Assembly: GCA_014874175.1 (NCBI GenBank)
Contig: JACWAD010000105.1
Location: 365-64,364, forward strand
DNA from: Thermoleophilia bacterium
GTDB taxonomy: Bacteria; Actinomycetota; Thermoleophilia; BMS3ABIN01
DNA length: 64,000 nucleotides
Direction of reading: 5' to 3'
Shown: in pieces, positions 1 through 64,000 of the stretch
Layout: every line of letters starts with the position of its first letter
Numbering within the stretch: the stretch's first letter is position 1
The notes under the pieces: model-generated
The model's database searches: none
What the model was told of the DNA's origin: nothing
The model's input: the letters and a program-made list of their open reading frames with translations, nothing else
Position numbers and translations under genes: made by a program

Positions 1-1366
1 GAAATCCAGCATCCATCATCCGGTTAATGAATGCAGGGGCCCAGGCCGGCGATCCGAGCGCGTGCAGGTGCGCATAAGAAGCGAGCACATTGCCAAAGAT
101 AATGCCGTCATTGCCCCCCGCCAGGCCCGTGCCCCTGATGACTTCATAGGCGTACTCTTCCCTGTTCAGGGCCGTCACTTCCGAATAATGGAATTCATGA
201 CCCTTTAGCAGGGCGCCAGGTGCAAACCATCCTCCCGCTCCCGTGGTTTTCAGAGTGATGTAGCCGTGTCCACGGGGCTTTTCATGCATGGCTATGTCGC
301 AGGGAAGCGCTCCTGCCATCTCGCCGGACTTGTCTTTCCAGCTGATTTTCCTGGCCAGATACATGAGGCCGCCGCACTCGGCGTAAATAGGCATTCCGTC
401 CGCGGCCGCCTTGCGGATCTCCCGGCGCAGCAGCGCGTTGCCTTCCAGTTGCCTTAAAAACACTTCCGGGAAACCGCCGCCGATGTAGAGCCCGCATATG
501 CCAGCCGGGAGGCTGGAATCATCCAGGGGGCTGAAAGGAACCAGTTCCGCTCCTGCGGTGCGCAGAGCGTCAAGATTTTCAGGGTAGTAAAAAGTAAAGG
601 CCCGGTCCCGGGCAACACCCAGCCGCACCAGCGGCCGCGGCGTTTCAGCATCCGGGACGTCCTGTCCGGGAAAATCAGGCGCTGAGGCGGCAATTGCCAG
701 GATACGCTCCAGGTCCACGCTGTCCGAAACCGCCTTTTCGACCCGGCCGATGACCGCGGCCGAAGCCAGCGCTTCCGGGGCCGGCTCAAGCCCCAGGTGC
801 CGCATGGTGATGCTCATCTCGGCGCTGCGGCGAACGGCGCCAACTACCTCAATGTCACAGTAGCGCTCGATGACCCGGCGCAGCTTTTCCTCATGCCGGG
901 GACCGGAGACCTTGTTGAGGATGACGGCGGCGATTTTGACATCGGGCTCGAATCTGGTGAAACCCTGGATCAGGGGCGCCACGGAGCGCGTCATGTTGCG
1001 GCAGTTAATGACAAGCAGCACCGGGGCGTCCAGGGTGCGTCCCATGTCGGCAGTGCTGCCCTTTCCATCTACCTCGATGCTGTCGTAAAGCCCCATGTTG
1101 CCCTCGATCAGGGCCAGGTCGGCGCCGCGGCCGTTTGTGTAAAAAGACTGGCGGATCCGGTTTTCACCCATCATGAACAGGTCAAGATTGTGACAGTCGT
1201 GGCCGGTGGCGGCGCCCAGCCACATCGGATCAATAAAGTCCGGCCCCTTCTTGAACGGCCTCACGTCAAGCCCGCTGCGCCCAAAGGCGGAGCAGAGCCC
1301 GATGCTGAGCGTGGTTTTACCGGAGCTCCGGTGCGGAGCGGAGATTATCAGGCGGGGCAGTCTCAT
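1..1366 (-). CDS. cbiA: Cobyrinate a,c-diamide synthase (CbiA/CobB), 3' end runs off the window start
   Basis: Own translation of minus strand from ATG at 1366: MRLPRLIISAPHRSSGKTTLSIGLCSAFGRSGLDVRPFKKGPDFIDPMWL... (P-loop SGKTT, PFKKGPDFID), C-terminal glutamine amidotransferase-like region (AECGGLMYL). No stop before position 1, and not listed in the ORF track because it is incomplete. Confidence 0.85.
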   Translation of the reverse strand, partial: MRLPRLIISAPHRSSGKTTLSIGLCSAFGRSGLDVRPFKKGPDFIDPMWLGAATGHDCHNLDLFMMGENRIRQSFYTNGRGADLALIEGNMGLYDSIEVDGKGSTADMGRTLDAPVLLVINCRNMTRSVAPLIQGFTRFEPDVKIAAVILNKVSGPRHEEKLRRVIERYCDIEVVGAVRRSAEMSITMRHLGLEPAPEALASAAVIGRVEKAVSDSVDLERILAIAASAPDFPGQDVPDAETPRPLVRLGVARDRAFTFYYPENLDALRTAGAELVPFSPLDDSSLPAGICGLYIGGGFPEVFLRQLEGNALLRREIRKAAADGMPIYAECGGLMYLARKISWKDKSGEMAGALPCDIAMHEKPRGHGYITLKTTGAGGWFAPGALLKGHEFHYSEVTALNREEYAYEVIRGTGLAGGNDGIIFGNVLASYAHLHALGSPAWAPAFINRMMDAGF

Positions 1367-1373
1367 AAAAAAG

Positions 1374-1429
1374 TTCCCAGTTTCCAGTTCCAAGTTCCCA
1401 GTTTCCAGTTCCCTGTTTCCTGTCTCGCG
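1374..1429. repeat. 7-bp-period tandem repeat array (TTCCCAG TTTCCAG TTCCAAG TTCCCAG TTTCCAG TTCCCTG TTTCCTG), immediately 5' of the cbiA start. A second short array AAACGAG AAACGTT AAACGAG lies at 1441..1461.
   Basis: Direct reading: eight consecutive heptamers, including one 21-mer duplicated. The cbiA mRNA would carry GGAAACU/GGGAACU repeats right up to the AUG. Confidence 0.85.
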
Positions 1430-1486
1430 TGCATATGGTAAAACGAGAAACGTTAAACGAGTATATTTTACATGAGAGGGAGAGGA

Positions 1487-2476
1487 TTATCCGGGGTGCC
1501 GCAGCCTGTCAAGGATAGTTTGCAGGTCCGGCGGCAGCGGTGCGCTGACCATTATGGCGTTTCCGGTGACGGGATGCGTGAACTCAAGGCGGGCAGAATG
1601 AAGAAACTGGTGCCCCACTTCCAGAGGGTCGCGGCGGCGTCCATAGACTCTGTCGCCGGCCACGGGATGCCCGATGGCCGCCAGATGCACGCGAATCTGG
1701 TGGGTGCGGCCTGTCTCCAGCGTCACCTCCAGCAGGGAAAAACTGCCGTCCTGCCTTGTTCCGGTTTTAACGGAGGCGGCTTTTGTCCCGGGAGCGCCGC
1801 TTTGTCTACGGCGGCCGTGTGCTTCCGGCCAGCTTTCAAGGACTTTGAAATGCGTCACCGCCCGCCGTCCGCGGCCCCGCGCCACCGCCATCCGCTTGCG
1901 ATCGTGTATATCACGCCCAAGCGGCGCTTCCACGGTGCCGGAGGGCGATTTGAAGAGACCGTGCACAAGGGCCAGGTATGTGCGGCTGATCTCGTGTGCG
2001 GCCAACATCCGGGCCAGCCGCCGGTGCGTTTGCTCATCCCTGGCGACTATCAGCAGGCCGGATGTATCCTTGTCAAGGCGGTGGACGATTCCAGGCCGGC
2101 CGGGCTGTCCTCCCCCGGTTATCCGGTGAGAGAGCAGGCCGTGAACAAGCGTCCCTTCCCGGTGGCCTCTGGCCGGATGGACAACGACTCCGGCAGGCTT
2201 GTCAACAACGAGTAAAAAATCGTCCTCGCATGGAATGCTCAAATCCATGGCCTCGGGGGCAAGCGCCTGCACCGGCTGCTCGGGCAAGAGGGCGTGTATG
2301 GTCTGACCGGCCCGGACGCGGAAATTTTTGCCCTGAGGCTTGCCGCCCACCTGAACCAGCCCGGCGGCAATCAGTTTTTGCGCGGCAGCGCGTGAGCCAA
2401 TCCGGGGCTCACGGGAAAGCACCTTGTCCAGGCGCTCGTTGCCGGCCCTGTCGCCTACTTTTAACCTTAATCTCAT
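1487..2476 (-). CDS. rluD: 23S rRNA pseudouridine synthase RluD family (S4 domain + PseudoU_synth_2)
   Basis: ORF track 1487..2575. The N-terminal 33 codons overlap a heptad-repeat array, so the likely true start is the internal Met at 2476 (MRLRLKVGDRAGNERLDKVL...), giving 329 aa. Conserved HRLDKDTSGLL motif. Sits in the conserved lspA-rluD pairing. Confidence 0.85.
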   Translation of the reverse strand: MRLRLKVGDRAGNERLDKVLSREPRIGSRAAAQKLIAAGLVQVGGKPQGKNFRVRAGQTIHALLPEQPVQALAPEAMDLSIPCEDDFLLVVDKPAGVVVHPARGHREGTLVHGLLSHRITGGGQPGRPGIVHRLDKDTSGLLIVARDEQTHRRLARMLAAHEISRTYLALVHGLFKSPSGTVEAPLGRDIHDRKRMAVARGRGRRAVTHFKVLESWPEAHGRRRQSGAPGTKAASVKTGTRQDGSFSLLEVTLETGRTHQIRVHLAAIGHPVAGDRVYGRRRDPLEVGHQFLHSARLEFTHPVTGNAIMVSAPLPPDLQTILDRLRHPG

Positions 2477-2512
2477 CGCGCCCGCTTCATCCTCCGCAGC
2501 AGCCCGCGAACC

Positions 2513-2607
2513 TGTTTCCGGTTTCCTGTTTATGGTTTCGGGTTCCAGATATTGGTCGTGGGCTTTGGGTTTCATTCGACATTCCCATGTCCACCATCCA
2601 CCATCCG
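2513..2607. repeat. 7-bp-period repeat array (GTTTCCG GTTTCCT GTTTATG GTTTCGG GTTCCAG ... CCACCAT CCACCAT) between the lspA stop and the rluD start
   Basis: Direct reading of the plus strand. The minus-sense RNA carries GGAAAC/CGGAAAC repeats. Confidence 0.75.
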
Positions 2608-2608
2608 C

Positions 2609-3088
2609 TTACCATTTCCACAACAGCCCTTTGACCAACAATAAGACCCCCGCCACAATGAAAGCATCGGCGAGGTTAAAGGCGGGCCAATGAGGAAGGC
2701 GGATAAAATCAGTCACGCTGCCCGACCATGCGCGATCAGCCAGGTTGCCGATGCTGCCCGCGCCCAGAAGGGCAAAAGCCCAGTTCCAGCGGCTGTCCCT
2801 GCGCAAGGCAAAGGCGGCCAGGGCCAGCAGCGCCACCACTATCGAGCTGGCAACAATTATGGCGGCCGCATGCCCCTCCAGAATGCCGAAAGCAATGCCC
2901 TGGTTGCGCACATATTCCAGGTGCAGGAAAGGCAGGATGCCGACGGACTGCTCGGGAGACATAAGGCTGCGCACAAGAACCTTGGAAACAAGATCAGCCC
3001 CCAGCAGAAGCAACAAGCGCGAAAAAAGCTTGACCGGCACTTTACGCGAATGCTGGATTTTGGATGCCGGACTCTGTATTAAACCCAA
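2609..3088 (-). CDS. lspA: Lipoprotein signal peptidase (signal peptidase II)
   Basis: 159 aa, four TM segments, conserved NxGxAFG-like motif (RNQGIAFGIL) and FNLAD motif. Adjacent to rluD. Confidence 0.9.
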   Translation of the reverse strand: MGLIQSPASKIQHSRKVPVKLFSRLLLLLGADLVSKVLVRSLMSPEQSVGILPFLHLEYVRNQGIAFGILEGHAAAIIVASSIVVALLALAAFALRRDSRWNWAFALLGAGSIGNLADRAWSGSVTDFIRLPHWPAFNLADAFIVAGVLLLVKGLLWKW

Positions 3089-3239
3089 AATGCATGCGGT
3101 TGATGCATATAAGACTAGCCTCCGGAATTGAAGCTTGCTGAATGTCCATTAAAGAACCAAAAACCTGAATAGCGTTGACCCCGGTTTATTGACCTCGATA
3201 CATAATTACGGCCCTATTTATGATTTTACCAAAGCCGCC

Positions 3240-3297
3240 ATCCAGAATCCTGTCCAGTATCCAGTATCCAGCACCTTATCCAGCATCCGGTTTACTG
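3240..3297. repeat. 7-bp-period repeat array (ATCCAGA ATCCTGT CCAGTAT CCAGTAT CCAGCAC CTTATCC AGCATCC GGTTTAC) in the lspA 5' region
   Basis: Direct reading. The minus-sense RNA has GGAU every 7 nt. Confidence 0.8.
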
Positions 3298-3684
3298 TCT
3301 GTTTTCCAGACGGCTCTGGCACCGAACGCATCTGCTTGCATATGGCACCGCTTCCAGCCTTTCCCGGGGAATATTACTGCCGCAGGACACACACCTGCCG
3401 TAGTTGCCGTCTTCGATGGCCCTTAATGCGGCGTCAACCCGCCCAAGCAGCTGCGTCAGATGCACCTGCATGCTTAAGCCGGCTTCCTGATTCTGGGCCA
3501 GCGCCGCAATCTCGGCAACCCGCTCATCACGGTTCGCCTCCTCGGCCATCTCCTTCATGGCCGCGTCGAAATCCTCCTCGAGGCGCTCAATATCGCGCCG
3601 CGTTCTTTCACGCAGTGCCAGCAGTTTTTCAATCTGTTCTTGATTTGGCTTCAAGGAAAAAAGAGCTCCGAGTTCCGAGTCCAA
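3292..3684 (-). CDS. DksA/TraR-family C4-type zinc-finger protein
   Basis: C-terminal CVSCGSNIPRERLEAVPYASRCVRCQ (CxxC-x17-CxxC) after a coiled-coil region. The first 9 codons of the listed ORF are themselves heptad repeats (GAGCTCC GAGTTCC GAGTCCA), so the start is more likely the TTG at about 3657. Confidence 0.75.
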   Translation of the reverse strand: MDSELGALFSLKPNQEQIEKLLALRERTRRDIERLEEDFDAAMKEMAEEANRDERVAEIAALAQNQEAGLSMQVHLTQLLGRVDAALRAIEDGNYGRCVSCGSNIPRERLEAVPYASRCVRCQSRLENRQ

Positions 3685-3696
3685 AGATGTTCCTAG

Positions 3697-4071
3697 CTAC
3701 TTCCCACTGTCCGCTTTATTCCCTTCCAGGATGGTTTTTATCGTTGCCTGCGCGAGGGCCGGTTTGACCCCGACAAGCAGAATTGTCTTTACGCGTGAGC
3801 GCTCCCCGGAGAGAATCCTGAGACGGTTCTTTCTTATGCCCAGCCCGCGTGCCAGTAATTTAAGCAGGGCCTGGTTGGCCTTGCCCCCGACAGGAGGCGC
3901 CTGGACCCGGACCTGCAGGCATCCGCCCGCTATGCCCTTGATTTCTGATCTCTTTGCCCCGGGCACGACGCGGATTTCAAGCAGCGTCCCTTCTTCAGCC
4001 CCCTTGGCATACAAATGCATAAAGTTTAGAGTTTCGAATTTCGGGTTTAATCCACCGTCTGCATCCGCCAT
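3697..4071 (-). CDS. yggU: DUF167 / YggU-family protein
   Basis: GTLLEIRVVPGAKRSEIKG...LQVRVQAPPVGGKANQALLKLLARGLGIRKNRLRILSGERSRVK is the typical DUF167 signature. A heptad array occupies the first 17 codons, so the likely start is the internal Met at 4020. Confidence 0.8.
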   Translation of the reverse strand: MADADGGLNPKFETLNFMHLYAKGAEEGTLLEIRVVPGAKRSEIKGIAGGCLQVRVQAPPVGGKANQALLKLLARGLGIRKNRLRILSGERSRVKTILLVGVKPALAQATIKTILEGNKADSGK

Positions 4072-4082
4072 CCGCCATCTGC
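4023..4082. repeat. 7-bp-period repeat array (AGTTTAG AGTTTCG AATTTCG GGTTTAA TCCACCG TCTGCAT CCGCCAT CCGCCAT)
   Basis: Direct reading. It shares the CC(A/G)CCAT unit with the array at 2590..2607. Confidence 0.75.
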
Positions 4083-4086
4083 TTTC

Positions 4087-4872
4087 TTACCATTTGAATT
4101 CTTCTTCCTCGGTGCTCATCTCAACATCGGCAAAAGGATCATCCTCGTCATCAGGGGAAACGGGGCGGGCCGTTTCGGCTTCCAGGGAAGGGAGGCCGCT
4201 CTCTCCGTCCGCCACCCGTTCAATGTTTTCCTCTTTCGCGGCAGCCACCATCTCTACGCCGCTGTCAAGGATATCCTCCGGAGCGGCGACGTCATCGTCC
4301 CGGGCAGCTTCAGAATCGCCGGCTGGGACGAGGTCGGCGGCAGCGTTAACCTGTGTCTTAAAATCCGCCCCTATTCCAGCTGCCGGCTCAACGGCCGCCG
4401 TCCCTTCCGGCAGATCCCCGCCTTCCAGCTCTCCTTCCTGGTCAAGGATATTCATGTAGGTCTCCAGCACCGACCGCATCTGATAGCGCAGGTCCTCGTT
4501 CTTTTGCTTCAGCGTCTGCACCGAGCGCTGTATTTTTTGCCGCTCGGCGTATGAATCGTTGAGAATGCTGCGCGCTTTCAGCTCCGCGTCACGGAGGATC
4601 AGGTCCGCTTCCTTCTTGGCGTTTTGCTTTATCTCCTCGGCCTGCTGCTGAGCCGATACCAGCGTTTTTTTCAGTGTCTCCTCGATGTTGCGGTATTGCT
4701 CGACTTTCCCTTCCATTGACTCTGCTTTTTCTTTGTAGTCAATATTCTCGTTAAAAATGCGCTCAAACTCATCCGCGATGTCATCGAGGAATTCATCAAC
4801 CTCGACGTCCTTATAGCCGCGCATCGCACGCGAGAATTCCTTGTGCCTGATGTCCAGCGGTGTCAATTTCAT
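4087..4872 (-). CDS. divIVA: Cell-division protein DivIVA, with an acidic C-terminal tail
   Basis: N-terminus MKLTPLDIRHKEFSRAMRGYKDVEVDEFLD is the canonical DivIVA start. Followed by coiled coil. Confidence 0.9.
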   Translation of the reverse strand: MKLTPLDIRHKEFSRAMRGYKDVEVDEFLDDIADEFERIFNENIDYKEKAESMEGKVEQYRNIEETLKKTLVSAQQQAEEIKQNAKKEADLILRDAELKARSILNDSYAERQKIQRSVQTLKQKNEDLRYQMRSVLETYMNILDQEGELEGGDLPEGTAAVEPAAGIGADFKTQVNAAADLVPAGDSEAARDDDVAAPEDILDSGVEMVAAAKEENIERVADGESGLPSLEAETARPVSPDDEDDPFADVEMSTEEEEFKW

Positions 4873-4894
4873 GGCTCTCCTCCAGGTAATGTTG

Positions 4895-5173
4895 TTAAAA
4901 AGTCCCGTAAGCTATCAGGCCGACAAGATAGCTGCGGACTATCACAAGAATTATCAAGCCAATGAACGGGCTGAAATCGATGCCTGAGACGACAGGGATG
5001 AAGCGGCGGAAGATCCGCAGGTAGGGCTCGGTAAGGTCATATATAAAACGGTATATTGTCAACATCGGCCCCGACGGCACCCTGATCCAGCTAAACAAAA
5101 CCCTGGCGAATATCAAGACGTAGTAAACCCAGAAAAGCGCATTTACAAAATTTGCAAGATCAATCCTGGCCAT
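4895..5173 (-). CDS. yggT: YggT-family membrane protein (YlmG)
   Basis: 92 aa, two TM segments, conserved position next to sepF/divIVA. Confidence 0.8.
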   Translation of the reverse strand: MARIDLANFVNALFWVYYVLIFARVLFSWIRVPSGPMLTIYRFIYDLTEPYLRIFRRFIPVVSGIDFSPFIGLIILVIVRSYLVGLIAYGTF

Positions 5174-5177
5174 GACT

Positions 5178-5984
5178 TTAACCCAACTCGCCAGCGCGGG
5201 CCCAGGCCGCCTGCACCGCCTCGATGATGGCCGATCGGGCGCCGCGCCTTTCCAGCACCGCCAGGCCGGCGGCGGTAGTGCCCGCCGGCGACGTAACGCG
5301 CCGGCGCAGCTTCTCCGGCCCCGGCCCCCCCTCCGAGATCAGCTTTGCCGTGCCGGCTAGCATTGAGCCTGCCAGCTCGCGGGCGGCTGCGGGGGGAAGG
5401 CCGGCAAGGACGCCGGCGTCGATGAAGGACTCCATTATCAACGCCAGGAAGCCGGGTCCGCTGCCACTGATAGCCGTAGCGGCGGCGAAGAATTTCTCCT
5501 GAAGCGGAATGACGCGGCCCAGCATCTGAAGCAGCCCGGAAACCTCCTCGCTTAACGCCTGACTGGCGCCATGCCCGGCGGCAAAGGCAATGGTGCCGGC
5601 GCCAACTTCCACGGCCATGTTGGGCATCAGCCTGAAAACATTCACCTCGAACGGAAACAGCGCCTCCAGAAAGGCAATGGTCCGGCCCGCGGCAACCGAG
5701 ACAAGCACTTTCCCCCGGCTGAACAGGGGAGCCGCCTCTTTCAAGGCCGCCTCCACGCCGCCGGGCTTCACCGCCAGCAGCACAAGATCCGACTGTTCAA
5801 CCAGCTCCCTGTTCGAGCCGGCAATCGACGCCCCGGTTGCGGCTGCCAGCTTCTGAGCCGCCTCGGGGCGGGCGTCGGCCACAGTTATGCGCCCGGCCAT
5901 AGCTGGATCGGACCTGATCCACCCTTTCACAAATGCAGCGCCTATATTGCCCGAGCCTATCAGCCCGATGCTGCCGATGGTCAT
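5178..5984 (-). CDS. proC: Pyrroline-5-carboxylate reductase
   Basis: Rossmann N-terminus IGLIGSGNIG, P5CR C-terminal dimerisation region (TSPAGTTAAGL). Confidence 0.85.
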   Translation of the reverse strand: MTIGSIGLIGSGNIGAAFVKGWIRSDPAMAGRITVADARPEAAQKLAAATGASIAGSNRELVEQSDLVLLAVKPGGVEAALKEAAPLFSRGKVLVSVAAGRTIAFLEALFPFEVNVFRLMPNMAVEVGAGTIAFAAGHGASQALSEEVSGLLQMLGRVIPLQEKFFAAATAISGSGPGFLALIMESFIDAGVLAGLPPAAARELAGSMLAGTAKLISEGGPGPEKLRRRVTSPAGTTAAGLAVLERRGARSAIIEAVQAAWARAGELG

Positions 5985-6523
5985 GACTGGTTAAAGAATC
6001 CCTTCTCCATCAGGCGCGCCTTCTCCTCGGCTGAGACGTCAACGTTGCGTGGCGTCAGCATGAATACCTTGTCCGCCACCCTCTGCATGCCGCCGTCAAG
6101 GGCATAGGTCAAGCCGCTGGAAAAATCAATCAGCCGCTTGGCAAGCTCCCGGTCGACGCTCTGGAGATTGAGAATAACAGGCACATCGCCCTTCAGTTTG
6201 TCGGCCACCTGCTGGGCGTCATTGAAACTTTTGGGCAAAATCAGGTGTACGCGCACATTGGCCGGAGAAACCGCCGCCCTGAGCGGCCTCACCCGGGCAA
6301 CCTTCTTCTCCTCAGGATAGATATCGTCATAATCAACCCGGCGCTTTCTCCGGTTGATCTTGCGGACGTTGGGGCGCTCCCGGTAGGATTCCTCCAGCTC
6401 GCGGTGCGCGGCCAGGTGTTCTTCTTCCTCGTCAAACTCCCTCTCATGGTCAAGGTCATCCTCGGCCAGGCCGAAGTAGACAAGCGCCTTGTTCCACATG
6501 CTGCCGTTAGCTATCGCAATCAC
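5981..6523 (-). CDS. sepF: Cell-division protein SepF
   Basis: C-terminal SepF domain (RVHLILPKSFNDAQQVADKLKGDVPVILNL...GLTYAL), N-terminal MIAIANGSMWNKALVYFGL membrane-binding helix. Located between yggS and yggT. Confidence 0.85.
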   Translation of the reverse strand: MIAIANGSMWNKALVYFGLAEDDLDHEREFDEEEEHLAAHRELEESYRERPNVRKINRRKRRVDYDDIYPEEKKVARVRPLRAAVSPANVRVHLILPKSFNDAQQVADKLKGDVPVILNLQSVDRELAKRLIDFSSGLTYALDGGMQRVADKVFMLTPRNVDVSAEEKARLMEKGFFNQS

Positions 6524-6690
6524 CTCCTGTGCTGATTGAGGCTTAAAAGCCGATCATCAAGTAATACATCAGGGTTACCGGCTCCCTGCCGGCCGCACTA
6601 CGAACCCCTGCTGGGATAGGTTCTTAATTCTCCACTCCCTTCCGTTTTTGTTCTACCTTGATCTCCCTATCCCTTGTTCCGGCCTCCTCC

Positions 6691-7398
6691 CTACCTGTAA
6701 AGCAGGCTGCCCACCCTGATTATTGTGGCGCCTTCCTCGACTGCGACCGTAAAATCCTGGCTCGTTCCCATGGAAAGGCGCTCAAAGCTGAATTTGCCGT
6801 GCCATTTCTGGGAGAGCTCGGAAGCCAGGCGGCGCAGGGCCGCGAAGGCTGGTCGGACAACCTCGGGGTCGGCCGCCAGGGGCGGCATTGTCATGAGGCC
6901 GGTGAAGTTCACCCTTGGAAATTTTGCAGCCTCCTCAAGGAAGCGGTCAACTTCGGAAGGAATAATACCATACTTGCCCGCTTCCTGGCCAATGTTGACC
7001 TGGAGGAGAACATTTGCCTGGATCCGCGCGCGGCGGTCGATCTCCCCGGCCAGGCTCAATGAGTCCAGCGAATGGATCAGCCTGACCAGCGGCAACACCT
7101 GCCCCACCTTGTTGCCCTGCAGGTGGCCGATGAAATCCCACGTGAACCGGGAGCCGTAAAGGCGGTGCTTGGCGGTCAGCTCCTGGGCCCTGTTCTCACC
7201 GATAAGGGCGATGCCGGCATCGGCCAGAACCGCAAGGCCGTCAGCAGAGACATACTTGGTGGCGGCGAGGATCTCGACGCCGGCCGGGTCGCGCCCGGCG
7301 CGCCCGCAGGCGGCAGCCACCTCTTCCCGGATGCGGGCAAAACTGGCGCGAATGCGGCCCGAGTCCAGTTCAGCGGCGGTTTTAGCCTCATGTTTCAA
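6691..7398 (-). CDS. yggS: YggS-family pyridoxal-phosphate homeostasis protein (alanine-racemase N-terminal fold)
   Basis: 235 aa, conserved ATKYVS / HFIGHLQGNK motifs. Apparent TTG start at 7398. Confidence 0.85.
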   Translation of the reverse strand: MKHEAKTAAELDSGRIRASFARIREEVAAACGRAGRDPAGVEILAATKYVSADGLAVLADAGIALIGENRAQELTAKHRLYGSRFTWDFIGHLQGNKVGQVLPLVRLIHSLDSLSLAGEIDRRARIQANVLLQVNIGQEAGKYGIIPSEVDRFLEEAAKFPRVNFTGLMTMPPLAADPEVVRPAFAALRRLASELSQKWHGKFSFERLSMGTSQDFTVAVEEGATIIRVGSLLYR

Positions 7399-7424
7399 GT
7401 CCCCAGTTTCCAGTTTCCAGTTAA
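7399..7424. repeat. Short heptad array GTCCCCA GTTTCCA GTTTCCA abutting the yggS start
   Basis: Direct reading. The mRNA carries GGAAACUGGAAACUGGGGAC immediately 5' of the start. Confidence 0.7.
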
Positions 7425-7720
7425 AACATCATCTTTAACAAGCCTGGCGGGATTTTTTTCCGGAGCGGTTCGGCCTGCGGGCCACCGAAAACCGGCCTTC
7501 CACCAGGTCAAACGCCCATCAGATGCCGCTAAAACCGCAAATGAAAGCGGAGGGAAATTTCCCGGCCGGCGAAACAGCCTCCACAACCGCTATCCTCGTT
7601 TGCATCATATTAAACCCGGTTCCCAGTTCCCAATTTCAAAAACTATAACGAATATCAGCGAGTTGTCAAAGAAACATCAAGTTTTTTGGTTTTTTTCAAA
7701 GTCCATATCCAGCATTCGGT

Positions 7721-8560
7721 TTACTCTAGCCACGCAATTGCGCCGTGACGGCCGGTGACGCCGCCGTCGCGGCGGTATGAATAAAAGTGTTTGTCACAAG
7801 ACGTGCAGATGTCAAGCAAATGGATGTTGGCGGCGGGAATGCCGGAGGCTTTCAGATCAATTATGGCGGCGGCGGCGAGGTCTGCGCGGTTGCCCGTGAC
7901 TGCTTCCGGGCCGAACCTCGCTTTGAACACTTGCGCTGCCCGGGGGCCGACCTCGTAGCAGCAGGGCCCGATTGCGGGTCCCAAAGCAGCAACAATTCTT
8001 CCCGGATCGGCGCCCAGCTCATTCTTCATTACAGCCACGCCATTTGCAATCACGCCCGCAGCAAGCCCCCTGCGCCCGGCATGCAGCGCTCCCACGGCCG
8101 GCCGCCTACCGCCCGCAGCCAGAACCACGGGCAGGCAATCAGCAAAGTGAAGCAGGATGGGAGCATTGGGAAGCGCTGTTATCAACCCGTCGCAGGGATC
8201 GAAAAGGGACTCCTCGCCGAAAGCCCCGGAGCCTACCTGTTCGTCGCGCTCAAGAAGCATGGGCTTTGGCGTATGCCGCTGGCGGGGAGAAGTGATGGCG
8301 GCAGGATCGACTCCAAGCATCTCCGCCAGGGCAGTCCGGTTCTGCGAGACATGCTCTCGGTCGTCGCCGACGTGAAATCCCAGATTCAGCGACTCGTACG
8401 GGGGCTCGCTGACACCTCCGTTCCTCATCGTAAAAAAAACATTGACTCCCGCCGGAGCCCGGGAAAACTTCCAGCCGAGCGGCAGCCTGAAAACCGGATT
8501 GACCTTCGAGAACGATGCGTGGCTGTTGATGCCGTCAAATAATGACTGATTTCTGTTCAT
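7721..8560 (-). CDS. pgeF: Peptidoglycan editing factor PgeF (YfiH/YlmD, laccase-domain protein)
   Basis: Cys/His triad motifs (CLPVVL, CTSCD), conserved position immediately downstream of ftsZ. Confidence 0.85.
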   Translation of the reverse strand: MNRNQSLFDGINSHASFSKVNPVFRLPLGWKFSRAPAGVNVFFTMRNGGVSEPPYESLNLGFHVGDDREHVSQNRTALAEMLGVDPAAITSPRQRHTPKPMLLERDEQVGSGAFGEESLFDPCDGLITALPNAPILLHFADCLPVVLAAGGRRPAVGALHAGRRGLAAGVIANGVAVMKNELGADPGRIVAALGPAIGPCCYEVGPRAAQVFKARFGPEAVTGNRADLAAAAIIDLKASGIPAANIHLLDICTSCDKHFYSYRRDGGVTGRHGAIAWLE

Positions 8561-8601
8561 GGCGGAAAAGAAAAAACGGCCCTGCCTGCCAAATGATCGT
8601 T

Positions 8602-8646
8602 GGGTTCCGGGTTCCGGGTTCCGGGTTCCGGGTTCCGGGTTCCGGG
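8602..8646. repeat. Perfect tandem repeat (GGGTTCC)x6 between ftsZ and pgeF
   Basis: Direct reading: gggttcc repeated six times then ggg. The minus-sense RNA carries (GGAACCC)6. Confidence 0.95.
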
Positions 8647-8835
8647 AAAAAACTATACCACTATCTTACTAATTGTAAATAATGAACTGCTACGGAAGCG
8701 GAGCCTGCCGGACATCGGCAGGAAATAGGCAAACCCTTGCAAGCCCTGAGCTAATTCCTGAACGAATTGGATGAACAGTTTGGCCAAGAAAAATGTCAGC
8801 CGGCAGCCGTGAAGGCAAAACGAAAACCGCCCCGC

Positions 8836-9939
8836 CTACTCTTTCTCCCTCAAAAAGGTAGGAATATCGAGGGTGTCGTCGTTGAGCTCGAAACCAGGCA
8901 CTTCCCCGCTGTCTCGCGTCCCGGCGGTGCTCTTTTTGAACATCGGTTCGCTTGCGGCTTCGCGCCTGCCCAGATGACCGGGCTGCTTGTCAAAGCCTGT
9001 GGCAATGACGGTTACCTTGACCTCATCCTTGACACTGTCATCAATAACAGCACCAAAAATGATGTTGCAGTTGGCGTCGGCGGCGCTGGAAATGACCTCG
9101 GCGGCCTCGTTGACTTCAAACAGGCCCAGGTCCTGACCGCCGGTAATATTCAGCAGGATGCCGGTTGCGCCTTCGACCGAGGCTTCCAGCAGGGGTGAAG
9201 ATATTGCTGCCTTGGCGGCTTCGGCGGCGCGGTTCTCGCCGCTGGCGATGCCTATGCCCATCAGCGCCGAGCCGGCGTCCTTCATGATCGCCTTCACATC
9301 GGCAAAGTCAAGGTTGATAAGCCCCGGAACGGTGATCAGGTCGGTGATGCCCTGAACGCCCTGCCTGAGAACGTCATCCGCTACCTTGAACGCGTCAATG
9401 ATGGAGGTGCGCTTCTCGACCACCTGCAACAGGCGGTCATTGGGAATGATGATGACTGTATCAACTTTTTCGCGCAGGGCGCGGATGCCTTCCTCTGCCT
9501 GGTCGCTGCGGCGCTTGCCCTCGAATGAAAACGGCCTTGTCACCACGCCCACCGTAAGCGCGCCCGCCTCTTTTGCGATCTCGGCGATGACAGGCGCCGC
9601 GCCGGTGCCGGTGCCGCCTCCCTTGCCCGCCGTCACAAAAACCATGTCGGACCCCTTGATCGCTTCGCGGATCTCGTCCCTGCTTTCCTCGGCTGCCTCG
9701 CGTCCGACTTCAGGGTCGGCGCCGGCCCCCAGCCCCTGGGTGATCTTGCCGCCAATGTGCAGCTTTACGTCGGCGTCACACATGAGCAGCGCCTGGGCGT
9801 CGGTGTTTACGGCAATAAACTCCACGCCTTTCAGGCCGGCGTCCACCATCCGGTTGACGGCGTTTGTGCCGCCGCCGCCAACGCCCACGACTCTAATGAC
9901 TGCCAGGTAACTGCTACCAGGATCCAACATAATTGTCAA
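8836..9939 (-). CDS. ftsZ: Cell-division GTPase FtsZ
   Basis: GGGTGTG tubulin signature, NTDAQAL, C-terminal DIPTFLR peptide. Confidence 0.97.
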
Positions 9940-9951
9940 AACCTCCAGGGT

Positions 9952-11271
9952 TTAGGTTTTGCTCTGCCGCCCAAACCAACCCTTAACCTTTGCCAGAACC
10001 TCTTCCCATAACCCTAAAGAACGGGTTGAGGCTTCTGCCGGCCGGCTCGGCCCCCGCTTAAAAATACGCTCGCTTCCATATAAAATCAAGCCTACGGCGG
10101 TAGCATAGACGGGATTACTGGGGATGTCAACAACGGCTGCGGCATTGACGGGCAGTCCCGGCCGGCAGGGGAAAGACATCACCTGCTCCGCCTGCCCGCA
10201 GATACCCTCAAGCTGGCTCGACCCGCCGGTGAGAACAATCCCTGCAGCAATGCTTGAGAGATAGCCGCTTTCTTTGGCCTGTTTAAGAACGAGAGAAAAA
10301 ATTTCCTTTACTCGCGACTCGATGACGCGCGCGAGGAATTTCTTTGAGAATGTAACGGTCCTTTTTGGGCCCGTTCCGGACACGGTCAGCGAGTATTTTG
10401 CCATCTCGATGTCCTCGACCAGATGGCTCTGGGCATTGCCGTGCTTTATTTTTATCTCTTCAGCTGCGCCCAGGGGCACCTTGAGCGCCACTGATATATC
10501 CCGGGTGATATGGCTGCCGCCCACCGGCAGCACAGCAGAATGGACAAGCCTGCCGGCCACAAAGATAACGGCGTCCGTCGTCCCGCCGCCTATATCCACC
10601 AGCATCACTCCCGACTGAAGATCTTCCTCTTTCAGGCAGGCCCGGCCTGATGCCAGCGGCTCCAGAACAATGTCCCGCACCTCAAGGCCGGCCGCTTCTA
10701 CCGCTGCGATCAGGTTTTGAATCGAGCTGATGGCACCGAATACGACGTGGCCTTCCATCTCAATGCGCTTTGCCCACATGCCTACAGGCCGCTTGATGCC
10801 GTCCTGGCCATCAAGGATATACTGGCGCGGCAGCGCATGTATCATCCTCAGGTCTGGTGATACATCAACATTCTTCAGTCTTTTCAGAAGCATCTGCCGC
10901 TCCGCTTTTGTCACGCGCCCGTCCGCATTGGGATTATCGAGCGACACGCGCCGGTTCATTGAAACCATGTGCGCCCCGGCAACGCCGGCAAAGACACCAT
11001 TGGCCTGCTCCGCTACCCCGGCGGCGGCCGCTGCTGCCTTGATTGATTCAGATGCGTCTTTGATGTCAACAACCACCCCCTTGTGCATTCCCTGCGCTGG
11101 GGCGTTGCCAATGGCTGTTATCTTTCGAAGCTTCCCCTTTTCGTCAAGCTCGCCAACCAGGCAGGCAATCTTGGTGGTGCCGACGTCCAGGGCGATGACG
11201 GGCGGGTACGGGGACACCGCCCCCCTGCTGCCCGCCTGTTTTTTATTTTTCCGATCAGTCATTCCATCCAT
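9952..11271 (-). CDS. ftsA: Cell-division protein FtsA
   Basis: Actin-fold motifs (ALDVGTTKI, DIGGGTTD), position between ftsQ and ftsZ. Confidence 0.93.
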   Translation of the reverse strand: MDGMTDRKNKKQAGSRGAVSPYPPVIALDVGTTKIACLVGELDEKGKLRKITAIGNAPAQGMHKGVVVDIKDASESIKAAAAAAGVAEQANGVFAGVAGAHMVSMNRRVSLDNPNADGRVTKAERQMLLKRLKNVDVSPDLRMIHALPRQYILDGQDGIKRPVGMWAKRIEMEGHVVFGAISSIQNLIAAVEAAGLEVRDIVLEPLASGRACLKEEDLQSGVMLVDIGGGTTDAVIFVAGRLVHSAVLPVGGSHITRDISVALKVPLGAAEEIKIKHGNAQSHLVEDIEMAKYSLTVSGTGPKRTVTFSKKFLARVIESRVKEIFSLVLKQAKESGYLSSIAAGIVLTGGSSQLEGICGQAEQVMSFPCRPGLPVNAAAVVDIPSNPVYATAVGLILYGSERIFKRGPSRPAEASTRSLGLWEEVLAKVKGWFGRQSKT

Positions 11272-11996
11272 TATCCACCACCCGCTTTTGTAACCGGCCG
11301 CTGGGGGACCGATACGTCAACGGAGACGGCCTGGCCGGCGGCAGCCGCCCTGGCGATCAGCTGCTTGAGCACCTCGAACTTGAGACTGTAACTGTCGAGC
11401 GAGCCAAAGTGGACGTTAACGTTTGTTTTCGTCCTTGTGTCGATATCACCACTATTTACACTGACGTTTGTGAACTCCTGGTCAAAATTTTCAGGGATGT
11501 CGGCCAGGAAGTTGATGCCGGTGCTGACATCGGCACAACTTGCCCGATCGCCAGCGGCGCCGTTGCAGGCATCCTTGACTGTCAGCAGCGGCAGATCCTG
11601 GCCGGGGGCCGGCGCTGCAGCGAGAAAATAGCCGTCGCTTGACAACAACAGATAACCGTTTGGCGACTTGAGCCAGGCAACCGGCTGGCGCTCGCGGATG
11701 TGCAGGTGAATCGTGTGGGGAAAATCCCTGTCAATCTCAACGCCGGCAATAAAGGGATTCTGTTTCAGGACCTTGTCAACGCCGTCAAAAGAAAGGCTGA
11801 GCAGGCTGCGTCCGTCAAGCAGGGGCGCCGCCCTGGACAGGATCTGATCTGTGGGCGCGGCGCTGTTTCCGTCAACCTCGATGTGCTCGACCGCCAGCAG
11901 CGACGACTGGCTCAGCCAGAAAAAAGCAGCAACGCAAACTGCCAGAAGCAGCAGCAGGACGCTCAGCCGCCACGGCCAGTGTGAACCGCTGCTCAT
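11271..11996 (-). CDS. ftsQ: Cell-division protein FtsQ/DivIB (POTRA domain)
   Basis: N-terminal TM segment then POTRA-like region. Conserved position. Confidence 0.8.
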   Translation of the reverse strand: MSSGSHWPWRLSVLLLLLAVCVAAFFWLSQSSLLAVEHIEVDGNSAAPTDQILSRAAPLLDGRSLLSLSFDGVDKVLKQNPFIAGVEIDRDFPHTIHLHIRERQPVAWLKSPNGYLLLSSDGYFLAAAPAPGQDLPLLTVKDACNGAAGDRASCADVSTGINFLADIPENFDQEFTNVSVNSGDIDTRTKTNVNVHFGSLDSYSLKFEVLKQLIARAAAAGQAVSVDVSVPQRPVTKAGGG

Positions 11997-13000
11997 CGCA
12001 AGGGATCCAGGCCGGCGCCGCCCAGCAGCCTGACTTCCGGCTCGAGAACGACGCCGAAACTTTCATGCACGCGGCGGCGGCAGATGTTCATCAGGTCAAG
12101 AACGTCTGCAGCCTTGGCGCCGCCCTCGTTGACGATGAAATTGGCGTGCGCCGGGGAAACAATGGCGCCGCCGCTTCGCTCTCCCTTGCAGCCGGCCAGC
12201 TCCAGCAGCTCGCCTGCGCTTTTCTCACCGGGCGGATTTTTAAAGACGCTGCCGCACGTCCTGCCGCCCACCGGCTGGGAGGATGCCCTTCTGCCGCTAA
12301 ACATGGACATCAAGTTACTGATCTGGGCGGCCTTCGCCGGTTTAAGCTTCAGCATGGCCCTGGCGACCACGCCTCCTGCCGGAAGCCGGGCGCTGCGGTA
12401 GCCAAATTCCAGGCCGTCATGGTCAAGCACTGCTGTCTCGCCACCCAGACAAATTTCCACACTTTGAACCAAGTCGCCAATGGCGGCTCCAAAAGCGCCG
12501 GCGTTCATTGCCACGGCTCCCCCGACGCTGCCGGGTATGCCGGCCAGCGGCTCCAGGCCGGAGAGGCCGGCGTCCAGGGCGGCCGCCGCCGCACGGGACA
12601 GCGTGATGCCGGCGCCGCAATCAAGGCGTTCTCCCTCCCGGCTGCATTTCTTAAGGGCTCCGGTCAACCGGATGACAATGCCGGGCCATCCCTCGTCCGC
12701 CACCAGCAGGTTCGAACCCCTGCCCAGCAGGAACCAGGGCAGACCCTGGTCCGACGCCGAAGCCAGGATCGCCTCCAGGTGGGCAGTGCTGTCGGCTTCA
12801 ATAAAAAATGCAGCCGGGCCGCCGCAGCCAATCGTTGTCAGCCGTCCAAGCTCAAGCCCGGCTTCTCCCTTGCTTCCGGCAGCCTCTTCCAGTCTGGCGC
12901 GGGCGGCGCCGCTCAACCGGACCGCATCAGACAAGGCTCTCCTGCCGCTCCAGCGCCGCCAGCAGATCCTCGCCCACCTTGAAAATATCGCCCGCCCCAA
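11993..13000 (-). CDS. murB: UDP-N-acetylenolpyruvoylglucosamine reductase
   Basis: FAD-binding PCMH region (TTIGCGGPAAFF...RGSNLL) and MurB C-terminal domain. The listed start overlaps the murC 3' end by 74 nt. A GTG start near 12925 is more likely. Confidence 0.85.
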   Translation of the reverse strand: MGRAIFSRWARICWRRWSGRRALSDAVRLSGAARARLEEAAGSKGEAGLELGRLTTIGCGGPAAFFIEADSTAHLEAILASASDQGLPWFLLGRGSNLLVADEGWPGIVIRLTGALKKCSREGERLDCGAGITLSRAAAAALDAGLSGLEPLAGIPGSVGGAVAMNAGAFGAAIGDLVQSVEICLGGETAVLDHDGLEFGYRSARLPAGGVVARAMLKLKPAKAAQISNLMSMFSGRRASSQPVGGRTCGSVFKNPPGEKSAGELLELAGCKGERSGGAIVSPAHANFIVNEGGAKAADVLDLMNICRRRVHESFGVVLEPEVRLLGGAGLDPLR

Positions 13001-14318
13001 GAGTCAAAACCAGGTCGCCAGGTTTAATCTCCTTAAGCAGCAACGGCACTATGTCCCTGGGGCGCGGTATGTAGGCGACGTTTGCGCCCGGCTCCCATTT
13101 GAGCGCCGAGTCAACAATCAGCTTGCCGCTGATTCCGGGCTCCGGCTCCTCCCTGGCGCCGAAAATGTCAGTAATGATGGCAAGGTCGCACAGGTTTAAC
13201 ACCTGTCCGAGCTCATCATGAAGATAACGGGTGCGGGAGAAAAGGTGCGGCTGAAAGGCGCCGATTATCCGCGGCCAGCCGGCCGCGCGCGCCGCCTCAA
13301 GCGTTGCCCGCACTTCCGTCGGATGGTGGGCGTAGTCATCAACGATGGTGACGCCTTGAGCTTCGCCCTTGATCTGGAAGCGGCGCGCGGCGCCGCTGAA
13401 ATCGGACAGCGTCGGTGCAGCCTCGGCAGGGCTTAGGCCGACCTGGTCAAGAACCGCCAGCGCCGCCAGCGCGTTAAGAACATTGTGCTCTCCCCGCACC
13501 GCCAGCGACACTCTGCTGCTTGTCTTTCCGTTTCCGGGGCATGCCAGGCTGAAACTGGTTCCTTCCCGCGTGACGGCGACGCCGCCAGCGTGATAATCTG
13601 CTTCGTTATTTAAACCATAAGTAACTACTGAAGCCTTAGTAGCAGAAGCCAGTTCCCTAAGCGGCGGCGTGTCCCATATCACCAAAGCTCCGCTCTCCGG
13701 CAGCTCGGCCACGAATTTTTCAAATACCTGCATCACCTGGTCTAAAGAGCTGTAATGAGAATGGTGATCAAGCTCAATGTTCGTGATCGCGGCGATCTCG
13801 GGATGCAGATAAAGCAGGGAGCCGTCGCTCTCGTCGGCTTCGGCAACCAGCCAGTCGCCGGCGCCGGCGCGTGCATTGCTGCCCACGTCGTTAAGCTCCC
13901 CGCCCACCACGTAGGACGGCTCCAGGCCCAGCGACTCCATGGCGTGCGCAACCATCGAAGTCGTTGTTGTCTTGCCGTGCGTGCCGGCGATGGCGACGCC
14001 CCGTTTCATGCCCATCAGTTCGGCAAGCATCTGGGCGCGGTGACGGACAGGAATTTTCCGCTCCAGGGCGGCCTTAAGCTCCACATTCCCGGAGGAAATG
14101 GCGGTCGAGACAATCACGGCGTCAGCATTTCCCAGGTGGGCCGGATCATGCCCAAAAAAGACAGGGATGCCGCTGGCGTCAAGCATGCGCGTGAAGCGGG
14201 AACGCTTCAGGTCGGAACCGCCGACCTGGTAGCCGAGGCTGTGCGCAACCTTGGCGATGCCGCTCATGCCGGCGCCGCCGATGCCAATAAAGTGCAGTTT
14301 TTGCAAACTAGAATTCAA
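12927..14318 (-). CDS. murC: UDP-N-acetylmuramate--L-alanine ligase
   Basis: HFIGIGGAGMSGIA N-terminus, Mur ligase GTHGKTTTT P-loop. Apparent TTG start. Confidence 0.93.
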   Translation of the reverse strand: MNSSLQKLHFIGIGGAGMSGIAKVAHSLGYQVGGSDLKRSRFTRMLDASGIPVFFGHDPAHLGNADAVIVSTAISSGNVELKAALERKIPVRHRAQMLAELMGMKRGVAIAGTHGKTTTTSMVAHAMESLGLEPSYVVGGELNDVGSNARAGAGDWLVAEADESDGSLLYLHPEIAAITNIELDHHSHYSSLDQVMQVFEKFVAELPESGALVIWDTPPLRELASATKASVVTYGLNNEADYHAGGVAVTREGTSFSLACPGNGKTSSRVSLAVRGEHNVLNALAALAVLDQVGLSPAEAAPTLSDFSGAARRFQIKGEAQGVTIVDDYAHHPTEVRATLEAARAAGWPRIIGAFQPHLFSRTRYLHDELGQVLNLCDLAIITDIFGAREEPEPGISGKLIVDSALKWEPGANVAYIPRPRDIVPLLLKEIKPGDLVLTLGAGDIFKVGEDLLAALERQESLV

Positions 14319-14430
14319 AGTTCCAGTCCCCAGTTCCCAGTTTAAAAAATTGAATCGATTACTAACTTTTTGTCAAAACAGGTGCTTCGATATTTGAAAT
14401 TCGGCATTCGGCATTTTCATTGTCCACCAT

Positions 14431-15540
14431 CTACAATCCGATGTTTCGTACTTCGGCGGCGATGCGATCGGCGCCGTCACGCCGGCCCAGGGCGGCGCTG
14501 GCGGCCGCCATCTGCTCAAGGCACCCGGGGTCGTCCAACAGGGACATCACCCTTTTCCCCAGCACCTCGCCGCTAAGCTCCGCGTCGCTGATAACCTCCG
14601 CGGCGCCGGCCCGGGCCATCCACTCGGCGTTGTGAAGCTGGTGGCTGCCAGTGGCGTGGGGGTAAGGAACCAGAAGAGCCGGCTTTCCCAGCGCCGCCAC
14701 TTCCAGCACAGACGCCCCCGACCGGCCCACCACCAGGTCCGCCGCCGCCATCGCCAGGGGAAAATCATTCGTATAGTCTAGCAAATGATAATTCTCCGGA
14801 TCTGCGCCCTGCTCCTGCAAAACGCTGCTTATAGCCTCAAAATCCCGCTTGCCGCAAACGTGCACCACCTGCAGCTTCAGCATGCCGCGCCCGAATGCTG
14901 CGGCGCAGGCCATGTTGATGGATCTCGCCCCCAGGCTGCCGCCGCTAACGAGCACCACCGGCAAATCGCCGCCCAAGCCAAAGCGCCTTCTTCCCTCTTC
15001 GGGGTCGGCCGCCAGCAGTTTACCGGGCAGCGGCCTGCCGGTAAGAATATATTTGCCCTTTTCCCTTCCCTGGATAGGAAAACTTAAGCAGACGCGGCGG
15101 GCAAAAGGCGCAAGCACGCGATTGGCAAGGCCCATGTGCGAATCAAGCTCAACAATCAGCGCCGGCCTGCGCGTGACGGCCGCCATCAAAACGGGCACGG
15201 CGCTCACATAGCCGCCCCCGCCCACCACCACGCCGGGGCGGCGGCGCCTGAGAATTATCAGGCTGTCAAGGCCGCCTCTAAGCAGCGACCAGAAGAAGAG
15301 GAAAGAACGGAGGGAGAGCCGCCGCTCCAGGCCTCTGAGATCGGCCCGGTCAAGCTCGTATCCGGCCTCGGGCACCAGGCTGTTCTCCAGTCCCCGCGCT
15401 GTGCCGATGAAAGAAACGACGGCGCCTTTATGCGTGAGCGCGTCGGCGAGAGCCAGCGCGGGCACGAGGTGCCCGGCTGTTCCTCCGGCTGCGATTACCA
15501 CCTTCAATTGCTTTGAAATTCCTTGCGCCGGGAGCGGCAA
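14431..15540 (-). CDS. murG: Undecaprenyldiphospho-muramoylpentapeptide beta-N-acetylglucosaminyltransferase
   Basis: IAAGGTAGHLVPALALA G-loop, GT28 C-terminal domain. The true start is probably the TTG at about 15507, which still overlaps the ftsW 3' end. Confidence 0.9.
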   Translation of the reverse strand: MPLPAQGISKQLKVVIAAGGTAGHLVPALALADALTHKGAVVSFIGTARGLENSLVPEAGYELDRADLRGLERRLSLRSFLFFWSLLRGGLDSLIILRRRRPGVVVGGGGYVSAVPVLMAAVTRRPALIVELDSHMGLANRVLAPFARRVCLSFPIQGREKGKYILTGRPLPGKLLAADPEEGRRRFGLGGDLPVVLVSGGSLGARSINMACAAAFGRGMLKLQVVHVCGKRDFEAISSVLQEQGADPENYHLLDYTNDFPLAMAAADLVVGRSGASVLEVAALGKPALLVPYPHATGSHQLHNAEWMARAGAAEVISDAELSGEVLGKRVMSLLDDPGCLEQMAAASAALGRRDGADRIAAEVRNIGL

Positions 15541-16723
15541 TTTTACTCCGTGGATTGACTGCGATATTGAGCAGAATACCTATACTCGCCAAAATAACGA
15601 CAAGGCTGCTGCCGCCATAGCTGATGATGGGCAGGGGCACTCCGGTCAGGGGCAGCATCCCCGTCACGGCGCAGAAATTGACAGTTGCCTGGCTTATCAT
15701 CAGCGTCGTGATGCCAGCCGCCACATACTTGCCGAACGGGTCGCGGCACTTGAGCGCAATGCGGTAGCCAATAAAGGCAAAGACGGCAAAACCGAGCAGC
15801 ACTGCCAGCACGCCGATCAGGCCCAGCTCCTCGCCGATAACTGAAAGGATCATATCAGTGTGATTTTCCGGCAGCCAGTCAAACTTCTGCACGCCGTTGC
15901 CAATCCCGACCCCAAACAGGCCGCCGGAAGCGAGGCCGACCAGTGACTGGATGATCTGGTAGCCCGACCCTTGAGCGTCTTTCCAGGGGTCAAGAAAGGC
16001 TGTGATGCGCGAGGCCTGGTGCGGCGAAACCAGCACCGATAAAGCCGTCGCCACAGAGCCGCCCAGGGCCGGCAGCGCCAGCAGGCGCAGACGCACGCCG
16101 CCGATGATCAGCATAGAGCCGAAGACAATACATATAGTCAAGGAAGTGCCCAGGTCGGGCTCGACCAGCACCAGGCCGCACGCCAGCGCCGGCACGACCA
16201 GCAGCGGCAGGGCCATTTCCCTCAGGCTCGTGAGCAGCCGGCGCCGGGCAGACATTACAGAAGCCATGTAGAGGATGACCGCCAGTTTGACCAGTTCCGC
16301 CGGCTGCGGCTGGAAGCCGCCCATGCCCACGCCGATCCAGCGGCGGGCCCCGTTTGTCTTGTGGCCAATTCCCGGTATCAGCACCAGAGCCAGCAGCGCC
16401 AGGGAAGCAGCCATCAGGAATGGCGCCAGCTTGCGCAGGCGCCTGTAATCAATACGGGCCATGATGAACATTAGCGCCAGGCCGGCAGCCGCGAAAACAA
16501 GCTCGCGCTTCAGATAATAGAAGCTGTCATGGGTGTCGCCTAGATAAGAACCGGCCCAGCTGGCGCTGAAGACCATGACGACGCCAAAAGCCAGCAGCAT
16601 TATCGTCAGGACGGTGAGCACAATGTATTCCGAGGTGCCCGCCGGCCGCCGCCGTGGCCGGGCGGCGCGGCTGCCCAGCCTTCCGCCTGGTTTTCTGCCC
16701 GGTTTCTTCCCGGGTCCGCTCAA
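15428..16723 (-). CDS. ftsW: SEDS-family peptidoglycan glycosyltransferase FtsW
   Basis: About 10 TM segments, FtsW/RodA family, Arg-rich C-terminal tail. Dcw position between murD and murG. Confidence 0.9.
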   Translation of the reverse strand: MSGPGKKPGRKPGGRLGSRAARPRRRPAGTSEYIVLTVLTIMLLAFGVVMVFSASWAGSYLGDTHDSFYYLKRELVFAAAGLALMFIMARIDYRRLRKLAPFLMAASLALLALVLIPGIGHKTNGARRWIGVGMGGFQPQPAELVKLAVILYMASVMSARRRLLTSLREMALPLLVVPALACGLVLVEPDLGTSLTICIVFGSMLIIGGVRLRLLALPALGGSVATALSVLVSPHQASRITAFLDPWKDAQGSGYQIIQSLVGLASGGLFGVGIGNGVQKFDWLPENHTDMILSVIGEELGLIGVLAVLLGFAVFAFIGYRIALKCRDPFGKYVAAGITTLMISQATVNFCAVTGMLPLTGVPLPIISYGGSSLVVILASIGILLNIAVNPRSKIAAPGARNFKAIEGGNRSRRNSRAPRARAGSRRRAHA

Positions 16724-18303
16724 TTCGCCTCCGCCTTTATTTGTTTTACCAGCGAGATGAAGTGATCGCCCCGCTGCTCGAAATTTTCATACTGGTCAAA
16801 ACTGGCGCAGGCAGGCGCCAGCAGGACCACATCGCCAGGGACGGCAGTCTCGGCCGCGGCCCGGACAGCATCTTCCAGGCCGTCAACCACCGTCACGGCC
16901 CTGCCAGCCTCCCTGAAATCGGCGGCTATCCGGGCGGCCGCATCCCCCATGGCAATCACTTCTTTTACCTTGCCGCCCCCAGCCGCCTGTGCCAGTTCGT
17001 TAAATGGACATCCCTTCAGGCTGCCCCCCAAGATCAGGTGAATGCCCTTGTCAAAAGCGGTTAGCGCCCCCACCGAGGCGGCTGCGTTGGTGGCCTTGGA
17101 GTCGTTGACATAGGTGACGCCGCTGACCTCGGCCACGCGCTCCAGCCGGTGCGGCACCCCGGAAAAGCTTCTCAGGCCAACTGCTACCTCTGCCGGCGAA
17201 AGCCCGGCAGAAAGGCAGACGGCCGCAGCGGCCAGCGAGTTTTCCAGGTTATGCTCGCCCTTTACCGAAGCCTCCGGCCAGTAAATAATCTTTTCAGGTC
17301 CCTCCGGTGAGTCTTCGCCGCGGGCGCGGTCTTTCCTGCCAGCACCGGCAACGGCGGCGCCGGGAGAAGCCGCCCTGAACCTGGCTTCCAGGCTGCCGGC
17401 GGCAGGCGCGAGCCTGTCCATGTCGGCATAGATCACATTTTCGCGGGCAAAAACCGCCAGCGCGGGTAAGCCGCTGCCGGACCTGCCGGCGGCGGCGCTG
17501 CTGCCAAAACCGAACCAGATGCTGCCCGCCGGCCCTGATACGGCGGCCTCCCGCACGGCGGGATCATTCGCGTTAAAAACCGCGAGATCCCCCTCCTGCT
17601 GACGCTTGAAAATTCTCATCTTGGCGGAATAATACTCCTCCAGCGTGGCATGGCGGTCCAGGTGATCCTCGCTCAGGTTGAGCAGCACTGCTATATGAGC
17701 GCGGAAATCAACAATATCCTGAAGCTGGAAGCTGGAGAGCTCTACGACAAGAATGTCGCGCTTGTCAACGACTCCCGCCAGCGACGAGAGCGCCGTGCCA
17801 ACGTTCCCTGCCACCCGGCAGCGCCAGCCGGCCCGCCTGAAAATGTGGCCGACGAGTTCGCTTGCCGTCGTCTTTCCGTTCGTGCCGGTGATGCCAATGA
17901 CAGGATTCTGCAAAAAGCGGCCGGCAAACTCGACCTCTCCCCACACGGGCAGTCCACTCCGGCGAGCCTGGCCAAGCAGCGGAATCTCCGCCGGCACCCC
18001 GGGGCTCTTTACCAGCAAGCTGCAGCCGTCCAGAAGGCTGACGTCCTCGCTTCCAAGCCTGAGCTCGACCCCGGCCGCCTCGAGCGCCGCCAGCTCCGCC
18101 GGGGAAGCAGGTTCGGCGCTGGCGTCCGAGAGCACGACCTTGACCCCGGGCAGCAGGCGGCGGGACATTAACGCCGCCGCCCTGCCTGAACGGGCGGCGC
18201 CGACAATCAGCAAAAAACCATTAAACCGGACTTTGGATTCTGGATGTTGGACCTCAGGCACCGGAAGCCCCCGTCTTTTTGTTGCTGTCATTCCGGATGA
18301 CAA
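16720..18303 (-). CDS. murD: UDP-N-acetylmuramoylalanine--D-glutamate ligase
   Basis: GITGTNGKTTASEL, Mur ligase middle and C-terminal domains. The N-terminal roughly 24 codons overlap a heptad array, so the true start is likely near 18231. Confidence 0.9.
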   Translation of the reverse strand: MSSGMTATKRRGLPVPEVQHPESKVRFNGFLLIVGAARSGRAAALMSRRLLPGVKVVLSDASAEPASPAELAALEAAGVELRLGSEDVSLLDGCSLLVKSPGVPAEIPLLGQARRSGLPVWGEVEFAGRFLQNPVIGITGTNGKTTASELVGHIFRRAGWRCRVAGNVGTALSSLAGVVDKRDILVVELSSFQLQDIVDFRAHIAVLLNLSEDHLDRHATLEEYYSAKMRIFKRQQEGDLAVFNANDPAVREAAVSGPAGSIWFGFGSSAAAGRSGSGLPALAVFARENVIYADMDRLAPAAGSLEARFRAASPGAAVAGAGRKDRARGEDSPEGPEKIIYWPEASVKGEHNLENSLAAAAVCLSAGLSPAEVAVGLRSFSGVPHRLERVAEVSGVTYVNDSKATNAAASVGALTAFDKGIHLILGGSLKGCPFNELAQAAGGGKVKEVIAMGDAAARIAADFREAGRAVTVVDGLEDAVRAAAETAVPGDVVLLAPACASFDQYENFEQRGDHFISLVKQIKAEAN

Positions 18304-18352
18304 GCTTTTGGTTTATCCAAGATCCAAAATCCATGGTTCAACATCCGTTTTT
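18226..18352. repeat. Paired heptad arrays in inverted orientation (GGACTTT GGATTCT GGATGTT GGACC ... GGTTTAT CCAAGAT CCAAAAT CCATGGT TCAACAT CC) flanking a central palindrome GTCATTCCGGATGAC, in the mraY-murD spacer
   Basis: Direct reading. The left arm carries GGA every 7 bp and the right arm TCC every 7 bp, so the arms are imperfect inverted repeats. Confidence 0.7.
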
Positions 18353-19323
18353 CACCGCGGCACCGACAGGTAAAACATTGTAAATCCCGTGGAGGCGAAA
18401 ATGGCGCCAATGATCCAGAAGCGCATGATGATCTTCGTTTCAGACCAGGCCAGCAGCTCGAAATGATGATGGATGGGCGTCATCAGGAAGACGCGCTTTT
18501 TGAACAGCTTGAAGCTGAGTACCTGGACGATTACTGAAAGCGCCTCTGCCGCGAACAGGCCGCCGATGACAAGCAGGAGGATTTCCGTGCGAGTCATCAC
18601 AGCCAGGGCGGCGATGGCGCCGCCCAGCCCCAGCGAGCCAGTGTCGCCCATAAACACCTCTGCCGGGAACGAGTTGAACCAGAGAAACCCGACGCATGCC
18701 CCGCCAGCACAGGCTGAGATAATTCCCAGGTCCGTCCGGTTGGTAAGAAAGGCGATGGCCGTGTAAGTAAGCATTGTCACTGTTACCGCTCCTGCCGCCA
18801 GCCCGTCGAGGCCGTCGGTAAGATTAACAGCGTTTGACGTCCCTACCACAACCAGGAATATGATCAGGTAGTAAGCAAAACCGACGTTAATGACGCGGTC
18901 GCTGAGCGGCAGCCGGATGGCTTCATGCATGCCGCCGTAGTGGACGGCCAACAGGCCAACCGCCACCGCCAGCACCAGCTGCAGGCCGACTTTGCCCCGC
19001 GCCCTTAAGCCCAATGAGCGCTTCATCCTGATCTTGGCCAGGTCGTCGGCCAGTCCGATGGCGGCGCAACCAACCGCAGTGGCCAGCACCAGCAGCCCGG
19101 CAACGCTGCGCTCACTCAGAATCAGGAAAGGAGCAGCCATGCCGACGATGATCAGCAGCCCGCCCAGCGTGGGGATGCCTTTCTTGGTTTTATGATGCTC
19201 CCGGGGGCCTTCGTCGCGGATCTGCTGGCCGAACTCGTTGTCCCTGACAAAGGTGATGAATTTTGGCCCCAGGAAAAGGGTAATCAGCATCGAGGCCAGG
19301 CCGGCAGCCAGGATTTGGAACAT
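18352..19323 (-). CDS. mraY: Phospho-N-acetylmuramoyl-pentapeptide transferase
   Basis: 10 TM segments, MraY motifs (DDxxD-like region, NAVNLTDGLDGLA). Confidence 0.95.
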   Translation of the reverse strand: MFQILAAGLASMLITLFLGPKFITFVRDNEFGQQIRDEGPREHHKTKKGIPTLGGLLIIVGMAAPFLILSERSVAGLLVLATAVGCAAIGLADDLAKIRMKRSLGLRARGKVGLQLVLAVAVGLLAVHYGGMHEAIRLPLSDRVINVGFAYYLIIFLVVVGTSNAVNLTDGLDGLAAGAVTVTMLTYTAIAFLTNRTDLGIISACAGGACVGFLWFNSFPAEVFMGDTGSLGLGGAIAALAVMTRTEILLLVIGGLFAAEALSVIVQVLSFKLFKKRVFLMTPIHHHFELLAWSETKIIMRFWIIGAIFASTGFTMFYLSVPR

Positions 19324-19325
19324 GC

Positions 19326-20831
19326 CTAGCGGCTCTTTCTCCGTGCGCCGGTTGTCCTGCCCATATTGCCGCCTCCTGCCAGCAACTCGCTCACCTGCTC
19401 CAGCCCCATGAAGCGCGACCCCTTGACCAGCACCGCATCGCCGGGCCGGATCAAATCCGGCAGTCCGGAAACTGCCGTCTCACGGTCAGAAAAGTAAACG
19501 ATCCCTCCCCGGGAGCCGGCAGCCCGGGCTCCATCGATAAAGCCGGAGGCCATGCCGCCAACGGCCACCAGCAGGTCGATGCCGAGCTTTGCGGCAGCGG
19601 CCCCGACCTGCCGGTGCAGGCGCTGTGACTCGCGGCCGAGCTCGGCCATGTCCCCCAGCACCGCCACGCTGCGGCGGCCCTCACTGGCGCTCGCCAGGTG
19701 CTCAAGGGCGGCTCTCATTGACATCGGATTTGCGTTGTAACAATCATTTATGAGTATTCCTTCCCCCGGCAGGGGAACAATCTCACCCCGCATATCGGGC
19801 AGGCGGATATTGCCGGCGGCTTCAGCTACCCCCGCCAGCGGCAGCTCCAGCAGAGTGTAGACGCCAATGGCGGCCATGGCGTTTAGCAGCTGGTATCTTG
19901 AATTAAAGTTAAAACATATGTCAAGTTCCTCGTCGAGACAGGAAAGAGACAGGCAAAGCCGGCCGCCTGCCGGCCGCACTGGCCCGGACGGGTGAATATC
20001 GGCGCGGGTGTCAAAACCGAAGGTGAGCCGGCGCGCGTCCACATCCTCAAGGAAAGGTTCAAGCAGGCGCTCCCCGTAAGGAAGAACGAGGCCGGCGCCC
20101 GCAGGCAGCTGGCGGGCGATCTCCGCCTTGCCGCGGGCAATGTTCTTAAGGCTGCCGGCGTACTCAAGGTGAGCCGGGCCTATGTTGGTGATCACCGCAA
20201 TGCTGGGAGAGGCGATCGCGCACAGATGCGCAATCTCCTCCCGGGCCTGCATCCCCATCTCGACGACGGCCACCTGGGTGTCGCTCCTGATCTGAAGCAG
20301 GGTCAGCGGCACCCCCACTTCATTGTTGTAGCTTGCCTGGCTGGCGACGATGCTAAGCTGCGGCTCAAGCAGGCACGAAAGAATGTCCTTCGTCGAAGTC
20401 TTGCCGGTGCTGCCGGTTATGCCAACCACCCGCGCCCGGCTGCGGCCGGCAACCAGCGAGGCAATCTGACCCAGCGCCTTTCCCGTATCGGGAACGGCTA
20501 CTATCACCGGCTCCGGCGCGCCGTTACCGCCGGTCAGGGCTGCCTCCGCCGCCAGCTGCAGGGCGGCTTCGCCCTGGGCAACGACGCCAATTGCGCCTCC
20601 CTTAAGCGCCTCGCCGGCAAATTCATTGCCGTCGAAGCGATCTCCCTTTAAGGCGACAAACAGGCAACCGCTCAAGGGAGCGCGGGTGTCGGTTGACACC
20701 GATGGAACCGGCGTGCCGCCGCCGCCCGCCAGCAGCCGCCCGGCGCAGGCCTGGCAGATCTCTTGTGCCGTAAGTGTGATCACTTCTTCTGTCTGTCTTG
20801 CTGCAGGTACAGCCATAAGCCCGCTAGTCAC
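19326..20831 (-). CDS. murF: UDP-N-acetylmuramoyl-tripeptide--D-alanyl-D-alanine ligase
   Basis: TDTRAPLSGCLFVALKGDRFDGNEF, GSTGKTSTKD, ASYNNEVGVPLTLL (MurF signature), NIGPAHL. 501 aa with an N-terminal extension. Confidence 0.9.
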   Translation of the reverse strand: MTSGLMAVPAARQTEEVITLTAQEICQACAGRLLAGGGGTPVPSVSTDTRAPLSGCLFVALKGDRFDGNEFAGEALKGGAIGVVAQGEAALQLAAEAALTGGNGAPEPVIVAVPDTGKALGQIASLVAGRSRARVVGITGSTGKTSTKDILSCLLEPQLSIVASQASYNNEVGVPLTLLQIRSDTQVAVVEMGMQAREEIAHLCAIASPSIAVITNIGPAHLEYAGSLKNIARGKAEIARQLPAGAGLVLPYGERLLEPFLEDVDARRLTFGFDTRADIHPSGPVRPAGGRLCLSLSCLDEELDICFNFNSRYQLLNAMAAIGVYTLLELPLAGVAEAAGNIRLPDMRGEIVPLPGEGILINDCYNANPMSMRAALEHLASASEGRRSVAVLGDMAELGRESQRLHRQVGAAAAKLGIDLLVAVGGMASGFIDGARAAGSRGGIVYFSDRETAVSGLPDLIRPGDAVLVKGSRFMGLEQVSELLAGGGNMGRTTGARRKSR

Positions 20832-21209
20832 CGGATGACATCCTGCCTACACTTACCCGCGTCGCCGTGGTTTGCATCCCCTTTCCCCGTGAAAATCCCA
20901 GGCGCCGGCAAGCAGGCGGAAACCAGGCGACCGTAGTGCTTGGCCTGGCGCCGCTGAAAGCAGGCAGCGGCGCTTTCGCCCCCGCACTGGCAAGCCACGA
21001 CGCGCGCGCCAGAAGCCAGGGCCGGGAGTTTTGGGGATGGTAGATCGTCGTGGCCAGCAGGCCGTCGAGAAGGGTTAAATAGTATTCCGCCTTCATCGGA
21101 GAGTTATTCTACGGGAGTCCGGGCGTAATTGCCAGCCGCGCCCGCATGCGGACATTTCACTGCCAGACCCGGCTCGCATGAGTTTATCATCTCCTTCAAC
21201 AAGCGCTGA

Positions 21210-22886
21210 TCATTCAGGCGAAATCCCCAGTTTTTGCAGGGCGAACTGGGTAATTTTTTGAAACGCCGGCGCCGCCACCGTCATGCCGCCCCCAAATGGA
21301 TGCGGCTCGACCACCTTGACCAGCACCAGCAGTTTCGGATCTCCTGAAGGCGCGAAGCCGACGAACGAGCCGATATAGTTCTGATTGGAGTAGCGGCCAT
21401 CGGGGTCGATCATTTGGGCTGTGCCTGTCTTGCCGGCTACGCTGTAGCCGTCGATTTTGGCGGCGGGAGCGCCGCCGTCATCAACAACGCCAACCAGGTA
21501 TCTGGTCAGCTGGCTGGCTGTGGCCGCGGACATGACAGGCTTGCCAGCCGGCGCCGGCACATCCTTGCCGCCAATGCGGCGCACCAGGTACGGTTTTGGC
21601 TCCAGGCCGCCGTTGGCGACGGCACAATAAGCAAGCGCCATCTGCAGCGGCGTTACCGAGATTCCCTGGCCGATGGGCACATTGCCGATTGTCGATGCCG
21701 ACCACCGGCTGACAGGCACCACGATGCCCCTCGCCTCCCCGGGAAAGTCAATCCCCGTGGGCGAGCCAAAGCCAAATCTGCCAATCCAGCCATTCAGCTT
21801 CCGGGCGCCGACCGACATTCCGATTTTGACGGCGCCAATGTTGCTTGAATGGATGAGGATCTGGCCCATGTCCCAGTTAACCGGCCCGCGGCTGAAAGCG
21901 TCCTGGATCGTGAAGCCGCCCATCTCCAGCGACGTGGGAAGATAAAGCGTCTGCCCGGGCGTATACGTGTGCTCCTCAAGAGCGGCAGTCGCCGTGACTA
22001 CCTTGAAAATGGAGCCTGGCTCATATGAATCGACGACAGGCCGGTTGCGCTTTTGCTCATCCGTGAGGTTCGGGAACTGATTGGCGTCCACGGTGGGCAC
22101 GCTGGCGAGGGCGTATATCGCGCCGGTCCTGGGATTCATTACGACGGCCTCGGCGCCTTTTGCTTTCCATTGCCTTACCGTGTCGGCCAGCACTTTTTCT
22201 GTCTCGTACTGGATGGACTGGTCAATAGTGAGCCACACATCGGTGCCCGGGACCCCCTCCTGGAGGCTGACCGTTTCGATCTGGCTGCCGTCGCCTGCCG
22301 TGATCACGCGTTGCCTGCCGGGCCTGCCTCTCAAAACATTGTCCAGCTCAAGCTCCATCCCGGCCAGCCCCTTGTTGTCCGTGCCCGCGTAGCCAATGAC
22401 CTGCGCCGCCAGCTGGTTCTGCGGGTAAACACGTTTTTCTTCCGGCCGGGTCTCGATGCCGGCAAGATGCCCCGTCTTGACAATCTGATCTACCCGGTCG
22501 CCGACTGACGGGTCAACTTTCCGCGCCAGGTAGACAAAACCGGTATCTTTGTTGGAAAGCTCGCGGGAAAGCGTTCCGGCGTCAATGCCCAGGACGGGCG
22601 CCAGCGCATCCGCCTCCGCCTGCGGATTGGCGATCAGCTTGGGGTCGGCGATGACGGTCTTCGCCTGCACGCCAACGGCCAGCTCGTTGCCATCGCGGTC
22701 GAAGATGGTGCCGCGGTGGGCGGGGGTGTCTATTTCTTCCACGTGCCTTAAATCGACGCGCCGGGATATCTCCTGGGCATTGACCGTCTGCAGGAAAACG
22801 GCCCAGCCGGCGATTGCCAGGAATGCAACAACGAACAGTAATAGAGTCAAGCGAATGCGCCTGTCGGGATCGCCCAGCACCTTCAT
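21210..22886 (-). CDS. ftsI: Class B penicillin-binding protein (FtsI/PBP transpeptidase)
   Basis: N-terminal TM segment, PBP dimerisation domain, transpeptidase motifs (SxxK: SIFK; SSN; KTGT). Confidence 0.93.
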   Translation of the reverse strand: MKVLGDPDRRIRLTLLLFVVAFLAIAGWAVFLQTVNAQEISRRVDLRHVEEIDTPAHRGTIFDRDGNELAVGVQAKTVIADPKLIANPQAEADALAPVLGIDAGTLSRELSNKDTGFVYLARKVDPSVGDRVDQIVKTGHLAGIETRPEEKRVYPQNQLAAQVIGYAGTDNKGLAGMELELDNVLRGRPGRQRVITAGDGSQIETVSLQEGVPGTDVWLTIDQSIQYETEKVLADTVRQWKAKGAEAVVMNPRTGAIYALASVPTVDANQFPNLTDEQKRNRPVVDSYEPGSIFKVVTATAALEEHTYTPGQTLYLPTSLEMGGFTIQDAFSRGPVNWDMGQILIHSSNIGAVKIGMSVGARKLNGWIGRFGFGSPTGIDFPGEARGIVVPVSRWSASTIGNVPIGQGISVTPLQMALAYCAVANGGLEPKPYLVRRIGGKDVPAPAGKPVMSAATASQLTRYLVGVVDDGGAPAAKIDGYSVAGKTGTAQMIDPDGRYSNQNYIGSFVGFAPSGDPKLLVLVKVVEPHPFGGGMTVAAPAFQKITQFALQKLGISPE

Positions 22887-23342
22887 CTAGGGGGGCGCCG
22901 TCCGCCCGTTTGAGCCCGGCGCCGCCCCTTGCGGCTCCAGATCGGCATAGAGCCGGTTGTCAACCGGGTTGATGTATAGGTACTGAATCTTGCCCGCCGG
23001 CACCATTCCCAGGGGGCCTTCAGCAATCTGTTCAATCCTGGCGGGAGAAGACAGCGCTGAGACATCGCTGGAGAGCTGATCGTTTTCCACGGTGAGGGTA
23101 TTTTTCTGCCTGACCAGCTCGTTGAATTGGATATTTTTGTACATCAGGCTGACGCGAAGGCCCACCAGGCCTATCAGCAGCAGGGCGATCACTCCCACCC
23201 AGAGGCCGGCATGCATGATTTCACGGGTCTGCACTGCCCTGAAGCGGCGCAGCCTGCGGGAGCTCCGCGCCCGCACGGGGTCGGCCTCAAATTTTCGCAC
23301 AGTCTCGGCAAATCCCCCGTCGTTACGAACGGCGCGCGCCAT
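22887..23342 (-). CDS. ftsL: Cell-division protein FtsL-like (septum formation initiator)
   Basis: Single TM segment then coiled coil. Position between rsmH and ftsI. Confidence 0.7.
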   Translation of the reverse strand: MARAVRNDGGFAETVRKFEADPVRARSSRRLRRFRAVQTREIMHAGLWVGVIALLLIGLVGLRVSLMYKNIQFNELVRQKNTLTVENDQLSSDVSALSSPARIEQIAEGPLGMVPAGKIQYLYINPVDNRLYADLEPQGAAPGSNGRTAPP

Positions 23343-23355
23343 GACTTAAGGCCCC

Positions 23356-24324
23356 TTACCCCAGCTTCTCCGCTACGCGCAGCTTGGCCGCCTGCGAGCG
23401 TGGATTTTCAGCGACCTCGCGCTGCGAAGGCGTCACCGGCCTCCTGGTGATGACGCGCAGCTGTGCCCTGGCCTGGCACACGCACTTGGGAAACTCCGGG
23501 GGGCATGTGCATTTCCCAGTCCCCGCGGCAAAAAACTTTTTCACAATTCTGTCTTCCAGGGAATGAAAGCTGATCACACCCAAGCGGCCGCCGGGCGCAA
23601 GCACAGCCAGGGCGCTCTCCAGGCCCCGTGACAGTGAGCCGAGCTCGTCGTTGACGGCAATCCTGAGAGCCTGAAATACCCGGCGGGCGGGATGCCCGGC
23701 GCCGAAGCGGGCTGGCATCGGAATCGCGGCCTTGATGGCGTCAACCAGCTGCAGCGTTGTTTCAAAAGGCGCCTTCTTCCGCTCACGGGCTATGCGGCGC
23801 GCGATCTGGCGCCCGTAACGCTCCTCGCCGTAATCCTTGAAAATGCGGGTCAGCTCTTCCGGCTCAAGCCCGTTAACCAGCTTACGGGCGGTTACGGGGT
23901 TTTCCGGGTCCATCCGCATGTCCAGTGGCGCATTGTAGCTGTAGGAAAACCCGCGCTCGGGGCGGTCCACCTGCATCGAGGAAACTCCCAGGTCCAGGTA
24001 GACGAGATCCGCAACCAGCCCCTTTTCGGCAAGCTGCCCCAGAGCATCGGCGTAATTGCCATAAATAAAACGGCAGCGGAAGGGCTGGCGCTGCGAGAAG
24101 AGCTCGAAATACCGACCTGCCAGCGGATCGAGGTCGATGCCGATGAAAAGGGCACCCGGCCCCAGGTCCGCGGCCATGCGGCGGGCATGCCCGCCTGCTC
24201 CAAAAGTGCAATCAATAACAGTGTCATCCGGCCGCGGCTCAAGCAGCCCGGCCAACTCCTCGGCCAGCACCGGCCGGTGCGGGGCGCCGTCTGACAAATT
24301 CTGTATGCTTTCGTTTAACTGCAT
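23356..24324 (-). CDS. rsmH: 16S rRNA (cytosine1402-N4)-methyltransferase
   Basis: HRPVLAEE...DCTFGAGGH SAM motif. ORF track extends to 24579, but the first 85 codons are an Arg-rich extension, and the internal ATG at 24324 restores a typical RsmH length (about 322 aa). Confidence 0.9.
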   Translation of the reverse strand: MQLNESIQNLSDGAPHRPVLAEELAGLLEPRPDDTVIDCTFGAGGHARRMAADLGPGALFIGIDLDPLAGRYFELFSQRQPFRCRFIYGNYADALGQLAEKGLVADLVYLDLGVSSMQVDRPERGFSYSYNAPLDMRMDPENPVTARKLVNGLEPEELTRIFKDYGEERYGRQIARRIARERKKAPFETTLQLVDAIKAAIPMPARFGAGHPARRVFQALRIAVNDELGSLSRGLESALAVLAPGGRLGVISFHSLEDRIVKKFFAAGTGKCTCPPEFPKCVCQARAQLRVITRRPVTPSQREVAENPRSQAAKLRVAEKLG

Positions 24325-24388
24325 ACTTCCCTTCTCCCTTGGTGGCGGCAGGCCAGCCGGGAAGCGCCGGGCAGATTGCCGGGCGTCA

Positions 24389-24829
24389 TTATTCCGTTTC
24401 CTGCCACTGCTTTTTGTACTGTCTCCTGTAGGCCTCCCATTTTTTGCGGTCCCAAATCTCAAAGCAGTCATGCATTCCCCGAAATACCACCTCCTTGCCG
24501 ATGCCGACGGTCCGCACATGCTCCGGCGAAATGCCGATCCGCCCCTGCTTGTCCAGGTCGCATTCAACCGCAGTTCCAAACATCATCCGTTTGATATCCC
24601 TGTTGCTTTTGCTATCAAGATCAACGAGACGGCCAAGCGCCTCCCCGGCCTGCCGGGCAAACTCGGCCGCTGGCTGCACCGTCAGGCAATCCTCGAAGTT
24701 CTCTCGCACGACCACCTTGCCATCCGTAAGCTGCTGACGGAACTTTGCAGGAATTGCCACCCGGTTCTTCGAATCAAGAGAGTGTGCGTACTGTCCCCAA
24801 AATTTATATGCAGTCTTTGGCGTGGCCAT
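24389..24829 (-). CDS. mraZ: Transcriptional regulator MraZ
   Basis: Two DXXXR/SpoVT-AbrB-like repeats (LDSKNRVAIPAKFR ... LDKQGRIGISPEH). Confidence 0.93.
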   Translation of the reverse strand: MATPKTAYKFWGQYAHSLDSKNRVAIPAKFRQQLTDGKVVVRENFEDCLTVQPAAEFARQAGEALGRLVDLDSKSNRDIKRMMFGTAVECDLDKQGRIGISPEHVRTVGIGKEVVFRGMHDCFEIWDRKKWEAYRRQYKKQWQETE

Positions 24830-24852
24830 TTAATTAATTGGATGTTAGGTTT

Positions 24853-24889
24853 CCCCACTTTTTACTACTTTATACCACTTTCCCCCACA
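24853..24889 (-). promoter_or_regulatory. MraZ-box array: four GTGGG/GTGGT/GTAGT/GTGGG repeats at 10-bp spacing overlapping a TATAAA -10-like element, upstream of mraZ
   Basis: Minus strand reads GTGGGGGAAA GTGGTATAAA GTAGTAAAAA GTGGGGAAAC. Matches the known MraZ operator architecture (direct GTGG[GT] repeats at 10-bp periodicity). Confidence 0.7.
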
Positions 24890-25062
24890 ACAAAACAAGC
24901 CTCTGACGGCAAAAAAATAGGGGATTTTACCTAAATTCAAGAGGAATAATCCTGGAAATCAGGCCTGGCGGGGTAATCCAGGAGGAAACAGCCTGGGGAA
25001 GAAACCGCTTTTCGTTTCACCAAATCCGGGAAACGCCAAACGTTAAACGTTAAATTAAAAGA

Positions 25063-25680
25063 TCACTGATGAGGATTTTGATTAAGCGGCGGCGCTGTGG
25101 TGACGGAGCCCGGGTTCTCCATTTGAGCTATCAGCTCCTTGGCCGTATGGCCGAGAGGGTCATTCGCATTGACGTCAACGGCTTTCTGCCAGTATTGCTT
25201 TGCTTGAGCCGGCTTGTTTGCGCTGCTGGAGATAATGCCCAGATCGACGAGGATGGCCTGGTTATTGGGGTCAAGCGCCAGCCCCTTGTTAAACTCAGCC
25301 AGGGCCTGGTCTGACTGGCCCAGCTCAAAGTAGGCCTCGCCCAGGCGGCCATGATAAGTAGCCTCATTGGGCGTCACAGCTTCCGCTTTCGTATATACAT
25401 CCTTGGCGTCAGCGTACTTGCCCATGTTCATGTAGACGTCACCCAGCCCCCCCAGCGCCAGAATGTCGTTGGGGTTTGCCTTGATCAAATCCTGGTAGGC
25501 CTCGATCATGGGATTGTAGTCGTAAGGGGGCTGGTTCGGGGTTGTTGAAGAGGAGCCACCGCTTCCGCTAAACACTCTTGGCAGAACCAGCAGAAATATC
25601 ACAACCACCGCGATGGCGGCAAAGACCGCCCAGTAATATGACTTGAACTTCAAAAAGGTCCTCCGGAGGAAGTTGCTCAA
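25063..25680 (-). CDS. Membrane-anchored TPR-repeat protein
   Basis: N-terminal TM segment, three or four TPR-like repeats (GDVYMNMGKYADA..., GEAYFELGQSDQA...). Confidence 0.65.
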   Translation of the reverse strand: MSNFLRRTFLKFKSYYWAVFAAIAVVVIFLLVLPRVFSGSGGSSSTTPNQPPYDYNPMIEAYQDLIKANPNDILALGGLGDVYMNMGKYADAKDVYTKAEAVTPNEATYHGRLGEAYFELGQSDQALAEFNKGLALDPNNQAILVDLGIISSSANKPAQAKQYWQKAVDVNANDPLGHTAKELIAQMENPGSVTTAPPLNQNPHQ

Positions 25681-25783
25681 ATCATTATACTGGATTGGGA
25701 CCGAAACCGCTAAGTGCCTGCCGGGACAGGCGCAAAGGTTTTAAAGGCTCGCATAAAATGCTAATCTAGCTACAGCCGACACG

Positions 25784-26392
25784 ATGAAAAAATCGGTTAT
25801 GGGTTATCCGGCATCCAGAATCCGTATCCAGCTTATGGACTATACGCTTCTTCATTTGATTAACCAGATGGCAGGCCATGTCTCCGCGGTCGACAGCTTC
25901 TTTTCGCTGGTGGCCAAGTACGGCCCGGCGCTTTATGCCATTCCTCTGCTTTTCATGTGGTTTCGCGGCGGCGACAGCGCCAAGAAGGCAGCCCTGCTCA
26001 GCTTGGCTACCATGGCCGTAGCCCTGTTGATATCACAGGTAATCGGCCATATTTATTTCCGTCCCCGGCCTTATGACGCCCATCCCGGAGGGGTCAACCT
26101 GATCATTCCCAGATCCAGTGACGCCTCCTTCCCTTCGGATCACGCCACCTTCTCATTTGCCATTGCCGGGGTGATCCTGCTGGAGGACCGCCGGTGGGGC
26201 ATCGCTGCTGTGGCGCTGGGCGCCCTCGTCGCTTTTGCGCGCGTTTTTGTCGGCATCCATTATCCCCTGGACGTCGCCGGCGGAGCCGTGCTGGGGCTGG
26301 CGACAGGGGTGCTGATGTGGCAGCTGCGCAGGGTCTTTGATCCGCTGCTTAGGTTCCTGATCAGCATCGCCAGGCGGTTGAAGCTGGCATAG
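25784..26392 (+). CDS. PAP2-family phosphatase (undecaprenyl-diphosphatase-like)
   Basis: PAP2 motifs (SFPSDHAT, RVFVGIHYPLDV). The first 17 codons overlap a heptad array, so the likely start is the internal Met at 25835. Confidence 0.75.
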   Translation: MKKSVMGYPASRIRIQLMDYTLLHLINQMAGHVSAVDSFFSLVAKYGPALYAIPLLFMWFRGGDSAKKAALLSLATMAVALLISQVIGHIYFRPRPYDAHPGGVNLIIPRSSDASFPSDHATFSFAIAGVILLEDRRWGIAAVALGALVAFARVFVGIHYPLDVAGGAVLGLATGVLMWQLRRVFDPLLRFLISIARRLKLA

Positions 26393-26409
26393 CCGCACGT
26401 CCGGCGGAA

Positions 26410-27165
26410 CTACCCCGCCCCGAACAGGCTCAGGTATTTATCGAGCAGGGGGGCGCCATAAAACAGGGCCAGCAGTGCTCCCACGGCCAGGAAGGGACCG
26501 AAGGGAAGCCGGCTCTTGCGGCTTTTCCCCCCGGCGGTAATCATCGCCACCCCGACGAGCGCCCCCAGAAGAAAAGCGGTGAACAATGCGACGACTACCG
26601 CCTTGCCTAGAAAGAAACCCAGCGCCACCACCAGCTTGACGTCGCCCATGCCCATCCCCCCCGGTTTGATAAGGGCCAGCGCCAGGAAGAAAGCGCCGCT
26701 GACAGCGCCTGCTGCGAGCAGTTCCGCCCAGCGGTGCGGCTGGACGGCTATCGTCAGCCCCAGGCCTGCGGCCGCGACGGGCATGACAATCACGTTTGGA
26801 ACAATATAATGTTCAAGGTCAATAAAAAAAATGGCGATCAGAGCCGAGATGAGAAGCAGGGGCGGCAGCAGCCCTGCCCCGGAGCCAAATTTCCAGCCGG
26901 CCAGCACAAAAAGAACTGCACCCAGCAGCTCAACAACCGGATACCAGATTGAGATGGGATGGCCGCAGCGGCGGCACTTGCCTCCAAGCCAGGCGAAGCT
27001 GAGCAGGGGGATGTTGTCATACCAGCGGATCGGCATATCGCAGGCCGGGCAGCGGGAACCGGGGGCGACGATGGACTCGCCCCGCGGCAGGCGGTAGATG
27101 CAGACATTAAGAAAACTGCCGATTGCGGCGCCAACGACGAATAACAGAATATAAAAAAGGACCAT
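26410..27165 (-). CDS. Prepilin peptidase (A24 family, type IV)
   Basis: N-terminal Zn-binding CxxC..CxxC (CPACDMPIRW...CRRCGHPI), GMGDVKL catalytic-Asp motif, multi-TM. Confidence 0.85.
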   Translation of the reverse strand: MVLFYILLFVVGAAIGSFLNVCIYRLPRGESIVAPGSRCPACDMPIRWYDNIPLLSFAWLGGKCRRCGHPISIWYPVVELLGAVLFVLAGWKFGSGAGLLPPLLLISALIAIFFIDLEHYIVPNVIVMPVAAAGLGLTIAVQPHRWAELLAAGAVSGAFFLALALIKPGGMGMGDVKLVVALGFFLGKAVVVALFTAFLLGALVGVAMITAGGKSRKSRLPFGPFLAVGALLALFYGAPLLDKYLSLFGAG

Positions 27166-27187
27166 GGGGAGCGGAAATAGAAGCCTT

Positions 27188-27847
27188 TCAATTCGCCGGC
27201 TCTAGCACCACTATCTTCGGGGCTCCCGGAAGATTTTCCTGCCTCAGCTCGATCTCGCTTTCCCGGGCCAGCTCAACCCCGCTCTTGCCCGAAAGAAAAC
27301 CGTCAACTTCCTCGATCTGAAACAGGCATTTATCGTTGCGGAAATGCATGGGGATGGCGATGGGCGGCGGCCCCAGTTGCCGCCACACCTTCGTGGCTGA
27401 GGCGGCGTCAATCGTGAAGTGGCCCCCAACAGGCACAAGCAACACATCAACCTGGCCAATTTCTTCTGCCTGCCGCGCCGACAGCTCGTGTCCCAGGTCT
27501 CCCAGATGGCAGACTGCAACGCCGTCCACGCGGATCAAAAAAACCGTATTTGCGCCCCGCTGCGAGCCGTTGCTGCTGTCATGGAAAGTGGCGACGCCCC
27601 TGATGCCAAAGCCGTCAATATTATATTCCCCCATTGAATCGAGAATACGCGGCGAGCCTCCCAGATATTTGATAGCGGCATGATCGGCATGGGCATGGCT
27701 GACCGTGCAGATGTCCGGGCTTAGATCCACCTGCCGGTAGAGGAGGGAGTCCCGGTAGGCGCCGGAATCATAGGGATCGGTAAGCAGCGCCTTGCCAGAA
27801 TCGGCGGTGACAAGAAAGCAGCTGTGGCCAATCCACTTAAGTTTCAC
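27188..27847 (-). CDS. Metallo-beta-lactamase-fold hydrolase
   Basis: HxHxDH motif (SHAHADHAA), 219 aa. Confidence 0.7.
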   Translation of the reverse strand: MKLKWIGHSCFLVTADSGKALLTDPYDSGAYRDSLLYRQVDLSPDICTVSHAHADHAAIKYLGGSPRILDSMGEYNIDGFGIRGVATFHDSSNGSQRGANTVFLIRVDGVAVCHLGDLGHELSARQAEEIGQVDVLLVPVGGHFTIDAASATKVWRQLGPPPIAIPMHFRNDKCLFQIEEVDGFLSGKSGVELARESEIELRQENLPGAPKIVVLEPAN

Positions 27848-27923
27848 GTCCAGCCTTCTTTTGTCTGCACGCCCTTCTTTTTAACCAATTGCGTGAAGCT
27901 GAAACCGCATTCCGTATCCCGTA

Positions 27924-28772
27924 TTATATTTCATTCCCCAAATCAGCCAGGGAAAATACGGGCCCGTCCGTGCAGACGTATTTTGACCCTACGTTACAGC
28001 GGCCGCATAGGCCAATGCCGCATTTCATCTTTCTTTCCAGAGTAGTGTAAACACGGTCTTCCGAAAAACCGAGCCGCTTAAGCGCCGCCAGCGTGTATCT
28101 GATCATCACGGGGGGGCCGCAGGCCACCGCCACTGTGTCTTGAGCCGGGGGCCGTTCGCTTTCCAGCACATCCGGCACAACGCCGGTGCGGCCGCTCCAG
28201 CCGGGCTGCCGCCGGTCAACTGTGGCGATAAAATCAATGTCCTGGCGCCTTTCCCACTCCGCCCGGTCGCCGGCAAAACAAAGATCGGCCGGCGTGCGCG
28301 CCCCATAGAACACACGAATGCCGCCAAATTCATCCCGCCGGTCAAGAAGGTGCAAAAGCAGTGAGCGCAGCGGCGCCATGCCGATGCCTCCGCCGGCGAT
28401 AAGGATATTTTTTCCCTTCCAGCTGTCAACCGGGAAACCGCAACCGAGCGGGGCGCGCACAGCAACAGCGTCTCCCGCCTCAAGCTCGTGAATGGCGCTG
28501 GTGACAAATCCGGTCTTCATCACCGAAAACTGGATGTAATCCCGCCGCGAAGGAGGCGAGGAGATGGCGAAAGTGGATTCTCCCACGCCGGGAATCCCCA
28601 TCAGGCCGATCTGCCCCGGCGCAAATGAAAATGCTGACATGACGGCCACATCCTCAAAAACCACCCTGAAGCTGCGGACGCCCGGCGTCTCCTCGATCAC
28701 GTCGATAAGCCTGGCCAGCTCCGGTACAAAGGGCTCTTTTGCTTTGGTGCCTTTTCTAGGTACAGTGTTCAC
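27924..28772 (-). CDS. FAD/NAD(P)-binding oxidoreductase with C-terminal 2Fe-2S (FlxA / sulfhydrogenase-gamma / AsrB-like)
   Basis: Ferredoxin-NADP-reductase fold plus C-terminal CGIGLCGRCNVGSKYVC cluster motif. First gene-product type of the flxABCD-hdrABC arrangement. Confidence 0.7.
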   Translation of the reverse strand: MNTVPRKGTKAKEPFVPELARLIDVIEETPGVRSFRVVFEDVAVMSAFSFAPGQIGLMGIPGVGESTFAISSPPSRRDYIQFSVMKTGFVTSAIHELEAGDAVAVRAPLGCGFPVDSWKGKNILIAGGGIGMAPLRSLLLHLLDRRDEFGGIRVFYGARTPADLCFAGDRAEWERRQDIDFIATVDRRQPGWSGRTGVVPDVLESERPPAQDTVAVACGPPVMIRYTLAALKRLGFSEDRVYTTLERKMKCGIGLCGRCNVGSKYVCTDGPVFSLADLGNEI

Positions 28773-29782
28773 CGTGCGCGCACCGCCCTGATTGCGTCCC
28801 TCAGATCGAGGCCCGCCGGGCAGCCACGGATGCAGCGGCCGCAGCCCGTGCAGAGAATCTCGCCCCGGTTGAGAGGATAGTAACTGAACTTGTGCGCCAG
28901 GCGGTTGCGGTAACGGTGCGCCGGCTCCGGCCGCGGATTGTTGCCGGAGCTCTCCTGAGTGTAAGCGTAAAACATGCAGGCGTCCCAGCAGCGGAAGCGC
29001 CCGCCGGTGCGGTCGCTCTCAGCTTCATCAAAGATATTAAAACAGTGGCAGGCGGGACAGGCGTAGCTGCAGTAGCCGCACGAGAGGCAGCCTTCCGCCG
29101 TCCGCCGCCAGAAATCAAGATCGTCATAAATGTCAAACAGCCGCTGCCCCAGCCCGGCCAGCTCAACCTTGGCGGTTCTGGCCAGCTCCGGCTTCTCAAG
29201 GCTGGAATCCCGGAAAAGGTCCAGGGCGGCCAGCTCTTCCCCCCGCTTGCTAACGGCTTCGGCCAGATAGCCGCCGGTGGCGGGATAAAGGATGATATCG
29301 GAACCAGCCGTCTCAGCAGCGCCTTTTTCAAAGGAGGAGCAGAAACAGGCGCTGTCGCAGGTAGTACAGGCCAGGGTGATCACTGTCAGCCCGCTGCGCC
29401 GGGCCCGGTATTGCCCGTCATTGTATGACGCCCCGGAACGGTCCAGAAAGAGGGCGTCCATAACGGCCAGACCCTTGGCGTCGCAGGCGCGCGCCGCGAA
29501 TATTGCCGCCTGCTCCTGCGGAGCGTCTGCGTTGATCTCGATTTTCTCCCTCCCGCCGGCCTGGCTGTAACGGTAGGAAAACAGGCGCTCGGTCGCCGGC
29601 AGGACCAGCTCCTTTGCCGACAGCATGCTGTAAAGGCCAGTCTCGACCTCGGCGCCTTCAAGCCAGGGCGAAAAGAGAACTGTGTTGACCGTGTCCCTGA
29701 CAACCTGCGGCGCCCACACCGTGGCGCTCTCGGAAAGCCGATGCAGCAAAAGGGGAATGTTTTCCTCCCGCAAGAATCTCAC
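28769..29782 (-). CDS. 4Fe-4S cluster protein (FlxB / HydB / AsrA-like)
   Basis: CGYCSYACPACHC and additional Cys clusters. 337 aa. Confidence 0.65.
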   Translation of the reverse strand: MRFLREENIPLLLHRLSESATVWAPQVVRDTVNTVLFSPWLEGAEVETGLYSMLSAKELVLPATERLFSYRYSQAGGREKIEINADAPQEQAAIFAARACDAKGLAVMDALFLDRSGASYNDGQYRARRSGLTVITLACTTCDSACFCSSFEKGAAETAGSDIILYPATGGYLAEAVSKRGEELAALDLFRDSSLEKPELARTAKVELAGLGQRLFDIYDDLDFWRRTAEGCLSCGYCSYACPACHCFNIFDEAESDRTGGRFRCWDACMFYAYTQESSGNNPRPEPAHRYRNRLAHKFSYYPLNRGEILCTGCGRCIRGCPAGLDLRDAIRAVRAR

Positions 29783-30705
29783 CGCTCTTGCTCCCAGGAA
29801 TCATTGTTGACGTCAAAGGTGAGGAATGGGGTTTTGGCTTCAGTGCCGGAGCCGGCGCGGTAGCCAAACAGCTCCTCGACCACAGCATTCTGTTCTTCCA
29901 GCAGCAGCATCAGCGGAATGCCAACCGGGCAGGCGCGCTCACACTCCTCGCAGCCGGTGCAGCGCCCCGCCATGTGGCTGATGCGGACCAGCTGGGCCAT
30001 CCATGACTGGGATGAATTTGTGGCGCCGCCGCTCCAGCCCGGTTCATGCGCCTGCATCGTGCAGACGTCACGGCAGAAACAGAGGGGACAGGCCTCGCGG
30101 CAGGCGTAGCAGCGGATGCAGCGCGAGAACTGGTCCTGCCAGAATTGCCGCCGCTCTGCAAAGCTCATGGCGGCAAACCGCTTGCGTATCCCGGCCGGAT
30201 CGGCCGGCGCCGCCGGCGCTTTGCCAACTTCGCCTACGGTCACATCCCGGATTACGGGGCCAGCCTCGCGGCAGCCGCGGCATTTTCTTAGCAGAATCTC
30301 TTCGCGCTTGACCGTTTTCCCCTCCATTGCCACCTGGCCGCCGCTGTCGCTGACCCGCTTGCCAAAACCGAAGCAGCGCCAGGCTTTCTTGACATCGATC
30401 ACGCCGGGGCAGGCGACGCCGATTACTGTGACGCGTTCGCGCTTGATAATGCCCTCGGCAATCAACTGCGCGATGCTGCGCGCGTCACAGCCTTTGGCCA
30501 CGATTCCTGCTTTTTTGTCAGCGAGCCGCGGCAGGTGCACGGCCAGGTTATGAACACAGGTCGAGTCAAAAATAGCGCCCTCGGCCTCTGCCGGCGTGTG
30601 AAAAAAGGCGGGCGCGGCCACGCCCGCCGCTTCAGACCGCGCCCAGCCCAGCACAACGTCCACTTGCTCAAGCACCTTTTTTATAGCTGAGATTAAATCT
30701 TCCAT
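29779..30705 (-). CDS. 4Fe-4S dicluster protein (FlxC-like)
   Basis: CIRCYACREACPLCFC and CTGCEECERACP ferredoxin-type motifs. Confidence 0.65.
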   Translation of the reverse strand: MEDLISAIKKVLEQVDVVLGWARSEAAGVAAPAFFHTPAEAEGAIFDSTCVHNLAVHLPRLADKKAGIVAKGCDARSIAQLIAEGIIKRERVTVIGVACPGVIDVKKAWRCFGFGKRVSDSGGQVAMEGKTVKREEILLRKCRGCREAGPVIRDVTVGEVGKAPAAPADPAGIRKRFAAMSFAERRQFWQDQFSRCIRCYACREACPLCFCRDVCTMQAHEPGWSGGATNSSQSWMAQLVRISHMAGRCTGCEECERACPVGIPLMLLLEEQNAVVEELFGYRAGSGTEAKTPFLTFDVNNDSWEQER

Positions 30706-30837
30706 CAGTCTTTCATTTTGCTATTCATTTTACGATCATACAAATAGATCGGGTTAGCGCAGGATTGTCATCCCGAGCCAGGCGAGGGATCTGTTTTTTA
30801 ACAGATTCCTCGGCCGCTCGGCTTCCTCGGCAACATT

Positions 30838-31239
30838 TTAATCGTTATCATTCGCGTTTTTGACACGCTCAGTAATGGCGCTTACGACTTCCGCCCACCT
30901 TGCCCCCTCCGTGGCGCTCACCCGGGTGTAATGGAACCGCTCGGGATTAATGCCCAGCGCCGGCAGCATTCTTTTCAGCAGCTCCAGGCGGCGGCGGGCG
31001 AAATAATTGCCGCTGCCATAATGGCAGTCTCCCGGATGGCAGCCGCTTACCAGGACGCCGTCAGCCCCCTCCTGAAAAGCCCTCAGAACCAGCAGGGGAT
31101 CCACCCGGCCGGAGCAGGGCACCCTGATTATGCGCACGCCCGCCGGTTGTCTCATTCTTGACATTCCGGCCATGTCGGCGCCGGCGTAGGAACACCAATT
31201 GCACAGAAAACCAATTATCCTTGTTGTGGGTTCAGTCAT
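30838..31239 (-). CDS. MvhD-like (methyl-viologen-reducing hydrogenase delta / FlxD) protein
   Basis: CNWCSY...VPCSGRV...GCHPGDCHY is diagnostic of MvhD. Confidence 0.85.
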   Translation of the reverse strand: MTEPTTRIIGFLCNWCSYAGADMAGMSRMRQPAGVRIIRVPCSGRVDPLLVLRAFQEGADGVLVSGCHPGDCHYGSGNYFARRRLELLKRMLPALGINPERFHYTRVSATEGARWAEVVSAITERVKNANDND

Positions 31240-31247
31240 AAAACGGT

Positions 31248-31290
31248 CCCAGCATCCAGTATCCAGTATCCAGTATCCAGTATCCAGTAT
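31248..31290. repeat. Tandem repeat (CCAGTAT)x5 preceded by a degenerate copy. A second heptad array (CATCCAG AATTTGG CTTATCC AAAATCC AAAGTCC GATATCC AACGTCC GGTTTTA) lies at 31335..31395.
   Basis: Direct reading. The minus-sense RNA carries (GGAUACU)5 immediately 5' of the mvhD start. Confidence 0.95.
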
Positions 31291-31352
31291 CGAAAAGAAT
31301 ATGGCAACTATATACTATTTGTCAAAAAGACAGCCTGCATCCAGAATTTGGC

Positions 31353-33341
31353 TTATCCAAAATCCAAAGTCCGATATCCAACGTCCGGTTTTAGTACTTC
31401 CACTATTTCCGCAATCAACTCCTTGTCAGTAAAGCCATTAAGTGATATTGCCCCCGGGGGGCAGGCGACGTTGCAGATGCCACAGCCGCGGCAGACTGAC
31501 CCAATCACCCGCGCAACAGGCCGGCCGTCTGGCAGGCGCGCTTTTTCGACAGCCCCGAAGGGGCAGACGCCCCGGCATTTAAAACAGCCGGCGCATCTTG
31601 ATTCCGTGACTGCCGCCACCATGGGACTGGCCTCGAGCTCGCCGCGCGCAAGCATCCCTATCACCTTGGCGGCTGCGGCGCCGGCGTGCGCTACCGTGGC
31701 GGGGATGTCCTTGGGGCCCTGGCAGGCCCCCGCCAGAAAGACGCCGGCGGAGGCCGCCTCCACAGGCCTGAGCTTCGGGTGCTCCTCGGTCATGAAACCG
31801 TTCCGGTCACAAGCTATGTTTAACTTGCGGGCCAGCTCCCCTGCGCCGGCTGAGGCGTCAAGGCCGGTGGCCAGCACAACCAGGTCCGCTTCGATCTCCA
31901 CCTGGTCGCCAGCCAGCGTATCGGTCCCCATCACCACCAGTTTTCCCCGCCGCGGAAAAATCTTCCCCACGCGGCCCCGGATGAAGAGGGTTCCGTACCG
32001 CGTTTGGGCGCGGCGGGCAAATTCTTCATAGTCCTTGCCGCCGGCGCGCATGTCCATGTAAAAAACATACGCCTGCGAGTCAGGGATGTGCTCCCTGGTG
32101 AGCACTGCCTGCTTGGCCGTGTACATGCAGCCCACGCTGCAGCATTGCGGCCGCCCCACCGACTCGTCCCGCGACCCGACGCAGGAGACAAACACAACCT
32201 GCCGGGGCTCGGCCCCGTCCGACGGCCGCCTGATCCGCCCGCCCGTGGGGCCGGAAGCAGACAGCAGCCGCTCGTATTGAAGGGAAGTAACCACATCTGG
32301 GTACATTCCCATGCCGTAGGTGGGATAGGAGGCTTTCCAATCATAATGATCGTAGCCGGTGGCGGCGACAATGGCGCCAAAACTGCGCCTGAGGACCGCC
32401 TCCTCCTGCCCGTAATCAATGGCGCCAGCCGGGCAGAGCTTCTGGCAGAGGCGGCATTTGTTGCCGTTAAAGCGGCGGCAGTGCTCCTTGCGCAGGCTGG
32501 CAATCAGCGGCACGGCTTGGGGAAAAGCAATGGAGATGGCCTTGGAGCTTCCCAAGCCGGCATTGAAATCGTCCGGCGCCCGGGCGGGGCACTTATCCTG
32601 GCAGATCATGCAGCCGGTGCATTTTTCTTCATCGACACAGGTGGATTTCCGGCGAATGTCAACCTCGAAATTTCCGGCATAACCATGAACGTCATCAACC
32701 TCGGAATTTACCAGCAGCTCGATGTTCTCGTGCTGCTTGACCTCCACCATCAGCGGCGCCAGGATGCACGAGGAGCAGTCCAGAGTCGGAAATGTCTTGT
32801 CCAGGCGCGCCATGTTTCCCCCGATGCTGGGGCTCCTTTCCACCATGGTCACGGGGATGCCGGCGGCGGCGATATCCAGCGCCGCCTGGATGCCGGCGAT
32901 GCCGCCGCCAATGACAAGGGCCCGCCTGACCGCCGCTGTTTTGCGGGCCAGAAGCGGCGTATGATGGCGCACACGCGCAACGGCCTTGCGCGCCAGGTCA
33001 GTGGCCTTCCGGGTGGCCTCGCTAGCATCTGAATGAATCCAGGAGCATTGCTCGCGGATATTGACCATCTCCAGCATAAAAGGGTTCAGGCCGGCGCGCT
33101 CAAGCGCCCGCCTGAAAGTGGCCTCGTGCATGCGCGGCGAGCAGGCGGCTATAACGACGCGGTCCAGACGCTTCCCGCGGATGGCTTCTGCAATGGTGGC
33201 TTGGCCCGGGTCGGAGCAGGTGTACTGAATGCTCTCGGCAACGGCGACGCCGCGCATGGCGGCCGCTGCCGCCGCCACCTTGCCGGTGTCAACCGTGGCG
33301 CTGATATTGGTGCCGCACTGGCAGATGAAAAATCCGATCAT
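31353..33341 (-). CDS. hdrA: Heterodisulfide reductase subunit A-like flavoprotein
   Basis: 662 aa. FAD dinucleotide fold ALVIGGGIAGIQAA, multiple 4Fe-4S motifs (CTGCMICQDKCP, CAGCFKCRGVCPFG, CRGCGICNVACP), N-terminal Cys-rich domain. Confidence 0.9.
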   Translation of the reverse strand: MIGFFICQCGTNISATVDTGKVAAAAAAMRGVAVAESIQYTCSDPGQATIAEAIRGKRLDRVVIAACSPRMHEATFRRALERAGLNPFMLEMVNIREQCSWIHSDASEATRKATDLARKAVARVRHHTPLLARKTAAVRRALVIGGGIAGIQAALDIAAAGIPVTMVERSPSIGGNMARLDKTFPTLDCSSCILAPLMVEVKQHENIELLVNSEVDDVHGYAGNFEVDIRRKSTCVDEEKCTGCMICQDKCPARAPDDFNAGLGSSKAISIAFPQAVPLIASLRKEHCRRFNGNKCRLCQKLCPAGAIDYGQEEAVLRRSFGAIVAATGYDHYDWKASYPTYGMGMYPDVVTSLQYERLLSASGPTGGRIRRPSDGAEPRQVVFVSCVGSRDESVGRPQCCSVGCMYTAKQAVLTREHIPDSQAYVFYMDMRAGGKDYEEFARRAQTRYGTLFIRGRVGKIFPRRGKLVVMGTDTLAGDQVEIEADLVVLATGLDASAGAGELARKLNIACDRNGFMTEEHPKLRPVEAASAGVFLAGACQGPKDIPATVAHAGAAAAKVIGMLARGELEASPMVAAVTESRCAGCFKCRGVCPFGAVEKARLPDGRPVARVIGSVCRGCGICNVACPPGAISLNGFTDKELIAEIVEVLKPDVGYRTLDFG

Positions 33342-34198
33342 AAAGCGGATGGTGGACGATTGACAGCGTGCGCTTCGATGCCCAGCTCTTCCGGCGAGAA
33401 GCCGAGCGCCAGGCCGAGCGCCTGGGTCAGGTACAGGACGGGCAAATGATAATCGGTGCCATAAACATCATTTATCTGCCGCTGACGCAAGTCAAGGTTC
33501 TGATAACAGAGCGGGCAGACCGTCACCAGGGCGTCCACGCCGCACTCAAGCGCAACTTCAATAATGCGGCGGCTGGCCCTCAGCACAATCTCCTTCCTTG
33601 CCAGTCCCATATAGGAGCCGCAGCACTCGGTCTTGAAAGGAAAGTAAGGAATGGTGGCTCCGGCCGCCTTAAGCAGCGGCTCCATCTTCACCGGGTTAGC
33701 GGGGTCGTCGTAGCGCACAATTTGAGGCGGCCTCACCAGAACGCAGCCGTAGTAGGTGCCCAGCGTCATTCCCGACAGCCTTCCACGCGCCCGGCGGGCG
33801 AGATCCTCGGGGTCGATTTCCCGATTAAGCAGCTGGACCAGATTCAAAACATCGGTCTGATAATGAACCGGCTGGCCCAGGGCCTGCCCGGTGCGGCGGC
33901 GCAGATCGTCATTGCGGGACAGCTCATGTTGTGCGTACTTGAGCCGGTTGAAGCAGCCGGCGCAGGGAGCCACAATCCCATCGTGGCTGGCCCCGGCAAT
34001 ATGCAGGTTTCGCGCCGGCAGCAGTATACCGAGGTCGCCCCCCCAGTGGTGAGGGGCCGGCGAGGCGCCGCAGCAGTTCCAGTCCTCAAGCTCGTCGAGG
34101 CCGATTCCAAAACAGTCGGCAACCAGGCGGAAGGACCTGTCATATTCCGTGGCGCCGCTCTTTAAGGAGCATCCGGGGAAATAGGAATATACGCTCAT
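33338..34198 (-). CDS. hdrB: Heterodisulfide reductase subunit B-like (two CCG domains)
   Basis: YFPGCSL...WNCCGASPA and CPLCYQNLD...ECCGSY cysteine-rich CCG motifs. Confidence 0.85.
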   Translation of the reverse strand: MSVYSYFPGCSLKSGATEYDRSFRLVADCFGIGLDELEDWNCCGASPAPHHWGGDLGILLPARNLHIAGASHDGIVAPCAGCFNRLKYAQHELSRNDDLRRRTGQALGQPVHYQTDVLNLVQLLNREIDPEDLARRARGRLSGMTLGTYYGCVLVRPPQIVRYDDPANPVKMEPLLKAAGATIPYFPFKTECCGSYMGLARKEIVLRASRRIIEVALECGVDALVTVCPLCYQNLDLRQRQINDVYGTDYHLPVLYLTQALGLALGFSPEELGIEAHAVNRPPSAL

Positions 34199-34202
34199 GC
34201 CA

Positions 34203-34766
34203 TCAACCCTTGCCGCCTCTATTGATCTCCTGGAATATTCTTAACATCTGGCGCCTGTTCTTTATCCGGGGTGGAAAGATATGAAAGTTTTTCTTGCGCA
34301 GCACCAGCGGCACAAGCTTGATGTCATTCATGAAATTGTGGGTTCTGAAATTGAACCAGATCAGCAGGCTGGCCTCGTGCAGGCGTCCATGGCGGCGGAC
34401 ATTGCTCAGAAAGGCGCGGCGTAAAAGGCGCAGGTCCCGTTCCGTGTCCTTCAGTCCCGCCTCATCGGCCACCAGCTTGGCCGTTTCGATGACTCCGGCG
34501 ACGTCTATCTCCATGGGACAGCGGGTGGAGCAGGTCATGCAGTCCAGGCAAAGCTGGGCCGCCCGGGAAGCAAGCACTTCCCGCACCATGCCAACCTGAA
34601 GCAGCCGCATCAGCGTGTGCGGGGGATAATCGAAAGCAAAGGCGGCGACGCAAGTGGAGGTGCAGCGGCCGCACTGGTAGCATGCCGACACCTGCTGGCC
34701 GCTTCGCCTCTCAATCTCGGCAAGCAAAGCCGCCCCCGCGCTCATGCTTTCGGGAAACCGGATCAT
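34203..34766 (-). CDS. hdrC: Heterodisulfide reductase subunit C-like (2x 4Fe-4S)
   Basis: CYQCGRCTSTC and CLDCMTCSTRCP. The ORF track starts at 34955, but a heptad array (34779..34810) sits in that extension, so the internal ATG at 34766 gives a typical 188 aa. Confidence 0.8.
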   Translation of the reverse strand: MIRFPESMSAGAALLAEIERRSGQQVSACYQCGRCTSTCVAAFAFDYPPHTLMRLLQVGMVREVLASRAAQLCLDCMTCSTRCPMEIDVAGVIETAKLVADEAGLKDTERDLRLLRRAFLSNVRRHGRLHEASLLIWFNFRTHNFMNDIKLVPLVLRKKNFHIFPPRIKNRRQMLRIFQEINRGGKG

Positions 34767-35081
34767 AAATACGCGGTCTCCAGATGCTGGATGTTGGGTT
34801 TTGGAAAAACACTGTTCACCGAATTCTCCGCTTCGGCATCCCTGCGGGATGATCAGTAATCCGAACAACCCTGCCTGGCAATCATTGCTGTTTGCGTCAA
34901 CAGCGCCCTCAGCGGGCATTATGCGCACAGCTAAAAAACCAATAGCCCAGGACATTATCCTCAGCCACCCGGATAAGGTCCTGAGCTATCTTGCCTGCTG
35001 CCGTCTGGCCCGCAGGCAAAAAAAGGCTGCCTTCAAACTTTGTGAATGTTTTAACAGCTTAAGGGATTTTAACAGCACCGC

Positions 35082-36266
35082 CTAGCAGAAGTCAACAAGA
35101 TTGTAAGCATTGTCACGCTGGACCGGCTGCATGCCTGCGGCCCTTATTGCATGCACGAGCTCTTCCTTGCCAGCCTGGTGGCTGACGCCGGCGGCGGCCA
35201 CAACATTTTCCTCAATCATGGTGCTGCCCATGTCATTGGCGCCGAACGCGAGTGATATCTGCGCCACCTTCAGGCCCTGTGTCACCCAGGAAGCCTGGAT
35301 ATTGGCAATATTGTCCAGGTAGATGCGGCTCACAGCTACGGTCATAAGATAGTCAACGCCGCTTGATGAGGCCTGCCCCTTCAGGCGCGTGCGCTCATCC
35401 TGGAATGTCCAGGGAATGAAAGCGGTAAAGCCGCCGGTTTCATCCTGGAGCTCGCGGACGCGACGCATGTGCTCAATCCTGTCGGCAAACGTTTCCACGC
35501 CGCCGAACATCATCGTTGCGGTTCCTTTCAGGCCCGCCTGGTGGGCGGCGCGCATCACGTCCAGCCAGGCGCCGCTCATGATCTTGCCGGGGCTGATGCG
35601 CCGGCGCACCTCGTCGACAAGAATCTCGGCCCCCCCGCCGGGCAGCGAATCCAGGCCCGCTTCCTTCAGGCGGGCAAGGGCTTCCATAACCGGAATGCGG
35701 CTGACTTTGGCAATATGGTATATCTCAGGCGGCGACAATGAATGGATATAGATGGGGTAGTTCTGCTTGATGGCGCGAAACAAGCTGCAAAAGTAATTGA
35801 TGTCGAGCTGGGGATGGAGGCCTCCCTGCATCATGATGCCCGTGCCTCCCAAGGCGATCGCCTCTTCTATCTTGTCAAATATCTCCCGGCGGGAAAGAAG
35901 GAAGCCGTCCCCTGAACCGGGCCGCCTGTGGAAAGCGCAAAAATCGCAGCCGCAGACGCAGTAATTTGTGTAGTTAATGTTGCGGTCAATGACAAAAGTG
36001 ACGCGGTCTGCCGGAGCGCGCCGCTGCCTCAGCGCCGCCGCGGCCCGTCCCACGCCGATCAGGTCGCCGCTCATAAGCAGCGCCAGCGCTTCCGTTTCAC
36101 CGATGCGGTCTCCGGCAGCCGCCCTTGCCGCCGCTTCCCGGGCGCTGGCAACCCGTAGCTGTTTTCCTTCCCCGCCCGGCATCAGACAAACTCCGGCTCC
36201 GGAGCCTGCTTGACGGCCCCGACGGCCTCGGCGCGGCGGAAAAACTCCTTCAGTCCCCGCCGGCAC
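35082..36266 (-). CDS. Radical-SAM menaquinone (futalosine pathway) enzyme, MqnE/MqnC family (aminofutalosine synthase-like)
   Basis: RNINYTNYCVCGCDFCAF CxxxCxxC radical-SAM motif with the Mqn-family context. Adjacent to mqnA. Confidence 0.75.
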   Translation of the reverse strand: MPAGTEGVFPPRRGRRGRQAGSGAGVCLMPGGEGKQLRVASAREAAARAAAGDRIGETEALALLMSGDLIGVGRAAAALRQRRAPADRVTFVIDRNINYTNYCVCGCDFCAFHRRPGSGDGFLLSRREIFDKIEEAIALGGTGIMMQGGLHPQLDINYFCSLFRAIKQNYPIYIHSLSPPEIYHIAKVSRIPVMEALARLKEAGLDSLPGGGAEILVDEVRRRISPGKIMSGAWLDVMRAAHQAGLKGTATMMFGGVETFADRIEHMRRVRELQDETGGFTAFIPWTFQDERTRLKGQASSSGVDYLMTVAVSRIYLDNIANIQASWVTQGLKVAQISLAFGANDMGSTMIEENVVAAAGVSHQAGKEELVHAIRAAGMQPVQRDNAYNLVDFC

Positions 36267-37063
36267 TCCTCGCTGAGGTTATAGCCGAGCTTGGCAAAAT
36301 AAGCACGCAGCAGCTCCGGCTCAAACTCGTACTCACGCGCCGCCGCCGCGACCACCTCGTCCCAGTGGCGACGGCAGTATTCAAGCGAAGCAACCAGGCG
36401 TTCTTGCACCTCAAGGGTCTCATCGGGCCGCGCCTTGTAGAAGGAACGCCGCACCGCCCAAAGAGCAAACACCATCGGCAATCCCGTAAACCGCTTCCAG
36501 AGTTCGCCCAGGTCATAGCTGTAAGGCCACCTGCCCCGATGGTATTCTTGCAGCGCCTCATCCCCGATAAGCAGGACAGCATCGCATTCACCTGCGAGGG
36601 CATCGTCGACGCCTGTTGATAAAGCACAATATTTGGGCATGAGGCCATACTGCTGGCCAAGAAGTATCTTGAGCAGCACCACCGAGGTGGCGCTCTGGCC
36701 CGTAAGGGCCACGGCGCGGACTTCGCTGATGGGCCTGACGGAGATCAGGCGGATGCTGTCCACCGCGCCATCGGATGTAATGGACGTGCCCGGAAAGAGC
36801 AGCAGCCGCCCGGGGTTGGCTGCGTATTCGATTGAGGAAACCGGGCTGATATCCAGTTGACCGGCCAGCAGCATCCTGTTAAGAGTGGTGGGCACGCCGC
36901 GGACAAGCTGAAAACAACCCCAGCCTGCTCCTTTCTCCAGGCCGTAATAAAGCGGGTAACCATTCAGAAACTCAAAGTGGCCAATGCGGATGGCTGCATG
37001 CCCCGGCAACGCTTCGCCGCCGCCGGCGCGGCCCCGCGCCTGATGGCTTCCGATAACTGTCAT
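36182..37063 (-). CDS. mqnA: Chorismate dehydratase MqnA (futalosine pathway)
   Basis: IRIGHFEFLNGYPLYYGL...PTTLNRMLLAGQLDISPVSSIEYA matches the MqnA/MqnD periplasmic-binding-like fold. Confidence 0.8.
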   Translation of the reverse strand: MTVIGSHQARGRAGGGEALPGHAAIRIGHFEFLNGYPLYYGLEKGAGWGCFQLVRGVPTTLNRMLLAGQLDISPVSSIEYAANPGRLLLFPGTSITSDGAVDSIRLISVRPISEVRAVALTGQSATSVVLLKILLGQQYGLMPKYCALSTGVDDALAGECDAVLLIGDEALQEYHRGRWPYSYDLGELWKRFTGLPMVFALWAVRRSFYKARPDETLEVQERLVASLEYCRRHWDEVVAAAAREYEFEPELLRAYFAKLGYNLSEECRRGLKEFFRRAEAVGAVKQAPEPEFV

Positions 37064-38199
37064 ATTTCTGCCACTCCATCAACAATAAGCCGCCCCTCCC
37101 GGCCATCATCGTAAACGCGGATTACGTTGTAAAGAGTGTCCCGCTCCACCGGAACCCTTCCGGCCGCCCGGATGAGGCCGACAAGCTCGCTACGGGATAC
37201 AGACTGGCCGGTGTGGGCGCCGGCGGCGTGTGTAATTTTTTCCTCCACAACAGTGCCGTCAATGTCGTTTACGCCAAAGAAAAGTGATATCTGCGCCACC
37301 TTTATGCCCAGCATGATCCAGAACGCCTTGATGTTGACAAAATTGTCAAGCATCAGCCGGGAGACGGCCAGCATCTTAAGATCCTCAATGCCCGTGCTGC
37401 CCGGCAGGTGCGCCAGCCTCGTGTTGGCGGGATGGAACGCAAGCGGGATAAAGCTGCCGAACCCGCCCGTCTCGTCCTGAAGCTGCCTCAGGCGGAGGAG
37501 GTGATCGACGCGCTCCTCGACCGTCTCGATATGGCCGTAGAGCATAGTCGCGTTTGACTTTAACCCCGTTTCGTGTGCAGTTCGCATCACGTCCAGCCAG
37601 CCCTGGCCGGAGATCTTCCTGTTGCACACAAGCCGGCGGACACGTTCGGAGAAGATCTCGGCGCCGCCGCCGGGAAGCGATCCCAGCCCCGCTTCTTTCA
37701 GCTCCAGCAGGACCTGGGCAACCGTCTTGCCGGACCGGCGGGCGAAAAAGGAAATCTCGCTGGCGGTAAAGGCCTGGATGTGGACGGCGGGATCCAGGTC
37801 GTGCAGCGCCCGGATCATGTCAAGATAATATTCATAGGGCAGCGAAGGATGCTCGCCGCCGACGATGTGAAGCTCGCTGATGCCGCCGGCCAGCGACTGG
37901 CGAGCGGCGGCAACCACCTCGTCCAGGCTCATGGTGTAGGCTCCCGGCTCGCCCTCCCCGGCGCTGAAAGCGCAGAACCTGCACCTGTTGCCGCAGACAT
38001 TTGTGTGGTTGATATGCCGGTTGTTGATAAAAAAGACGCGCTCTCCGGCGAGCCGCCGGCGGGCCAGGTCCGCCAGCGCTCCCAGCTTAAGCAGGTCGCC
38101 GCACTCAAACAACGACAGGCCGTCCTGGCGCGAGAGGCGCTGGCCGGCCTCAACTTTCTGGGCAACCGAATCAAGGTTTTTTGTCTCAGACGGAGTCAT
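37060..38199 (-). CDS. Radical-SAM menaquinone (futalosine pathway) enzyme, MqnC/MqnE family (cyclic dehypoxanthinyl-futalosine synthase-like)
   Basis: NNRHINHTNVCGNRCRFCAF radical-SAM motif. ATG start preceded by a heptad array. Confidence 0.75.
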   Translation of the reverse strand: MTPSETKNLDSVAQKVEAGQRLSRQDGLSLFECGDLLKLGALADLARRRLAGERVFFINNRHINHTNVCGNRCRFCAFSAGEGEPGAYTMSLDEVVAAARQSLAGGISELHIVGGEHPSLPYEYYLDMIRALHDLDPAVHIQAFTASEISFFARRSGKTVAQVLLELKEAGLGSLPGGGAEIFSERVRRLVCNRKISGQGWLDVMRTAHETGLKSNATMLYGHIETVEERVDHLLRLRQLQDETGGFGSFIPLAFHPANTRLAHLPGSTGIEDLKMLAVSRLMLDNFVNIKAFWIMLGIKVAQISLFFGVNDIDGTVVEEKITHAAGAHTGQSVSRSELVGLIRAAGRVPVERDTLYNVIRVYDDGREGRLIVDGVAEI

Positions 38200-38232
38200 G
38201 CAAAAACCCAGTTTCGGGTTTCGGGTTCGGCT

Positions 38233-39624
38233 TCATTTCCCATGATAATCATTTTCGCCGGCGTCGGGTATTTTTCGGTCGGTTCGACCTGCCGGCGCCA
38301 AGTGGCTCCCTTTTGCCTCATCCCCCTGAAGCATCAGCTCATGCCGGCCGCCCAGCCGCTCGAGCGCCCGCTCGAACACCGCCGCCTCCGGACCGATCGC
38401 CACCGCTGCCAGTTTCTCGGGGCGGTAATACTGCCCCGCCAGCTCCATCACATCGGCAGCGGAAACGGCATCTATCCGCTCAATAATCTCATCAATGTCA
38501 AGAATCTCCGAGCCGGTCACTGTCAGCTTTCCCAGGCGGCTCATGCGGCTATGCGTTGTCTCCAGGCCCAGCACGAGGCGGCCTTTGGCGTTTTCCTTAG
38601 CGCGGTCAAGCTCATCGCTTTCCAGGGGGGTTTCCGCCAAGGAGCGAAGCTGGGCGGCGATGACGCCAGTCACTTCGGCCACGCTGTCGGCGCGGCAGCC
38701 AAAATAAACCCCGATAAGGCCCGTGTCGGAAAAATTGGTGGCATAGGAATAGACGGAATAGGCAAGACCCCGCTTCTCCCTCACTTCCTGGAACAGCCTG
38801 GAGCTGGCAGTTCCCCCCAGAACGGTGTCAAGGATAGAGAGTGCAAACCGCCGGGGCGAATGGCGGGACAGCCCGGCGCCGCCAAAGCAGACATGGTACT
38901 GCTGCGTTTCCTTGACGTGGAAACTGGCCTCGGCCTCGCCGGCCGGAGCCTCCGGCGGACTCAGCGTGACCGCCAGCGGCGGCGAGCCGTCCCCCGTGGC
39001 TAGGTTTGCGCGGGCCAACTCCACCAGCCGCTCATGTTCCACGTTGCCGGCTGAGGCGATGACCAGGTTGGGAAGCCTGTAATGGGCGCTGTGATACTCC
39101 CGGATCTGATCCGGCGTCATTGACCCGATGATTGCCGCAGCTCCCAGCACACTCTTCCCCAGCGGATGCTGGCCAAAAATCGCCCGGTTGAGATAGTCTG
39201 CAATCAGTTCCGCAGGCGAATCCTCATACATGGCGATCTCTTCCACCACCACCTGCCGCTCGGAGTCGATCTCGGCAAAAGCCGGGTTAAGGACCATGTC
39301 GGCTATCACGTCAAAAGCTTCCTCCAGGTGACGGTCCAGAAAGCGGGCATGCACGACAGTGTATTCGCGCGCCGTGGCCGCGTTGACCTCACCGCCGAAA
39401 GCGTCAAAGAGCTGGGCGATCTCAGTGGCCGCATAGCGTGAGCTGCCCTTGAAAAGCAGATGCTCGATGAAATGGCTGATGCCGCCCTGGCGCTCTTTTT
39501 CATAACGTGAGCCGGCGCCAATCCAGAACCCGAGCGAGACCGAGCGGACTGACTTCAGCTTCTCACTGACAACCCGTCCCCCGGCCGGCAACCTGTCGAG
39601 ACTATATTTTTGGATTGAGGTCAA
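38233..39624 (-). CDS. M16-family zinc peptidase (insulinase-like)
   Basis: HxxEH inverted zinc motif (HFIEHLLFKG). 463 aa. Confidence 0.85.
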   Translation of the reverse strand: MTSIQKYSLDRLPAGGRVVSEKLKSVRSVSLGFWIGAGSRYEKERQGGISHFIEHLLFKGSSRYAATEIAQLFDAFGGEVNAATAREYTVVHARFLDRHLEEAFDVIADMVLNPAFAEIDSERQVVVEEIAMYEDSPAELIADYLNRAIFGQHPLGKSVLGAAAIIGSMTPDQIREYHSAHYRLPNLVIASAGNVEHERLVELARANLATGDGSPPLAVTLSPPEAPAGEAEASFHVKETQQYHVCFGGAGLSRHSPRRFALSILDTVLGGTASSRLFQEVREKRGLAYSVYSYATNFSDTGLIGVYFGCRADSVAEVTGVIAAQLRSLAETPLESDELDRAKENAKGRLVLGLETTHSRMSRLGKLTVTGSEILDIDEIIERIDAVSAADVMELAGQYYRPEKLAAVAIGPEAAVFERALERLGGRHELMLQGDEAKGSHLAPAGRTDRKIPDAGENDYHGK

Positions 39625-41788
39625 TGACCTTGAGCCCGATGCGCTGTTTGCCGTGGTCCTCTTTCACGTCAACCACTTCCACCTCGACAATCTGTCCGCG
39701 CCTGACAATATCTTCTACCTTGTTAACGCGCTTGTCGGACAGATTGGAGATATGGATCAGCCCGTCCACACCCCGCTTGAGCTCCACGAAGGCGCCAAAG
39801 TCCGTGGTTTTTACGACCTTGCCGGTGTACCTGTCGCCTGCCTCGACCTCCTTGGTGAGCGCGTTTATGCGCTTGATGACGCCTTCGGCGCTGGCGCCCC
39901 CGGGGCTGGTGATGAAAACCGTGCCGTCTTCCTCTACGTCGATGGAGACATCAAACTCCTCCACCAGTCCCCGGATCGTCTCCCCGCCCTTGCCGATCAG
40001 AGCTCCGATCTTCTCCGGATTGATCTGGATGGTGAATATGCGCGGCGCGTACTCGGAAAGCTCCGCCCTTGGCTCTGGCATAACCTCGATCATCTTGTCA
40101 AGCACGAAATCCCGCCCCCTCTTTGCCTGCTCGAGCGCAGCCGCCATAATATCGGTCGTAATTCCCTCCTTGATCTTAAGGTCCATCTGAATGGCGGTAA
40201 CTCCCTTTTTGGTGCCTGCCACCTTGAAATCCATGTCGCCCAGATGGTCCTCGACACCGGCGATATCGGTCAGGATTACGTAACCCCGGTCAACTTCCTC
40301 AGAGCCGCACTCCAGGCAGCGGCGCAAAAATACGCCACTGGCCCCGCAGGAGCGGCAGGTGCTGTGGACGATCAGGCCGCAGGCGATGCCGCCCACCGGC
40401 GACGTGATCTTGACGCCCGCATCCATGAGCGCCAGGGTGGAGCCGCAGGTGCTTGCCATCGAGGACGATCCGTTGCTTTCCAGGATCTCGCTGACCAGGC
40501 GAATGGTGTAGGGAAAATCCTTCTCGTCCGGGATCATTGGCCGCAGTGCCTTTTCCGCCAGAGCGCCGTGACCGATGTCGCGCCGCTTGGGGCCACGCAT
40601 GAAACCCGTCTCGCCCACAGAGAAAGGCGGAAAGTTGTAATGATGAATGTAACGCTTGCTCTCTTCAAGCCCGAGGCCGTCGATACGCTGCTCGTCACCA
40701 ACTGCTCCCAGTGTCAGGAGCGTCATTGCCTGGGTCTGCCCCCGGGTGAAAAGAGCCGACCCATGTGTGCGGGGGGCAACGCCCACGGAGCAGCTGATTT
40801 CACGCACTTCTTCGGCTCCGCGGCCGTCAGGGCGCCGTTTTTCCAGCACGATGCTGCGGCGGATCACATCTTTCTCAACCTGCCTCACCAGCGAGGCTGC
40901 TTTACGCTCCAGTTCTTCACTGCCTTCGCCGAAAGCCAGCTGGGCCATGACATCGGCGCGGATTTTCTCAATCCGCTTGGCCCGCTCCAGCTTGTCCGTG
41001 ACCAGATTGGCTTCCTCGAGGGCGGACCGGCAAAGCAAATCAACCCTGGCCATCAGCTCCATGTCTGTTTTCGGCTCTTCGAATGACCATTTTCCCTTGC
41101 CGGCGGATTCGCGGAGCTCATCCTGCAACTGGCAGAGGCGTCGGATCGGCTCCCGCACCAGTTCAACCGCCTGCATGACCGCTTCCTCGCCCACCTCGTT
41201 GGCGCCGGCTTCCAGCATCAGAATGGAGTCAGCAGTGCCGGCGACAACCAGGTCCAGGTCGCACTCGGGCAACTGTAACTGCGGCAGAGTCGGGTTGACG
41301 ACCAGCTCTCCCGCAAGCCTCGCCACCCGGACCGCCGCAATCGGTCCCTGGAAAGGGACCTCGGAGATTGTCAGCGCCGCCGAGGCTCCATTGAGGGCCA
41401 GCACGTCGTAGGCGTTCTCCTGGTCAGTGGACAGAATCGTGGCAATCAGCTGAACCTCGTTGGCGAATCCTTTGGGGAAACGCGGCCGCACCGGCCTGTC
41501 AATTAGCCTGGCGGTCAGGATGGCCTTTTCGCTGGGGCGGGCCTCTCTTTTAATAAAGCCGCCGGGTATCTTGCCGGCGGCGTACATTCTTTCCTCGATA
41601 TCAACAGTGAGCGGGAAAAAATCAATGCCCTCCTTGGCCTCGGTTCTGGCCGTGGCCGTGACCAGCACCATCGTGTCGCCGCTACGAACCACGACGGCGC
41701 CGTTCGCCTGCCCGGCAAGACGGCCAGTCTCAAGCGAGATTGCCTTGCCATTTATGTCAACTTCCTTATTAATTATCAAGTTATTCAT
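39602..41788 (-). CDS. pnp: Polyribonucleotide nucleotidyltransferase (PNPase)
   Basis: Two RNase PH domains, KH and S1 C-terminal domains. 728 aa. rpsO immediately upstream. Confidence 0.97.
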   Translation of the reverse strand: MNNLIINKEVDINGKAISLETGRLAGQANGAVVVRSGDTMVLVTATARTEAKEGIDFFPLTVDIEERMYAAGKIPGGFIKREARPSEKAILTARLIDRPVRPRFPKGFANEVQLIATILSTDQENAYDVLALNGASAALTISEVPFQGPIAAVRVARLAGELVVNPTLPQLQLPECDLDLVVAGTADSILMLEAGANEVGEEAVMQAVELVREPIRRLCQLQDELRESAGKGKWSFEEPKTDMELMARVDLLCRSALEEANLVTDKLERAKRIEKIRADVMAQLAFGEGSEELERKAASLVRQVEKDVIRRSIVLEKRRPDGRGAEEVREISCSVGVAPRTHGSALFTRGQTQAMTLLTLGAVGDEQRIDGLGLEESKRYIHHYNFPPFSVGETGFMRGPKRRDIGHGALAEKALRPMIPDEKDFPYTIRLVSEILESNGSSSMASTCGSTLALMDAGVKITSPVGGIACGLIVHSTCRSCGASGVFLRRCLECGSEEVDRGYVILTDIAGVEDHLGDMDFKVAGTKKGVTAIQMDLKIKEGITTDIMAAALEQAKRGRDFVLDKMIEVMPEPRAELSEYAPRIFTIQINPEKIGALIGKGGETIRGLVEEFDVSIDVEEDGTVFITSPGGASAEGVIKRINALTKEVEAGDRYTGKVVKTTDFGAFVELKRGVDGLIHISNLSDKRVNKVEDIVRRGQIVEVEVVDVKEDHGKQRIGLKVIDLNPKI

Positions 41789-42108
41789 TCTCCTTAAAGT
41801 TCAAGATTGTGAGTTCCAAGTTCAGAGCTGTGAGCCAAATAGTTGTGAGCCAAATGTTTTTTCTTTAAACTTTGAACTTTGAATTAAAAAAACCACGGGC
41901 TTATACGCTCCCGTGGCTGCTCTAGGCTTAAGGCTCAAAATCCGCGCTTTTCCGGTCCGGCAACGGGCCGTTATTTTCTGTTTGCCAGCCGGATTTAATA
42001 ACAGGAATGCCGCAGATTCTCAGCCTCAGGCCTAGAGTTGGAGCTTTCCATGCTCGGCAGCGTTACGCCGGGTTGCGCCAAGAAGGTTTCTGAAAAGAAC
42101 CGCCCGCA

Positions 42109-42378
42109 TTATTTCCTCAGGCCCAGCTCCTTGACCAGGGCGCGGTAGCGGGTCACTTCCTTGTTTTGCAGATAGGTAAGCAAGCGGCGCCTTTTCCCCA
42201 CCATCTTCAACAATCCTCTGCGGGAGTGGTGATCCTTCTTGTGCGTCTTCAGGTGCTCCGTGAGGCCGTTGATGCGCTCTGTCAGAAGTGCTATCTGGAC
42301 TTCCGGAGAACCGGTATCACCCTCGTGGCTACTGAATTTCTCAATAACCTGGCCCTTGTTTTCCCTGCTTAAAGTCAA
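42109..42378 (-). CDS. rpsO: 30S ribosomal protein S15
   Basis: 89 aa, [26 protein letters not shown] is the S15 signature. Confidence 0.97.
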
Positions 42379-42628
42379 TCCTTCACCTCCTCCCCAACCT
42401 GATTATTGCTTTGATGTGGCGGGTCGCCGTCACACAGGTACCGGCCCTGCGCGTCTCAAATGCCTTCCAAAGCTTACCACACTTTGGCTTTTTTTGGATA
42501 ACGGACAATCTTAAAGTCACTAATTCCACCTTTATTAATTAAAAAAAATGCCGATGAGAAATCCTGCCCGGCGTACATCGTGGCAAAAAGAATAAACTCA
42601 TGGCAAGTTACGCCACGGGGAGGCGAGC

Positions 42629-43735
42629 ATGGACACTTCGGCAGAAGCCGCTGCGGGCGCAGGCAGCCAATTTTCCATTCACAGGCTGATCTTCGAGATC
42701 GGGCCGGGGCTGCTGCTCTCGTTTGCCATTGCCCTGCCGGTTTACGAGATTTCCCGCATCAGCAGCTCCCTTGATCCGCTGGCTTTATCATTGATCCTGG
42801 GCATGGTGCTGGGGAACGTGCTGGGGCCGGCTGTGGCCCGTCAACCGGGAGTTGCCGCCGCCACTTCCATCTTCGTGCCCGCCGGCATAGTCCTCTACGG
42901 CTCGCGGCTTGATTTTCAGATCTTTGCCCAGCTTCCGGTTTTTTCGACCATGGCCGTCCTCGCCGCAGTGGCGTCTTTTTTCGTGGTCATGCTGGCAGGC
43001 AGCAAGCTTATGGGGGTTGACAAAAGCACCGGCCTGCTAATTGCTTCCGGCTCCGCCATCTGCGGCGCGGCAGCCATTGCCGTGCTCGCCCCGGTAGTGG
43101 GAGCCCGAAACCGCAATACCTCAGTGGCCCTGATTATCATTACGACAGTTGGCCTCACCGGCGCCTTGCTATATCCGCTGATTGGCGATTTCCTCTCCCT
43201 GCCGGTGGCAACCTATGGGTTCTTTTGCGGCTCCACCCTTCAGCAGATAGGCATTGTCAGGCTGGCAGCGGCGCACATGGGCAAGGAAGCGCTGGCGACC
43301 GCCGTGACCGTCAAGATGATAAGAATCTCCATGCTGGCGCCGGTCTCGATCATTCTGGGAGCGGCCGCATCGCTGAGAGTACCAGGCCGCAAAGAAAGAG
43401 GAGGAAGCAGAGCAGATCTTTTCGCAGGCCGTCCGGCCGGCGCCGCGGGCGGCGCCTGGCGCACCGGAGTCAGCCGCGCCTGGTTTCTGCCCCTGTTTGT
43501 GGCCGTGGCGGTCCTTTTTTCCTTCTTTCAGCCGGCGATTGGCATGAGGGAGCCGCTGAAGCCGCTGGCTTCGATCTGCATGTCAATGGCCCTGGCAAGC
43601 ATCGGCCTTACAGTAAATTTCCAGTCAATAAAGTCCGCCGGCTCGCGGCCGCTGTTTCTTGGATTTGCCGGCTGGGCCCTTGTTTTCATTTGTTTTCTGT
43701 TTGTGATGGTTCCGGCGTTCTCGCTGAGAGGCTAA
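42629..43735 (+). CDS. YeiH/UPF0324-family inner-membrane protein (putative sulfate-exporter family)
   Basis: About 10 TM helices, Gly-rich. 368 aa. Stop is 3 nt before the histidine-kinase start. Confidence 0.6.
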   Translation: MDTSAEAAAGAGSQFSIHRLIFEIGPGLLLSFAIALPVYEISRISSSLDPLALSLILGMVLGNVLGPAVARQPGVAAATSIFVPAGIVLYGSRLDFQIFAQLPVFSTMAVLAAVASFFVVMLAGSKLMGVDKSTGLLIASGSAICGAAAIAVLAPVVGARNRNTSVALIIITTVGLTGALLYPLIGDFLSLPVATYGFFCGSTLQQIGIVRLAAAHMGKEALATAVTVKMIRISMLAPVSIILGAAASLRVPGRKERGGSRADLFAGRPAGAAGGAWRTGVSRAWFLPLFVAVAVLFSFFQPAIGMREPLKPLASICMSMALASIGLTVNFQSIKSAGSRPLFLGFAGWALVFICFLFVMVPAFSLRG

Positions 43736-43738
43736 ACG

Positions 43739-45715
43739 ATGCTGCCGGTTCGCAATAAAAGGAAAAGCATCTTTCGCAAGACGGCGGTCGTCTTTGTGAT
43801 CGTGGCCCTCGTGCCCATTTCCATTATGGGGCTGCACGGATATCAATCGCAGGCGGACGAAATGCAGCATCTGGTTGATGCCGGGAAGGTAAAACCGCAG
43901 GAAAGCGCAAGCCTGCTTCGCTCAACCGAAATCCAAACGCTCGCCTATGCCGGTTACGGCCTGGTTGTGGCGCTGGTGCTCGGTTATTTCTTCGCCGCCA
44001 GCGTCGTCAGGCCGATCCGGGCTTTGCAGGCGGGAGCGCGCCGCATCGGCGGCGGCGACCTGGACTTCCGCGTCGAGACCGACACCGAGGATGAGCTGGA
44101 AGAGCTGGCTGCAACCTTAAACAGCATGGCCGCCGCGCAAAAGTCCCGCGAGGAGGAGATCAGGGCGCGCAGCCGCGAACTCGAGGTTCTCTACGAAATC
44201 TCGCACATGATGACGGAAACGCGGGACCAGGACGATCTCTTAAACAGTGCCCTGGCAAAAACTATTGCCATTACGGGGTCAGCAGCCGGCTGCGTGATGC
44301 TGGTTGATGAGAAAGGCAAGTTTAAACCAGCCATATCAAGAACATCGGACGAGACTGTGCCACTGCCCGGCCCTGCTATTTTCAGGCATATCGCCCGCCA
44401 GGCACAAACGGGCGGGACTGCCGTTTTTAGATACCCCGGCAAGAACAGGAATTACCCCTTTGGGGCTGTTGCCTGCGTGCCGCTGACATTTGAAACCAGG
44501 CTGCGGGGAACGCTGTGCCTCACCAGCGCCGGTGGCAGCTTCCCGCCCGAGACATTAAGAACAATATCGGCAATCGGCAGTGAGCTGGCCGTGGCCCTGG
44601 AAAATATGCGCCTGTTCAGGGAGATGGAGGCGCGCACCTGCGAGCTGAATCAGGCCACGGAGGAGATCGCCAGCCTCATATCGGAAGCAGAGTCGCAGAA
44701 GAGCTTCAGCACCAGGTATCATAACAATAGGCTTGTCAAGTGCTGGCAATTCAAGCATTGCCAGTTTAAGCAGTGCCCTGCATACGGCTCCGCAAGTCTG
44801 CGCTGCTGGCAGATAGCAGGCACCCACTGCTGCGGAAAGGTACAGGGAGTCTTTGCCCAGAAGCTGGGCCGCTGCGAAAAATGCGAGGTGTTCCAGCTTG
44901 CCTGCCCGGACAAAATAACTCTGCTCGGCGAAACTTTCAACAACATGATGGCTATCCTGGAGGAGCGCGTGCGTGAGCAGAAAGAGCTGCAACGGCGCCT
45001 TTACAAGTCCGCGAAACTGGCGGCCATTGGCGAGCTGGCGGCAGGCGTCGCCCACGAGATCAACAACCCGCTCACTGGGATCCTGGCCAGCGCCGTGCTG
45101 TTAAAATCAAAAACACGGCCCGGCGGAAGCTCTGAAAAAAATCTTTCCATGATCGAGAGCGAAGCGCTGCGGGCGCGCGATATCGTCCGCAACCTGCTCG
45201 ACTTCGCCCACATGGGAAACAAAATCAAACCCGAAGTTGTTTCGATAGGCAGCCTTGTTGAGCAGACGCTTTTCCTGATGCGGCACCAGACAGAAAAAGC
45301 CGGCGTCAGGGTCATGACCCGCCTGGACAATGACCTGCCACATTTGAGTCTTGACGCCAACCAGATGAAGCAGGTATTTATAAACATTATCCAGAACGCG
45401 GTACAGGCGATGCCCGGCGGCGGCGAGCTTGTCATAACTGCCTCCCAAACCGGCGGGGGCAGCGGCGGCGTCCGGATTGGCTTCAGCGATGATGGCATCG
45501 GGATGAACGATGGCCAGGTGGCGCGCATCTTCGATCCATTTTTTACCACCAAGCGCGTCGGCGAGGGCACGGGCCTGGGATTGTCGGTGTCACACCGTAT
45601 AGTCAGCGAGCACGGCGGAGAGATCAGGGTAAGATCGAAGCCGTCAAAGGGCTCCACGTTTACCGTTGTTTTACCCTCAAACAGTCGCCAGAAAGAGAGC
45701 CGGCAGGTAGCCTGA
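43739..45715 (+). CDS. Sensor histidine kinase: 2 TM segments, HAMP, GAF, then a Cys-rich insert, HisKA, HATPase_c. No cognate response regulator in the window.
   Basis: HAMP (GGGDLDFRVETD), GAF region, H-box AAGVAHEINNPL, N/G boxes (IIQNAVQAMPGGGEL, DDGIGM, GLGLSV). Roughly 60-aa insert carrying 11 Cys. Confidence 0.85.
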   Translation: MLPVRNKRKSIFRKTAVVFVIVALVPISIMGLHGYQSQADEMQHLVDAGKVKPQESASLLRSTEIQTLAYAGYGLVVALVLGYFFAASVVRPIRALQAGARRIGGGDLDFRVETDTEDELEELAATLNSMAAAQKSREEEIRARSRELEVLYEISHMMTETRDQDDLLNSALAKTIAITGSAAGCVMLVDEKGKFKPAISRTSDETVPLPGPAIFRHIARQAQTGGTAVFRYPGKNRNYPFGAVACVPLTFETRLRGTLCLTSAGGSFPPETLRTISAIGSELAVALENMRLFREMEARTCELNQATEEIASLISEAESQKSFSTRYHNNRLVKCWQFKHCQFKQCPAYGSASLRCWQIAGTHCCGKVQGVFAQKLGRCEKCEVFQLACPDKITLLGETFNNMMAILEERVREQKELQRRLYKSAKLAAIGELAAGVAHEINNPLTGILASAVLLKSKTRPGGSSEKNLSMIESEALRARDIVRNLLDFAHMGNKIKPEVVSIGSLVEQTLFLMRHQTEKAGVRVMTRLDNDLPHLSLDANQMKQVFINIIQNAVQAMPGGGELVITASQTGGGSGGVRIGFSDDGIGMNDGQVARIFDPFFTTKRVGEGTGLGLSVSHRIVSEHGGEIRVRSKPSKGSTFTVVLPSNSRQKESRQVA

Positions 45716-45720
45716 AGCGG

Positions 45721-46704
45721 TTAAATGCGGAATGCGGATGTACCCGCTCTTTTTTTCTGCTGGGCAGCAAATCCCTTGTAGCGGCGCGCGGCGCCTATGT
45801 CCTTTTTGATCTGTTTTACCAGTTCATCAGGATTATCAAATTTCATCTCGTCCCGCAAACGCTTGAGAAAATCAACGCGGACATTGAAGCCGTACAGGTT
45901 CCTGTCAAAATCGAGAATATGGGCTTCAATCCTTATCGTCTGTTTGACTTCCTCGTCTGTTGCGCAAAAAGTAGGATTATGGCCTACATTCACCAGGCAG
46001 GCGTAAGCATCATTGCCAATGTAAAGATCGGCTAGGTAAACGCCGCGGCCGGGGAAGATGCAGTCCATCAGGGCCTCGATGTTGGCCGTGCGCACGCCGA
46101 GCGTGCGGCCCCGCTTGTCGCCATGCACTACCTTGCCGTGCGTCGACGGCGGCCGGCCCAGAATGCCGCGCACCTCCTCCAGGCCGCCCGCGGCCAGCAG
46201 GTTGCGAATGCGGGTGGAAGAGATGGGCGCTCCGCCAGCAGTCACCAGGGGCACCGCCCTCACCTTCATGCCCGTTTTTTTCCCGAACTGCTTCAGAAAT
46301 GCGATGTCGCCTTCCGCCTTGAAGCCAAAGCGGAAATTGCTGCCGACAATGACCTCGATTGCCCCCAGGCTTGAGCCAAACAACAGCCGGCAGAACCGTT
46401 CCGGCGGCAGGCGGGAGAATTCTTTTGTAAAGGGGATAATGAGCAAATCATTAACGCCCAATTGACCAATCAGATCCGTCTTGATATTGAGCGGAGTCAG
46501 AATGGGCGGAGATTTAGCCGGCGCAATTACGGAAAGAGGAGAGGGGTTGAACGTAATCACCATGCTGCGGCAGCCCGCCCTGGCGGCAGCCTTTACGGCG
46601 TCCGAAATGATGCGCTGGTGGCCGACGTGGACGCCATCGAAATTCCCGATCGCTACAGTCCGCTTGCCCGGCGGCACTTCTTCCAGGGAGCGGTAAACTC
46701 TCAC
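45721..46704 (-). CDS. ribF: Bifunctional riboflavin kinase / FMN adenylyltransferase
   Basis: VAIGNFDGVHVGHQ N-terminus, C-terminal riboflavin-kinase domain. Confidence 0.93.
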   Translation of the reverse strand: MRVYRSLEEVPPGKRTVAIGNFDGVHVGHQRIISDAVKAAARAGCRSMVITFNPSPLSVIAPAKSPPILTPLNIKTDLIGQLGVNDLLIIPFTKEFSRLPPERFCRLLFGSSLGAIEVIVGSNFRFGFKAEGDIAFLKQFGKKTGMKVRAVPLVTAGGAPISSTRIRNLLAAGGLEEVRGILGRPPSTHGKVVHGDKRGRTLGVRTANIEALMDCIFPGRGVYLADLYIGNDAYACLVNVGHNPTFCATDEEVKQTIRIEAHILDFDRNLYGFNVRVDFLKRLRDEMKFDNPDELVKQIKKDIGAARRYKGFAAQQKKRAGTSAFRI

Positions 46705-47633
46705 GTCAGCATCACCTGAGGGCGGATCAGGCCTCCGCCGGCGGGACGGTAAACCGCGAGCAGGCTGCCGCCGCTGGCAAGCAGCACCGGGCCTGTCTCA
46801 TCGCCCTTTAAAAAACGGCCGTTAATTACGTCTCTGGTTTCACTTTCCTGGAGTTCTCTCACGGGAAGGAAATATAACGCACTCACCGGGGAAAGGAAAG
46901 GCAGGTTACGGCCGCTAAAAAGCTCTGCCGGCGGGAAAGTTGAGAGCCGCGCCAAAGTCGCGGCGTCCTTCACCCTGAAGCTGCCTATGGCAACCCGCCT
47001 GAGGGCGGCGGCGTATGCCCCCGAGCCGGTCGCCGAGCCGATGTCCTCGACCAGGGACCTGATGTACGTTCCCCCGCCGCATGTTACCGCCAGGCCGGCC
47101 TGCTGCTTCTTAAAATCAAATGAAACGAGCCTAAGCCTATGCACGGAAACCTGCCTGAGCGGCGTCTCCACCCGCTCTCCCATCCGCGCCAGGCGGTAAA
47201 GCCGGGCGCCTTTGTGCCTGACGGCTGAATACGCAGGCACGCGCTGAGCAATCCTGCCAGTGAAACGGGGGAGGACCGCCTTAAGCGCCCCTTCCGTCAC
47301 TGCGCCGTGCGCGGGGGTGATCTCCCCGGTGATGTCGCCCGTTGTTGATATTGCTCCAAATTGCGCCAGCACCCGGTATTCCTTGACCAGAGGAGCCAGC
47401 AAGTCAAAGAAACGGGTCGCCCTGCCCGCCAGGATAATAAGCAACCCGCTGGCAAAAGGATCAAGCGTGCCCGCATGGCCCACGCGGCGGACGCAGGCTG
47501 CGCGCCTCACTGCCGCTACCGCATCATGCGACGTGATGCCTGCCTGCTTGTCAAGAAGCAGAACACCGCAGACAGATTCGCCCGCCCGCTTTTCCTGCCC
47601 GGCCCGCACTAGTCTCTCTGTGCTTCCCGCCAT
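46701..47633 (-). CDS. truB: tRNA pseudouridine(55) synthase
   Basis: GVLLLDKQAGITSHD...GHAGTLDP catalytic-Asp motif. Confidence 0.93.
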   Translation of the reverse strand: MAGSTERLVRAGQEKRAGESVCGVLLLDKQAGITSHDAVAAVRRAACVRRVGHAGTLDPFASGLLIILAGRATRFFDLLAPLVKEYRVLAQFGAISTTGDITGEITPAHGAVTEGALKAVLPRFTGRIAQRVPAYSAVRHKGARLYRLARMGERVETPLRQVSVHRLRLVSFDFKKQQAGLAVTCGGGTYIRSLVEDIGSATGSGAYAAALRRVAIGSFRVKDAATLARLSTFPPAELFSGRNLPFLSPVSALYFLPVRELQESETRDVINGRFLKGDETGPVLLASGGSLLAVYRPAGGGLIRPQVMLT

Positions 47634-48029
47634 CTAATCTTCGCCTTCCATTTCCCTGAGCAACCTGTCAATGCGGAAACCGTAATCAATGCTTTCATCA
47701 TGGACGAAGGCAAGCAGCGGCGTCCGTTTCAGGGCCAACTCCTTGCCGATCAGCGCCTGCAAGTAGCCGCGGGAGCGCTCCAGGCCTGCCAGCGTCTCTT
47801 GCCGGACATGCTCGTCGCCAAGCACGCTAACGTATACCCTCGCTGACCTTAAATCAGCAGATGTATCAACAGAAGTAACTGTTACGAAACCAATACGCGG
47901 ATCCTTGAGGCCCTCAGCGACGGCTTCACTGAGCACTTCCCGGATGGCTTCGTTGACGCGCCTCATTCTTTTTACGCTCATGTCTTTCTCCGTGAATATC
48001 AAACCGCCGCGCAGGGGCAACTCATCCAC
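47634..48029 (-). CDS. rbfA: Ribosome-binding factor A
   Basis: RMRRVNEAIREVLSE...VTSVDTSADLRSARVYVSV. Confidence 0.9.
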   Translation of the reverse strand: MDELPLRGGLIFTEKDMSVKRMRRVNEAIREVLSEAVAEGLKDPRIGFVTVTSVDTSADLRSARVYVSVLGDEHVRQETLAGLERSRGYLQALIGKELALKRTPLLAFVHDESIDYGFRIDRLLREMEGED

Positions 48030-48363
48030 TCCCCGGCACCTTTATTATCTCCCGGTCGACGCCTGCCAGGTCGAGTCCGCGGCTCTCGATGAGACGCTCT
48101 GCCCGGTCCAGGGCACGGTTGATTTCCGGAAATGAAGGGGAGCAAACGGACACCACCAGGCGGGAGCGTTGCCAGAGGTCATGGTAACCAGTTTCGGCAA
48201 CGGAGGCTCCCAACTGCCGGGCCATACGGGCCTTTAAGCTGCGGAGGAACTGGCGCTTGTCCTTGAGAGACCCGTTTTCGGGAAAATGGATATCCGCCGC
48301 CAGGATGCCGACGTAGCCATCAGCCCGGTTTGACTTCTTTCGTCTCGTAGAATTCGAGGACAT
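48022..48363 (-). CDS. DUF503 (YlxP-like) protein
   Basis: Conserved position between infB and rbfA. About 100 aa. Confidence 0.6.
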   Translation of the reverse strand: MSSNSTRRKKSNRADGYVGILAADIHFPENGSLKDKRQFLRSLKARMARQLGASVAETGYHDLWQRSRLVVSVCSPSFPEINRALDRAERLIESRGLDLAGVDREIIKVPGSG

Positions 48364-50602
48364 TGCCCTCCTTGATGTCGTTAAAGTCTTCTAGGAGGAC
48401 GCCGCATTCGAAGCCTTCCTCGACCTCGCGTACATCTTCCTTGAACCGCTTCAACGACGCCAGCTTGCCGGTCCAGACAATGGTGCCCTCGCGCACTACC
48501 CGCACCTGGGAGCTGCGGGTTATTTTTCCCCGTGTCACATAGCAGCCGCCAATATTGCCCAGCTTCGAGGCCTTGAACACCTGCCGAATCTCCGCTTCTC
48601 CCAACTCTTCTTCCACAAAAGTCGGCTCGAGCATGCCCAGCAGCGCCGCCCTGACATCTTCTGTCACCTTGTAAATAACGCCGTAGGTGCGCACGTCCAC
48701 GCCCTCGAGGTCTGCCACTGTCTTGGCGGCGGCGTTGGGGCGCACATTGAAGCCGATGACGATAGCCTGGGAGGCAGCCGCCAGCATCACGTCCGACTCG
48801 TTAATGGCGCCAACGCCCTTGTGGATGATATTGATCTTGACTTCCTCGTGCTTGATCTGACCGAGCGCCTCTTCCAGCGCCTCGATTGAGCCGGCCACGT
48901 CGGCCTTGACAATCAGGTTGAGATCCTTGACCTCCCCCTCCTTGATCCTGGCAAAGACATCATCCAGGGAAAGGGCGCGGCGCTTGGCCAGCATCTCCGC
49001 CTTGAGCCTGTCGGACCGGCGGCCGGCCAGAACGCGGGCGCGGCGCTCATCTTCCACCACACGGCAGTATTCCCCCGCCTGCGGGATGGAGTCAAAACCG
49101 AGGATCTCCACCGGCACTGAGGGACCCGCCGCCTTGAGGGGCCTGCCCCTGAAGTCGCTCATGGCCTTTACCTTGCCGGAAGCCTGCCCGGCGACGATGG
49201 CGTCGCCGACGTGCATGGTGCCGCGGTCAACAAGAACGGAGGCCACGACGCCGCGGCCGGGATCGATCCTTGACTCGATGACGACGCCGCTGGCGCGGGC
49301 GTCGGGATTGGCCTTCAGCTCCTGCACTTCGGCCACCAGCAGGATCATCTCCATCAGGTTGTCCAGGCCGATCCTCTGCTTGGCGCTAACGTCGGCAAAA
49401 ATGGTGTCGCCGCCCCAGTCCTCCGGAATCAGGCCCCGCTCGGAAAGCTCCTGGCGCACCCGCTCCGGATGGGCTTCGGGCTTGTCAATCTTGTTGACCG
49501 CCACCACCACAGGCACGCTGGCGGCCCTGGCGTGATCAATTGCCTCAATGGTCTGCGGCATAACGCCGTCGTCTGCAGCGACCACCAGGACGGCTACGTC
49601 CGTGACCTTGGCGCCGCGGGCCCGCATGGCGGTAAAAGCCTCGTGGCCGGGAGTATCCAAAAAGGTTATCTTCTTGCCGGCGTGCTCCGCCTGGTAGGCA
49701 CCAATATGCTGGGTAATGCCGCCCACCTCGGTCGCCGTAACCTCCGTCTCGCGGATGGCGTCCAGCAGTGAGGTTTTGCCGTGATCCACATGCCCCATGA
49801 TGGTAACGACCGGTGCGCGGGAAACCAAATCTTCCGGACGGTCAACGACCTTCTCCTGCTCCGCCTCCTCGGCAGCGTGGACGATCTCTACCCGGCGGCC
49901 CATGTCGTCGGCCAGGGTGCTTACGGCTTCGTCGCTGAGCGACTGGGTGATTGTCGCCATCTCTCCGTAGCCCATCAGCCGTTTCATGATATCGGCCGCA
50001 GAAAAGCCAAGCAACTGGGACAGCTCTTTGACCGTAACCCCTGAGTTAACCTTGACCAGCTCGTCGGCTGCCGTGGTTTCCGGGGCCGGGCGCTCCGCCA
50101 CAGCTGTGGCTTCCTTGCCCTTGGCATTCTTGTGCCGGACACGCTGGTGACGGCCGGAGGGCACGAAGCTGCGCCGTTTGGCCGCGCCAGGATCGATGAT
50201 GACCCGCCGCCGTTTTCCCTGCAACGGAACGGCAACCGGCGCTTTCCTCAGCTTCTTGGGGGGTTTCGCCTTTTTTTCCTTCTCCTCGCTGACGCCCACA
50301 CCCGCAGCTGGCTTGGCTGCGCCTGAATCCGCAGCCGGTCCGGCCTGCGGCGGCGCTTTTTTTATATCCCTCTTTTTCTTGGTATCAGGCGTGGTCTTAT
50401 TTGCCGCTTGCCTGGCGGCGCCCGTATTCATGTTTGCCCCGGCCTGAACTGCACCCGCCGCCAGCGCCTTTTTTGCCTCGTTTTCATCCACGCTGGCGAG
50501 GCTGCCGCTCACCGCAATTCCGGCAGCCTTCAGGGACGCCGTCACTTCGGCGCTGGTAAGGTCAAACTCCCTTGCTATCTCGTAGATTCGCTTTTTTGCC
50601 AT
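48320..50602 (-). CDS. infB: Translation initiation factor IF-2
   Basis: GTP-binding domain ([24 protein letters not shown]), 760 aa with a low-complexity N-terminal linker. Confidence 0.97.
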
Positions 50603-50876
50603 TTTTTACCAGTGTAATAAGCAGATGCTCAAAATCGTGCCGCAGGATACCTGCATCGACGGCCGCCTTGAGCCGCCTTTCAAAGGCTTTTTTTCTTAAA
50701 GCCCTTTCGAAGCAATCAGGATCGGGGCAGGTGTAGGCACCTCGCCCTTCGCCCCTTAAGCCGGTATCCACCATGGCCAGGCTCCGGGTCACAGTAAACC
50801 TGACCAGCGAGTGCTTGGCAAACCTGCCGCCACAGCCGGCGCACTGCCGCTGCGGCACATGGCCGCGGCGGGTCAA
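50562..50876 (-). CDS. YlxR/RnpM-family (DUF448) RNA-binding protein
   Basis: RQCAGCGGRFAKHSLVRFTV ... GRGAYTCPDPDC. Position between nusA and infB. Confidence 0.8.
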   Translation of the reverse strand: MTRRGHVPQRQCAGCGGRFAKHSLVRFTVTRSLAMVDTGLRGEGRGAYTCPDPDCFERALRKKAFERRLKAAVDAGILRHDFEHLLITLVKNGKKANLRDSKGV

Positions 50877-50878
50877 CC

Positions 50879-52279
50879 TCAGGATCCCGACTTGGCGGCC
50901 TGGGTTTCGCTGGTCTCGCCGGCCGCGGCGTCGGTTTCCCGGGCGCCGGCCTGCGCCTCCTGGACGCCGGCATCCCCGGCCTGGCTTTCCTCACCTGCGG
51001 CCGCGGCGGCAGTTTCAGCCTGCTGCGCCTCCGGTTCTGCCTCGGCCAGCTTCTGGTGGGCAGGGATGCCGCAATACCTGCTGCCGGGCAGAGCCGCGTT
51101 GGGACAGCGCTTGCCGCCCTTGGTTAGTGCGCAGCAGCGGCCGGCCAGCTCTTCTGCTTCTTCGTCCGAGAAAACCATGGCCGCTTCTTCCTCAGCCATC
51201 TGGCTCTCGCTTTTAATGTCTATCCGCCAGCCGGTAAGCTTGTTGGCCAAGCGGGCGTTTTGGCCTTCTTTGCCAATCGCCAGCGACAGCTGATCATCGG
51301 GAACCACAACCGTGGCAGATTTTTCCTCGTCATCAACAAGCACCTCGCGCACCATGGCCGGGCTGAGCGCCTTGGCGACAAAGCGCGCCGGTTCGTCATT
51401 GAAAGGAATAATGTCGATTTTTTCGCCGCGCAGCTCGCTTACCACCATGCGCACCCGCGAGCCGCGGGGACCCACGCAGGCGCCAACCGGGTCGATCCCT
51501 TCTTCTTTCGACTCAACCGCTATCTTGGAGCGGTAACCGGGCTCCCGGGCCACGTTCCTGATTACAACCAGCCCATCCGCCACTTCAGGCACTTCAAGCT
51601 CGAACAGTTTGCGGATCAGCTCTTCGCTGCGCCTGGATACGATCACCTGGGGCCCTTTTGTATGCTCGCGCACGTCGACGATCACCGCCTTGATGCGTGA
51701 GCCGTGGTCGTAACGCTCGTGATCAACCTGCTCGCTTTCAGGCAGCAGGGCCTCCACCTTGCCCAGGTCAACCAGAGTGTAGCGCTGATCGCTCTGCTGA
51801 ACGATGCCGGTGACAATCTCGCCCACGCGCCCGGCGTACTCGTCATACATCATGTCGCGCTCCGCCTCGCGGATGCGCTGAAAGATTACCTGCTTTGCAG
51901 TCTGGGCGGCGATGCGGCCAAAATCCTCAGGCGTTTCGATGAGCACCTTCTCAATCTCGCTCTCATCGTACATGGAGAGGTCAAACTCCTCCTCCTCCTC
52001 CTCACCCGCCTCGCCGGGAGCCTCTGCGGCAGCAGGCTCTTCTCCCGCCGCCTCGGCTTCCGCCACTGCCGCCGGGCGCTCCGGAAGAATAAGCTGGAAG
52101 ATTCTGATCTGACCGTCGTTCGGGTCAATCTCCACCTTGGCGTGCTCTACGGCGCCCGGAGTTTTCTTGTAGGCGGATAAAAGGGCATCCTCCAAAGCAG
52201 CGAGGAGAACCGTAAAACTGATTCCCTTCTCCTGCTCCATGACCCTGAGGGCCTCGACGATTTCCCTGCTCACTGTCAA
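50879..52279 (-). CDS. nusA: Transcription termination/antitermination factor NusA, with a C-terminal Cys-containing and acidic extension
   Basis: NusA N-terminal domain, S1, two KH domains. C-terminal tail includes CCALTKGGKRCPNAALPGSRYC. Confidence 0.93.
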   Translation of the reverse strand: MTVSREIVEALRVMEQEKGISFTVLLAALEDALLSAYKKTPGAVEHAKVEIDPNDGQIRIFQLILPERPAAVAEAEAAGEEPAAAEAPGEAGEEEEEEFDLSMYDESEIEKVLIETPEDFGRIAAQTAKQVIFQRIREAERDMMYDEYAGRVGEIVTGIVQQSDQRYTLVDLGKVEALLPESEQVDHERYDHGSRIKAVIVDVREHTKGPQVIVSRRSEELIRKLFELEVPEVADGLVVIRNVAREPGYRSKIAVESKEEGIDPVGACVGPRGSRVRMVVSELRGEKIDIIPFNDEPARFVAKALSPAMVREVLVDDEEKSATVVVPDDQLSLAIGKEGQNARLANKLTGWRIDIKSESQMAEEEAAMVFSDEEAEELAGRCCALTKGGKRCPNAALPGSRYCGIPAHQKLAEAEPEAQQAETAAAAAGEESQAGDAGVQEAQAGARETDAAAGETSETQAAKSGS

Positions 52280-52300
52280 ACTCCTTTATTCGAATGCCCG

Positions 52301-52807
52301 TCACCGGCGTTTTTCCCTTCCGCTACGTCTGCTCCGCCGCGGGCTCTTCTTTTCAAATTCAAAGACCGTCCGGGCCCGGGACACCTGGGAAAAAGGTATC
52401 CGGACCTGCCTTCCTTCCTGGTCAAGCACAAGCGACCGGTCATCTGCAGAGACTAAAAAACCGGTGAAGTTGCGCAGTCCTTGCACCGGGCCAAATGTCC
52501 TGACATTGATCTTTTTTCCGGCCGCCGCCCGGAAATGCCCAGGCGTGCGCAGCCGTCTCTCCAGCCCCGGGGACGAAACCTCAATCGTGAAGTCTCTCAG
52601 GTACCTTTCCAGCAGGCCCGTAACCCGTACGCACAAATCATGGCTAACACCATCCGGGTGGTCGATAAACACCCGCAGCGCCGGGTTGCCACCGTGGCTG
52701 CGCCGGCCACCCTCAACCTCTGCATCAACGATCTCAACCCCTGGCAGATTGTCCTTAAGGGTCTTTTCTATATCCGCAATTATGGTTGCCGTATCCACTG
52801 CAAGCAA
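52301..52807 (-). CDS. rimP: Ribosome maturation factor RimP
   Basis: 168 aa. Conserved position upstream of nusA. Confidence 0.85.
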   Translation of the reverse strand: MLAVDTATIIADIEKTLKDNLPGVEIVDAEVEGGRRSHGGNPALRVFIDHPDGVSHDLCVRVTGLLERYLRDFTIEVSSPGLERRLRTPGHFRAAAGKKINVRTFGPVQGLRNFTGFLVSADDRSLVLDQEGRQVRIPFSQVSRARTVFEFEKKSPRRSRRSGREKRR

Positions 52808-52876
52808 AATGCCCGGGCCAGCGATGAGCCCAAGGAACGCCCTGGCGGAGCTAAAAAATTGGCCTCACAAATATAA

Positions 52877-52896
52877 AAGTGGGCTTACACCCACTC
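52877..52896 (-). terminator. Probable intrinsic terminator downstream of the rhomboid gene
   Basis: Minus strand reads GAGUGGGUGUAAGCCCACUUUUAUAUUU: 6-bp stem with 6-nt loop followed by a U-rich tract. Confidence 0.5.
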
Positions 52897-52931
52897 CGGT
52901 TGAACGAACCTCGCAGTTTAACGAGATTATA

Positions 52932-53741
52932 TCACACTGCTAAAAAGCGCCGCAAGTGGGAAAAGCCTGTCACGCCTTGTCCCCCAAATGAAAATTCCTT
53001 GAAAATCGAGGCATTTTTAATATCGTATCCGCCCACGTCAGGCCGGCCGGCAGTAGCGCTGTTTTCGTTAACACATGACCTCCCCCGCATGAACAACCAG
53101 ATGGTGACAAGCCCGGCGGCAAAGCCGCCTATGTGAGCAAAATAAGCAACGCCGCCGCTTGCGTCGCCTGAAAAACCCAGCGCTGAAGAGGCGAACTGCA
53201 GCGCAACCCAAAAAACAAGCACGACCACCGCCGGCAGCTCTATAAACGTGATAAAGATTCCCAGGAAGATGAGCGTCATCACCCGCGCCCGGGGAAACAG
53301 GAGCAGGTAGGCGCCCAGCACCCCGGCTATGGCCCCGCTGGCGCCGACATTGGGAATCTGCGAGCCGGGCATAACGATTATCTGCGCAGCCGTGGCCGCC
53401 AGGCCGCACATCATGTAAAAAACAATGAAGCGGAACCGTCCCATGGAATCCTCAACATTGTTGCCAAAAATCCAGAGAAAAAGCATGTTGCCGCCTACAT
53501 GGAGCCAGCTGGCGTGCACGAACATGGAGGCAAATATTGTCAGATCGGCGGGGAAACCGTGCTTAAAAAGATCAACGCCGTGAGTGATCTCAAACGGAGT
53601 CATTCCGTACCTGAGCAAAAAGCTGTTCATGAGCGGCCCCAGTGAAACCTCGTAAAGAAACACGGCGAAATTGGCTGCAATCAGCAGCACCGTTATTAAC
53701 GGAAAGCGGCTCAAGGGAATGTTGTCTTTTAGGGGCAGCAA
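52932..53741 (-). CDS. Rhomboid-family intramembrane serine protease
   Basis: GASGAIAGVLGAY (catalytic Ser) and HIGGF (catalytic His), 6-7 TM segments. Confidence 0.9.
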   Translation of the reverse strand: MLPLKDNIPLSRFPLITVLLIAANFAVFLYEVSLGPLMNSFLLRYGMTPFEITHGVDLFKHGFPADLTIFASMFVHASWLHVGGNMLFLWIFGNNVEDSMGRFRFIVFYMMCGLAATAAQIIVMPGSQIPNVGASGAIAGVLGAYLLLFPRARVMTLIFLGIFITFIELPAVVVLVFWVALQFASSALGFSGDASGGVAYFAHIGGFAAGLVTIWLFMRGRSCVNENSATAGRPDVGGYDIKNASIFKEFSFGGQGVTGFSHLRRFLAV

Positions 53742-53987
53742 TTTTTTTTAGGCAGGGCCGGTACTCAGGTTATCATTTCCATGATCCTGCTCAAAAATCA
53801 AGTGATCAAATCGATATCACCGCCTGTCACGCACCAGGGAAGAAACCTTTGCAAACCGCGCGCCAAATGGACAATCCGGCAAAAAGTAAGGGTGCCACGC
53901 CAACACGCAGGGGCATGGCTTGCCATGCCCCTGCGTTAAGAAAACACAAATACAAACACCCCGGAAGGCCCTTCTTCCAGATGCAGA

Positions 53988-55571
53988 TTAGCCAGGCGGT
54001 TCCGCCGGAAACCATATCTCAGCGCCGCTCCCGTCATAGCAGCTTGCAAAGAGTGCGGTCCGGAAACGGGAGATCCCGGACGGCACGTCATACTTGAGCT
54101 CAAGTTTCACCTGGCCTCCCGGCTCGATCTGTGAAAATTCAGCGGGCAGTGGGCAGGCCACGGACACATCCGCCGGGCTGGTCACGACTTTCTCAATTGA
54201 CATATTGTCGGCAATTCCCGGCCCCTCATTTGTGACCAGATAGTCCACATCCAGCCGGCCGGAAAGATAATCCTGGTAGCTTCCCCAAAAAACAGAGTCA
54301 ATCGAGAGTGAAAGGCGGGGCTCGGGCGGCTCCGTCAGCGTGGCGGCGTAAATGTCCCACTTGCCGCTTCTCTTGTCCTGCCAGACAACCTTATTGCCCT
54401 TGATTACTGGATTGATCTGGTCTCCGGGCCGGTTGCAGACAGGCTGTTCGATATTGGTGGACAGGTCCTTGAGATAAATATCCCAATTGTCTACCCAGTC
54501 GCCGTTCTCATCGAAAAAGCCGTTCCTGTTGTCCTGGTAAACCACCAGGTTGCCGCTTAGTGAAGGACTAACCTGGTCTGCCGGCTCCTGCACCAGGGGC
54601 ACGCCGTAAGTTGCCGGATCTGCCGCATAAATGTGCCACCGTTCCCCCGGCTCATTCAGCTTTTGTTGATAAACGACCTGGCCACTGCTAATTGAGGGGT
54701 GCCTCCTTGAGTATTTGCTGCCGCCACCGCTCGCGGTGCCTCCGCCCAGCTTTGACAGGTAGGTCGTGTCGCCTGTTTCCAGGTTGCACGACACAATCAA
54801 CGGCTCATAGTACTGGCCGGCGTAACCGCGTTCTTTTACCCAAACGGCGGTGGAGCCGTCTATATCGGGATCGTAACGCATGTTGGGGATATCATGACTG
54901 TCCAACATGCGGCTGCGCATGGTGCTGAAATCCAGCAGCCTGATAGTGCTACCGCTGTCGCTGATTACGGCTTTCTGGCCAGAAAGAGCCATCGATGACG
55001 CCCGCGGGGCGGCAATGCACCTGCCCATATCTTGGCCGATCAGGCGCAGGCATCCCTGGGAAGAGGTATCCTGCCAGGCGAAAGCGCTGCCATCGCTGAC
55101 CGGTCCAGCCCAGATTTCGGCTCCCGAAAGCAGCTCCTCGGCCTCTCCGCCATAAATGTCCTTTCTCAGCAGACTGTCTGAAATCCCGCGGTCAAGAAAA
55201 TATACCTCGTCTCCGTCCAGGTCCGGGTAGAGGTGATCGCCGGGACCCGTCGCCACAGGCAACTCCTGGACGTTCCATGGTAACGCGGATGCTTGCGACC
55301 GGGCTGGAAACCCCAGACAGGCCGCAGCCAACAACCCCAGAAATAAAATTACCGATCCCTGCTTGAAGAAAGCCCAGGAGGATAAAGATGCGCCACCCCG
55401 CTTAAATCCCCGCTTTTTTCTCCATTCCCTTCCTGCCGGGATGTTTTTTGACAGCCTGCATAAGCTTGCCAGCCGGATGCGCCCGCCTGTCTCATCGCTT
55501 CTGTTAAAACGCGCTTGCTTTTCCCGCTTCAGCCATTGATTCCACATCGTCTCCCCGCTTTCCGATTCCAC
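53988..55571 (-). CDS. Secreted/membrane-anchored PD40 (TolB-like) beta-propeller repeat protein
   Basis: Signal/TM segment ILFLGLLAAACLGFPARSQA. Recurrent WDIYLKD / WHIYAAD / KWDIYAAT PD40-type repeats. The listed start is probably too far upstream. Confidence 0.55.
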   Translation of the reverse strand: MESESGETMWNQWLKREKQARFNRSDETGGRIRLASLCRLSKNIPAGREWRKKRGFKRGGASLSSWAFFKQGSVILFLGLLAAACLGFPARSQASALPWNVQELPVATGPGDHLYPDLDGDEVYFLDRGISDSLLRKDIYGGEAEELLSGAEIWAGPVSDGSAFAWQDTSSQGCLRLIGQDMGRCIAAPRASSMALSGQKAVISDSGSTIRLLDFSTMRSRMLDSHDIPNMRYDPDIDGSTAVWVKERGYAGQYYEPLIVSCNLETGDTTYLSKLGGGTASGGGSKYSRRHPSISSGQVVYQQKLNEPGERWHIYAADPATYGVPLVQEPADQVSPSLSGNLVVYQDNRNGFFDENGDWVDNWDIYLKDLSTNIEQPVCNRPGDQINPVIKGNKVVWQDKRSGKWDIYAATLTEPPEPRLSLSIDSVFWGSYQDYLSGRLDVDYLVTNEGPGIADNMSIEKVVTSPADVSVACPLPAEFSQIEPGGQVKLELKYDVPSGISRFRTALFASCYDGSGAEIWFPAEPPG

Positions 55572-55827
55572 TTCCGCTTTTCAATCTTCTGATCCAGCAA
55601 TAAAGTTGTCCGCGCCTTTTACATTTTCTGTCCTTCTTCACTTTGGCCATTGTAGTTCCATCAATGCTTCACTTCTGCTGCAACTTATCAAACGAGAAGA
55701 CGTTTGTAATCCAACTTTGGTTGTATTTTGACCCGGGGAAAGATGTATTTTTTGGAAAGAAGACAGTGCCGGCCCGGGAAATTTTCAGCCCCGGCCGCGG
55801 ACCGGATGGGAATGATCGATCCCGATT

Positions 55828-57084
55828 TTATTCGCCGGCAAGCACGGGAACCGTTGCGCCGGCATCCATCAACACCCAGGCCTGCCCGTCCGGTTTGGCC
55901 TTAAACGCTTCATCAACGGCCTCCTGCAGGCGTCCGACCGGCCTCATAAAAGCATTCCGGGCCACTTCCGCCTCCACCCCCACGGCCGCCCATATCTGTG
56001 CCCTTTGGCAAATCCGGGCCAGGCGCGCCGCCTTGTGGTATCCGAGCCGGTAGCCACCGGCCGCCTGGCTGATTACCCGGTCCGGCGTGCCGCACCCGCT
56101 CATCAGCCTTAAAAAACTGCCGTTGCCTACGCCGGCGCGGCAGGCAGAGACAATGATCAAAATGCCTCCGTCATTGAGGACTAACTGGCCGTTTTCAATC
56201 CCTTTCTGCGACTGATAGAAATCGATGTCAAGCGGCGGCGTCATCACGGCAATGACAATATCGGCGCGGCGCAGCGCAGGCACGGCGTAAAGCTCATCCA
56301 CTTTTGGCGCAGCCTGGGCAAACGCCGGCCGCATTCCACCGGCGGCTGCATGATAAATTCCTCCATTCCTGTCAAGCACAGCCTGCACGGCAAAAAGGTC
56401 AAGCTGCGGCCGGCTTAAAAGGAAACCGAGAGCCTCGTCCATGTCTGCGTGGACGGGATTTCCCTCAAGGACAAGGGCGCGGGACTCAGGCTTAAGGGCC
56501 AGCCTGTGGTTCTGCTCGATTGTGTCAAATCCGGAAATCCCGGGAAGCACGATTTTCCTGCCGCCCGTATAACCGGCAAAATAGTGAGGCTCAACGGAGC
56601 CAAGCACAAGAATCCTGTGAGCCGCCACTGCCCTCCGGCTCAGGAAGACCTCGGTTCCAGCCGCTGTTTTGCCTGCGCGCACCAGGCCCTCCGGATTGCG
56701 CGCGTCGTGGATTTCCACCCGGCTGTGCACCCGGCTCCACTGGCTGGCGAACATGCGGCCCAGCTCCGTCCGCGAGGGCGGCCGGTGCGTGCCGGTAGCA
56801 ACCAGAAAGGAAAGATCCCACCTGGAGATTTCTTCCCACAAGGCCTCCAGCATTACGGCCGTGGGCGTGGGGCGGGTGGCGTCATTAATAATCACCAGCA
56901 CAGGCTCGCCAGGCCGGGCAAAGTCACGCAGGGCCGGCCGGTCCAACGGGTGGAGGGCGGCGCTGCGGATGGCCTTGGCCGGGTCAAGCGGACGCGGCTC
57001 CGCCGGCCGCAAAACCCCAAGCAACCGGTCCGGGGGAATACTAATTGCCAGCTCATGTTCCCCGTAGGGAATCTGTATTGCCAT
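55828..57084 (-). CDS. LarA-like (DUF2088, nickel-pincer-cofactor racemase/epimerase family) protein
   Basis: 418 aa. N-terminal IQIPYGEHELAISIPPDRLLGVLRP pattern typical of lactate racemase LarA. No larBCE nearby. Confidence 0.6.
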   Translation of the reverse strand: MAIQIPYGEHELAISIPPDRLLGVLRPAEPRPLDPAKAIRSAALHPLDRPALRDFARPGEPVLVIINDATRPTPTAVMLEALWEEISRWDLSFLVATGTHRPPSRTELGRMFASQWSRVHSRVEIHDARNPEGLVRAGKTAAGTEVFLSRRAVAAHRILVLGSVEPHYFAGYTGGRKIVLPGISGFDTIEQNHRLALKPESRALVLEGNPVHADMDEALGFLLSRPQLDLFAVQAVLDRNGGIYHAAAGGMRPAFAQAAPKVDELYAVPALRRADIVIAVMTPPLDIDFYQSQKGIENGQLVLNDGGILIIVSACRAGVGNGSFLRLMSGCGTPDRVISQAAGGYRLGYHKAARLARICQRAQIWAAVGVEAEVARNAFMRPVGRLQEAVDEAFKAKPDGQAWVLMDAGATVPVLAGE

Positions 57085-57186
57085 ATTTCAAGTCTAAGAG
57101 TCCGGGCCAGAAAAGATCAAATGCGGCGCTGACAGGACAATGATACCGCGCCGCGAAAATTTATAACTGCAATATTACTTCTCTTT

Positions 57187-57615
57187 ATGCGCCAAACGCT
57201 GCCGGCAGGAATGATAATGTTACAAAAGATATCGTTGGCAATCGCCGTCCTGCTTATGGTCGTGCCGTTGGCCTGTGGAGGCGGACAGGCGCCGGCTGCA
57301 CAAGGAAAGACAGCAGGGGCTGAAACCATCAGCAAGGCCCGGAAGCAGGCGGCTGAGCTGGCGGCCCAGACACAGTTAAGAAATGCGGAGACAGGCGAAG
57401 AGGAGTATTTTGGCCGGCATCAAGCTTTTGCGCCTTCGGCAGCGGCGCTAAGAGCCGAATTTCCCCATCTGAGCCCCAGGCTGAAAGTGGTGAAGGGCAG
57501 CGCCACCGGCTTTGAAATCAGCATTCAGGCGGATGATCCCAGCAAGACAGCCTATATCATCCGCAAAACCGGCGACCTCATCGAGCGTGTTGACAGCAAT
57601 GGACAACCGTGGTAA
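57187..57615 (+). CDS. Hypothetical lipoprotein
   Basis: Signal peptide with lipobox LAC (LLMVVPLACGGGQ). No recognisable domain. Confidence 0.5.
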   Translation: MRQTLPAGMIMLQKISLAIAVLLMVVPLACGGGQAPAAQGKTAGAETISKARKQAAELAAQTQLRNAETGEEEYFGRHQAFAPSAAALRAEFPHLSPRLKVVKGSATGFEISIQADDPSKTAYIIRKTGDLIERVDSNGQPW

Positions 57616-57712
57616 CACGCGGCGGCCTGCTTTCACCATAAAAAGAAGGCCGCCTCTGCTTGACGCATATCCCCGGAACAGCCTTGCAGCCTGGAAGCGG
57701 CCGGGGCGGGCC

Positions 57713-59182
57713 CTACTGATTGGCTCCCGTCGTTGCTGTCGTCGTGCCCGTCGTAACCGCGGCTGTGGCGCCGGTTCCTGTCAGCGCCTCAGATTCCTGC
57801 TGCGCCAGCGCTTCCAGGCGATATCTTTTCTTCATGTCAAGAATCCGTTTGACCGACTTGTCGATGTCATCCTCCTTGAGCTTGCCCGTTTTTACCGCGG
57901 CAATTATGGCGTCATAGGCCTGTTGCTGTTTTGCCGGCGTGTAGGCAAACATGACCATGTCCGCGCCTGCCGCAATGGCGGCCACGGCTGCGTCGCCGGG
58001 GCTCTCGGTGATCGCGCCCATCTCCAGGTCGTCAGTGATAATGACTCCGTGAAACCCGAGCTGGCCGCGCAGCATGCCGGTGATAATTGGCCGCGAGAGC
58101 GAGGCCGGCGTCTTGGTCGGGTCCAGCGCCGGCACAGACTCATGCGCCACCATGATCATGGGGGCGTCAGCCTTGATTGCCGCCTGGAAAGGGGGCAGAT
58201 CGGTGTTTTGAATAGAGGCGAGGTCCTTGCTGATGGTGGGAAGCGTCTGCTCCGGGTCGTCTTGAGCCGATCCCAGCCCCGGGAAGTGCTTGACACAGGA
58301 AATAGCTGTGGCGTCATTGAAACCCTTCACCGCCGCCGCCACAAGTGTCGCAGTTACCTGGGGATCGTCGCCATAGCTGCGGGTATACATAATTGAGCTG
58401 TAACCGGAAGTGACGTCCGCAACCGGGGCCAGGTCCGTATTAATGCCCAGTTTCTTCAAATCGCGGCCGGCATAAGAAGAAAGCATCATGGCAGAGTCGG
58501 CGCCGGCGCCGCCCCTCATGGTGCCTATGAACGGCTCGGAGTAATTTGGCCCAATGTCCATGAAGCGCCGTGTCTTTCCCCCTTCCTGGTCGGTAGCGAT
58601 CATCAGCTGGGCCGGCTGACCGGACTGCGCCGCAAGCTGCTGCAGCGTTTCATCAAGCTGAGCCACCTGGCTATCGGAAGAGATGTTGGAGGCATAAAGA
58701 ATAACGGCGCCTATGTGCCGGTCATGGATCATTTTTTTCAGGGAGTCGTCGAGGGTGGTGCCATCAAACCCGATCATCATCATCTGGCCGACCTTTTCCT
58801 CCAGAGTCATCCTGGCAATTTCCTGGTCGGTTGAAGACGGCGGGGTAGTCGCAGTGGCAGGCACCGTGGCCGCTGTGGTTTTTGCAGCGACCGGGCTTCC
58901 GCCTGATCGCCTCAGCAAAGCAGCAGCGCCACCGGCGGCCAGCACTATCACTACCGCGCCGATCAGGCCAATAGCGGAGGGCCTTTTGTACCACGATGAC
59001 GAAGCCGGCTTCGAGCGGAGTTGCTCAGGCTCAGGAGGCTTTGCAGAAGGTTTCTTCCGGTAGCGGTCCATCCTTCTGCCGAGGCCGAGCTGATTCCAGT
59101 CAACATTCTTGTCATCCTTTTCCCCGCCCAAAAAGACACCTCCTTCAGTTTCACTGACCGATTGCCAGCAGCATGGAGACAC
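57713..59182 (-). CDS. Glycoside hydrolase family 3 beta-N-acetylhexosaminidase (NagZ/YbbD-like), membrane anchored
   Basis: GH3 N-terminal domain motifs (KHFPGLGSAQDD; DDLEMGAI), N-terminal TM segment and Thr/Pro-rich linker. The likely start is an internal Met near 59071. Confidence 0.8.
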   Translation of the reverse strand: MSPCCWQSVSETEGGVFLGGEKDDKNVDWNQLGLGRRMDRYRKKPSAKPPEPEQLRSKPASSSWYKRPSAIGLIGAVVIVLAAGGAAALLRRSGGSPVAAKTTAATVPATATTPPSSTDQEIARMTLEEKVGQMMMIGFDGTTLDDSLKKMIHDRHIGAVILYASNISSDSQVAQLDETLQQLAAQSGQPAQLMIATDQEGGKTRRFMDIGPNYSEPFIGTMRGGAGADSAMMLSSYAGRDLKKLGINTDLAPVADVTSGYSSIMYTRSYGDDPQVTATLVAAAVKGFNDATAISCVKHFPGLGSAQDDPEQTLPTISKDLASIQNTDLPPFQAAIKADAPMIMVAHESVPALDPTKTPASLSRPIITGMLRGQLGFHGVIITDDLEMGAITESPGDAAVAAIAAGADMVMFAYTPAKQQQAYDAIIAAVKTGKLKEDDIDKSVKRILDMKKRYRLEALAQQESEALTGTGATAAVTTGTTTATTGANQ

Positions 59183-59324
59183 GCACCATGCGCAAAAAAA
59201 ACTTTCAAATAATTTTATAAGTTAAAGCGGCGCCGGGTAAACCTATTAAACCGGCCACCGGATTCACGGCTAATCAAGAAAAGCGATGCGGATGCCAAAG
59301 GCTCCCGAGGGAGCCTTTGGCCTG

Positions 59325-59760
59325 GCAGGCCCGTAAGCCGGATTCTGTTCTATGCGGCCATCTATCTGGGAAGCGCGTTGCCGCGCCACTCAAGCGGTCT
59401 ACCCGAGGGCCGGGCGAGCAACCCGAATCCACCCTCCTATTTGACCTTGCACCGGGTGGGGTTTACCTGGCAGACGTGTCACCACGCCTCCGGTGCGCTC
59501 TTACCGCACCATTTCACCCTTGCCAGCAGACGCTGCAAGCGGGTCCGGAACTGAAATCATTCCGGGCCCTTGCTTCACGCCAGGCGGGCGGTTTGCTTTC
59601 TGTGGCACTTGCCTGCGGGTTTCCCCGACTGGGCGTTACCCAGCACCCTGCTCTTTGGTGTCCGGACTTTCCTCCCCGCCGTTTTATTCCCCAGGGACAT
59701 GATGGATGCGGAGCATCCTCGTGTCCCTGGTCAAAGGCATTTCCCGGCGGTATTCTGACT
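59325..59760 (-). ncRNA. rnpB: RNase P RNA, bacterial type A
   Basis: Minus strand contains GGGGAGGAAAGUCCGGACACCAAAGAGCAGGGUGCUGGGUAACGCCCAGU, AGUGCCACAGAAAGCAAACCGCC, GGUAAGGGUGAAAUGGUGCGGUAAGAGCGCACC, GGUAAACCCCACCCGGUGCAAGGUCAAAUAGG, GGGUAGACCGCUUGAG and ACAGAAUCCGGCUUA. These match the universally conserved P4/P10-12/P15-18 regions of type A RNase P RNA. The exact 5' and 3' ends are uncertain by a few tens of nt. Confidence 0.85.
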
Positions 59761-60049
59761 CCGCAAAAAAGGGGAGCCGAAAAAAGGCGGGGCGGCCGCT
59801 CGGCCTGCAATCTGATTTTATCAACAACCCGGCGCAAATGCCTGAAGATTGCGAAGTGTCCCTCACTGTTCAGTCGTAAAAAATATGACATCTCCCATCA
59901 GCTCAAATGAATTTTATTTCACTACCAATTGGAACCCTGCAGGAACTTTCAAGCGTCCAAGTCAATGACTTGAAGAAAACAGCCAAAACAGCCGATAAAT
60001 AAACAAAAGCAATTGTTTATCAAAAAAGTCTTGAAGGGAGCTGGGAAGA

Positions 60050-60259
60050 ATGGTTATGAACATCAAGTACACCAGGGTTTTGCCTGTTGATGAAAATGCT
60101 GTCTGTGGTGTAAAGCTGACCGGCTGCCAGCTTGAAGCAGCCGAGCACGTCTGCTTCGAGGATGGCAGCGGCGTCTATGTTTGCGGCAATTGCCTGCGCG
60201 GGCGCATCAATGAAGGCGCCTGGATCACCGACAGCGCCGAGGAGCTGACACTTATATAA
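60050..60259 (+). CDS. Small hypothetical Cys-containing protein (69 aa)
   Basis: Good RBS (GAAGGGAG) 8 nt upstream of the ATG. Five Cys (C-x6-C ... C-x9-C-x2-C). Followed by a strong terminator. Confidence 0.55.
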   Translation: MVMNIKYTRVLPVDENAVCGVKLTGCQLEAAEHVCFEDGSGVYVCGNCLRGRINEGAWITDSAEELTLI

Positions 60260-60291
60260 CTGCTGCTGTTTTCCGGTCTTTGGTTGTTTTA

Positions 60292-60325
60292 AGGGGCCTG
60301 GCGCCGCACGGCGCCAGGCCCCTTT
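60292..60325 (+). terminator. Rho-independent terminator after the small ORF
   Basis: GGGGCCUGGCGCC-GCAC-GGCGCCAGGCCCC (13-bp perfect stem) followed by UUUG. Confidence 0.7.
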
Positions 60326-60492
60326 GCGCCTCTTACATTCATCAGAAGCTGCCGGGAATCCCCCATCCGTAACATGCCGGCCTTCCCGGCCCGACCGCGC
60401 TCCGGCGGCTCTGCTATAATTCTTTCAGCCGGCGGCTCATGGTTTTTGGGGTTCCCAACATCCAAAATCCGATGTCCAGAGTCCGGCTGTTC

Positions 60493-60580
60493 GTCGGAGT
60501 GGCGGAACTGGTAGACGCGCTAGGTTGAGGGCCTAGTGAGGGATAACCTCATGGGGGTTCAAGTCCCCCCTCCGACACCA
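60493..60580 (+). tRNA. tRNA-Leu (anticodon GAG), CCA encoded
   Basis: Acceptor stem GTCGGAG/CTCCGAC, D-arm, anticodon stem CTAGG/CCTAG with loop TTGAGGG (anticodon GAG), long variable arm, T-arm GGGGGTTCAAGTCCCCC, discriminator A plus CCA. Confidence 0.9.
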
Positions 60581-60596
60581 GCGTTTTTCAGCTTTT

Positions 60597-61094
60597 ATGG
60601 ACACCAATAAAGCAAAAACAAGTCACGCGCGCCCCAGGCAGGCAGAAAGTGGAGCCTGCCTCATCTCTCTTGAAGTTGGCGTCCTGGAAATCCTCGATTC
60701 CCTGCCTTTCTATGTGATGCTGATCGACAGGAATCATCGCATCCTGCTTGCCAACAGAGCCGTCCGCAACAGCCTGGGGGCAGAACCTGACCAGATCGTG
60801 GGTCATCATTGCCCCCAGGTAGTGCACGGGCTTGAGTCGGGCGAATACCCGGGCTGTCCGCTGCCGAAAGCGCTGGAGACAAAGGGGCCTGTCGAGGTCG
60901 AGAACTATGATGAAGAGTCAAAGAGATGGGTCCGCAGCGCCGTTTATCCCACCGCCGCCCGCATGCCGGATGGAGGGGAGATTTTCTTCCACATGATTGT
61001 AGACATCACCGACAAGAAGAGGTCGGAGCAGGAACTCAGAAGAAGCGAAGAGAAGTACCGGCTGCTGCTAGAGGGCCTGATTAAATCAATTTAG
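60597..61094 (+). CDS. Stand-alone PAS-domain protein, possibly a truncated sensor
   Basis: PAS fold (FYVMLIDRNHRILLANRAV...). Ends in an S-helix-like linker (SEQELRRSEEKYRLLLEGL), which normally precedes a second sensory or output domain. Confidence 0.55.
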   Translation: MDTNKAKTSHARPRQAESGACLISLEVGVLEILDSLPFYVMLIDRNHRILLANRAVRNSLGAEPDQIVGHHCPQVVHGLESGEYPGCPLPKALETKGPVEVENYDEESKRWVRSAVYPTAARMPDGGEIFFHMIVDITDKKRSEQELRRSEEKYRLLLEGLIKSI

Positions 61095-61127
61095 CCTGTC
61101 CCTCAAACCGGGCAAAGTCCAGTTTCT

Positions 61128-62855
61128 TTATATATATCCCAGATCCTGAAGTCGCTGCCGCACTGCTTCCTCATCCTCCTCGGAGTAGCCCGCCCCGCGC
61201 GGCTGCTGGCCGCCTCTGGCAGACTCTTTTCCCGCCGGAAAAGCACGCGTTTTTCCCGGCTGCGCGCCTGGTTTCCCTTCACCGCCAATTAAGGCTTCCT
61301 CAAGCGCGCGGCCATCCCACTCGGGAACCTCGGGCAGGCCCATCATCCTGGCAACCGTAGGCGCAATGTCAATTATGCTGGCAGCCGGCAGTTTCGTCGG
61401 CCGAACCCCGGGACCGCTTAGAATAAGGATCCCCTCGCTGCGGTGTGTCCCCGTATACGAGAGGCGCCCGAAACGCTGTGGAGGCCCGCAAATGATCTTC
61501 TCCTGGGCTAGCTCGTCCGAAGTATTGTAAATTCCCTGGTAGGCATAATCACGCAGCTCAACAACGAGGTCGGGCATTTCTTCCAGCAATGACCCGTGAT
61601 AAAGCTCATCGCGGTCATAAAACCGGGTCGCCACCGGCTCGCCGTCCTCCGGATCCACAAGTCCCGCCAGAGCCTCCCTGGCTTCGGCGATAACGGTCCG
61701 GCGCTCTGTCTCTCCCGCCACAATCCCCAGAGGGCGCCGCCCTTTCATGTTCACGTAAAAACAGCCGAACTGTGCGATCGAGAATATGCGCGTGCGCGAA
61801 AAATCTATATCGGCGACAAGGGAGTCTACAAAAATCTGCCAGCGCCTTTCCGAGTCGTCACGTCCCAGCGCTTTTTTCAGCCTTTTTCTTAAATTCCGGG
61901 GCAGGTGGTCCCTGAACTGGTCTGCCAGGAGCTTCTTGGGAGTGCTGCGTGCAGACCCGGGCATAAAAGCAAGCAGGCCTGCCTCAGCCAGAAATCTGTT
62001 CAGGCAGATTTCGCTTTTCAGCCCCCCGAAGCCGTGATCAGACATAACAACAAGGTTCCGGCTTTCGAGCCACTGTTTCCAGCTTCCTCCCAGCTCTTTG
62101 TCGATTCTTTCATAGGCGCCGAATACCGCCTCCGCGCGCCGCTCGTCCCCCTCGCGCGGCGACCCTGCCATCATCCTTGCCGCAGAGTCCCAGAAGATGT
62201 GCTGAAAGCTGTCGGTTGACCTGAATATTGCCACGAGAAGGTCCCATTGCTCTTTGTGCATTAGATGGTTGACCGTGCCGATCTCTATTTCCTGATGAGC
62301 CTGCAGCTGCCTGATGCATTCACCCTCGGGATCGGGATGGTGCCTGGCAAGGTAGCGGTAATCGACTGAAGACGAAATGTCAAAACCAGGCACTGTATCA
62401 AGAATCTCCCGGCGCAGTCCGGCGGGAAAGACCGATCTGTCATTAAAATGGGGAGCGTCCATGCCCGATATCATGATGCCGTTCACGGGCGCTGCCGGAT
62501 AGGTTACCGGCACGTCATATACACATACCCTTTTCCCTTCGCTGCCGGCAAGCGACCATAGCGCGGTCCCCCTTACCGTGTTTGCATTCATGGGCTCGAG
62601 ACGGTAGCTGCCGGAGCGGAAGCGGAAAAAACCGACAGAGCCGTGCTTCCCCGGGTTTGTGCCCATGTAAAAAGAGCTCCAGGCAGCAGGAGTTATCGGC
62701 GGCACTGTGGACATCAGCACTGCCCGGCTGCCGTTTGCCATCAGCCGGCTGAAGTTCGGCAGCCGCCCCTGGGCAGCCAGGTAATCGATGACTTTGAAAG
62801 TACCGCCGTCAAGCCCGATTATGCATGTTCTTGCCATATGAAAACTATAAATCAA
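61128..62855 (-). CDS. Alkaline-phosphatase-superfamily hydrolase (type I phosphodiesterase / nucleotide pyrophosphatase family)
   Basis: CIIGLDGGTFKVIDYL N-terminus (metal-ligand Asp plus nucleophile region) and MSDHGFGGL. Confidence 0.7.
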   Translation of the reverse strand: MIYSFHMARTCIIGLDGGTFKVIDYLAAQGRLPNFSRLMANGSRAVLMSTVPPITPAAWSSFYMGTNPGKHGSVGFFRFRSGSYRLEPMNANTVRGTALWSLAGSEGKRVCVYDVPVTYPAAPVNGIMISGMDAPHFNDRSVFPAGLRREILDTVPGFDISSSVDYRYLARHHPDPEGECIRQLQAHQEIEIGTVNHLMHKEQWDLLVAIFRSTDSFQHIFWDSAARMMAGSPREGDERRAEAVFGAYERIDKELGGSWKQWLESRNLVVMSDHGFGGLKSEICLNRFLAEAGLLAFMPGSARSTPKKLLADQFRDHLPRNLRKRLKKALGRDDSERRWQIFVDSLVADIDFSRTRIFSIAQFGCFYVNMKGRRPLGIVAGETERRTVIAEAREALAGLVDPEDGEPVATRFYDRDELYHGSLLEEMPDLVVELRDYAYQGIYNTSDELAQEKIICGPPQRFGRLSYTGTHRSEGILILSGPGVRPTKLPAASIIDIAPTVARMMGLPEVPEWDGRALEEALIGGEGKPGAQPGKTRAFPAGKESARGGQQPRGAGYSEEDEEAVRQRLQDLGYI

Positions 62856-62867
62856 AGCGGAGACAGG

Positions 62868-62907
62868 GCAAAACTTAGGGGCGCAGCGTGCCCGGCACGC
62901 TGCGCCC
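62868..62907 (-). terminator. Probable terminator after the beta-helix gene
   Basis: Perfect 30-nt palindrome GGGGCGCAGCGUGCCGGGCACGCUGCGCCCC followed on the minus strand by UAAGUUUUG. Confidence 0.5.
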
Positions 62908-62942
62908 CTGCCAGCTCCGCGCAGGCGGTCAAAAAGACCTAA

Positions 62943-64000
62943 TTAGGGATATGCGTACGTGTTGCCCACGCCGTCCTGGGCTGAACCGCTTAAGGTCGAT
63001 ATCCACGAAGTTACTCCCGCAGGCACGTTGTACTTAAGCGTGATAGAACCGGAAGCTCCCGGAAGGATGTCGCCGTTGCCGGCCTGAGCCGGCAGGGCGG
63101 AGGCTAGCGTGACTCCACTGGTGTTGCTGCTTGCAGTCAGGCCCACGAGCCAGGCTTCAGCCGTGCCCGCGTTTTTGACCGTCCAGGTAACAGAAAGGAG
63201 GCCTGACTGGTAATCGGACAGCGACGCCCAGAAGGGAATTGGCGCGCCCAGACCCAAGGAAGGCTTTCCACTGACAGCCTTTGCCGTCAGCGGCAGGTTG
63301 TCCTGGCCGCCGGTAAAGACGTAAGGGCTGTCAACAAAACCGTCGTTGTCGCTGTCGGGCGAGGTCCAGCTGCTCCAGTAGTTGCCGCCCATGGGCGCGG
63401 GCAGGTTAAAGACATTGCCGGAGCCGCCGCTGACGCTTGCCTGCGGCGTCGTTGAGCTGGTGAAGTTGTTGTGGTAGATGTTGTTATTGCTGGAATTGTT
63501 GAGGCTGATCTCGCCCATGCCGGCCATGCCGCCCATCCCCGATGGCATTCCCGACATGTTGTTGTTGCTTGTCGTGTTGCCAGCAATAACGTTGCCATTA
63601 GACAGGTTGAGCCAGAAACCGTTGTTGGCGTTGCCAGAAGCCTCATTGCCCAAGAAGCTGTTGTTGTTGCCCGGGTCAATGCAGAAGCCGTTACCGGCGT
63701 TCATGTCAGAGCTGTTGCCGCTAAAGCTGTTGTTGGGGGGATCCTGCAGGGAGATGCCGTCGCCCATGGTGGCGCCCATGACCATGTTCATGGAAATCGT
63801 ATTGTACGCTGAGCCGGCAAGGTTTATTCCCACTGCGTCCGCATTGGAATTGTTTGACATCACCATGTTATTGTTTGCGTTGGTGAGGCTGACTCCGGCG
63901 GAAACATTGCCGCCAGTGCTAACCTGCCGGATGGTGCCCATCTGGGCGCCGTTCAGGTTAACGCCATTGTTAAAGGCGTTAACAGTCACGTTTTCCACGG
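62943..64000 (-). CDS. Right-handed parallel beta-helix (NosD-like) repeat protein, 5' end beyond the window
   Basis: Asn/Ser/Gly-rich beta-helix repeats (NxxxGN...), C-terminal DSDNDGFVDSPYVF motif typical of NosD/PbH1 proteins. The ORF reaches the window edge. Confidence 0.6.
   Translation of the reverse strand, partial: VENVTVNAFNNGVNLNGAQMGTIRQVSTGGNVSAGVSLTNANNNMVMSNNSNADAVGINLAGSAYNTISMNMVMGATMGDGISLQDPPNNSFSGNSSDMNAGNGFCIDPGNNNSFLGNEASGNANNGFWLNLSNGNVIAGNTTSNNNMSGMPSGMGGMAGMGEISLNNSSNNNIYHNNFTSSTTPQASVSGGSGNVFNLPAPMGGNYWSSWTSPDSDNDGFVDSPYVFTGGQDNLPLTAKAVSGKPSLGLGAPIPFWASLSDYQSGLLSVTWTVKNAGTAEAWLVGLTASSNTSGVTLASALPAQAGNGDILPGASGSITLKYNVPAGVTSWISTLSGSAQDGVGNTYAYP

Follow-up and report, generated by a model that had tools for sequence, protein, structure and literature searches.

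The closest formal analogues of the arrays described here are the STRR sequences of heterocystous cyanobacteria: tandem 7-nt units, several families per genome, confined to noncoding DNA, and of unexplained function. Heptanucleotides are the commonest class of long SSR in most genomes according to Mrazek et al. (2007), as summarized in PMC4679880, and the same summary lists four Burkholderia, three Actinobacteria, and Xanthomonas among the ten genomes richest in 5- to 11-nt repeats. Polymerase slippage has been proposed as the cause of the heptamer excess (Mrazek 2007, as cited in PMC4679880 and PMC4692102). Intergenic heptamer arrays have been described in Xanthomonas (GGGAATC; PMC4692102), in Geobacter metallireducens (PMC2700814), and, with the unit TAACTGA, in Beggiatoaceae and Bacteroidetes, where S1, Csp, and CsrA were proposed as candidate binders (PMC4679880). 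In Haemophilus influenzae, the (ATCTTTC)n repeat of hmw1A is transcribed within the 5' UTR, and its copy number sets the expression level (PMC12721329). A 7-nt period is also found in RNA recognition by HutP, which contacts U498, U505, and U512, with three XAG per protein face (PMC2425495).

We analyzed a stretch of 64,000 nt (here called the window) from a lineage placed in Thermoleophilia, order/family BMS3ABIN01 (PMC13503563). An earlier note had reported heptad arrays in this DNA, judged the host to be noncyanobacterial, and said that such arrays appeared undescribed outside cyanobacteria. Its view of the host was correct: FtsZ relatives carry the names Thermoleophilia or BMS3Abin01, and the gene order ftsZ-pgeF-yggS-sepF-proC-yggT-divIVA is of the Gram-positive type. 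The array hosts are a narrow group of uncultured, sulfate-reducer-like Actinomycetota, not cyanobacteria. The claim of novelty was wrong, as intergenic heptamers have been reported in Xanthomonas, Burkholderia, Actinobacteria, Beggiatoaceae, and Geobacter.

Enrichment was measured by lag-k self-identity scans, under one scoring scheme, against composition-preserving shuffles. At lag 7, the window held 16 to 17 segments versus 0.8 in the shuffles; only 0 or 1 segments appeared at lags 4, 5, 8, 10, 11, and 13. Lags 14 and 21 are harmonics of lag 7, and the signal at lags 3, 6, 9, and 12 is codon periodicity. TRF returned 18 period-7 rows, among them 1372-1417, 2514-2544, 2590-2606, 3253-3271, 4062-4079, 7392-7422, 8602-8646 (6.4 perfect copies), 14319-14342, 14399-14415, 18315-18333, 25038-25054, 31249-31291, 31355-31381, 38211-38227, and 41863-41883. 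The 7-nt tandem arrays are thus real, with drifting units, and lie at or a few bases from where they had been placed by eye. Lag 7 was numerically the top of the tested lags at 19 of the 21 loci first listed. Another lag won at 7625-7645, where the coordinates were shifted (the actual array is 7615-7635), and lag 6 won at 38204-38236. Three further listed loci are weak (7700-7730, 55545-55590, and 18226-18352), the last having its periodicity confined to its two arms. The strict 7-nt phasing that had been claimed holds inside sub-arrays but fails across unit changes, where the lattice is only approximately continuous (lag-7 identity of 0.56 at 2513-2607).

The arrays are intergenic. Noncoding DNA, defined as lying outside our curated genes (whose starts beside arrays were partly picked with the arrays in mind), makes up 9.5% of the window and holds 16 of the 17 arrays (416 of 433 nt). 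The single coding exception, at 17721-17736 within murD, spans 16 nt and is no more than chance would give. The earlier statement that most intergenic spacers carry arrays was exaggerated: a clear array is present in 12 of the 29 spacers of at least 30 nt (about 17 with weak ones included), and arrays are thinly spread between 42 and 64 kb. The suspicion that some open reading frames are artificially extended through arrays was borne out in rluD, yggU, and pgeF, where orthologue homology begins only 3' of the array. In the list below, class I is (GGA-N4)n, e.g., GGATGCT or GGATGGT; class II is (AAACCCR)n; and class III, the last array, is (GGAACYC, CTGGRAA, or GAAACGC)n, extending from about the predicted +1 to the start codon.

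1..21, minus strand: class I array GGATGAT GGATGCT GGATTTC, beginning 2 nt past the cobQ-like stop codon; truncated at the window edge, with the rest found in L143
1372..1426, minus: class III array, ~8 units CTGGGAA/CTGGAAA, ending 6 nt 5' of the cobQ-like ATG, of which it is the sole SD-like motif
1441..1461, minus: 3 units CTCGTTT/AACGTTT past the rluD stop
2511..2606, minus: composite lattice occupying the whole lspA-to-rluD spacer, in the order GGATGGT units (2 nt past the lspA stop), GAAACCC-type units, and GGAAACN x3 (2511-2531)
3052..3093, plus: the one reversed module, at the lspA 5' end, GCTGGAT TTTGGAT GCCGGAC ... TAAACCC on the plus strand
3240..3297, minus: class I array, CTGGATA and variants, beginning 3 nt past the dksA-like stop
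3663..3682, minus: weak 3-unit array GGACTC GGAACTC GGAGCTC, 5' of the dksA-like start
4020..4082, minus: class I array, junction, and class II-like array occupying the divIVA-to-yggU spacer: GGATGGC x3 (4062-4082), junction GGATTAAACCC, and CGAAAYT units (4020-4043)
7403..7422, minus: CTGGAAA CTGGAAA CTGGGGA, immediately 5' of the yggS start
7615..7635, minus: GGGAACT x3, beginning 6 nt past a -10 hexamer
7642..7669, minus: promoter-like site TTGACA-16-TATAGT (11/12 matches)
8571..8590, minus: hairpin plus T-run between array and pgeF ATG, leader or attenuator-like; counterpart found in L010 and L002
8602..8646, minus: 6.4 perfect copies of GGAACCC, the first at about the promoter's predicted +1
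8652..8679, minus: promoter-like site TTTACA-16-TATAGT, extended TG
14319..14340, minus: CTGGGAA CTGGGGA CTGGAAC, running up to the murC TTG start and forming the entire predicted 5' UTR of murC
14349..14376, minus: promoter-like cassette TTGACA-17-TCAATT
14385..14430, minus: array ATGGTGG ACAATGA AAATGCC GAATGCC ..., beginning at the murG stop codon
18228..18251, minus: antisense-type arm TCCAACA TCCAGAA TCCAAAG TCC, pairing with 18315-18332
18315..18332, minus: class I arm GGATTTT GGATCTT GGAT past the mraY stop
25031..25054, minus: (AACGTTT) x3.4 in the mraZ-to-TPR spacer
25794..25832, minus: divergent TPR/PAP2 spacer with class I units followed by AACCC units, in sense orientation for the TPR gene and abutting the PAP2 start
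31249..31291, minus: (CTGGATA) x6, from about +1 of a promoter to 9 nt 5' of the flxD ATG
31298..31325, minus: promoter cassette TTGACA-AATAGTATATAGTTGCCA-TATT
31337..31386, minus: class I array past the hdrA stop, upstream of the promoter
38207..38228, minus: GAACCC GAAACCC GAAACTGGG, occupying the 33-nt spacer 5' of the mqnC-like ATG
41792..41883, minus: rpsO-pnp leader arrays, (TTCAAAG) x3 past the rpsO terminator and, adjoining the pnp SD, TGAACTT/CTTGAAC units that are in part complementary to them
60441..60484, minus: GGACTCT GGACATC GGATTTT GGATGTT GGGAACC CCAAAAACC, immediately 5' of an unannotated ORF and abutting a tRNA-Leu of the opposite strand

On the gene strand, the cassettes follow one order: upstream stop codon, (GGA-N4)n, a GGAT(T)AAAC junction, (AAACCCR)n, often a promoter, and a final array. 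A stop codon lies at most 22 nt before the start of 12 of the 22 class I runs, and GGAT(T)AAAN junctions number 12 in sense and 2 in antisense, versus 1 and 2 in relatives. Tabulated by orientation, exact 7-nt-spaced motif runs are strongly sense (36 versus 3 antisense), a bias that cannot be separated from replication direction, since one strand carries almost every gene of the window and of the compared loci; such runs number 0 in 126 kb of array-less relatives. Within class I, the GGA triplet is constant while the other four positions vary, a constraint beyond slippage: across 18 arrays, the G, G, and A columns had 8, 1, and 3 mismatches, each of ~89, compared to 17 to 27 of ~80 in each remaining column (chi-square P = 6e-9). 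The same few unit families return at many loci inside each genome, and unit preferences are genome specific.

The promoter within the cassette is often a near-consensus sigma-70/sigma-A site with a conserved spacer (TTGAYA-AATAGAAAATAATCGNCA-TAAT-CTTTTC). There are 13 similar promoter cassettes, each followed by arrays, and three of the four top-scoring minus-strand promoter matches within 1-40 kb have an array a few nucleotides downstream. The promoter cassette was found neither in array-less relatives nor in the array-bearing L017 and L018. Arrays adjacent to start codons finish in TGGG(G)A 9 to 14 nt upstream, where a canonical SD is absent. Most spacers are unstructured as RNA (z of -0.8 to +1.1). 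The inverted mraY-murD pair (18228..18251 with 18315..18332) folds into a long predicted hairpin (z = -3.5), and L010 is arranged likewise.

Searching other members of the lineage, as the earlier note had proposed, recovered the arrays only within a narrow clade, whose members share at least 90% FtsZ identity; the same operons of the nearest relatives (essential dcw plus divIVA) have none, and their junctions are tight or overlapping. This makes the arrays dispensable, and they may be no more than tolerated junk. Array length differs between species. At the orthologous ftsZ-pgeF leader site, the array has six copies in the window, four in L010, and one in L002, and units in the same spacer change between species at divIVA-yggU, lspA-rluD, and rluD-cobQ. 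L017 and L018 (93 to 94% DNA identity) differ by ~15 nt in one array and in the presence or absence of another. Together with perfect sub-arrays (GGAACCC x6.4 and CTGGATA x6 in the window, AAACCCG x11 in L002, and GAAACGC x6 in L010), this turnover of copy number and unit is the signature of slippage. Within the population, consensus sequences showed no length variation: Logan assemblies of SRR12217121, -22, and -23 matched the window at 99.96 to 100%, without a single indel across as much as 8.2 kb. About 12 arrays were recovered indel-free in these three independent run assemblies, with no copy-number difference among them, so that rapid, phase-variation-like switching is not seen at the consensus level. 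One k-mer assembly, L144, breaks within the 45-nt perfect array, as expected at k = 31.

The assembly or read-collapse artefact that the earlier note had considered is refuted for practical purposes, since the three run assemblies are identical, the arrays are shorter than reads, and MAGs and contigs of several projects and species carry arrays with the same grammar. It is unlikely, although it deserves serious weight, that the arrays are functionless genomic weeds, with a lineage-specific, heptad-biased slippage or repair defect leaving 7-nt microsatellites wherever a frameshift is tolerated. Heptamers are the preferred long-SSR unit in many bacteria, with slippage proposed, in the accounts given by PMC4679880 and PMC4692102; perfect sub-arrays, fast turnover, and array-less sister lineages with the same operons also fit. 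L085, a heptad-dense, Desulfobaccales-like contig from another phylum, has an arbitrary unit of its own in each spacer, which argues for a general mutational process and against sequence-specific function, and (GGAACYC)3 occurs in at least 120 metagenome contigs, many with additional arrays. Neutrality accounts poorly for GGA columns with roughly one-tenth of the variability of the other four, the sense bias, and the recurrence of few unit families across loci in each genome. The fixed order of class I, class II, promoter, and class III with its conserved junction also speaks against it, unless the grammar was inherited from a single inserted cassette and harmful units were removed by purifying selection.

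The arrays might instead be landing platforms for an oligomeric, HutP- or TRAP-like single-strand RNA-binding protein reading GGA (or GRA) every 7 nt, which would mean a clade-wide posttranscriptional or attenuation regulon. A conserved triplet with a variable 4-nt spacer is the signature of such sites, and HutP contacts have this spacing (PMC2425495). The arrays are unstructured and sense oriented, the pgeF leader has a promoter, an array, and then a hairpin plus T-run in three species, and genome-specific unit preferences are expected from coevolution with a binder. We nevertheless consider this reading improbable: no candidate protein emerged (the Pfam-scanned window genes include no HutP-, TRAP-, or CsrA-like one), GGA is missing from the class II (AAACCCR), AACGTTT, and GTTCAAR arrays, only a very abundant factor could serve dozens of sites per 64 kb, and the copy number at one site ranges from 1 to 6 between species. 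There is a slim chance that the role is at the DNA level, as promoter architecture and termination insulator in which heptad copy number sets spacing and helical phase; C-rich, G-poor, unstructured (AAACCCR)n would then either load Rho onto the upstream transcript or serve the following promoter as an UP-like A-tract element. Class II arrays do lie between the stop codon and the -35 hexamer, with A-rich tracts at about -40 to -60, and the class I and II arrays of divergent spacers (25794-25832 and 60441-60484) are upstream of a putative promoter and may escape transcription. Many arrays, however, have no downstream promoter (e.g., divIVA-yggU and mqnC), class I arrays are G rich, and a period of 7 bp is out of step with the helical repeat. 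Template-strand G-quadruplexes regulating transcription or replication, as proposed for the GGGNATC repeats of Xanthomonas and Nostoc, are very unlikely. (GGGTTCC)6 at 8602-8646 and (YGGGTTT)n opposite class II fit G3-N4, for which there is a precedent (PMC4692102), but most families (GGATGNT, CTGGATA, CTGGAAA, AACGTTT, GTTCAAR, and AAAACCA) have no G3 or C3 tract, which limits the idea to a minority of arrays.

Our preferred explanation, held tentatively and with slightly less than even confidence, is that these are slippage-driven heptanucleotide SSRs in a clade-specific, sense-oriented intergenic promoter cassette, with a putative function as cis-acting leader or intercistronic repeats. Replication slippage would grow and shrink the arrays. 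The cassette promoters would fire and the arrays would be transcribed, forming unstructured, GGA-periodic leader or intercistronic RNA. This RNA would give several start codons their only SD-like purine motif, and two inverted arrays would produce a long hairpin. The arrays may affect translation or mRNA fate, acting in cis on the expression of flanking genes, and repeat number would serve as a tuning knob open to evolution.

Compared with known systems, these arrays resemble STRR sequences in form, as the earlier note had suggested. No STRR unit (CCCCA[AG]T, TT[GT]GTCA, or CAACAGT) occurs here even as a dimer, and the arrays are therefore not members of that family; unlike STRR, they are short mosaics whose order with respect to the stop codon, promoter, and start codon is fixed. 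MIRU and REP/BIME-type intercistronic repeats likewise lie between operon genes, are gene oriented, and vary in copy number among strains, but MIRU are mycobacterial (actinobacterial) units of ~46 to 101 bp rather than 7 nt, and REP-type elements are palindromic. TRAP reads GAG/UAG triplets, and in HutP and TRAP sites, as in these arrays, conserved purine triplets alternate with variable spacers; those sites comprise 3+3 or 11 triplets in one or few operons with a known protein, whereas the arrays here are genome-wide. The SSRs of Mrazek 2007, Xanthomonas GGGAATC, and Nostoc GGGGAYT (PMC4692102) show the same 7-nt excess and intergenic bias, and there, too, related species carry arrays in the same spacers with extensive variation in length and sequence, and with occasional inverted pairs. 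In Xanthomonas, one G-rich unit is dominant and G-quadruplexes were proposed (PMC4692102), whereas the present arrays fall into at least four unit classes, the majority of them unable to form a quadruplex, and follow a positional grammar. TAACTGA repeats (marine Beggiatoaceae, some Cyanobacteria, and Bacteroidetes) are similarly patchy across phyla, but that system has a single unit, absent here, and no promoter cassette or post-stop-codon array is described for it (PMC4679880). The hmw1A/hmw2A repeat of H. influenzae is also a heptanucleotide SSR that separates a promoter from a start codon, and the hairpin that it forms with a complementary region is targeted by RNase III (PMC12721329), comparable to the inverted mraY-murD and pnp-leader arrays. 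That repeat, however, belongs to one contingency locus, where switching takes place within populations, while the arrays here occupy dozens of housekeeping loci, are mostly unstructured, and show no consensus-level variation within the population. Clade restriction, sense bias, grammar, and a constant GGA triplet are new, and these arrays are an unusually well organized case of a known, unexplained kind of bacterial repeat.

Period-7 repeats are a real feature of the window. Tandem Repeats Finder returned 18 period-7 rows, including 6.4 perfect copies of GGGTTCC at 8602-8646 and 6.1 copies of CCAGTAT at 31249-31291. We also scored self-identity at each lag from 2 to 15 against composition-preserving shuffles. 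This gave 16 to 17 lag-7 segments in the window versus about 0.8 in the shuffles, while lags 4, 5, 8, 10, 11, and 13 yielded 0 or 1 segment each; lags 14 and 21 are harmonics of 7, and lags 3, 6, 9, and 12 carry the expected codon signal. On a gene map curated with Pfam support, 16 of 17 arrays (416 of 433 nt) fell in the 9.5% of the window that is non-coding. At 19 of the 21 loci listed in the earlier note, lag 7 was numerically the highest of the lags tested. The locus placed at 7625-7645 does contain an array, although it lies at 7615-7635 and another lag scores higher over the original interval, and at 38204-38236 lag 6 exceeds lag 7. Three further loci (7700-7730, 55545-55590, and 18226-18352) are weak, the last being periodic in its two arms only. 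The claim that arrays occupy most intergenic spacers was too broad: a clear array was present in only 12 of the 29 spacers of at least 30 nt, and the 42- to 64-kb region is nearly array-free. As the note had suspected, gene callers were misled, extending predicted N-termini through arrays. An assembly artefact is extremely improbable, given that three sequencing runs, assembled separately by Logan, agree with the window at 99.96 to 100% over up to 8.2 kb and reproduce about 12 arrays without an indel. In a further Logan contig (L144, positions 1-30), the k-mer assembly stops within a perfect GGAACCC array of 45 nt. Such assemblies break at perfect heptad arrays that exceed k in length, and longer arrays in short-read data may stay hidden.

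Nearly all genes lie on the minus strand, so we read the arrays on that strand and compared orthologous spacers over five genomes. The spacers follow a recurrent order: upstream stop codon, class I units, the junction GGAT(T)AAAC, class II units, often a sigma-70-like promoter, CTTTTC, and class III units. Class I (GGA-N4; GGATGCT, GGATGGT, GGATACT, GGATTCT, and GGACTCT) begins 0 to 12 nt past the stop codon, and 12 of 22 class I runs have a long ORF ending within 22 nt of their first base. Class II comprises AAACCCG, AAACCCA, and AAAACCA, whereas class III (GGAACTC, GGAACCC, GAAACGC, and CTGGRAA) spans approximately from the predicted +1 to the start codon. A fourth set consists of AACGTTT and GTTCAAR units with their complements. 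In 133 kb of clade DNA, three or more core motifs spaced exactly 7 nt apart formed 36 runs in sense and 3 in antisense orientation, a bias inseparable here from replication direction because almost all sampled genes lie on one strand; there were none in 126 kb of array-less relatives. Given this confounding, a reading of the arrays as primase sites or as a lagging-strand template feature is conceivable. A single module, at 3052-3093, runs in the opposite orientation. The junction motif occurred 12 times in sense and 2 times in antisense in the clade versus 1 and 2 times in the relatives; we used this count in place of an automated test of class I-to-class II adjacency, whose motif definitions were too strict (2 of 22 found).

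Thirteen promoter-like cassettes resemble each other well beyond the two hexamers, with the consensus TTGAYA-AATAGAAAATAATCGNCA-TAAT-CTTTTC-GGAAC. The cassette was not found in array-less relatives, nor in the array-bearing contigs L017 and L018. Three of the four top-scoring minus-strand promoter matches between 1 and 40 kb have an array within a few nucleotides after them:

7669-7642, minus strand, promoter match followed by an array
8679-8652, minus strand, promoter match followed by an array
31325-31298, minus strand, promoter match followed by an array

Because the cassettes are shared and arrays directly follow the top promoter matches, the heptads look like expandable arms of a dispersed, sense-oriented intergenic cassette. 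Promoter-like sites thus sit directly upstream of arrays, whose transcription is predicted. Arrays abutting a start codon end in TGGG(G)A, 9 to 14 nt upstream, and lack the canonical Shine-Dalgarno (SD) core; the genes concerned are cobQ-like, yggS, murC, flxD, mqnC-like, and hyp134 (an unnamed ORF). The pgeF leader runs from promoter to array to a hairpin plus T-run in three species. Two other explanations of the modules were discarded. Class I often opens with ATG right after the stop codon (MVDGG, MLDKV, and others), but as re-initiation micro-ORFs these had inconsistent frames and stops across loci. Transposon target-site-duplication footprints as the source of the 7-nt units found no support, and there were no terminal inverted repeats.

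Several spacers have features of their own. Between the promoter and array at 7615-7669 and the yggS array lie about 185 nt (7430-7614, minus strand) holding a 29-codon ORF (MMQTRIAVVEAV...) and, at 7552-7604, a sub-threshold Rfam match to leuA-Halobacteria (E = 0.14); relatives carry unrelated genes at this position, namely, a CxxCxxCC protein in L010 and a pro-kumamolisin in L017. The yggS-sepF spacer (6524-6690, minus strand) contains a non-repeat block, aagggatag..caaggtagaacaaaaac..agtggag .. cactggag GTG. This block upstream of sepF is conserved in all relatives, including array-less L011, L012, and L020, and had no Rfam match; a conserved leader or a small RNA may be encoded here. At 41789-41916 (minus strand), the rpsO intrinsic terminator is followed by (TTCAAAG)3 and partly complementary CTTGAAC units beside the pnp SD sequence. 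This layout is reminiscent of the E. coli pnp leader, which RNase III controls. The predicted fold of the window leader is not better than that of shuffles (z = +0.8).

The arrays vary in length and sequence between related genomes. Perfect sub-arrays (6.4 copies of GGAACCC and 6 of CTGGATA in the window, 11 of AAACCCG in L002, and 6 of GAAACGC in L010) point to recent slippage. In the orthologous ftsZ-pgeF leader, copy number is 6, 4, and 1 in three species, and in the divIVA-yggU, lspA-rluD, and rluD-cobQ spacers the units themselves differ between species. Length also varies between 93%-identical genomes: the ftsQ-ftsA array differs by about 15 nt between L017 and L018 (93 to 94% DNA identity). 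In L018, (GTTCAAR)5 at 5294-5328 makes up the last codons and stop of murG and is absent from L017 (about 100-170), which indicates that arrays can rewrite gene 3' ends. At 11872-11900 of L002, 12 to 13 nt around the native divIVA C-terminus and stop (aaatggtgatta) are tandemly duplicated before a class I array. Within the population, the three run assemblies revealed no copy-number variation at the consensus level. The pair L001 and L010 was discarded as a polymorphism test, since at 99.99% identity they represent the same population and are uninformative.

To place the trait phylogenetically, we scanned syntenic dcw-divIVA regions of relatives at graded distance with the same array detector.

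Arrays in syntenic regions, by FtsZ identity to the window
L001 and L010 (one species), 96%: 13-15 arrays per 21 kb
L002, 96%: 17 arrays per 21 kb
L017, 91%: 7 arrays per 16 kb
L018, 90%: 2 arrays per 11 kb
L011, 89%: 0 arrays
L020 and L021, 88%: 0 arrays
L022, 88%: 0 arrays
L012 and L013 (BMS3Abin01), 86%: 0 arrays
L014 to L016, 77%: 0 arrays
L003 to L008 (unrelated phyla, found via proC homology): 2 arrays in L007 (a cyanobacterium), 0 in the others

Arrays thus occupy essential dcw and divIVA operons where FtsZ identity is at least 90%, whereas the next relatives (86 to 89%), with the same gene order, have none. Since the equivalent gene junctions are short or overlapping in array-less relatives, the arrays are insertions into once-tight operons in a narrow, recent clade. 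Because sister lineages whose operons are identical differ so sharply in having arrays or not, a determinant is searchable by gene content in existing MAGs, and the question "why heptamers?" comes within reach of comparative genomics.

The host is not a cyanobacterium, as the earlier note had concluded from gene content. FtsZ relatives at 85 to 96% identity carry the names "Thermoleophilia bacterium" or "bacterium BMS3Abin01", a group described in a 2026 paper (PMC13503563) as an uncultured order and family, BMS3ABIN01, of Actinomycetota, class Thermoleophilia, and as predicted sulfate reducers. Judged by synteny, the dcw-divIVA gene order of the window (mraZ-rsmH-ftsL-PBP-mur genes-ftsW-murG-murC-murB-ftsQ-ftsA-ftsZ-pgeF-yggS-sepF-proC-yggT-divIVA-yggU-dksA-lspA-rluD) is of the Gram-positive/actinobacterial type. 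The window also has flxABCD-hdrABC, futalosine-pathway genes, rpsO-pnp, and nusA-infB-rbfA-truB. A search for proteins identical to its PNPase hit no record. The flxABCD-hdrABC cluster lies at 27924-34766, and DsrC adjoins the syntenic region in L012; both fit the sulfate or sulfite respiration predicted for BMS3ABIN01 Thermoleophilia. Rfam searches at gathering and permissive thresholds found no match on the arrays, and only two RNAs reached threshold:

59322-59729, minus strand, RNase P RNA, class A (260 bits, Rfam)
60493-60580, plus strand, tRNA-Leu(GAG)

A plus-strand ORF at 59317-59910 overlaps the RNase P gene and was dismissed as an artefact.

Similar arrays occur well beyond this clade. 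(GGAACYC)3 was found in at least 120 metagenome contigs; among the matches listed, GC content ranged from 0.41 to 0.73, many contigs held further period-7 arrays, and the arrays were mostly inverted pairs, (unit)n ... (reverse-complement unit)n, around 20 to 450 nt.

Heptad-dense metagenome contigs
L085: 14 arrays in 11.6 kb; inverted pairs at 2207-2289, 3432-3556, 4674-4755, and 7605-8031
L065: 11 arrays in 6.9 kb
L110: 10 arrays in 10 kb; inverted pair at 7055-7143
L092: inverted pair at 1360-1480
L052: inverted pair at 10243-10348
L099: inverted pair at 10157-10250

A tblastn search of all window ORFs against these at least 120 contigs gave no close relatives among the matches listed, and the contigs are not assignable by this route. 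In L085, each intercistronic spacer is filled with a different unit. This contig has a lipid A acyltransferase gene, and the closest named relatives of its RecQ are Thermodesulfobacteriota/Desulfobaccales; L085 is therefore Desulfobaccales-like, and the trait is present in a second phylum. Units such as GTTCAAR and GGAACYC are common to it and to the Thermoleophilia loci (L017, L018, and the window). Heptad proliferation could be a trait that is switched on or off at the level of lineages by one discrete genetic determinant, although we consider this improbable. The determinant would be either a binder of GGA every 7 nt or a slippage or repair activity specific to heptads, and sulfate-reducer-like Thermoleophilia and Desulfobaccales living together could have acquired it or passed it between them. 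If true, an oligomeric RNA- or single-stranded DNA-binding protein reading GGA every 7 nt would imply a genome-wide regulon, notable in an actinobacterial lineage. To our knowledge, Actinobacteria generally lack Hfq and CsrA.

We tentatively favor, at somewhat short of an even chance, a reading in which slippage would drive the arrays inside a promoter-bearing cassette and the arrays would work in cis, as leader or intercistronic RNA that is unstructured and GGA-periodic. Such RNA would supply weak ribosome-binding or standby sites and occasionally form hairpins, with copy number as an evolvable setting. The main competitor, a possible if rather unlikely one, is that a mutational process biased toward heptads yields the arrays as by-products, which the genome tolerates; the operons of sister lineages do work without arrays. 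Slippage alone is insufficient, however, to explain class I. Mismatches to the consensus of each array, counted over 18 class I arrays, came to 8, 1, and 3 among about 89 positions in the columns for G, G, and A, against 17 to 27 of about 80 in the other four columns (chi-square P = 6e-9), so that GGA is held while 4 nt are free. Selection on periodic GGA would leave just such a conserved triplet beside four free nucleotides.

The same conserved triplet at a fixed period would suit a platform for a HutP/TRAP/CsrA-like protein, but column heterogeneity was weaker in class III (P = 0.03) and lacking in class II (P = 0.23), and none of the Pfam-scanned genes in the 64-kb window encodes such an RNA-binding protein; we regard the platform as unlikely. 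For class II, a role as Rho-loading site or UP-element seems quite unlikely. G-quadruplexes are very unlikely, as a G3+/C3+ tract is present only in the GGAACCC and AAACCCR units, a minority. A general structural-RNA reading was dropped because the predicted folds of six typical spacers were no more stable than those of shuffles (z from -0.8 to +1.1). In the mraY-murD spacer, a class I arm in sense orientation is predicted to pair with an antisense arm in a long hairpin (z = -3.5), and L010 has the same arm arrangement (z = -1.6).

Why bacteria gather 7-nt repeats has been a standing question since the STRR sequences of heterocystous cyanobacteria, and again since a 2007 survey in which heptamers emerged as the favored long-SSR unit. 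The analogy with STRR drawn in the earlier note is apt in form, both being tandem heptanucleotide units in non-coding DNA, but it does not extend to the host, here a member of the Thermoleophilia, or to the units. STRR1 (CCCCA[AG]T), STRR2 (TT[GT]GTCA), and STRR3 (CAACAGT) do not occur in the window even as a dimer, in any rotation or on either strand, so the arrays are not members of the STRR family; dimers of TAACTGA, GGGAATC, GGGGATT, and GGACCGG are likewise absent from the window. Nor are heptamer repeats undescribed outside cyanobacteria, having been published for Xanthomonas, Geobacter, and Actinobacteria genomes. As relayed in later papers, the 2007 survey found that heptanucleotide repeats outnumbered every other long-SSR class in most genomes and proposed polymerase slippage as their cause (Mrazek 2007, via PMC4679880 and PMC4692102); the ten genomes richest in 5- to 11-nt repeats reportedly include four Burkholderia, three Actinobacteria, two Cyanobacteria, and Xanthomonas (via PMC4679880). 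The window arrays resemble long SSRs in this sense, with heptad runs in excess of chance, an intergenic bias (7 is not a multiple of 3), and lengths that differ between close relatives.

Individual families offer closer comparisons. In related Xanthomonas species, GGGAATC repeats are found in the same spacers and differ widely in length and sequence (PMC4692102); the Xanthomonas-type G-quadruplex repeats have G3+/C3+ in every unit, unlike the arrays here. In Geobacter metallireducens, families of four or five tandem heptamers are annotated as putative regulatory elements (PMC2700814). Like the TAACTGA repeats, the window arrays lie just upstream of start codons without a canonical SD sequence, although the unit is different. 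The (ATCTTTC)n tract of H. influenzae hmw1A is transcribed in the 5' UTR and forms an RNase III-cut hairpin, with expression inverse to length (PMC12721329). In the window, by contrast, the mraY-murD spacer alone is structured, and whereas hmw copy number varies within a population, no such variation appeared here among the three runs. HutP reads XAG triplets 7 nt apart (U498, U505, and U512), three per protein face (PMC2425495), and class I shares with HutP/TRAP sites a conserved triplet, fixed period, and variable spacer. No relevant paper emerged from a literature search on heptamer repeats of Thermoleophilia or Rubrobacter. As far as we found, three features have no earlier description: a set order in which the unit classes are arranged around stop codon, promoter, and start codon; a promoter cassette that is conserved; and the GGA-N4 constraint. 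The positional grammar together with GGA-N4 provides concrete hypotheses that older accounts of heptamer repeats lacked.

Follow-up and report, generated by a model that had tools for sequence, protein, structure and literature searches.

To our knowledge, the over-representation of heptamers between bacterial genes has been recognised since 1990, with no function established for them. Cyanobacterial STRR heptamers, for example CCCCAGT (equivalent to GGGGACT), are said to have been described by Mazel et al. in 1990, and Calothrix reportedly carries heptamers too. The heptamers GGGAATC of Xanthomonas and GGGGA(C/T)T of Nostoc PCC 7120 are ~90% intergenic and lie near the 3' end of the upstream ORF, and GGGAATC and GGGGAYT repeats form G-quadruplexes (G4) in vitro (Rehm et al. 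2015, PMC4692102). The Xanthomonas arrays show no preference of orientation (30-35% on each strand), and their inverted pairs are convergent (PMC4692102). In Nostoc, deletion of a heptamer array changed reporter output. In the Beggiatoaceae, TAACTGA arrays of 2-6 copies, mostly forward, are found a few nucleotides from the start codon, over the expected ribosome-binding site (MacGregor 2015, PMC4679880). There the forward arrays replace the Shine-Dalgarno (SD) sequence, and few of the intergenic regions concerned have a canonical SD; S1, Csp and CsrA were discussed for these arrays, and CsrA was judged unlikely (PMC4679880). Geobacter metallireducens has 49 copies of an element with four tandem GGACCGG heptanucleotides (Aklujkar et al. 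2009, PMC2700814).

We are confident that the arrays described here belong to the same class of heptanucleotide SSRs as the cyanobacterial STRR and the Xanthomonas, Nostoc and Beggiatoaceae heptamers. They consist of tandem 7-nt units with a bias towards non-coding DNA, the same regions are occupied in relatives, and inverted pairs occur; the units are GGAAACU, GGGAACU, GGAUACU, GGAACCC and CCGAAAC. They share with the repeats of Rehm et al. the tandem GG(G/A)A-N-Y-N units, heterogeneous arrays, frequent inverted pairs and housekeeping neighbours, and in both cases sister species occupy the same intergenic regions with varying length and sequence. Unlike those repeats, most of which have G3-4 tracts forming G4, the arrays here mostly have GG and in general lack the four or more G3 tracts per array of the G4 subtype; nor were a promoter cassette or position-specific unit families, both seen here, reported for them. 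The likeness to the TAACTGA arrays is in forward heptamers over the ribosome-binding site near the start codon and in downstream genes that have no functional theme. The unit itself is not TAACTGA, which has no GGA, contains two stop codons and forms a single unit family, and its description, unlike ours, has no arrays past stop codons or ahead of promoters and no promoter cassette.

Of the units here, GGGGACU and GGGAACU equal the STRR1 unit or differ from it by one base, whereas cyanobacterial arrays are often much longer and show no bias at ORF starts in a crude test of loci among the matches listed. That test drew on a GTDB scan for three GGRRACT units, whose listed matches were mostly Nostocales and did not include the source genome: at the ORF starts of 120 loci sampled among these matches, 19 were sense and 23 antisense. 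The G. metallireducens element is likewise a multicopy heptad array and was proposed as a global regulatory element, but its four copies are fixed within a longer conserved element that lies both within and between genes. Repeats of short period can also be read by proteins: the HutP operator consists of NAG-N4 triplets with a period of 7 nt, and TRAP likewise has triplet repeats, both read by ring oligomers. The arrays resemble such operators in that unstructured RNA repeats a short core with a period that is short and constant; they differ in occupying dozens of loci with several unit families, where HutP and TRAP act by attenuation at one or few. Finally, repeated GGA, some of it overlapping the ribosome-binding region, recalls CsrA sites and the CsrB/RsmZ decoys, but unlike CsrA/RsmA sites the arrays have 7-nt spacing and no stem-loop GGA, and some are GGA-less or antisense.

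Heptad arrays of the window

Tandem repeats were called with TRF and with our own period scan in the window, by which we mean the whole 64,000-nt stretch of DNA analysed. About 15 heptameric arrays of head-to-tail 7-nt units were found, with 2.4-6.6 copies each. Period 7 dominates the tandem-repeat classes of the window (11 arrays, against 0-3 for each of the periods 5, 6 and 8-12). The pattern GGA-N4-GGA-N4-GGA has 21 matches in 11 arrays where 0.58 are expected (maximum of 3 in 100 shuffles), compared with 4 matches (0.71 expected) at period 6 and none (0.79 expected) at period 8. The 4.5 kb between genes contain 11 strict period-7 arrays and the 59.5 kb of coding DNA 2, densities of 2.44/kb and 0.034/kb that differ ~70-fold. 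A core (GGAAC, GAAAC or GGAU) is conserved across units while the other positions vary. No Rfam 15 family matched any array at gathering score in the window or in the related sequences L124, L126, L128 and L129 introduced below; the only matches were RNase P RNA and tRNA-Leu in the window, with none in the four relatives' sequences.

At the leader of mvhD, just 3' of hdrA, the features are as follows:

30838-31239, minus strand: mvhD (FlpD domain by Pfam)
31246-31291, minus strand: mvhD leader array, five GGAUACU units (register GAUACUG), then GGAUGCU and GGGACCG, then UUUU-AUG
31292-31325, minus strand: promoter-like cassette of mvhD, TTGACA, 16-nt spacer AATAGTATATAGTTGC, (TG)CATATT, then CTTTTC
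31353-31387, minus strand: five GGAYNNN units within the 3' end of hdrA, encoding the last 10 residues of HdrA and the stop codon
31353-33341, minus strand: hdrA

A preliminary description had placed (GGAUACU)5 before the mvhD start. This holds, and with the two further heptads the array begins 7 nt past the predicted -10 box and stops 6 nt short of the ATG at 31239. The predicted fold of the mvhD leader is no more stable than that of shuffles (z +0.6), with an open centroid. The C-terminal extension that the adjacent array encodes in HdrA is missing from the relatives.

The arrays and array-bearing regions at other loci are as follows:

1-21, minus strand: three GGAU units at the 3' end of cobB
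1372-1420, minus strand: cobB/cbiA leader array, seven GGAAACU/GGGAACU units, then UUUUUU-AUG
1439-1459, plus strand: GUUU-type (antisense) array 5' of the cobB array, GAAAC strand on plus
2511-2608, minus strand: lspA-to-rluD intergenic region, (GGAUGGU)n, AACCCAAAGCCC, then (GGAAACN)n
3050-3086, plus strand: GGAU array and AUUAAACCC, proximal to the lspA start
3238-3289, minus strand: GGAUNCU array immediately 3' of the stop codon of a dksA-like gene, sense, ~165 nt 5' of lspA
4021-4081, minus strand: divIVA-to-yggU, (GGAUGGC)n, GGAUUAAACCCGAAA, then UUCGAAA and CUCUAAA reaching the probable yggU ATG
7399-7422, minus strand: yggS leader array, GGAAACU GGAAACU GGGGAC, adjoining UUG
7615-7719, minus strand: complete module 3' of pgeF, with a GAAUGCU-GGAUAUG array, an A/C-rich stretch, TTGACA-16-TATAGT, TTTT and a GGGAACU array
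8602-8679, minus strand: promoter-like site of pgeF, TTTACA-16-TATAGT, then (GGAACCC)6
14319-14430, minus strand: murG-to-murC module, with two post-stop GCCGAAU units, a TTGACA-type promoter-like site, a T-run, and GGGAACU GGGGACU GGAACU adjoining UUG
18226-18255, plus strand: GGAY array 5' of murD, 3' arm of a predicted hairpin (z -2.6)
18304-18347, minus strand: GGAU-type array 3' of the mraY stop codon, 5' arm of the long hairpin with 18226-18255
25026-25054, plus strand: GAAAC-type strand on plus, read as (UUUAACG)n on the minus strand immediately past the stop codon of a TPR gene
25803-25823, minus strand: three GGAU units where the TPR gene and a PAP2 gene diverge
34778-34804, plus strand: GGA strand on plus; hdrC leader reads CCAAAAC CCAACAU CCAGCAU (UCC strand)
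38207-38231, minus strand: mqnC leader array (CCGAAAC)3, without GGA
41797-41883, minus strand: pnp leader, (UUCAAAG)3 and degenerate GAACUUG/GGAACUC heptads upstream of a real AAGGAG
60441-60486, minus strand: four GGAY units and AACCCCAAAAACC, between a TATAAT box and a plus-strand tRNA-Leu, antisense to the tRNA

The gene names given to the array neighbours by the preliminary description are correct by Pfam, and the genes downstream are ordinary housekeeping genes with no common functional theme. Phase-variable contingency SSRs were considered as a description of the arrays and set aside: the arrays are found past the -10 box, or else away from promoters and ORFs, and next to housekeeping genes.

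That description had also held that most arrays put GGA in the gene sense right up to the start codon. Sense GGA or GAAAC arrays at or near the start are indeed found at cobB/cbiA, yggS, murC, yggU, mvhD and mqnC (the last without GGA), all of them within 0-12 nt of the start. The sense arrays named for rluD and pgeF exist but do not reach the start codon: at rluD the array ends ~42 nt from the probable start, with a real GGAGGA in between, and at pgeF 45 nt from the ATG. At lspA the sense array is the distant one at 3238-3289, and since the GGAU strand of the start-proximal array 3050-3086 is on the plus strand, the lspA leader carries UCC. The array listed for the dksA-like gene is not there, this gene having nothing upstream but a 12-nt gap to yggU. 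Both exceptions that had been named, hdrC (UCC) and mqnC (CCGAAAC), are right. The murD leader, which the earlier list did not include, also carries UCC, the GGAY strand of 18226-18255 being on plus.

The claimed orientation thus stands as a majority, the GGA/GAAAC strand being in the gene sense in 8 of 11 start-proximal arrays of the window and antisense in 3 (lspA, murD and hdrC), and ~32 sense to 7 antisense when two relatives are added. This bias is confounded with the replication strand, because nearly all genes of the window lie on the G-rich minus strand; the orientation of array 60441-60486 tracks the strand and not the neighbouring tRNA gene.

Layout of the intergenic regions

Each unit family has its own position, and in three species at least 10 intergenic regions show the families in one and the same order: stop codon, (GGAUNNU)n, (CCCRAAA)n, sigma70-like promoter, (GGAACNN)n, start codon. 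The (GGAUNNU)n arrays lie 2-20 nt from the upstream stop codon, and the (GGAACNN)n arrays begin ~7 nt past the -10 box. Between them stands a conserved promoter-like cassette, cTTGACAAATAGAAAATAatc-n-CATAAT followed by a T-run. A strict form of this pattern occurs 8 times in 149.5 kb, compared with 0.15-0.53 times in shuffles, and each of the 8 lies between genes, in the sense of the gene and directly ahead of an array. The best gene-strand matches to a sigma70-like promoter are exactly those that precede arrays; they put the start of the array at the predicted +1, so that the arrays would form the leader. Judging by the promoter-like sites directly before four of them, arrays would thus lie in 5' UTRs. 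Other arrays are in operons without any promoter (lspA-rluD, divIVA-yggU, mraY-murD and M16-mqnC).

In RNA fold predictions single arrays have no more structure than shuffles, whereas inverted pairs of an antisense and a sense array are strongly structured (z -2.6, -3.6 and -6.5). The sense arrays contain neither start nor stop codons. Array-led starts have no GGAG or GAGG core, and their predicted anti-SD duplexes are of -3.5 to -4.3 kcal/mol; these energies do not differ significantly from those of other genes (p 0.35), a comparison made with many uncertain start-codon calls. The last GGA stands 1 to 16 nt ahead of the start codon.

Arrays in relatives and in metagenomes

Searches with ProC and HdrA found two relatives (L124/L128 and L126/L129) and a next relative (L130); the lineage is uncultured, and the nearest named relatives are Actinobacteria/Thermoleophilia MAGs. 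The two relatives, at ~80% nucleotide identity, have arrays between the same genes, although unit and copy number differ, and the orientation at each locus is kept between species while the units change. The dominant unit is common to many loci in each genome (GGAACTC in both relatives, GGRAACT in the window). L126 has a (CGAAACG)6 array, without GGA, at a position equivalent to that of GGA arrays, and the UCC strand stands directly 5' of the hdrA start in the relatives. An array in L129 follows the stop codon of an opposite-strand PAP2 gene, in the PAP2 sense. The hdrA-mvhD region of L129 has an inverted pair. Whole modules also come and go: L124 and L126 have one at ftsQ-ftsA where the window lacks it, and the 200-nt gap at 7440-7615 holds no remnant of the CxxCxxCC gene of L126. 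No arrays were found in L130, which has short intergenic regions and, at mqnC, hdrC and pnp, motifs resembling an SD (AGGA, GGAG).

Near-identical (GGAACTC)n arrays occur in many metagenomic lineages, on contigs of 35-73% GC among the matches listed. Among these matches, arrays with an ORF start no more than 50 nt downstream are sense in 38 cases and antisense in 19, an ORF stop adjoins the antisense side in 25 cases against 6, and 32 of 113 arrays have an upstream antisense partner compared with 5 with a downstream partner. The promoter cassette of the clade stands at none of the metagenomic loci among the matches listed. These loci inform on the repeat class and not on this lineage.

Possible roles of the arrays

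The account we favour as a whole, although we hold it at somewhat less than even confidence, is that a known SSR class has here taken on a stereotyped layout and an open leader role in which CsrA is not involved. The sense arrays, we infer, are leaders with little structure and a weak likeness to an SD. They would be transcribed from +1 and form nearly the whole leader; unfolded, they could offer, instead of a canonical SD, a partial one of 3-5 nt (GGA, GGGA or GGGGA) every 7 nt, and so might act as open ribosome-loading (standby) leaders and as spacers of adjustable length. This standby proposal follows from the lack of folding and of start and stop codons and from the partial SD every 7 nt. 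The alternative offered in the preliminary description, a series of weak SD or standby sites, is plausible. If the sense copy has an antisense copy 5' of it, a long intercistronic hairpin may form and either sequester the leader or mark a site of RNA processing or stabilisation. The specific mechanism is tentative, and we would put the chances at roughly two to one against it. The UCC strand at hdrC, murD and lspA (and at hdrA in relatives) implies that contact of GGA with the ribosome is no general requirement. A leader role leaves the post-stop and pre-promoter arrays unexplained, and against it stand also the undistinguished anti-SD energies of array-led genes, the variable distance of the last GGA, the lack of orientation preference in Xanthomonas and in the GTDB loci among the matches listed, and, in the window, the confounding of orientation with the G-rich, gene-rich minus strand. 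We do not claim two further ideas that were considered, mini-ORFs (AUG CUG GAU UAA) made by post-stop GGAUG units and Rho loading at the CCCRAAA arrays.

If the leader reading is true, the arrays would be a natural, tunable, SD-independent device for ribosome loading on core genes of cell division, cofactor synthesis and energy metabolism. The lineage is unusually tidy, with units tied to position, a cassette always before an array, orthologous sites with arrays of differing unit, copy number or orientation, and an array-free outgroup; this layout, the orthologous variation and the outgroup together make clear experiments possible.

Possible too, though on balance improbable, is that the arrays are non-functional by-products of replication slippage, to which 7-nt units are especially prone, kept where they are harmless, that is, between genes. 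Their placement would then reflect strand-asymmetric mutation and purifying selection against start and stop codons and against structure near the ribosome-binding site. Much of the comparison with relatives reads naturally in this way: units and copy numbers turn over fast between genomes of 80% identity, whole modules are present or absent (ftsQ-ftsA), arrays have been absorbed into reading frames, as in the HdrA extension, and both orientations are found, the G-rich one coinciding with the G-rich strand. Slippage accounts less readily for the stereotyped placement (2-20 nt past stops, beginning at the predicted +1, adjoining start codons), for the constant order of position-specific families, seen in three species over at least 10 intergenic regions, for the precedence of every instance of one promoter cassette over an array, and for locus orientations conserved despite unit change. 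The polarity of inverted pairs in metagenomes (antisense partner upstream in 32, downstream in 5, among the matches listed) also speaks against it. Were the arrays neutral, they would serve as a benchmark of the order that can arise from nothing more than mutation and purifying selection.

The exact 7-nt register and the conserved core would suit operators for an oligomeric RNA- or single-strand-binding protein, one unit per subunit, that controls a lineage-wide post-transcriptional regulon, for example a HutP- or TRAP-like ring or an OB-fold of cold-shock or S1 type with a footprint of ~7 nt. We regard this as unlikely. The dominant unit is shared by many loci within one genome, nearly the same unit appears in metagenome contigs of 35-73% GC among the matches listed, the array RNA is unstructured and therefore accessible, and for the TAACTGA arrays the proteins put forward were Csp, S1 and Csr (PMC4679880). 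However, several unit families in both orientations would need several readers, the downstream housekeeping genes have no functional theme, and no candidate protein emerged, tblastn with HutP, TRAP and CsrA giving none in 170 kb, a small fraction of each genome. A bolder form, to which we give little credence, takes the three position-specific families as operators of a lineage-wide control by one or more candidate proteins reading a 7-nt register. Such an undescribed system, SD-independent and acting on translation or RNA stability, could be widespread because near-identical (GGAACTC)n arrays with the same polarity, the antisense copy following a stop codon and the sense copy preceding a start codon, recur in many unrelated metagenomic lineages among the matches listed.

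Action at the DNA level is about as doubtful. The arrays would be promoter-flanking elements or non-B structures that modulate transcription or insulate genes, through UP-like A-tracts in CCCAAAA, an effect of GGAAC on the initial transcribed region, G-quadruplex/i-motif formation or cruciforms. Arrays do flank the conserved promoter on both sides, and inverted pairs exist. At least four G3 tracts per array are found in the window only in (GGGTTCC)6 at 8602-8646, and in L124 in the (GGGTTTT)/(CGGGTTT) strands of CCCRAAA arrays, and GGGAATC and GGGGAYT repeats set the in vitro precedent. Yet many arrays lie within operons that have no promoter there, and repeats of 7 bp do not keep phase with the DNA helix. 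The G-quadruplex was rejected as a general explanation because most arrays (GGAUACU, GGAAACU, GGAACUC and GGAUGCU) lack G3 or C3 tracts, GGAUACU, GGAAACU and GGAUGCU having GG only.

We give almost no weight to the original proposal of CsrA/RsmA-type targets, by which such a protein on multivalent GGA arrays would compete with the ribosome at the start codon: recurrent GGA does reach the ribosome-binding region of at least six genes and superficially recalls the many-GGA decoys of CsrB/RsmZ type, but the period of exactly 7 is too tight for a dimer bridging two sites, known CsrA sites being spaced wider (MacGregor 2015, PMC4679880), the GGA of arrays is not in hairpin loops, the CGAAACG and CCGAAAC arrays have none, some leaders carry UCC, and the same GGAU heptads occur past stop codons and 5' of promoters. 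When 170 kb of the clade was searched by tblastn with CsrA from E. coli and B. subtilis, no csrA homologue was detected (best E 0.7), which is weak evidence because this is only a fragment of each genome. Actinobacteria are not known to have csrA as a feature.

Across 7 arrays no indels separate three Logan assemblies, whose identity is 99.96-100%; they come from three consecutively numbered runs and may represent one population. In the two close relatives, dsr genes lie beside cobB.

Heptad arrays and their intergenic layout

The heptad arrays of the window are a real and striking feature, largely as the preliminary description had it, and we show here that they are heptameric SSR arrays with a regular layout, an association with promoter-like sites, a lack of structure when single, hairpins, and positions that are conserved as the units turn over. 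Period 7 was the dominant class among the tandem repeats of the window: GGA at this period gave 21 matches in 11 arrays (shuffles: 0.58 expected, maximum 3), compared with 4 at period 6 (0.71 expected) and none at period 8 (0.79 expected). The intergenic DNA (4.5 kb) contained 11 strict period-7 arrays and the coding DNA (59.5 kb) 2, one of which precedes what is probably the true yggU start.

For comparison we used two relatives in full synteny with the window at ∼80% nucleotide identity, the first covered by L124 and L128 (the latter from NCBI GCA_027334495.1) and the second by L126 and L129, both parts of one ENA contig. L130 (GCA_027334925.1) represents a third relative. It is syntenic, with HdrA 74% identical; its intergenic regions are short and no heptad arrays were found in it. 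The window's own strain was covered by three Logan assemblies, which may represent one population. They were 99.96-100% identical and showed no change in array copy number; one Logan contig of this strain terminates within (GGGTTCC)6.

The intergenic regions of three species, read in gene sense, gave a recurring order: a stop codon; 2-20 nt on, (GGAUGNU)n, often ending GGAUUAAA; (CCCAAAA/CCCGAAA)n; a promoter-like cassette, cTTGACAAATAGAAAATAatc-n-CATAAT; a T-run; a repeated (GGAACUC), (GGAAACU) or similar unit; and the start codon. The strict pattern of cassette plus T-run had 8 matches in 149.5 kb, against 0.53 in whole-sequence shuffles and 0.15 in intergenic-segment shuffles. All eight were intergenic and in gene sense, with a 16-nt spacer and an array immediately after, and an independent general promoter scan ranked the three window cassettes at or near the top. 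The cassette was not found in 240 loci from other lineages. Between ftsQ and ftsA both relatives have the complete module (L124 4838-4965, L126 4301-4487) and the window genes abut (∼11271); modules are gained or lost as a whole.

The hdrA-mvhD site carries the following features:
31353-33341, - strand: hdrA, its 3' end consisting of five GGAYNNN heptads
31353-31387, - strand: these five heptads, encoding the 10-residue HdrA tail KPDVGYRTLDFG and the stop
31325-31298, - strand: sigma70-like site TTGACA, 16-nt spacer, (TG)CATATT, then CTTTTC
from 31291, - strand: mvhD leader array, GAUACUG x5, GAUGCUG, GGAC, CGUUUU, running to the AUG at 31239

HdrA ends at VLR in three relatives and is extended in the window by the heptad-encoded C-terminal tail, an array that has become part of the coding sequence. 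In L124, comparable GGAU arrays lie within the final codons of murG, rluD and cobB. The promoter-like site was among the best sigma70-like matches in a scan of a 19-kb stretch, and the mvhD array begins 7 nt past its -10 box. Because the usual distance from -10 box to +1 is 6-8 nt, an array behind such a cassette would form the 5' end of its transcript, transcription beginning at the array itself. A + strand ORF at 31199-31432 has a GC3 of 0.35 versus ∼0.7 in real genes and is therefore not coding. The site differs by species: the window has a promoter and a direct array, whereas each of the two relatives shows an inverted pair and no promoter; in L130 the gap is 13 nt.

Position and orientation relative to genes

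With start codons refined by N-terminus comparison with the relatives, the genes listed in the preliminary description, whose names agree with Pfam, mostly bear out its account. Sense GGA/GAAAC arrays end 0-12 nt from the start of cobB, yggU, yggS, murC and mvhD; mqnC, rightly singled out, has a sense array at the same distance made of CCGAAAC, without GGA. The sense arrays of pgeF and rluD exist but end 45 nt and ∼42 nt upstream, with a hairpin and U-run, or a real GGAGGA, respectively, in between. Two listed examples were wrong: the UCC strand adjoins the lspA start, and the dksA-like gene has no array upstream, that at 3238-3289 lying directly past its stop codon. The UCC strand does adjoin the hdrC start, as stated, and also that of murD.

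Start-proximal arrays by orientation (read by hand; loci are orthologous, so that independent loci number only ∼15 sense and 3-4 antisense)
Window: 8 sense, 3 antisense
L124: 8 sense, 0 antisense
L126: 7 sense, 1 antisense
L128: 5 sense, 1 antisense
L129: 4 sense, 2 antisense

The claim that the arrays are mostly but not universally GGA-sense is thus right for the window (8 versus 3). Orientation is kept at each locus, hdrC and hdrA being antisense in every species with an array there. Gene orientation is confounded with strand, as nearly all window genes and the G-rich strand are on the - strand, and the informative cases are few and disagree. An L129 array past the stop of an opposite-strand PAP2 gene is in PAP2 sense and so tracks the gene; that at 60441-60486, antisense to the + strand tRNA-Leu, tracks the strand; and the hdrB-hdrA arrays, antisense though on the common strand, track neither. 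In the region 60441-60580, the tRNA-Leu array belongs to a - strand module (GGAY x4 and AACCCCAAAAACC) between a TATAAT-like box and tRNA-Leu(GAG), whose precursor would contain the UCC/GGGUU strand.

Folding, function and the wider repeat class

The fold predictions proposed earlier gave two outcomes. Single leader arrays fold much as shuffles do (mvhD, z +0.6 with an open centroid; pgeF and murC, z +0.3 each), and an antisense array before a sense array is predicted to form a long hairpin: -45 kcal/mol, z -2.6 for mraY-murD in the window; z -3.6 for M16-mqnC in L129; and z -6.5, with a 16-bp perfect stem, for hdrA-mvhD in L129. A conserved hairpin of the GGCAGGC...GCCUGCC type with a U-run lies between leader array and pgeF start in three of three species (window 8561-8601, L124 7549-7594, L126 7002-7046) and looks like an attenuator or terminator inside the leader.

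Sense arrays would act as open, weakly SD-like leaders or standby sites, a reading that we hold tentatively. In the window, 7-8 nt ahead of the start, the final unit often becomes GGGA or GGGGA (cobB, mvhD, murC); the leaders with the UCC strand, an SD comparison that did not reach significance and the arrays outside leaders speak against a general rule. That the arrays are neutral products of slippage is about as likely, neither reading being more probable than not. It is improbable that a protein with a 7-nt register reads them, and quite improbable that they act through effects at the DNA level. The proposal that they are CsrA sites is unsupported and very unlikely. In Beggiatoaceae, where TAACTGA arrays in forward orientation cover the RBS, S1, Csp and CsrA were weighed, and motif and spacing were held to speak against CsrA (MacGregor 2015, PMC4679880).

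The arrays are a new, unusually ordered variant within a known, unexplained repeat class. Heptamer arrays of GGGAATC in Xanthomonas and GGGGA(C/T)T in Nostoc are ∼90% intergenic, near the 3' end of the upstream ORF, commonly in inverted pairs; the same intergenic regions of sister species hold them with varying length and sequence, and they are transcribed, with no orientation preference and no known function (Rehm et al. 2015, PMC4692102). Deletion of heptamer arrays altered reporter output in a Nostoc preprint, and Geobacter metallireducens has 49 four-heptad elements (Aklujkar et al. 2009, PMC2700814). No Rfam family spans the present arrays. Among the GTDB matches listed, GGRRACT x3 occurred mainly in Nostocales (STRR type), also in Desulfonema, Acidobacteria, Chloroflexi and others, with no ORF-start bias (19 versus 23). 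(GGAACTC)3 occurred in at least 120 metagenome contigs of 35-73% GC. Among the metagenome matches listed, an antisense GTTCC/GTTTC heptad array lay within 110 nt upstream in 32/113 and downstream in 5/125; by crude ORF calls, an ORF start lay within 50 nt downstream in 38 sense versus 19 antisense cases, and an ORF stop abutted the antisense side in 25 versus 6. From this pair polarity and these ORF counts, the arrangement of an antisense array behind a stop codon and a sense array ahead of a start codon seems to reach well past this clade.

Other features of the window and its relatives

RNase P RNA (bacterial class A, 260 bits) lies at 59322-59729 on the - strand, so the long + strand ORF at 59317-59910 is spurious, as is that at 42239-42514, given rpsO on the - strand at ∼42105-42374 (region 41884-42374). 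After rpsO, and shortly before the heptads of the pnp leader, comes a terminator-like stem and U7 (GCCACGGGAGCGUAUAAGCCCGUGGUUUUUUU). Upstream of yggS, two leader arrays flank ∼200 nt of non-repetitive DNA (7440-7615); its L126 equivalent holds a gene for a 209-aa CxxCxxCC-domain protein, of which tblastn found no remnant in the window. An intergenic dispersed repeat of ∼160 nt, absent in the window, occurs in the relatives in both orientations at 76-90% identity (L128 8181-8341, 15305-15466 and 18526-18666; L129 18501-18621).

The dcw cluster contains divIVA, sepF and yggT, and the next-closest named homologues are from Actinobacteria and Thermoleophilia MAGs. Beside cobB in the relatives, just past the window's left end (L124 17221-20807, L126 16481-20807), lie a nitrate-reductase-gamma-like (dsrM-like) gene, dsrC, a gene for a Fer4 protein (dsrK-like) and dsrA. 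These genes suggest sulfite or sulfate reduction in this lineage, which has Actinobacteria or Thermoleophilia MAGs as its nearest named relatives.

Follow-up and report, generated by a model that had tools for sequence, protein, structure and literature searches.

A sensor histidine kinase encoded in the window, the whole 64,000-nucleotide stretch of DNA that was analysed, carries a discrete and conserved Cys-rich module at the site where the signal enters the DHp helix, as an earlier sequence-only reading had proposed. As judged from profile matching, this insert is a copy of the catalogued two-CW domain rather than an unknown one-off, and transitive homology suggests that it interrupts the connector of a second, diverged HAMP that follows the GAF domain. 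The two-CW module is probably a metal-cofactor sensor, because it sits in a HAMP-like relay just before the kinase core.

The kinase is a protein of 658 residues (43739..45715, + strand, as are all features given below; six-frame ORF call and Pfam), and homologue search retrieved an identical protein (P0001) in addition to 26 orthologues sharing its architecture. It comprises, in order, TM1, a short loop, TM2, a HAMP domain, a GAF domain, a HAMP-like helix, the two-CW domain, a second HAMP-like helix, and the DHp and CA domains. The membrane anchor (43784..44017) has two hydrophobic helices at approximately residues 16-34 and 75-93, which are separated by a loop of ~40 residues; the hydropathy maxima are located at residues 16 and 75, and AF2 places helices at residues 11-47 and 53-104. 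By hydropathy and model, the anchor is thus predicted to be devoid of a sizeable extracytoplasmic sensor domain. The membrane-proximal HAMP is canonical (43988..44134, residues 84-132; PF00672, E 8.4e-15), followed by the GAF domain (44222..44605, residues 162-289), which matches PF13185, PF13492 and PF01590 and is modelled by AF2 with a pLDDT of ~90. At the C-terminal half, the HisKA/DHp domain (45029..45217, residues 431-493; PF00512, E 5e-13) contains the H-box AHEINNPL with the predicted phospho-acceptor His439 (45053-45055), whereas the HATPase_c catalytic domain spans 45353..45679 (residues 539-647; PF02518, E 2.9e-27). A Pfam search found no PAS domain in the kinase.

The two-CW domain corresponds to 44738..44911 (residues 334-391), the in-frame translation of which is KCWQFKHCQFKQCPAYGSASLRCWQIAGTHCCGKVQGVFAQKLGRCEKCEVFQLACPD. 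Its position between the GAF and HisKA domains, noted previously, agrees with the Pfam boundaries; however, it is not simply placed between them, since the two helices that flank it form a HAMP-like unit around it. Eleven cysteines had been counted in the insert, whereas the translation gives nine, at residues 335, 341, 346, 356, 364, 365, 379, 382 and 389; a supposed CxxxC spacing is in fact C-x4-C (C341-QFKQ-C346). Nine of the 13 cysteines of the whole kinase fall within 55 residues, a clustering that exceeds chance. The seven conserved ones are spaced as C-x5-C-x4-C-x9-C-x7-C-x14-C-x2-C, which is not a canonical Fe-S spacing. In agreement with the earlier reading, the insert is neither of the c-type haem nor of the ferredoxin type: CxxCH and CxxCxxCxxxCP are both absent, and Pfam gave no cytochrome or Fer4 match at E<=1. 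Seven of the cysteines are family-wide, namely C335 (CW), C341, C346 (CP), C356 (RCWQ), C364, C379 and C382, in addition to a lineage-specific eighth, C389 (ACPD). By contrast, C365, the second cysteine of the CC pair, is unique to this kinase: at the equivalent position 34, 152 of the 253 copies have Gly, and no copy but this one has Cys. An HdrB-type CCG motif, which the stretch HCCGK might suggest, was therefore ruled out.

Against the NCBIfam model NF045718 (two-CW domain), the isolated 58-residue insert scores 36.9 bits (E 3.6e-9), a narrow pass over the curated cut-off of 35, and a 110-residue segment that takes in the flanks falls just under it, at 34.7 bits; the orthologue and paralogue domains reach 43.5-43.7 bits. 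The insert has both Cys-Trp dipeptides (C335-W336 and C356-W357) and all seven family-wide cysteines in the same order as in the model, together with the central G-T-x-C-G-G-x-V-Q-G-x-F-A-x-K. The low scores of the kinase-embedded form, 35-44 bits compared to 208 bits for P0232 (model positions 1-80), accompany a difference in shape: NF045718 chiefly captures small tandem proteins of the stand-alone type, whose C2-C4 loop is ~20 residues longer, and the model does not describe the nesting inside a HAMP-like unit that is seen in the kinase form. To our knowledge, the domain is catalogued without an assigned function, and literature searches for the two-CW domain or NF045718, including topics that combine HAMP with cysteine-rich or iron-sulfur, returned nothing.

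An exhaustive search with an orthologue-built profile detected the two-CW domain in 1,686 protein clusters at E<=1e-3 and in 625 at E<=1e-10; the clusters were formed at 50% identity, and 1,686 is a lower bound. Such an exhaustive profile search was needed as word-indexed search is weak for short queries, where a 50-sequence domain alignment recovered 10 short proteins and an 86-residue insert query had no matches. Among 253 aligned copies, the pattern C-x5-C-x4-C-x9/10-C-x7-C-x14-C-x2-C is near-invariant (C1 in 252, C2 in 252, C3 in 242, C4 in 253, C5 in 250, C6 in 253 and C7 in 253 copies), as are W26, G30, T31, G39 and K44, and the cysteine pattern is thus retained in the orthologues and far beyond. 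Pfam gave no match to the insert except for a noise-level DUF3624, and none to the eukaryotic zf-CW zinc finger PF07496 at E<=1, whereas a sequence-profile search of the PDB with the two-CW domain returned one chance match only (E 1.3). Neither Pfam nor NCBIfam assigned the insert to a well-characterised domain of non-sensory function.

The marginal NF045718 scores could be taken to mean that the insert is a non-functional stretch, either a run of cysteines that arose by chance or a linker that has degenerated, but we regard this as scarcely credible. It is effectively refuted by the profile matches, 625 clusters of which lie at E<=1e-10, by the census of the seven invariant cysteines, and by the heptad-quantised spacing to the phospho-acceptor His that is described below; the model of the segment, moreover, has a pLDDT of 90.

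The flanks of the insert point to a HAMP origin, by way of its relatives. Upstream, an AS1-like helix and the start of the connector (44651..44737, residues 305-333, ending in ...EEIASLISEAESQKSFSTRYHNNRLV) form the first half of a diverged HAMP-like unit, and their motif I..LI..AE...SF..RY.N is kept in all orthologues and paralogues. Downstream, an AS2-like helix (44912..45028, residues 392-430, KITLLGETFNNMMAILEERVREQKELQRRL...) continues into DHp as a signalling helix, and its G-E-x-F-N-N-M-M corresponds to the HAMP AS2 (DEIGxLxxxFNxM) of relatives. In two-CW relatives, the flanks are equivalent to both helices of HAMP PF00672 (P-x-x-L...G-D-L and D-E-I-G-x-L-x-x-x-F-N-x-M); however, a canonical connector has ~14 residues, whereas here it carries a Cys domain of ~60 residues. 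Removing the two-CW domain in silico restored a Pfam HAMP match above the gathering score in nine of nine chosen relatives, covering approximately positions 1-52 of the 53-position profile; for unselected relatives, the same removal gave a direct HAMP match in only 11 of 72. The flanks of the window kinase itself, once the two-CW domain is excised, have no match to PF00672 at E<=10. Profile-profile comparison using hhalign aligned the window-type flanks with the canonical-type two-CW flanks over 66 columns (probability 97.2%, E 3e-11), and the canonical-type flanks with an independent HAMP profile (probability 90.7%), compared to a probability of 0.5% for the window-type flanks against that same profile. 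A direct HAMP assignment of the kinase's own flanks was dropped, as both Pfam and profile comparison failed; since neither gives a direct match, their HAMP identity is one of transitive homology only.

The distance from C7 of the two-CW domain to the phospho-acceptor His is highly restricted: it is 57 residues in 83 cases, 64 in 17, 55 in 37, 62 in seven and 69 in seven. These values fall into two registers with steps of exactly 7, and the window kinase, in which His439 lies 57 residues past C382, has the most populated one. Judged by this heptad-quantised distance, the two-CW domain is predicted to be rigidly coupled to the kinase core. In line with the nesting in a HAMP-like unit, the AF2 monomer model of residues 304-423 shows a helix, a compact Cys domain and a long helix (pLDDT 90, pTM 0.81), and the helix that follows the Cys domain is continuous at residues 392-424 in the full-length model and at residues 89-119 in the segment model. 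The confidence falls inside the two-CW domain, with pLDDT values of 62-77 at segment residues 61-80 and of 48-70 in the full-length model, and a Foldseek search of the PDB with the pLDDT-90 segment model found no match at E<=10.

The predicted fold, small and loop-rich with short helices, resembles that of a zinc module and includes a CxxC knuckle (C379-x2-C382). A structural role of zinc may accordingly be considered, in which one or two Zn ions, coordinated by the seven cysteines (eight in this lineage), stiffen the HAMP connector or the dimer interface, while the signal enters through the GAF domain or through the membrane part together with YeiH. The upstream GAF domain could indeed be the true sensor. 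Moreover, a cysteine at position 17 (44 copies) or at position 58 (46 copies) is nearly mutually exclusive, with both present in one copy, as if either site supplied an eighth ligand to make two four-Cys sites; but 64% of the copies have the seven cysteines only. The insert also has no zinc-finger match in Pfam and no fold match, and we consider a purely structural zinc site unlikely.

The contexts in which the domain occurs weigh further against a mere brace. In 72 representatives, the two-CW domain is found only in signalling proteins, with HisKA in 46, REC in 28, PAS in ~24, GGDEF in eight, MCPsignal in six and HD-GYP in one. It also occurs in tandem copies, beside outputs that have no other sensor domain, and as a stand-alone tandem form in a gene cluster with PAS, GAF, Roadblock and small-GTPase genes; these settings fit an input module better than a stiffening element. 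The named carriers are metagenome-assembled genomes (MAGs) of subsurface Actinomycetota, Nitrospirota/Thermodesulfovibrionales, Ca. Sulfobium, Desulfobacterota and Phycisphaerae, which suggests that the carriers are bacteria of anoxic habitats, a tendency read from a one-peptide-pattern scan and MAG names rather than a systematic census. A plain zinc site would leave these habitats unexplained.

The kinase gene is preceded by a gene for a YeiH-family membrane protein of 368 residues (42629..43735; PF03601, E 5.2e-61), which matches positions 1-303 of the 304-position Pfam profile at 206.6 bits, compared to a gathering cut-off of 24.5 bits, and scores 186.8 bits against NCBIfam TIGR00698, under the 232.6 cut-off of that model. 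Hydropathy shows ~10-11 hydrophobic segments, in line with the ten transmembrane helices proposed previously. Three nucleotides separate the yeiH frame from the kinase ATG, also as reported, and the two genes are probably co-transcribed, as judged from this arrangement. Across 41700-46000, Rfam detected no RNA element, and the counts of promoter-like and terminator-like signals equal the shuffled expectation. The absence of a nearby response regulator holds as well: no six-frame ORF of the 64-kb window encodes a receiver domain, and none was found within 4 kb of the kinase in 12 orthologue-type loci. Elsewhere, a PAS-GAF-two-CW paralogue has a single-domain receiver directly downstream, and two rhodanese genes adjoin a two-CW paralogue.

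The pair lies between rpsO and ribF, inside the opposite-strand block (pnp, rpsO; ribF, truB, rbfA, infB, nusA) in which the sequence-only reading had placed it as an insertion. A recent horizontal insertion was rejected, because the arrangement is conserved in the lineage: relatives with 50-77% identity also have the kinase in the gap between rpsO and ribF. YeiH is encoded upstream of the orthologous kinase in L001, L002 and L003/L004 and in eight of 12 orthologue-type loci; it is missing in the other four of these 12, where the kinase is still in the same gap; the kinase is therefore not dependent on YeiH.

A metal-free thiol switch may also be considered, in which reversible disulfides, persulfides or S-sulfonates, formed for example by sulfitolysis or by reaction with sulfane sulfur, would strain the connector and switch the YeiH-associated kinase. 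In Salmonella, resistance to sulfite stress depends mainly on YeiH (PMC12880088), and the pairing of YeiH with the kinase, the rhodanese neighbours of the paralogue and the high cysteine density would all suit such chemistry. However, seven invariant cysteines, set at fixed distances together with invariant Trp, Gly and Thr residues, typify a cofactor cage, one or two disulfide pairs would need fewer, a third of the orthologue-type loci lack YeiH, and the two-CW domain is used with many outputs in settings unrelated to YeiH; we thus hold a metal-free switch to be distinctly improbable. The locus resembles YeiE-YeiH of Salmonella in that a YeiH-family membrane protein is encoded beside a presumed regulator; but the Salmonella regulator is a sulfite-binding LysR protein that is transcribed separately (PMC12880088), whereas here that place is taken by a histidine kinase, encoded in the same orientation 3 nt after yeiH and with no receiver in 64 kb, whose link to YeiH we infer.

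We favour the two-CW domain as a cytoplasmic metal-cofactor sensor that gates the kinase through the HAMP-like relay, a proposal that we hold as evenly balanced, with Fe-S as its most likely form. The seven cysteines would hold a metal cofactor, most likely one or more Fe-S clusters and less likely two zinc ions. The odd ligand number of seven counts against this proposal, as do the absence of a canonical Fe-S spacing and of any Fe-S match in Pfam, Fer4 or other. If the cofactor were assembled, lost, oxidised or attacked by a ligand, the two ends of the insert, where AS1 stops and AS2 begins, would shift; the HAMP-like bundle would then be repacked and autophosphorylation at His439 switched. 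As the membrane part of the kinase is limited to two TM helices joined by a short loop, the signal would be cytoplasmic redox or reactive-species chemistry rather than an extracellular ligand, and a response regulator encoded elsewhere would receive it. A sulfite-related or reactive-sulfur signal is a reasonable specific guess, because, in most loci of this lineage, the kinase gene probably shares a transcript with yeiH. Among the closest parallels to this working model is NreB, the O2-sensor kinase of Staphylococcus, in which, according to PMC8534201, an O2-labile [4Fe-4S] cluster is held in a PAS domain. Both would place a cytoplasmic Cys-ligated cofactor, putative in the two-CW domain, upstream of the DHp/CA core; however, the NreB cluster has four Cys ligands in a PAS fold, whereas the two-CW domain has seven cysteines inside a HAMP-like unit, no PAS similarity and a cofactor that is a candidate only.

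In a broader and more tentative version, which we rate as possible but somewhat doubtful, the two-CW domain would represent an uncharacterised class of Fe-S or metal-cluster sensor in the HAMP connector, reused in more than 1,000 families and here coupling reactive-sulfur (sulfite) or redox stress to the YeiH resistance protein. If true, the state of a cofactor would directly set the HAMP conformation, a device that families of kinases, chemoreceptors and diguanylate cyclases in anaerobes would share.

Histidine kinases known to sense in the cytoplasm by means of a cofactor do so with PAS or GAF folds that carry haem, FAD or, in NreB, a [4Fe-4S] cluster, and HAMP is commonly viewed as a passive relay. 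The domain itself was catalogued previously; the present analysis adds its signalling-only distribution, its nesting in the HAMP connector and its heptad-quantised distance to the phospho-acceptor His. A conserved seven-Cys module in the connector, heptad-locked to that His, would be a different way for a signal to enter the relay, and the two-CW kinases would offer a natural system for testing models of HAMP signalling. A concrete physiological lead, namely a response to sulfite or reactive-sulfur stress, comes from the repeated association with YeiH. As this large and uncharacterised family (at least 1,686 clusters) occurs in uncultured subsurface anaerobes, one biochemical characterisation would annotate many of their sensors.

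The sensor histidine kinase (658 residues; window 43739..45715, + strand) possesses HAMP (residues 84-132), GAF (162-289), HisKA (431-493) and HATPase_c (539-647) domains assigned by Pfam. A pair of hydrophobic helices at the N terminus, together with a short loop, anchors the kinase in the membrane, and there is no sizeable extracytoplasmic domain. The insert comprises residues 334-391 (window 44738-44912, + strand), and in-frame translation of this stretch gives the sequence quoted in the sequence-only reading. However, it contains nine cysteines (residues 335, 341, 346, 356, 364, 365, 379, 382 and 389) rather than the 11 counted there, and the spacing written there as CxxxC is C-x4-C.

A Pfam search of the isolated insert yielded no match, and the insert passed the curated NCBIfam domain model NF045718 "two-CW domain-containing protein" with 36.9 bits (cut-off 35); insert plus flanks scored 34.7 bits, slightly under the cut-off. 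Small tandem proteins that stand alone and have a longer loop lie at the centre of this model; P0232 scores 208 bits across the whole model, compared to only 35-44 bits for kinase-embedded copies. As a curated model exists for the domain family, the insert is assigned by its sequence to an already catalogued family as a further member. Literature and database searches turned up neither a publication nor a structure for the two-CW domain, nor any function assigned to it.

A profile was built from 34 inserts and searched exhaustively against a set of 1.84 billion representative proteins. It matched 1,686 clusters at E<=1e-3, of which 625 reached E<=1e-10, and the domain is present twice in some proteins. 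The signature reads C-W-E-x3-C-x4-C-P-x8/9-R-C-W-Q-x-A-G-T-x-C-G-G-x-V-Q-G-x-F-A-x-K-x3-C-x2-C, with near-invariant Trp, Thr, Gly and Lys in addition to the cysteines. Among 253 domain copies, Cys occupies C4, C6 and C7 (C356, C379 and C382 in the window kinase) in all 253, C1 and C2 (C335 and C341) in 252 each, C5 (C364) in 250 and C3 (C346) in 242, whereas C8 (C389, in the window ACPD) is Cys in 47; the second Cys of the window "CC" is found in no other protein. Seven cysteines in total are present in 148 copies and eight in 95. The eighth lies at profile position 17 ("CPC") in 45 copies or at position 58, which precedes the downstream helix AS2, in 47, with both in only one copy. This alternation hints at an optional eighth ligand, or the pattern may instead be explained by phylogeny. 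The position 17 Cys accompanies a Tyr replacing Trp in the first CW (25/27 such copies).

Full-length homologues of the kinase, labelled as Thermoleophilia, Gaiellales, Actinomycetes or Actinomycetota MAGs, fall into two groups: orthologues (P0002-P0027, 50-77% identity) sharing the HAMP-GAF-insert-kinase architecture of the window, and paralogues of PAS-GAF-insert-kinase architecture. In both, conservation is highest across the insert and some 25 residues to either side. Among 72 unselected representatives of the domain, the partners are HisKA (46), receiver (28), PAS (~24), GGDEF (8), MCPsignal (6) and HD-GYP (1), and a short two-CW form is encoded directly 5' of HisKA and HATPase-REC genes; in the proteins and loci examined, the domain is seen solely in signalling contexts. 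At locus L007 (3259-3822 and neighbours), two tandem two-CW domains make up a 187-residue protein whose gene belongs to a same-strand cluster. This cluster also contains PAS, GAF and HATPase_c genes, a pair of Roadblock/LC7 genes and a gene for an Arf/Ras-like small GTPase, and is reminiscent of an MglA/MglB or 'conservon'-type signalling module. Every named carrier is a MAG, and the samples came from groundwater, deep mines, sediment or hydrothermal sites; the carriers include Actinomycetota, Nitrospirota/Thermodesulfovibrionales, Ca. Sulfobium, Desulfobacterales/Thermodesulfobacteriota, Phycisphaerae and Planctomycetales; the carrier scan used a single peptide pattern, making this habitat picture indicative and not a census.

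In many relatives, the two-CW domain is preceded by P-x-x-L...E-x-G-D-L-x-x-x-V-x-N and followed by G-D-E-I-G-x-I-x-x-x-F-N-N-M, motifs that correspond in sequence to the two helices of a HAMP. In-silico excision of the domain created a Pfam HAMP match spanning the junction (profile positions ~1-52 of 53; 30-54 bits against a gathering score of 25) in 9/9 chosen proteins and 11/72 unselected ones. Such canonical-type flanks also matched, with 90.7% probability, a separate HAMP profile that was derived from the orthologues' first HAMP. The window-type flanks, I-x-x-L-I-x-x-A-E-x3-S-F-x-x-R-Y-x-N ... D-x-I-x-x-L-G-E-x-F-N-N-M-M-x-x-L-E, align with the canonical-type ones (97.2% probability, E 3e-11, 66 columns). 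Because they do not match the HAMP profile directly (0.5% probability), and Pfam found no HAMP in the window flanks with the insert removed, we describe the hosting unit of the window kinase as a diverged HAMP-like relay.

AlphaFold2 modeled the full-length kinase (44-sequence alignment) with a mean pLDDT of 79, and the insert with 48-70. For residues 304-423, a 120-residue segment with a diverse 50-sequence alignment, the pLDDT is 90 and the pTM 0.81, with less confidence at segment residues 61-80. The segment model has an N-terminal helix, a compact domain of short helices and a hairpin, and a 31-residue C-terminal helix; a continuous helix is predicted to link the insert to the kinase core. 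Neither Foldseek against the PDB (zero matches at E<=10) nor a sequence profile search against PDB chains (no meaningful match) revealed a similar structure. The spacing between C7 and the H-box His, counted in 166 copies linked to kinases, falls into two registers, each stepping by exactly seven residues: 57 (83 copies) and 64 (17), and 55 (37), 62 (7) and 69 (7); the window kinase has 57 (C382 to H439). Heptad steps of this kind are what an unbroken coiled-coil connection should produce. Judging by the available resources, neither the nesting in HAMP nor the heptad spacing had been observed before.

The YeiH-like gene (42629..43735, + strand; PF03601, E 5e-61) indeed adjoins the kinase gene, ending 3 nt before its ATG. 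As had been read from the sequence, both are + strand genes set between rpsO/pnp on one side and ribF-truB-rbfA-infB-nusA on the other, all of them on the - strand. A recent insertion of the kinase is ruled out, since relatives at 77%, 57%, 55% and 50% identity likewise carry it between rpsO and ribF, and this position is an old lineage feature. Within the same block, the PNPase (39602..41788, - strand) carries a zinc-ribbon-like CxxC-x10-CxxC insert, CRSCGASGVFLRRCLEC, at residues 478-494 in its second RNase PH region, which is kept at the relatives' loci L001, L002 and L003. These loci also have a DUF503 gene between rbfA and infB (12305-12649, 12325-12663 and 12171-12449, respectively), and futalosine-pathway-like genes (PF02621 and a CofH_C radical SAM) after pnp and an M16 peptidase.

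The description of the kinase as an orphan holds, with no detectable receiver domain in any six-frame ORF of the 64-kb window and none within 4 kb in any of 12 orthologue-type loci. At PAS-GAF-two-CW paralogue loci, the kinase gene is followed directly by one for a single-domain receiver in all cases where the downstream DNA extends far enough. Two two-CW kinases per genome are usual in the lineage, one being the orphan between rpsO and ribF and the other containing PAS; at L018, L020-L024, L026-L035 and L039, a receiver ORF of ~130-165 residues (one ~200) lies directly 3' of the latter. DHp helix 2 is near-identical between the two groups and few helix 1 positions differ; the downstream receiver is a possible shared partner of both kinases.

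YeiH is encoded immediately 5' of the kinase in 8/12 orthologue-type loci and is absent from four, including that of P0017. Sulfite-stress resistance in Salmonella depends mainly on YeiH, which is controlled there by YeiE, a sulfite-binding LysR regulator (PMC12880088). The YeiH pairing, as the sole basis, suggests sulfite or reactive sulfur as the signal. At the locus of the paralogue P0056 (L005, ~4000-17000), the kinase and its receiver are flanked by a CbiM/CbiQ/ABC Co/Ni uptake system with CooT, and by an HMA P-type ATPase followed by two rhodanese genes, a metal and sulfur neighbourhood that might bear on the signal.

Altogether, the two-CW module is conserved, nested in a HAMP or HAMP-like connector, and separated from the phospho-His by a heptad-locked distance; a sensor role for the insert, as proposed in the sequence-only reading, is plausible. 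The seven cysteines would cage a metal cofactor, whose change of state would shift the insert ends, namely the end of the upstream helix AS1 and the start of AS2, so that the bundle repacks and autophosphorylation is toggled. We favor Fe-S as the putative cofactor because of the anoxic habitats of the carriers, the Cys-Pro at C3 and the aromatic residues flanking two cysteines, each a weak argument; alternatively, zinc might have a structural role in the insert while the actual sensing falls to the GAF domain, or the insert might act as a metal-free thiol switch. Functionally, the closest analogue is NreB (PMC8534201), whose [4Fe-4S] cluster sits in a PAS domain, but it has no fold or motif in common with the two-CW domain. 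The two-CW insert is a real and moderately interesting "known unknown".
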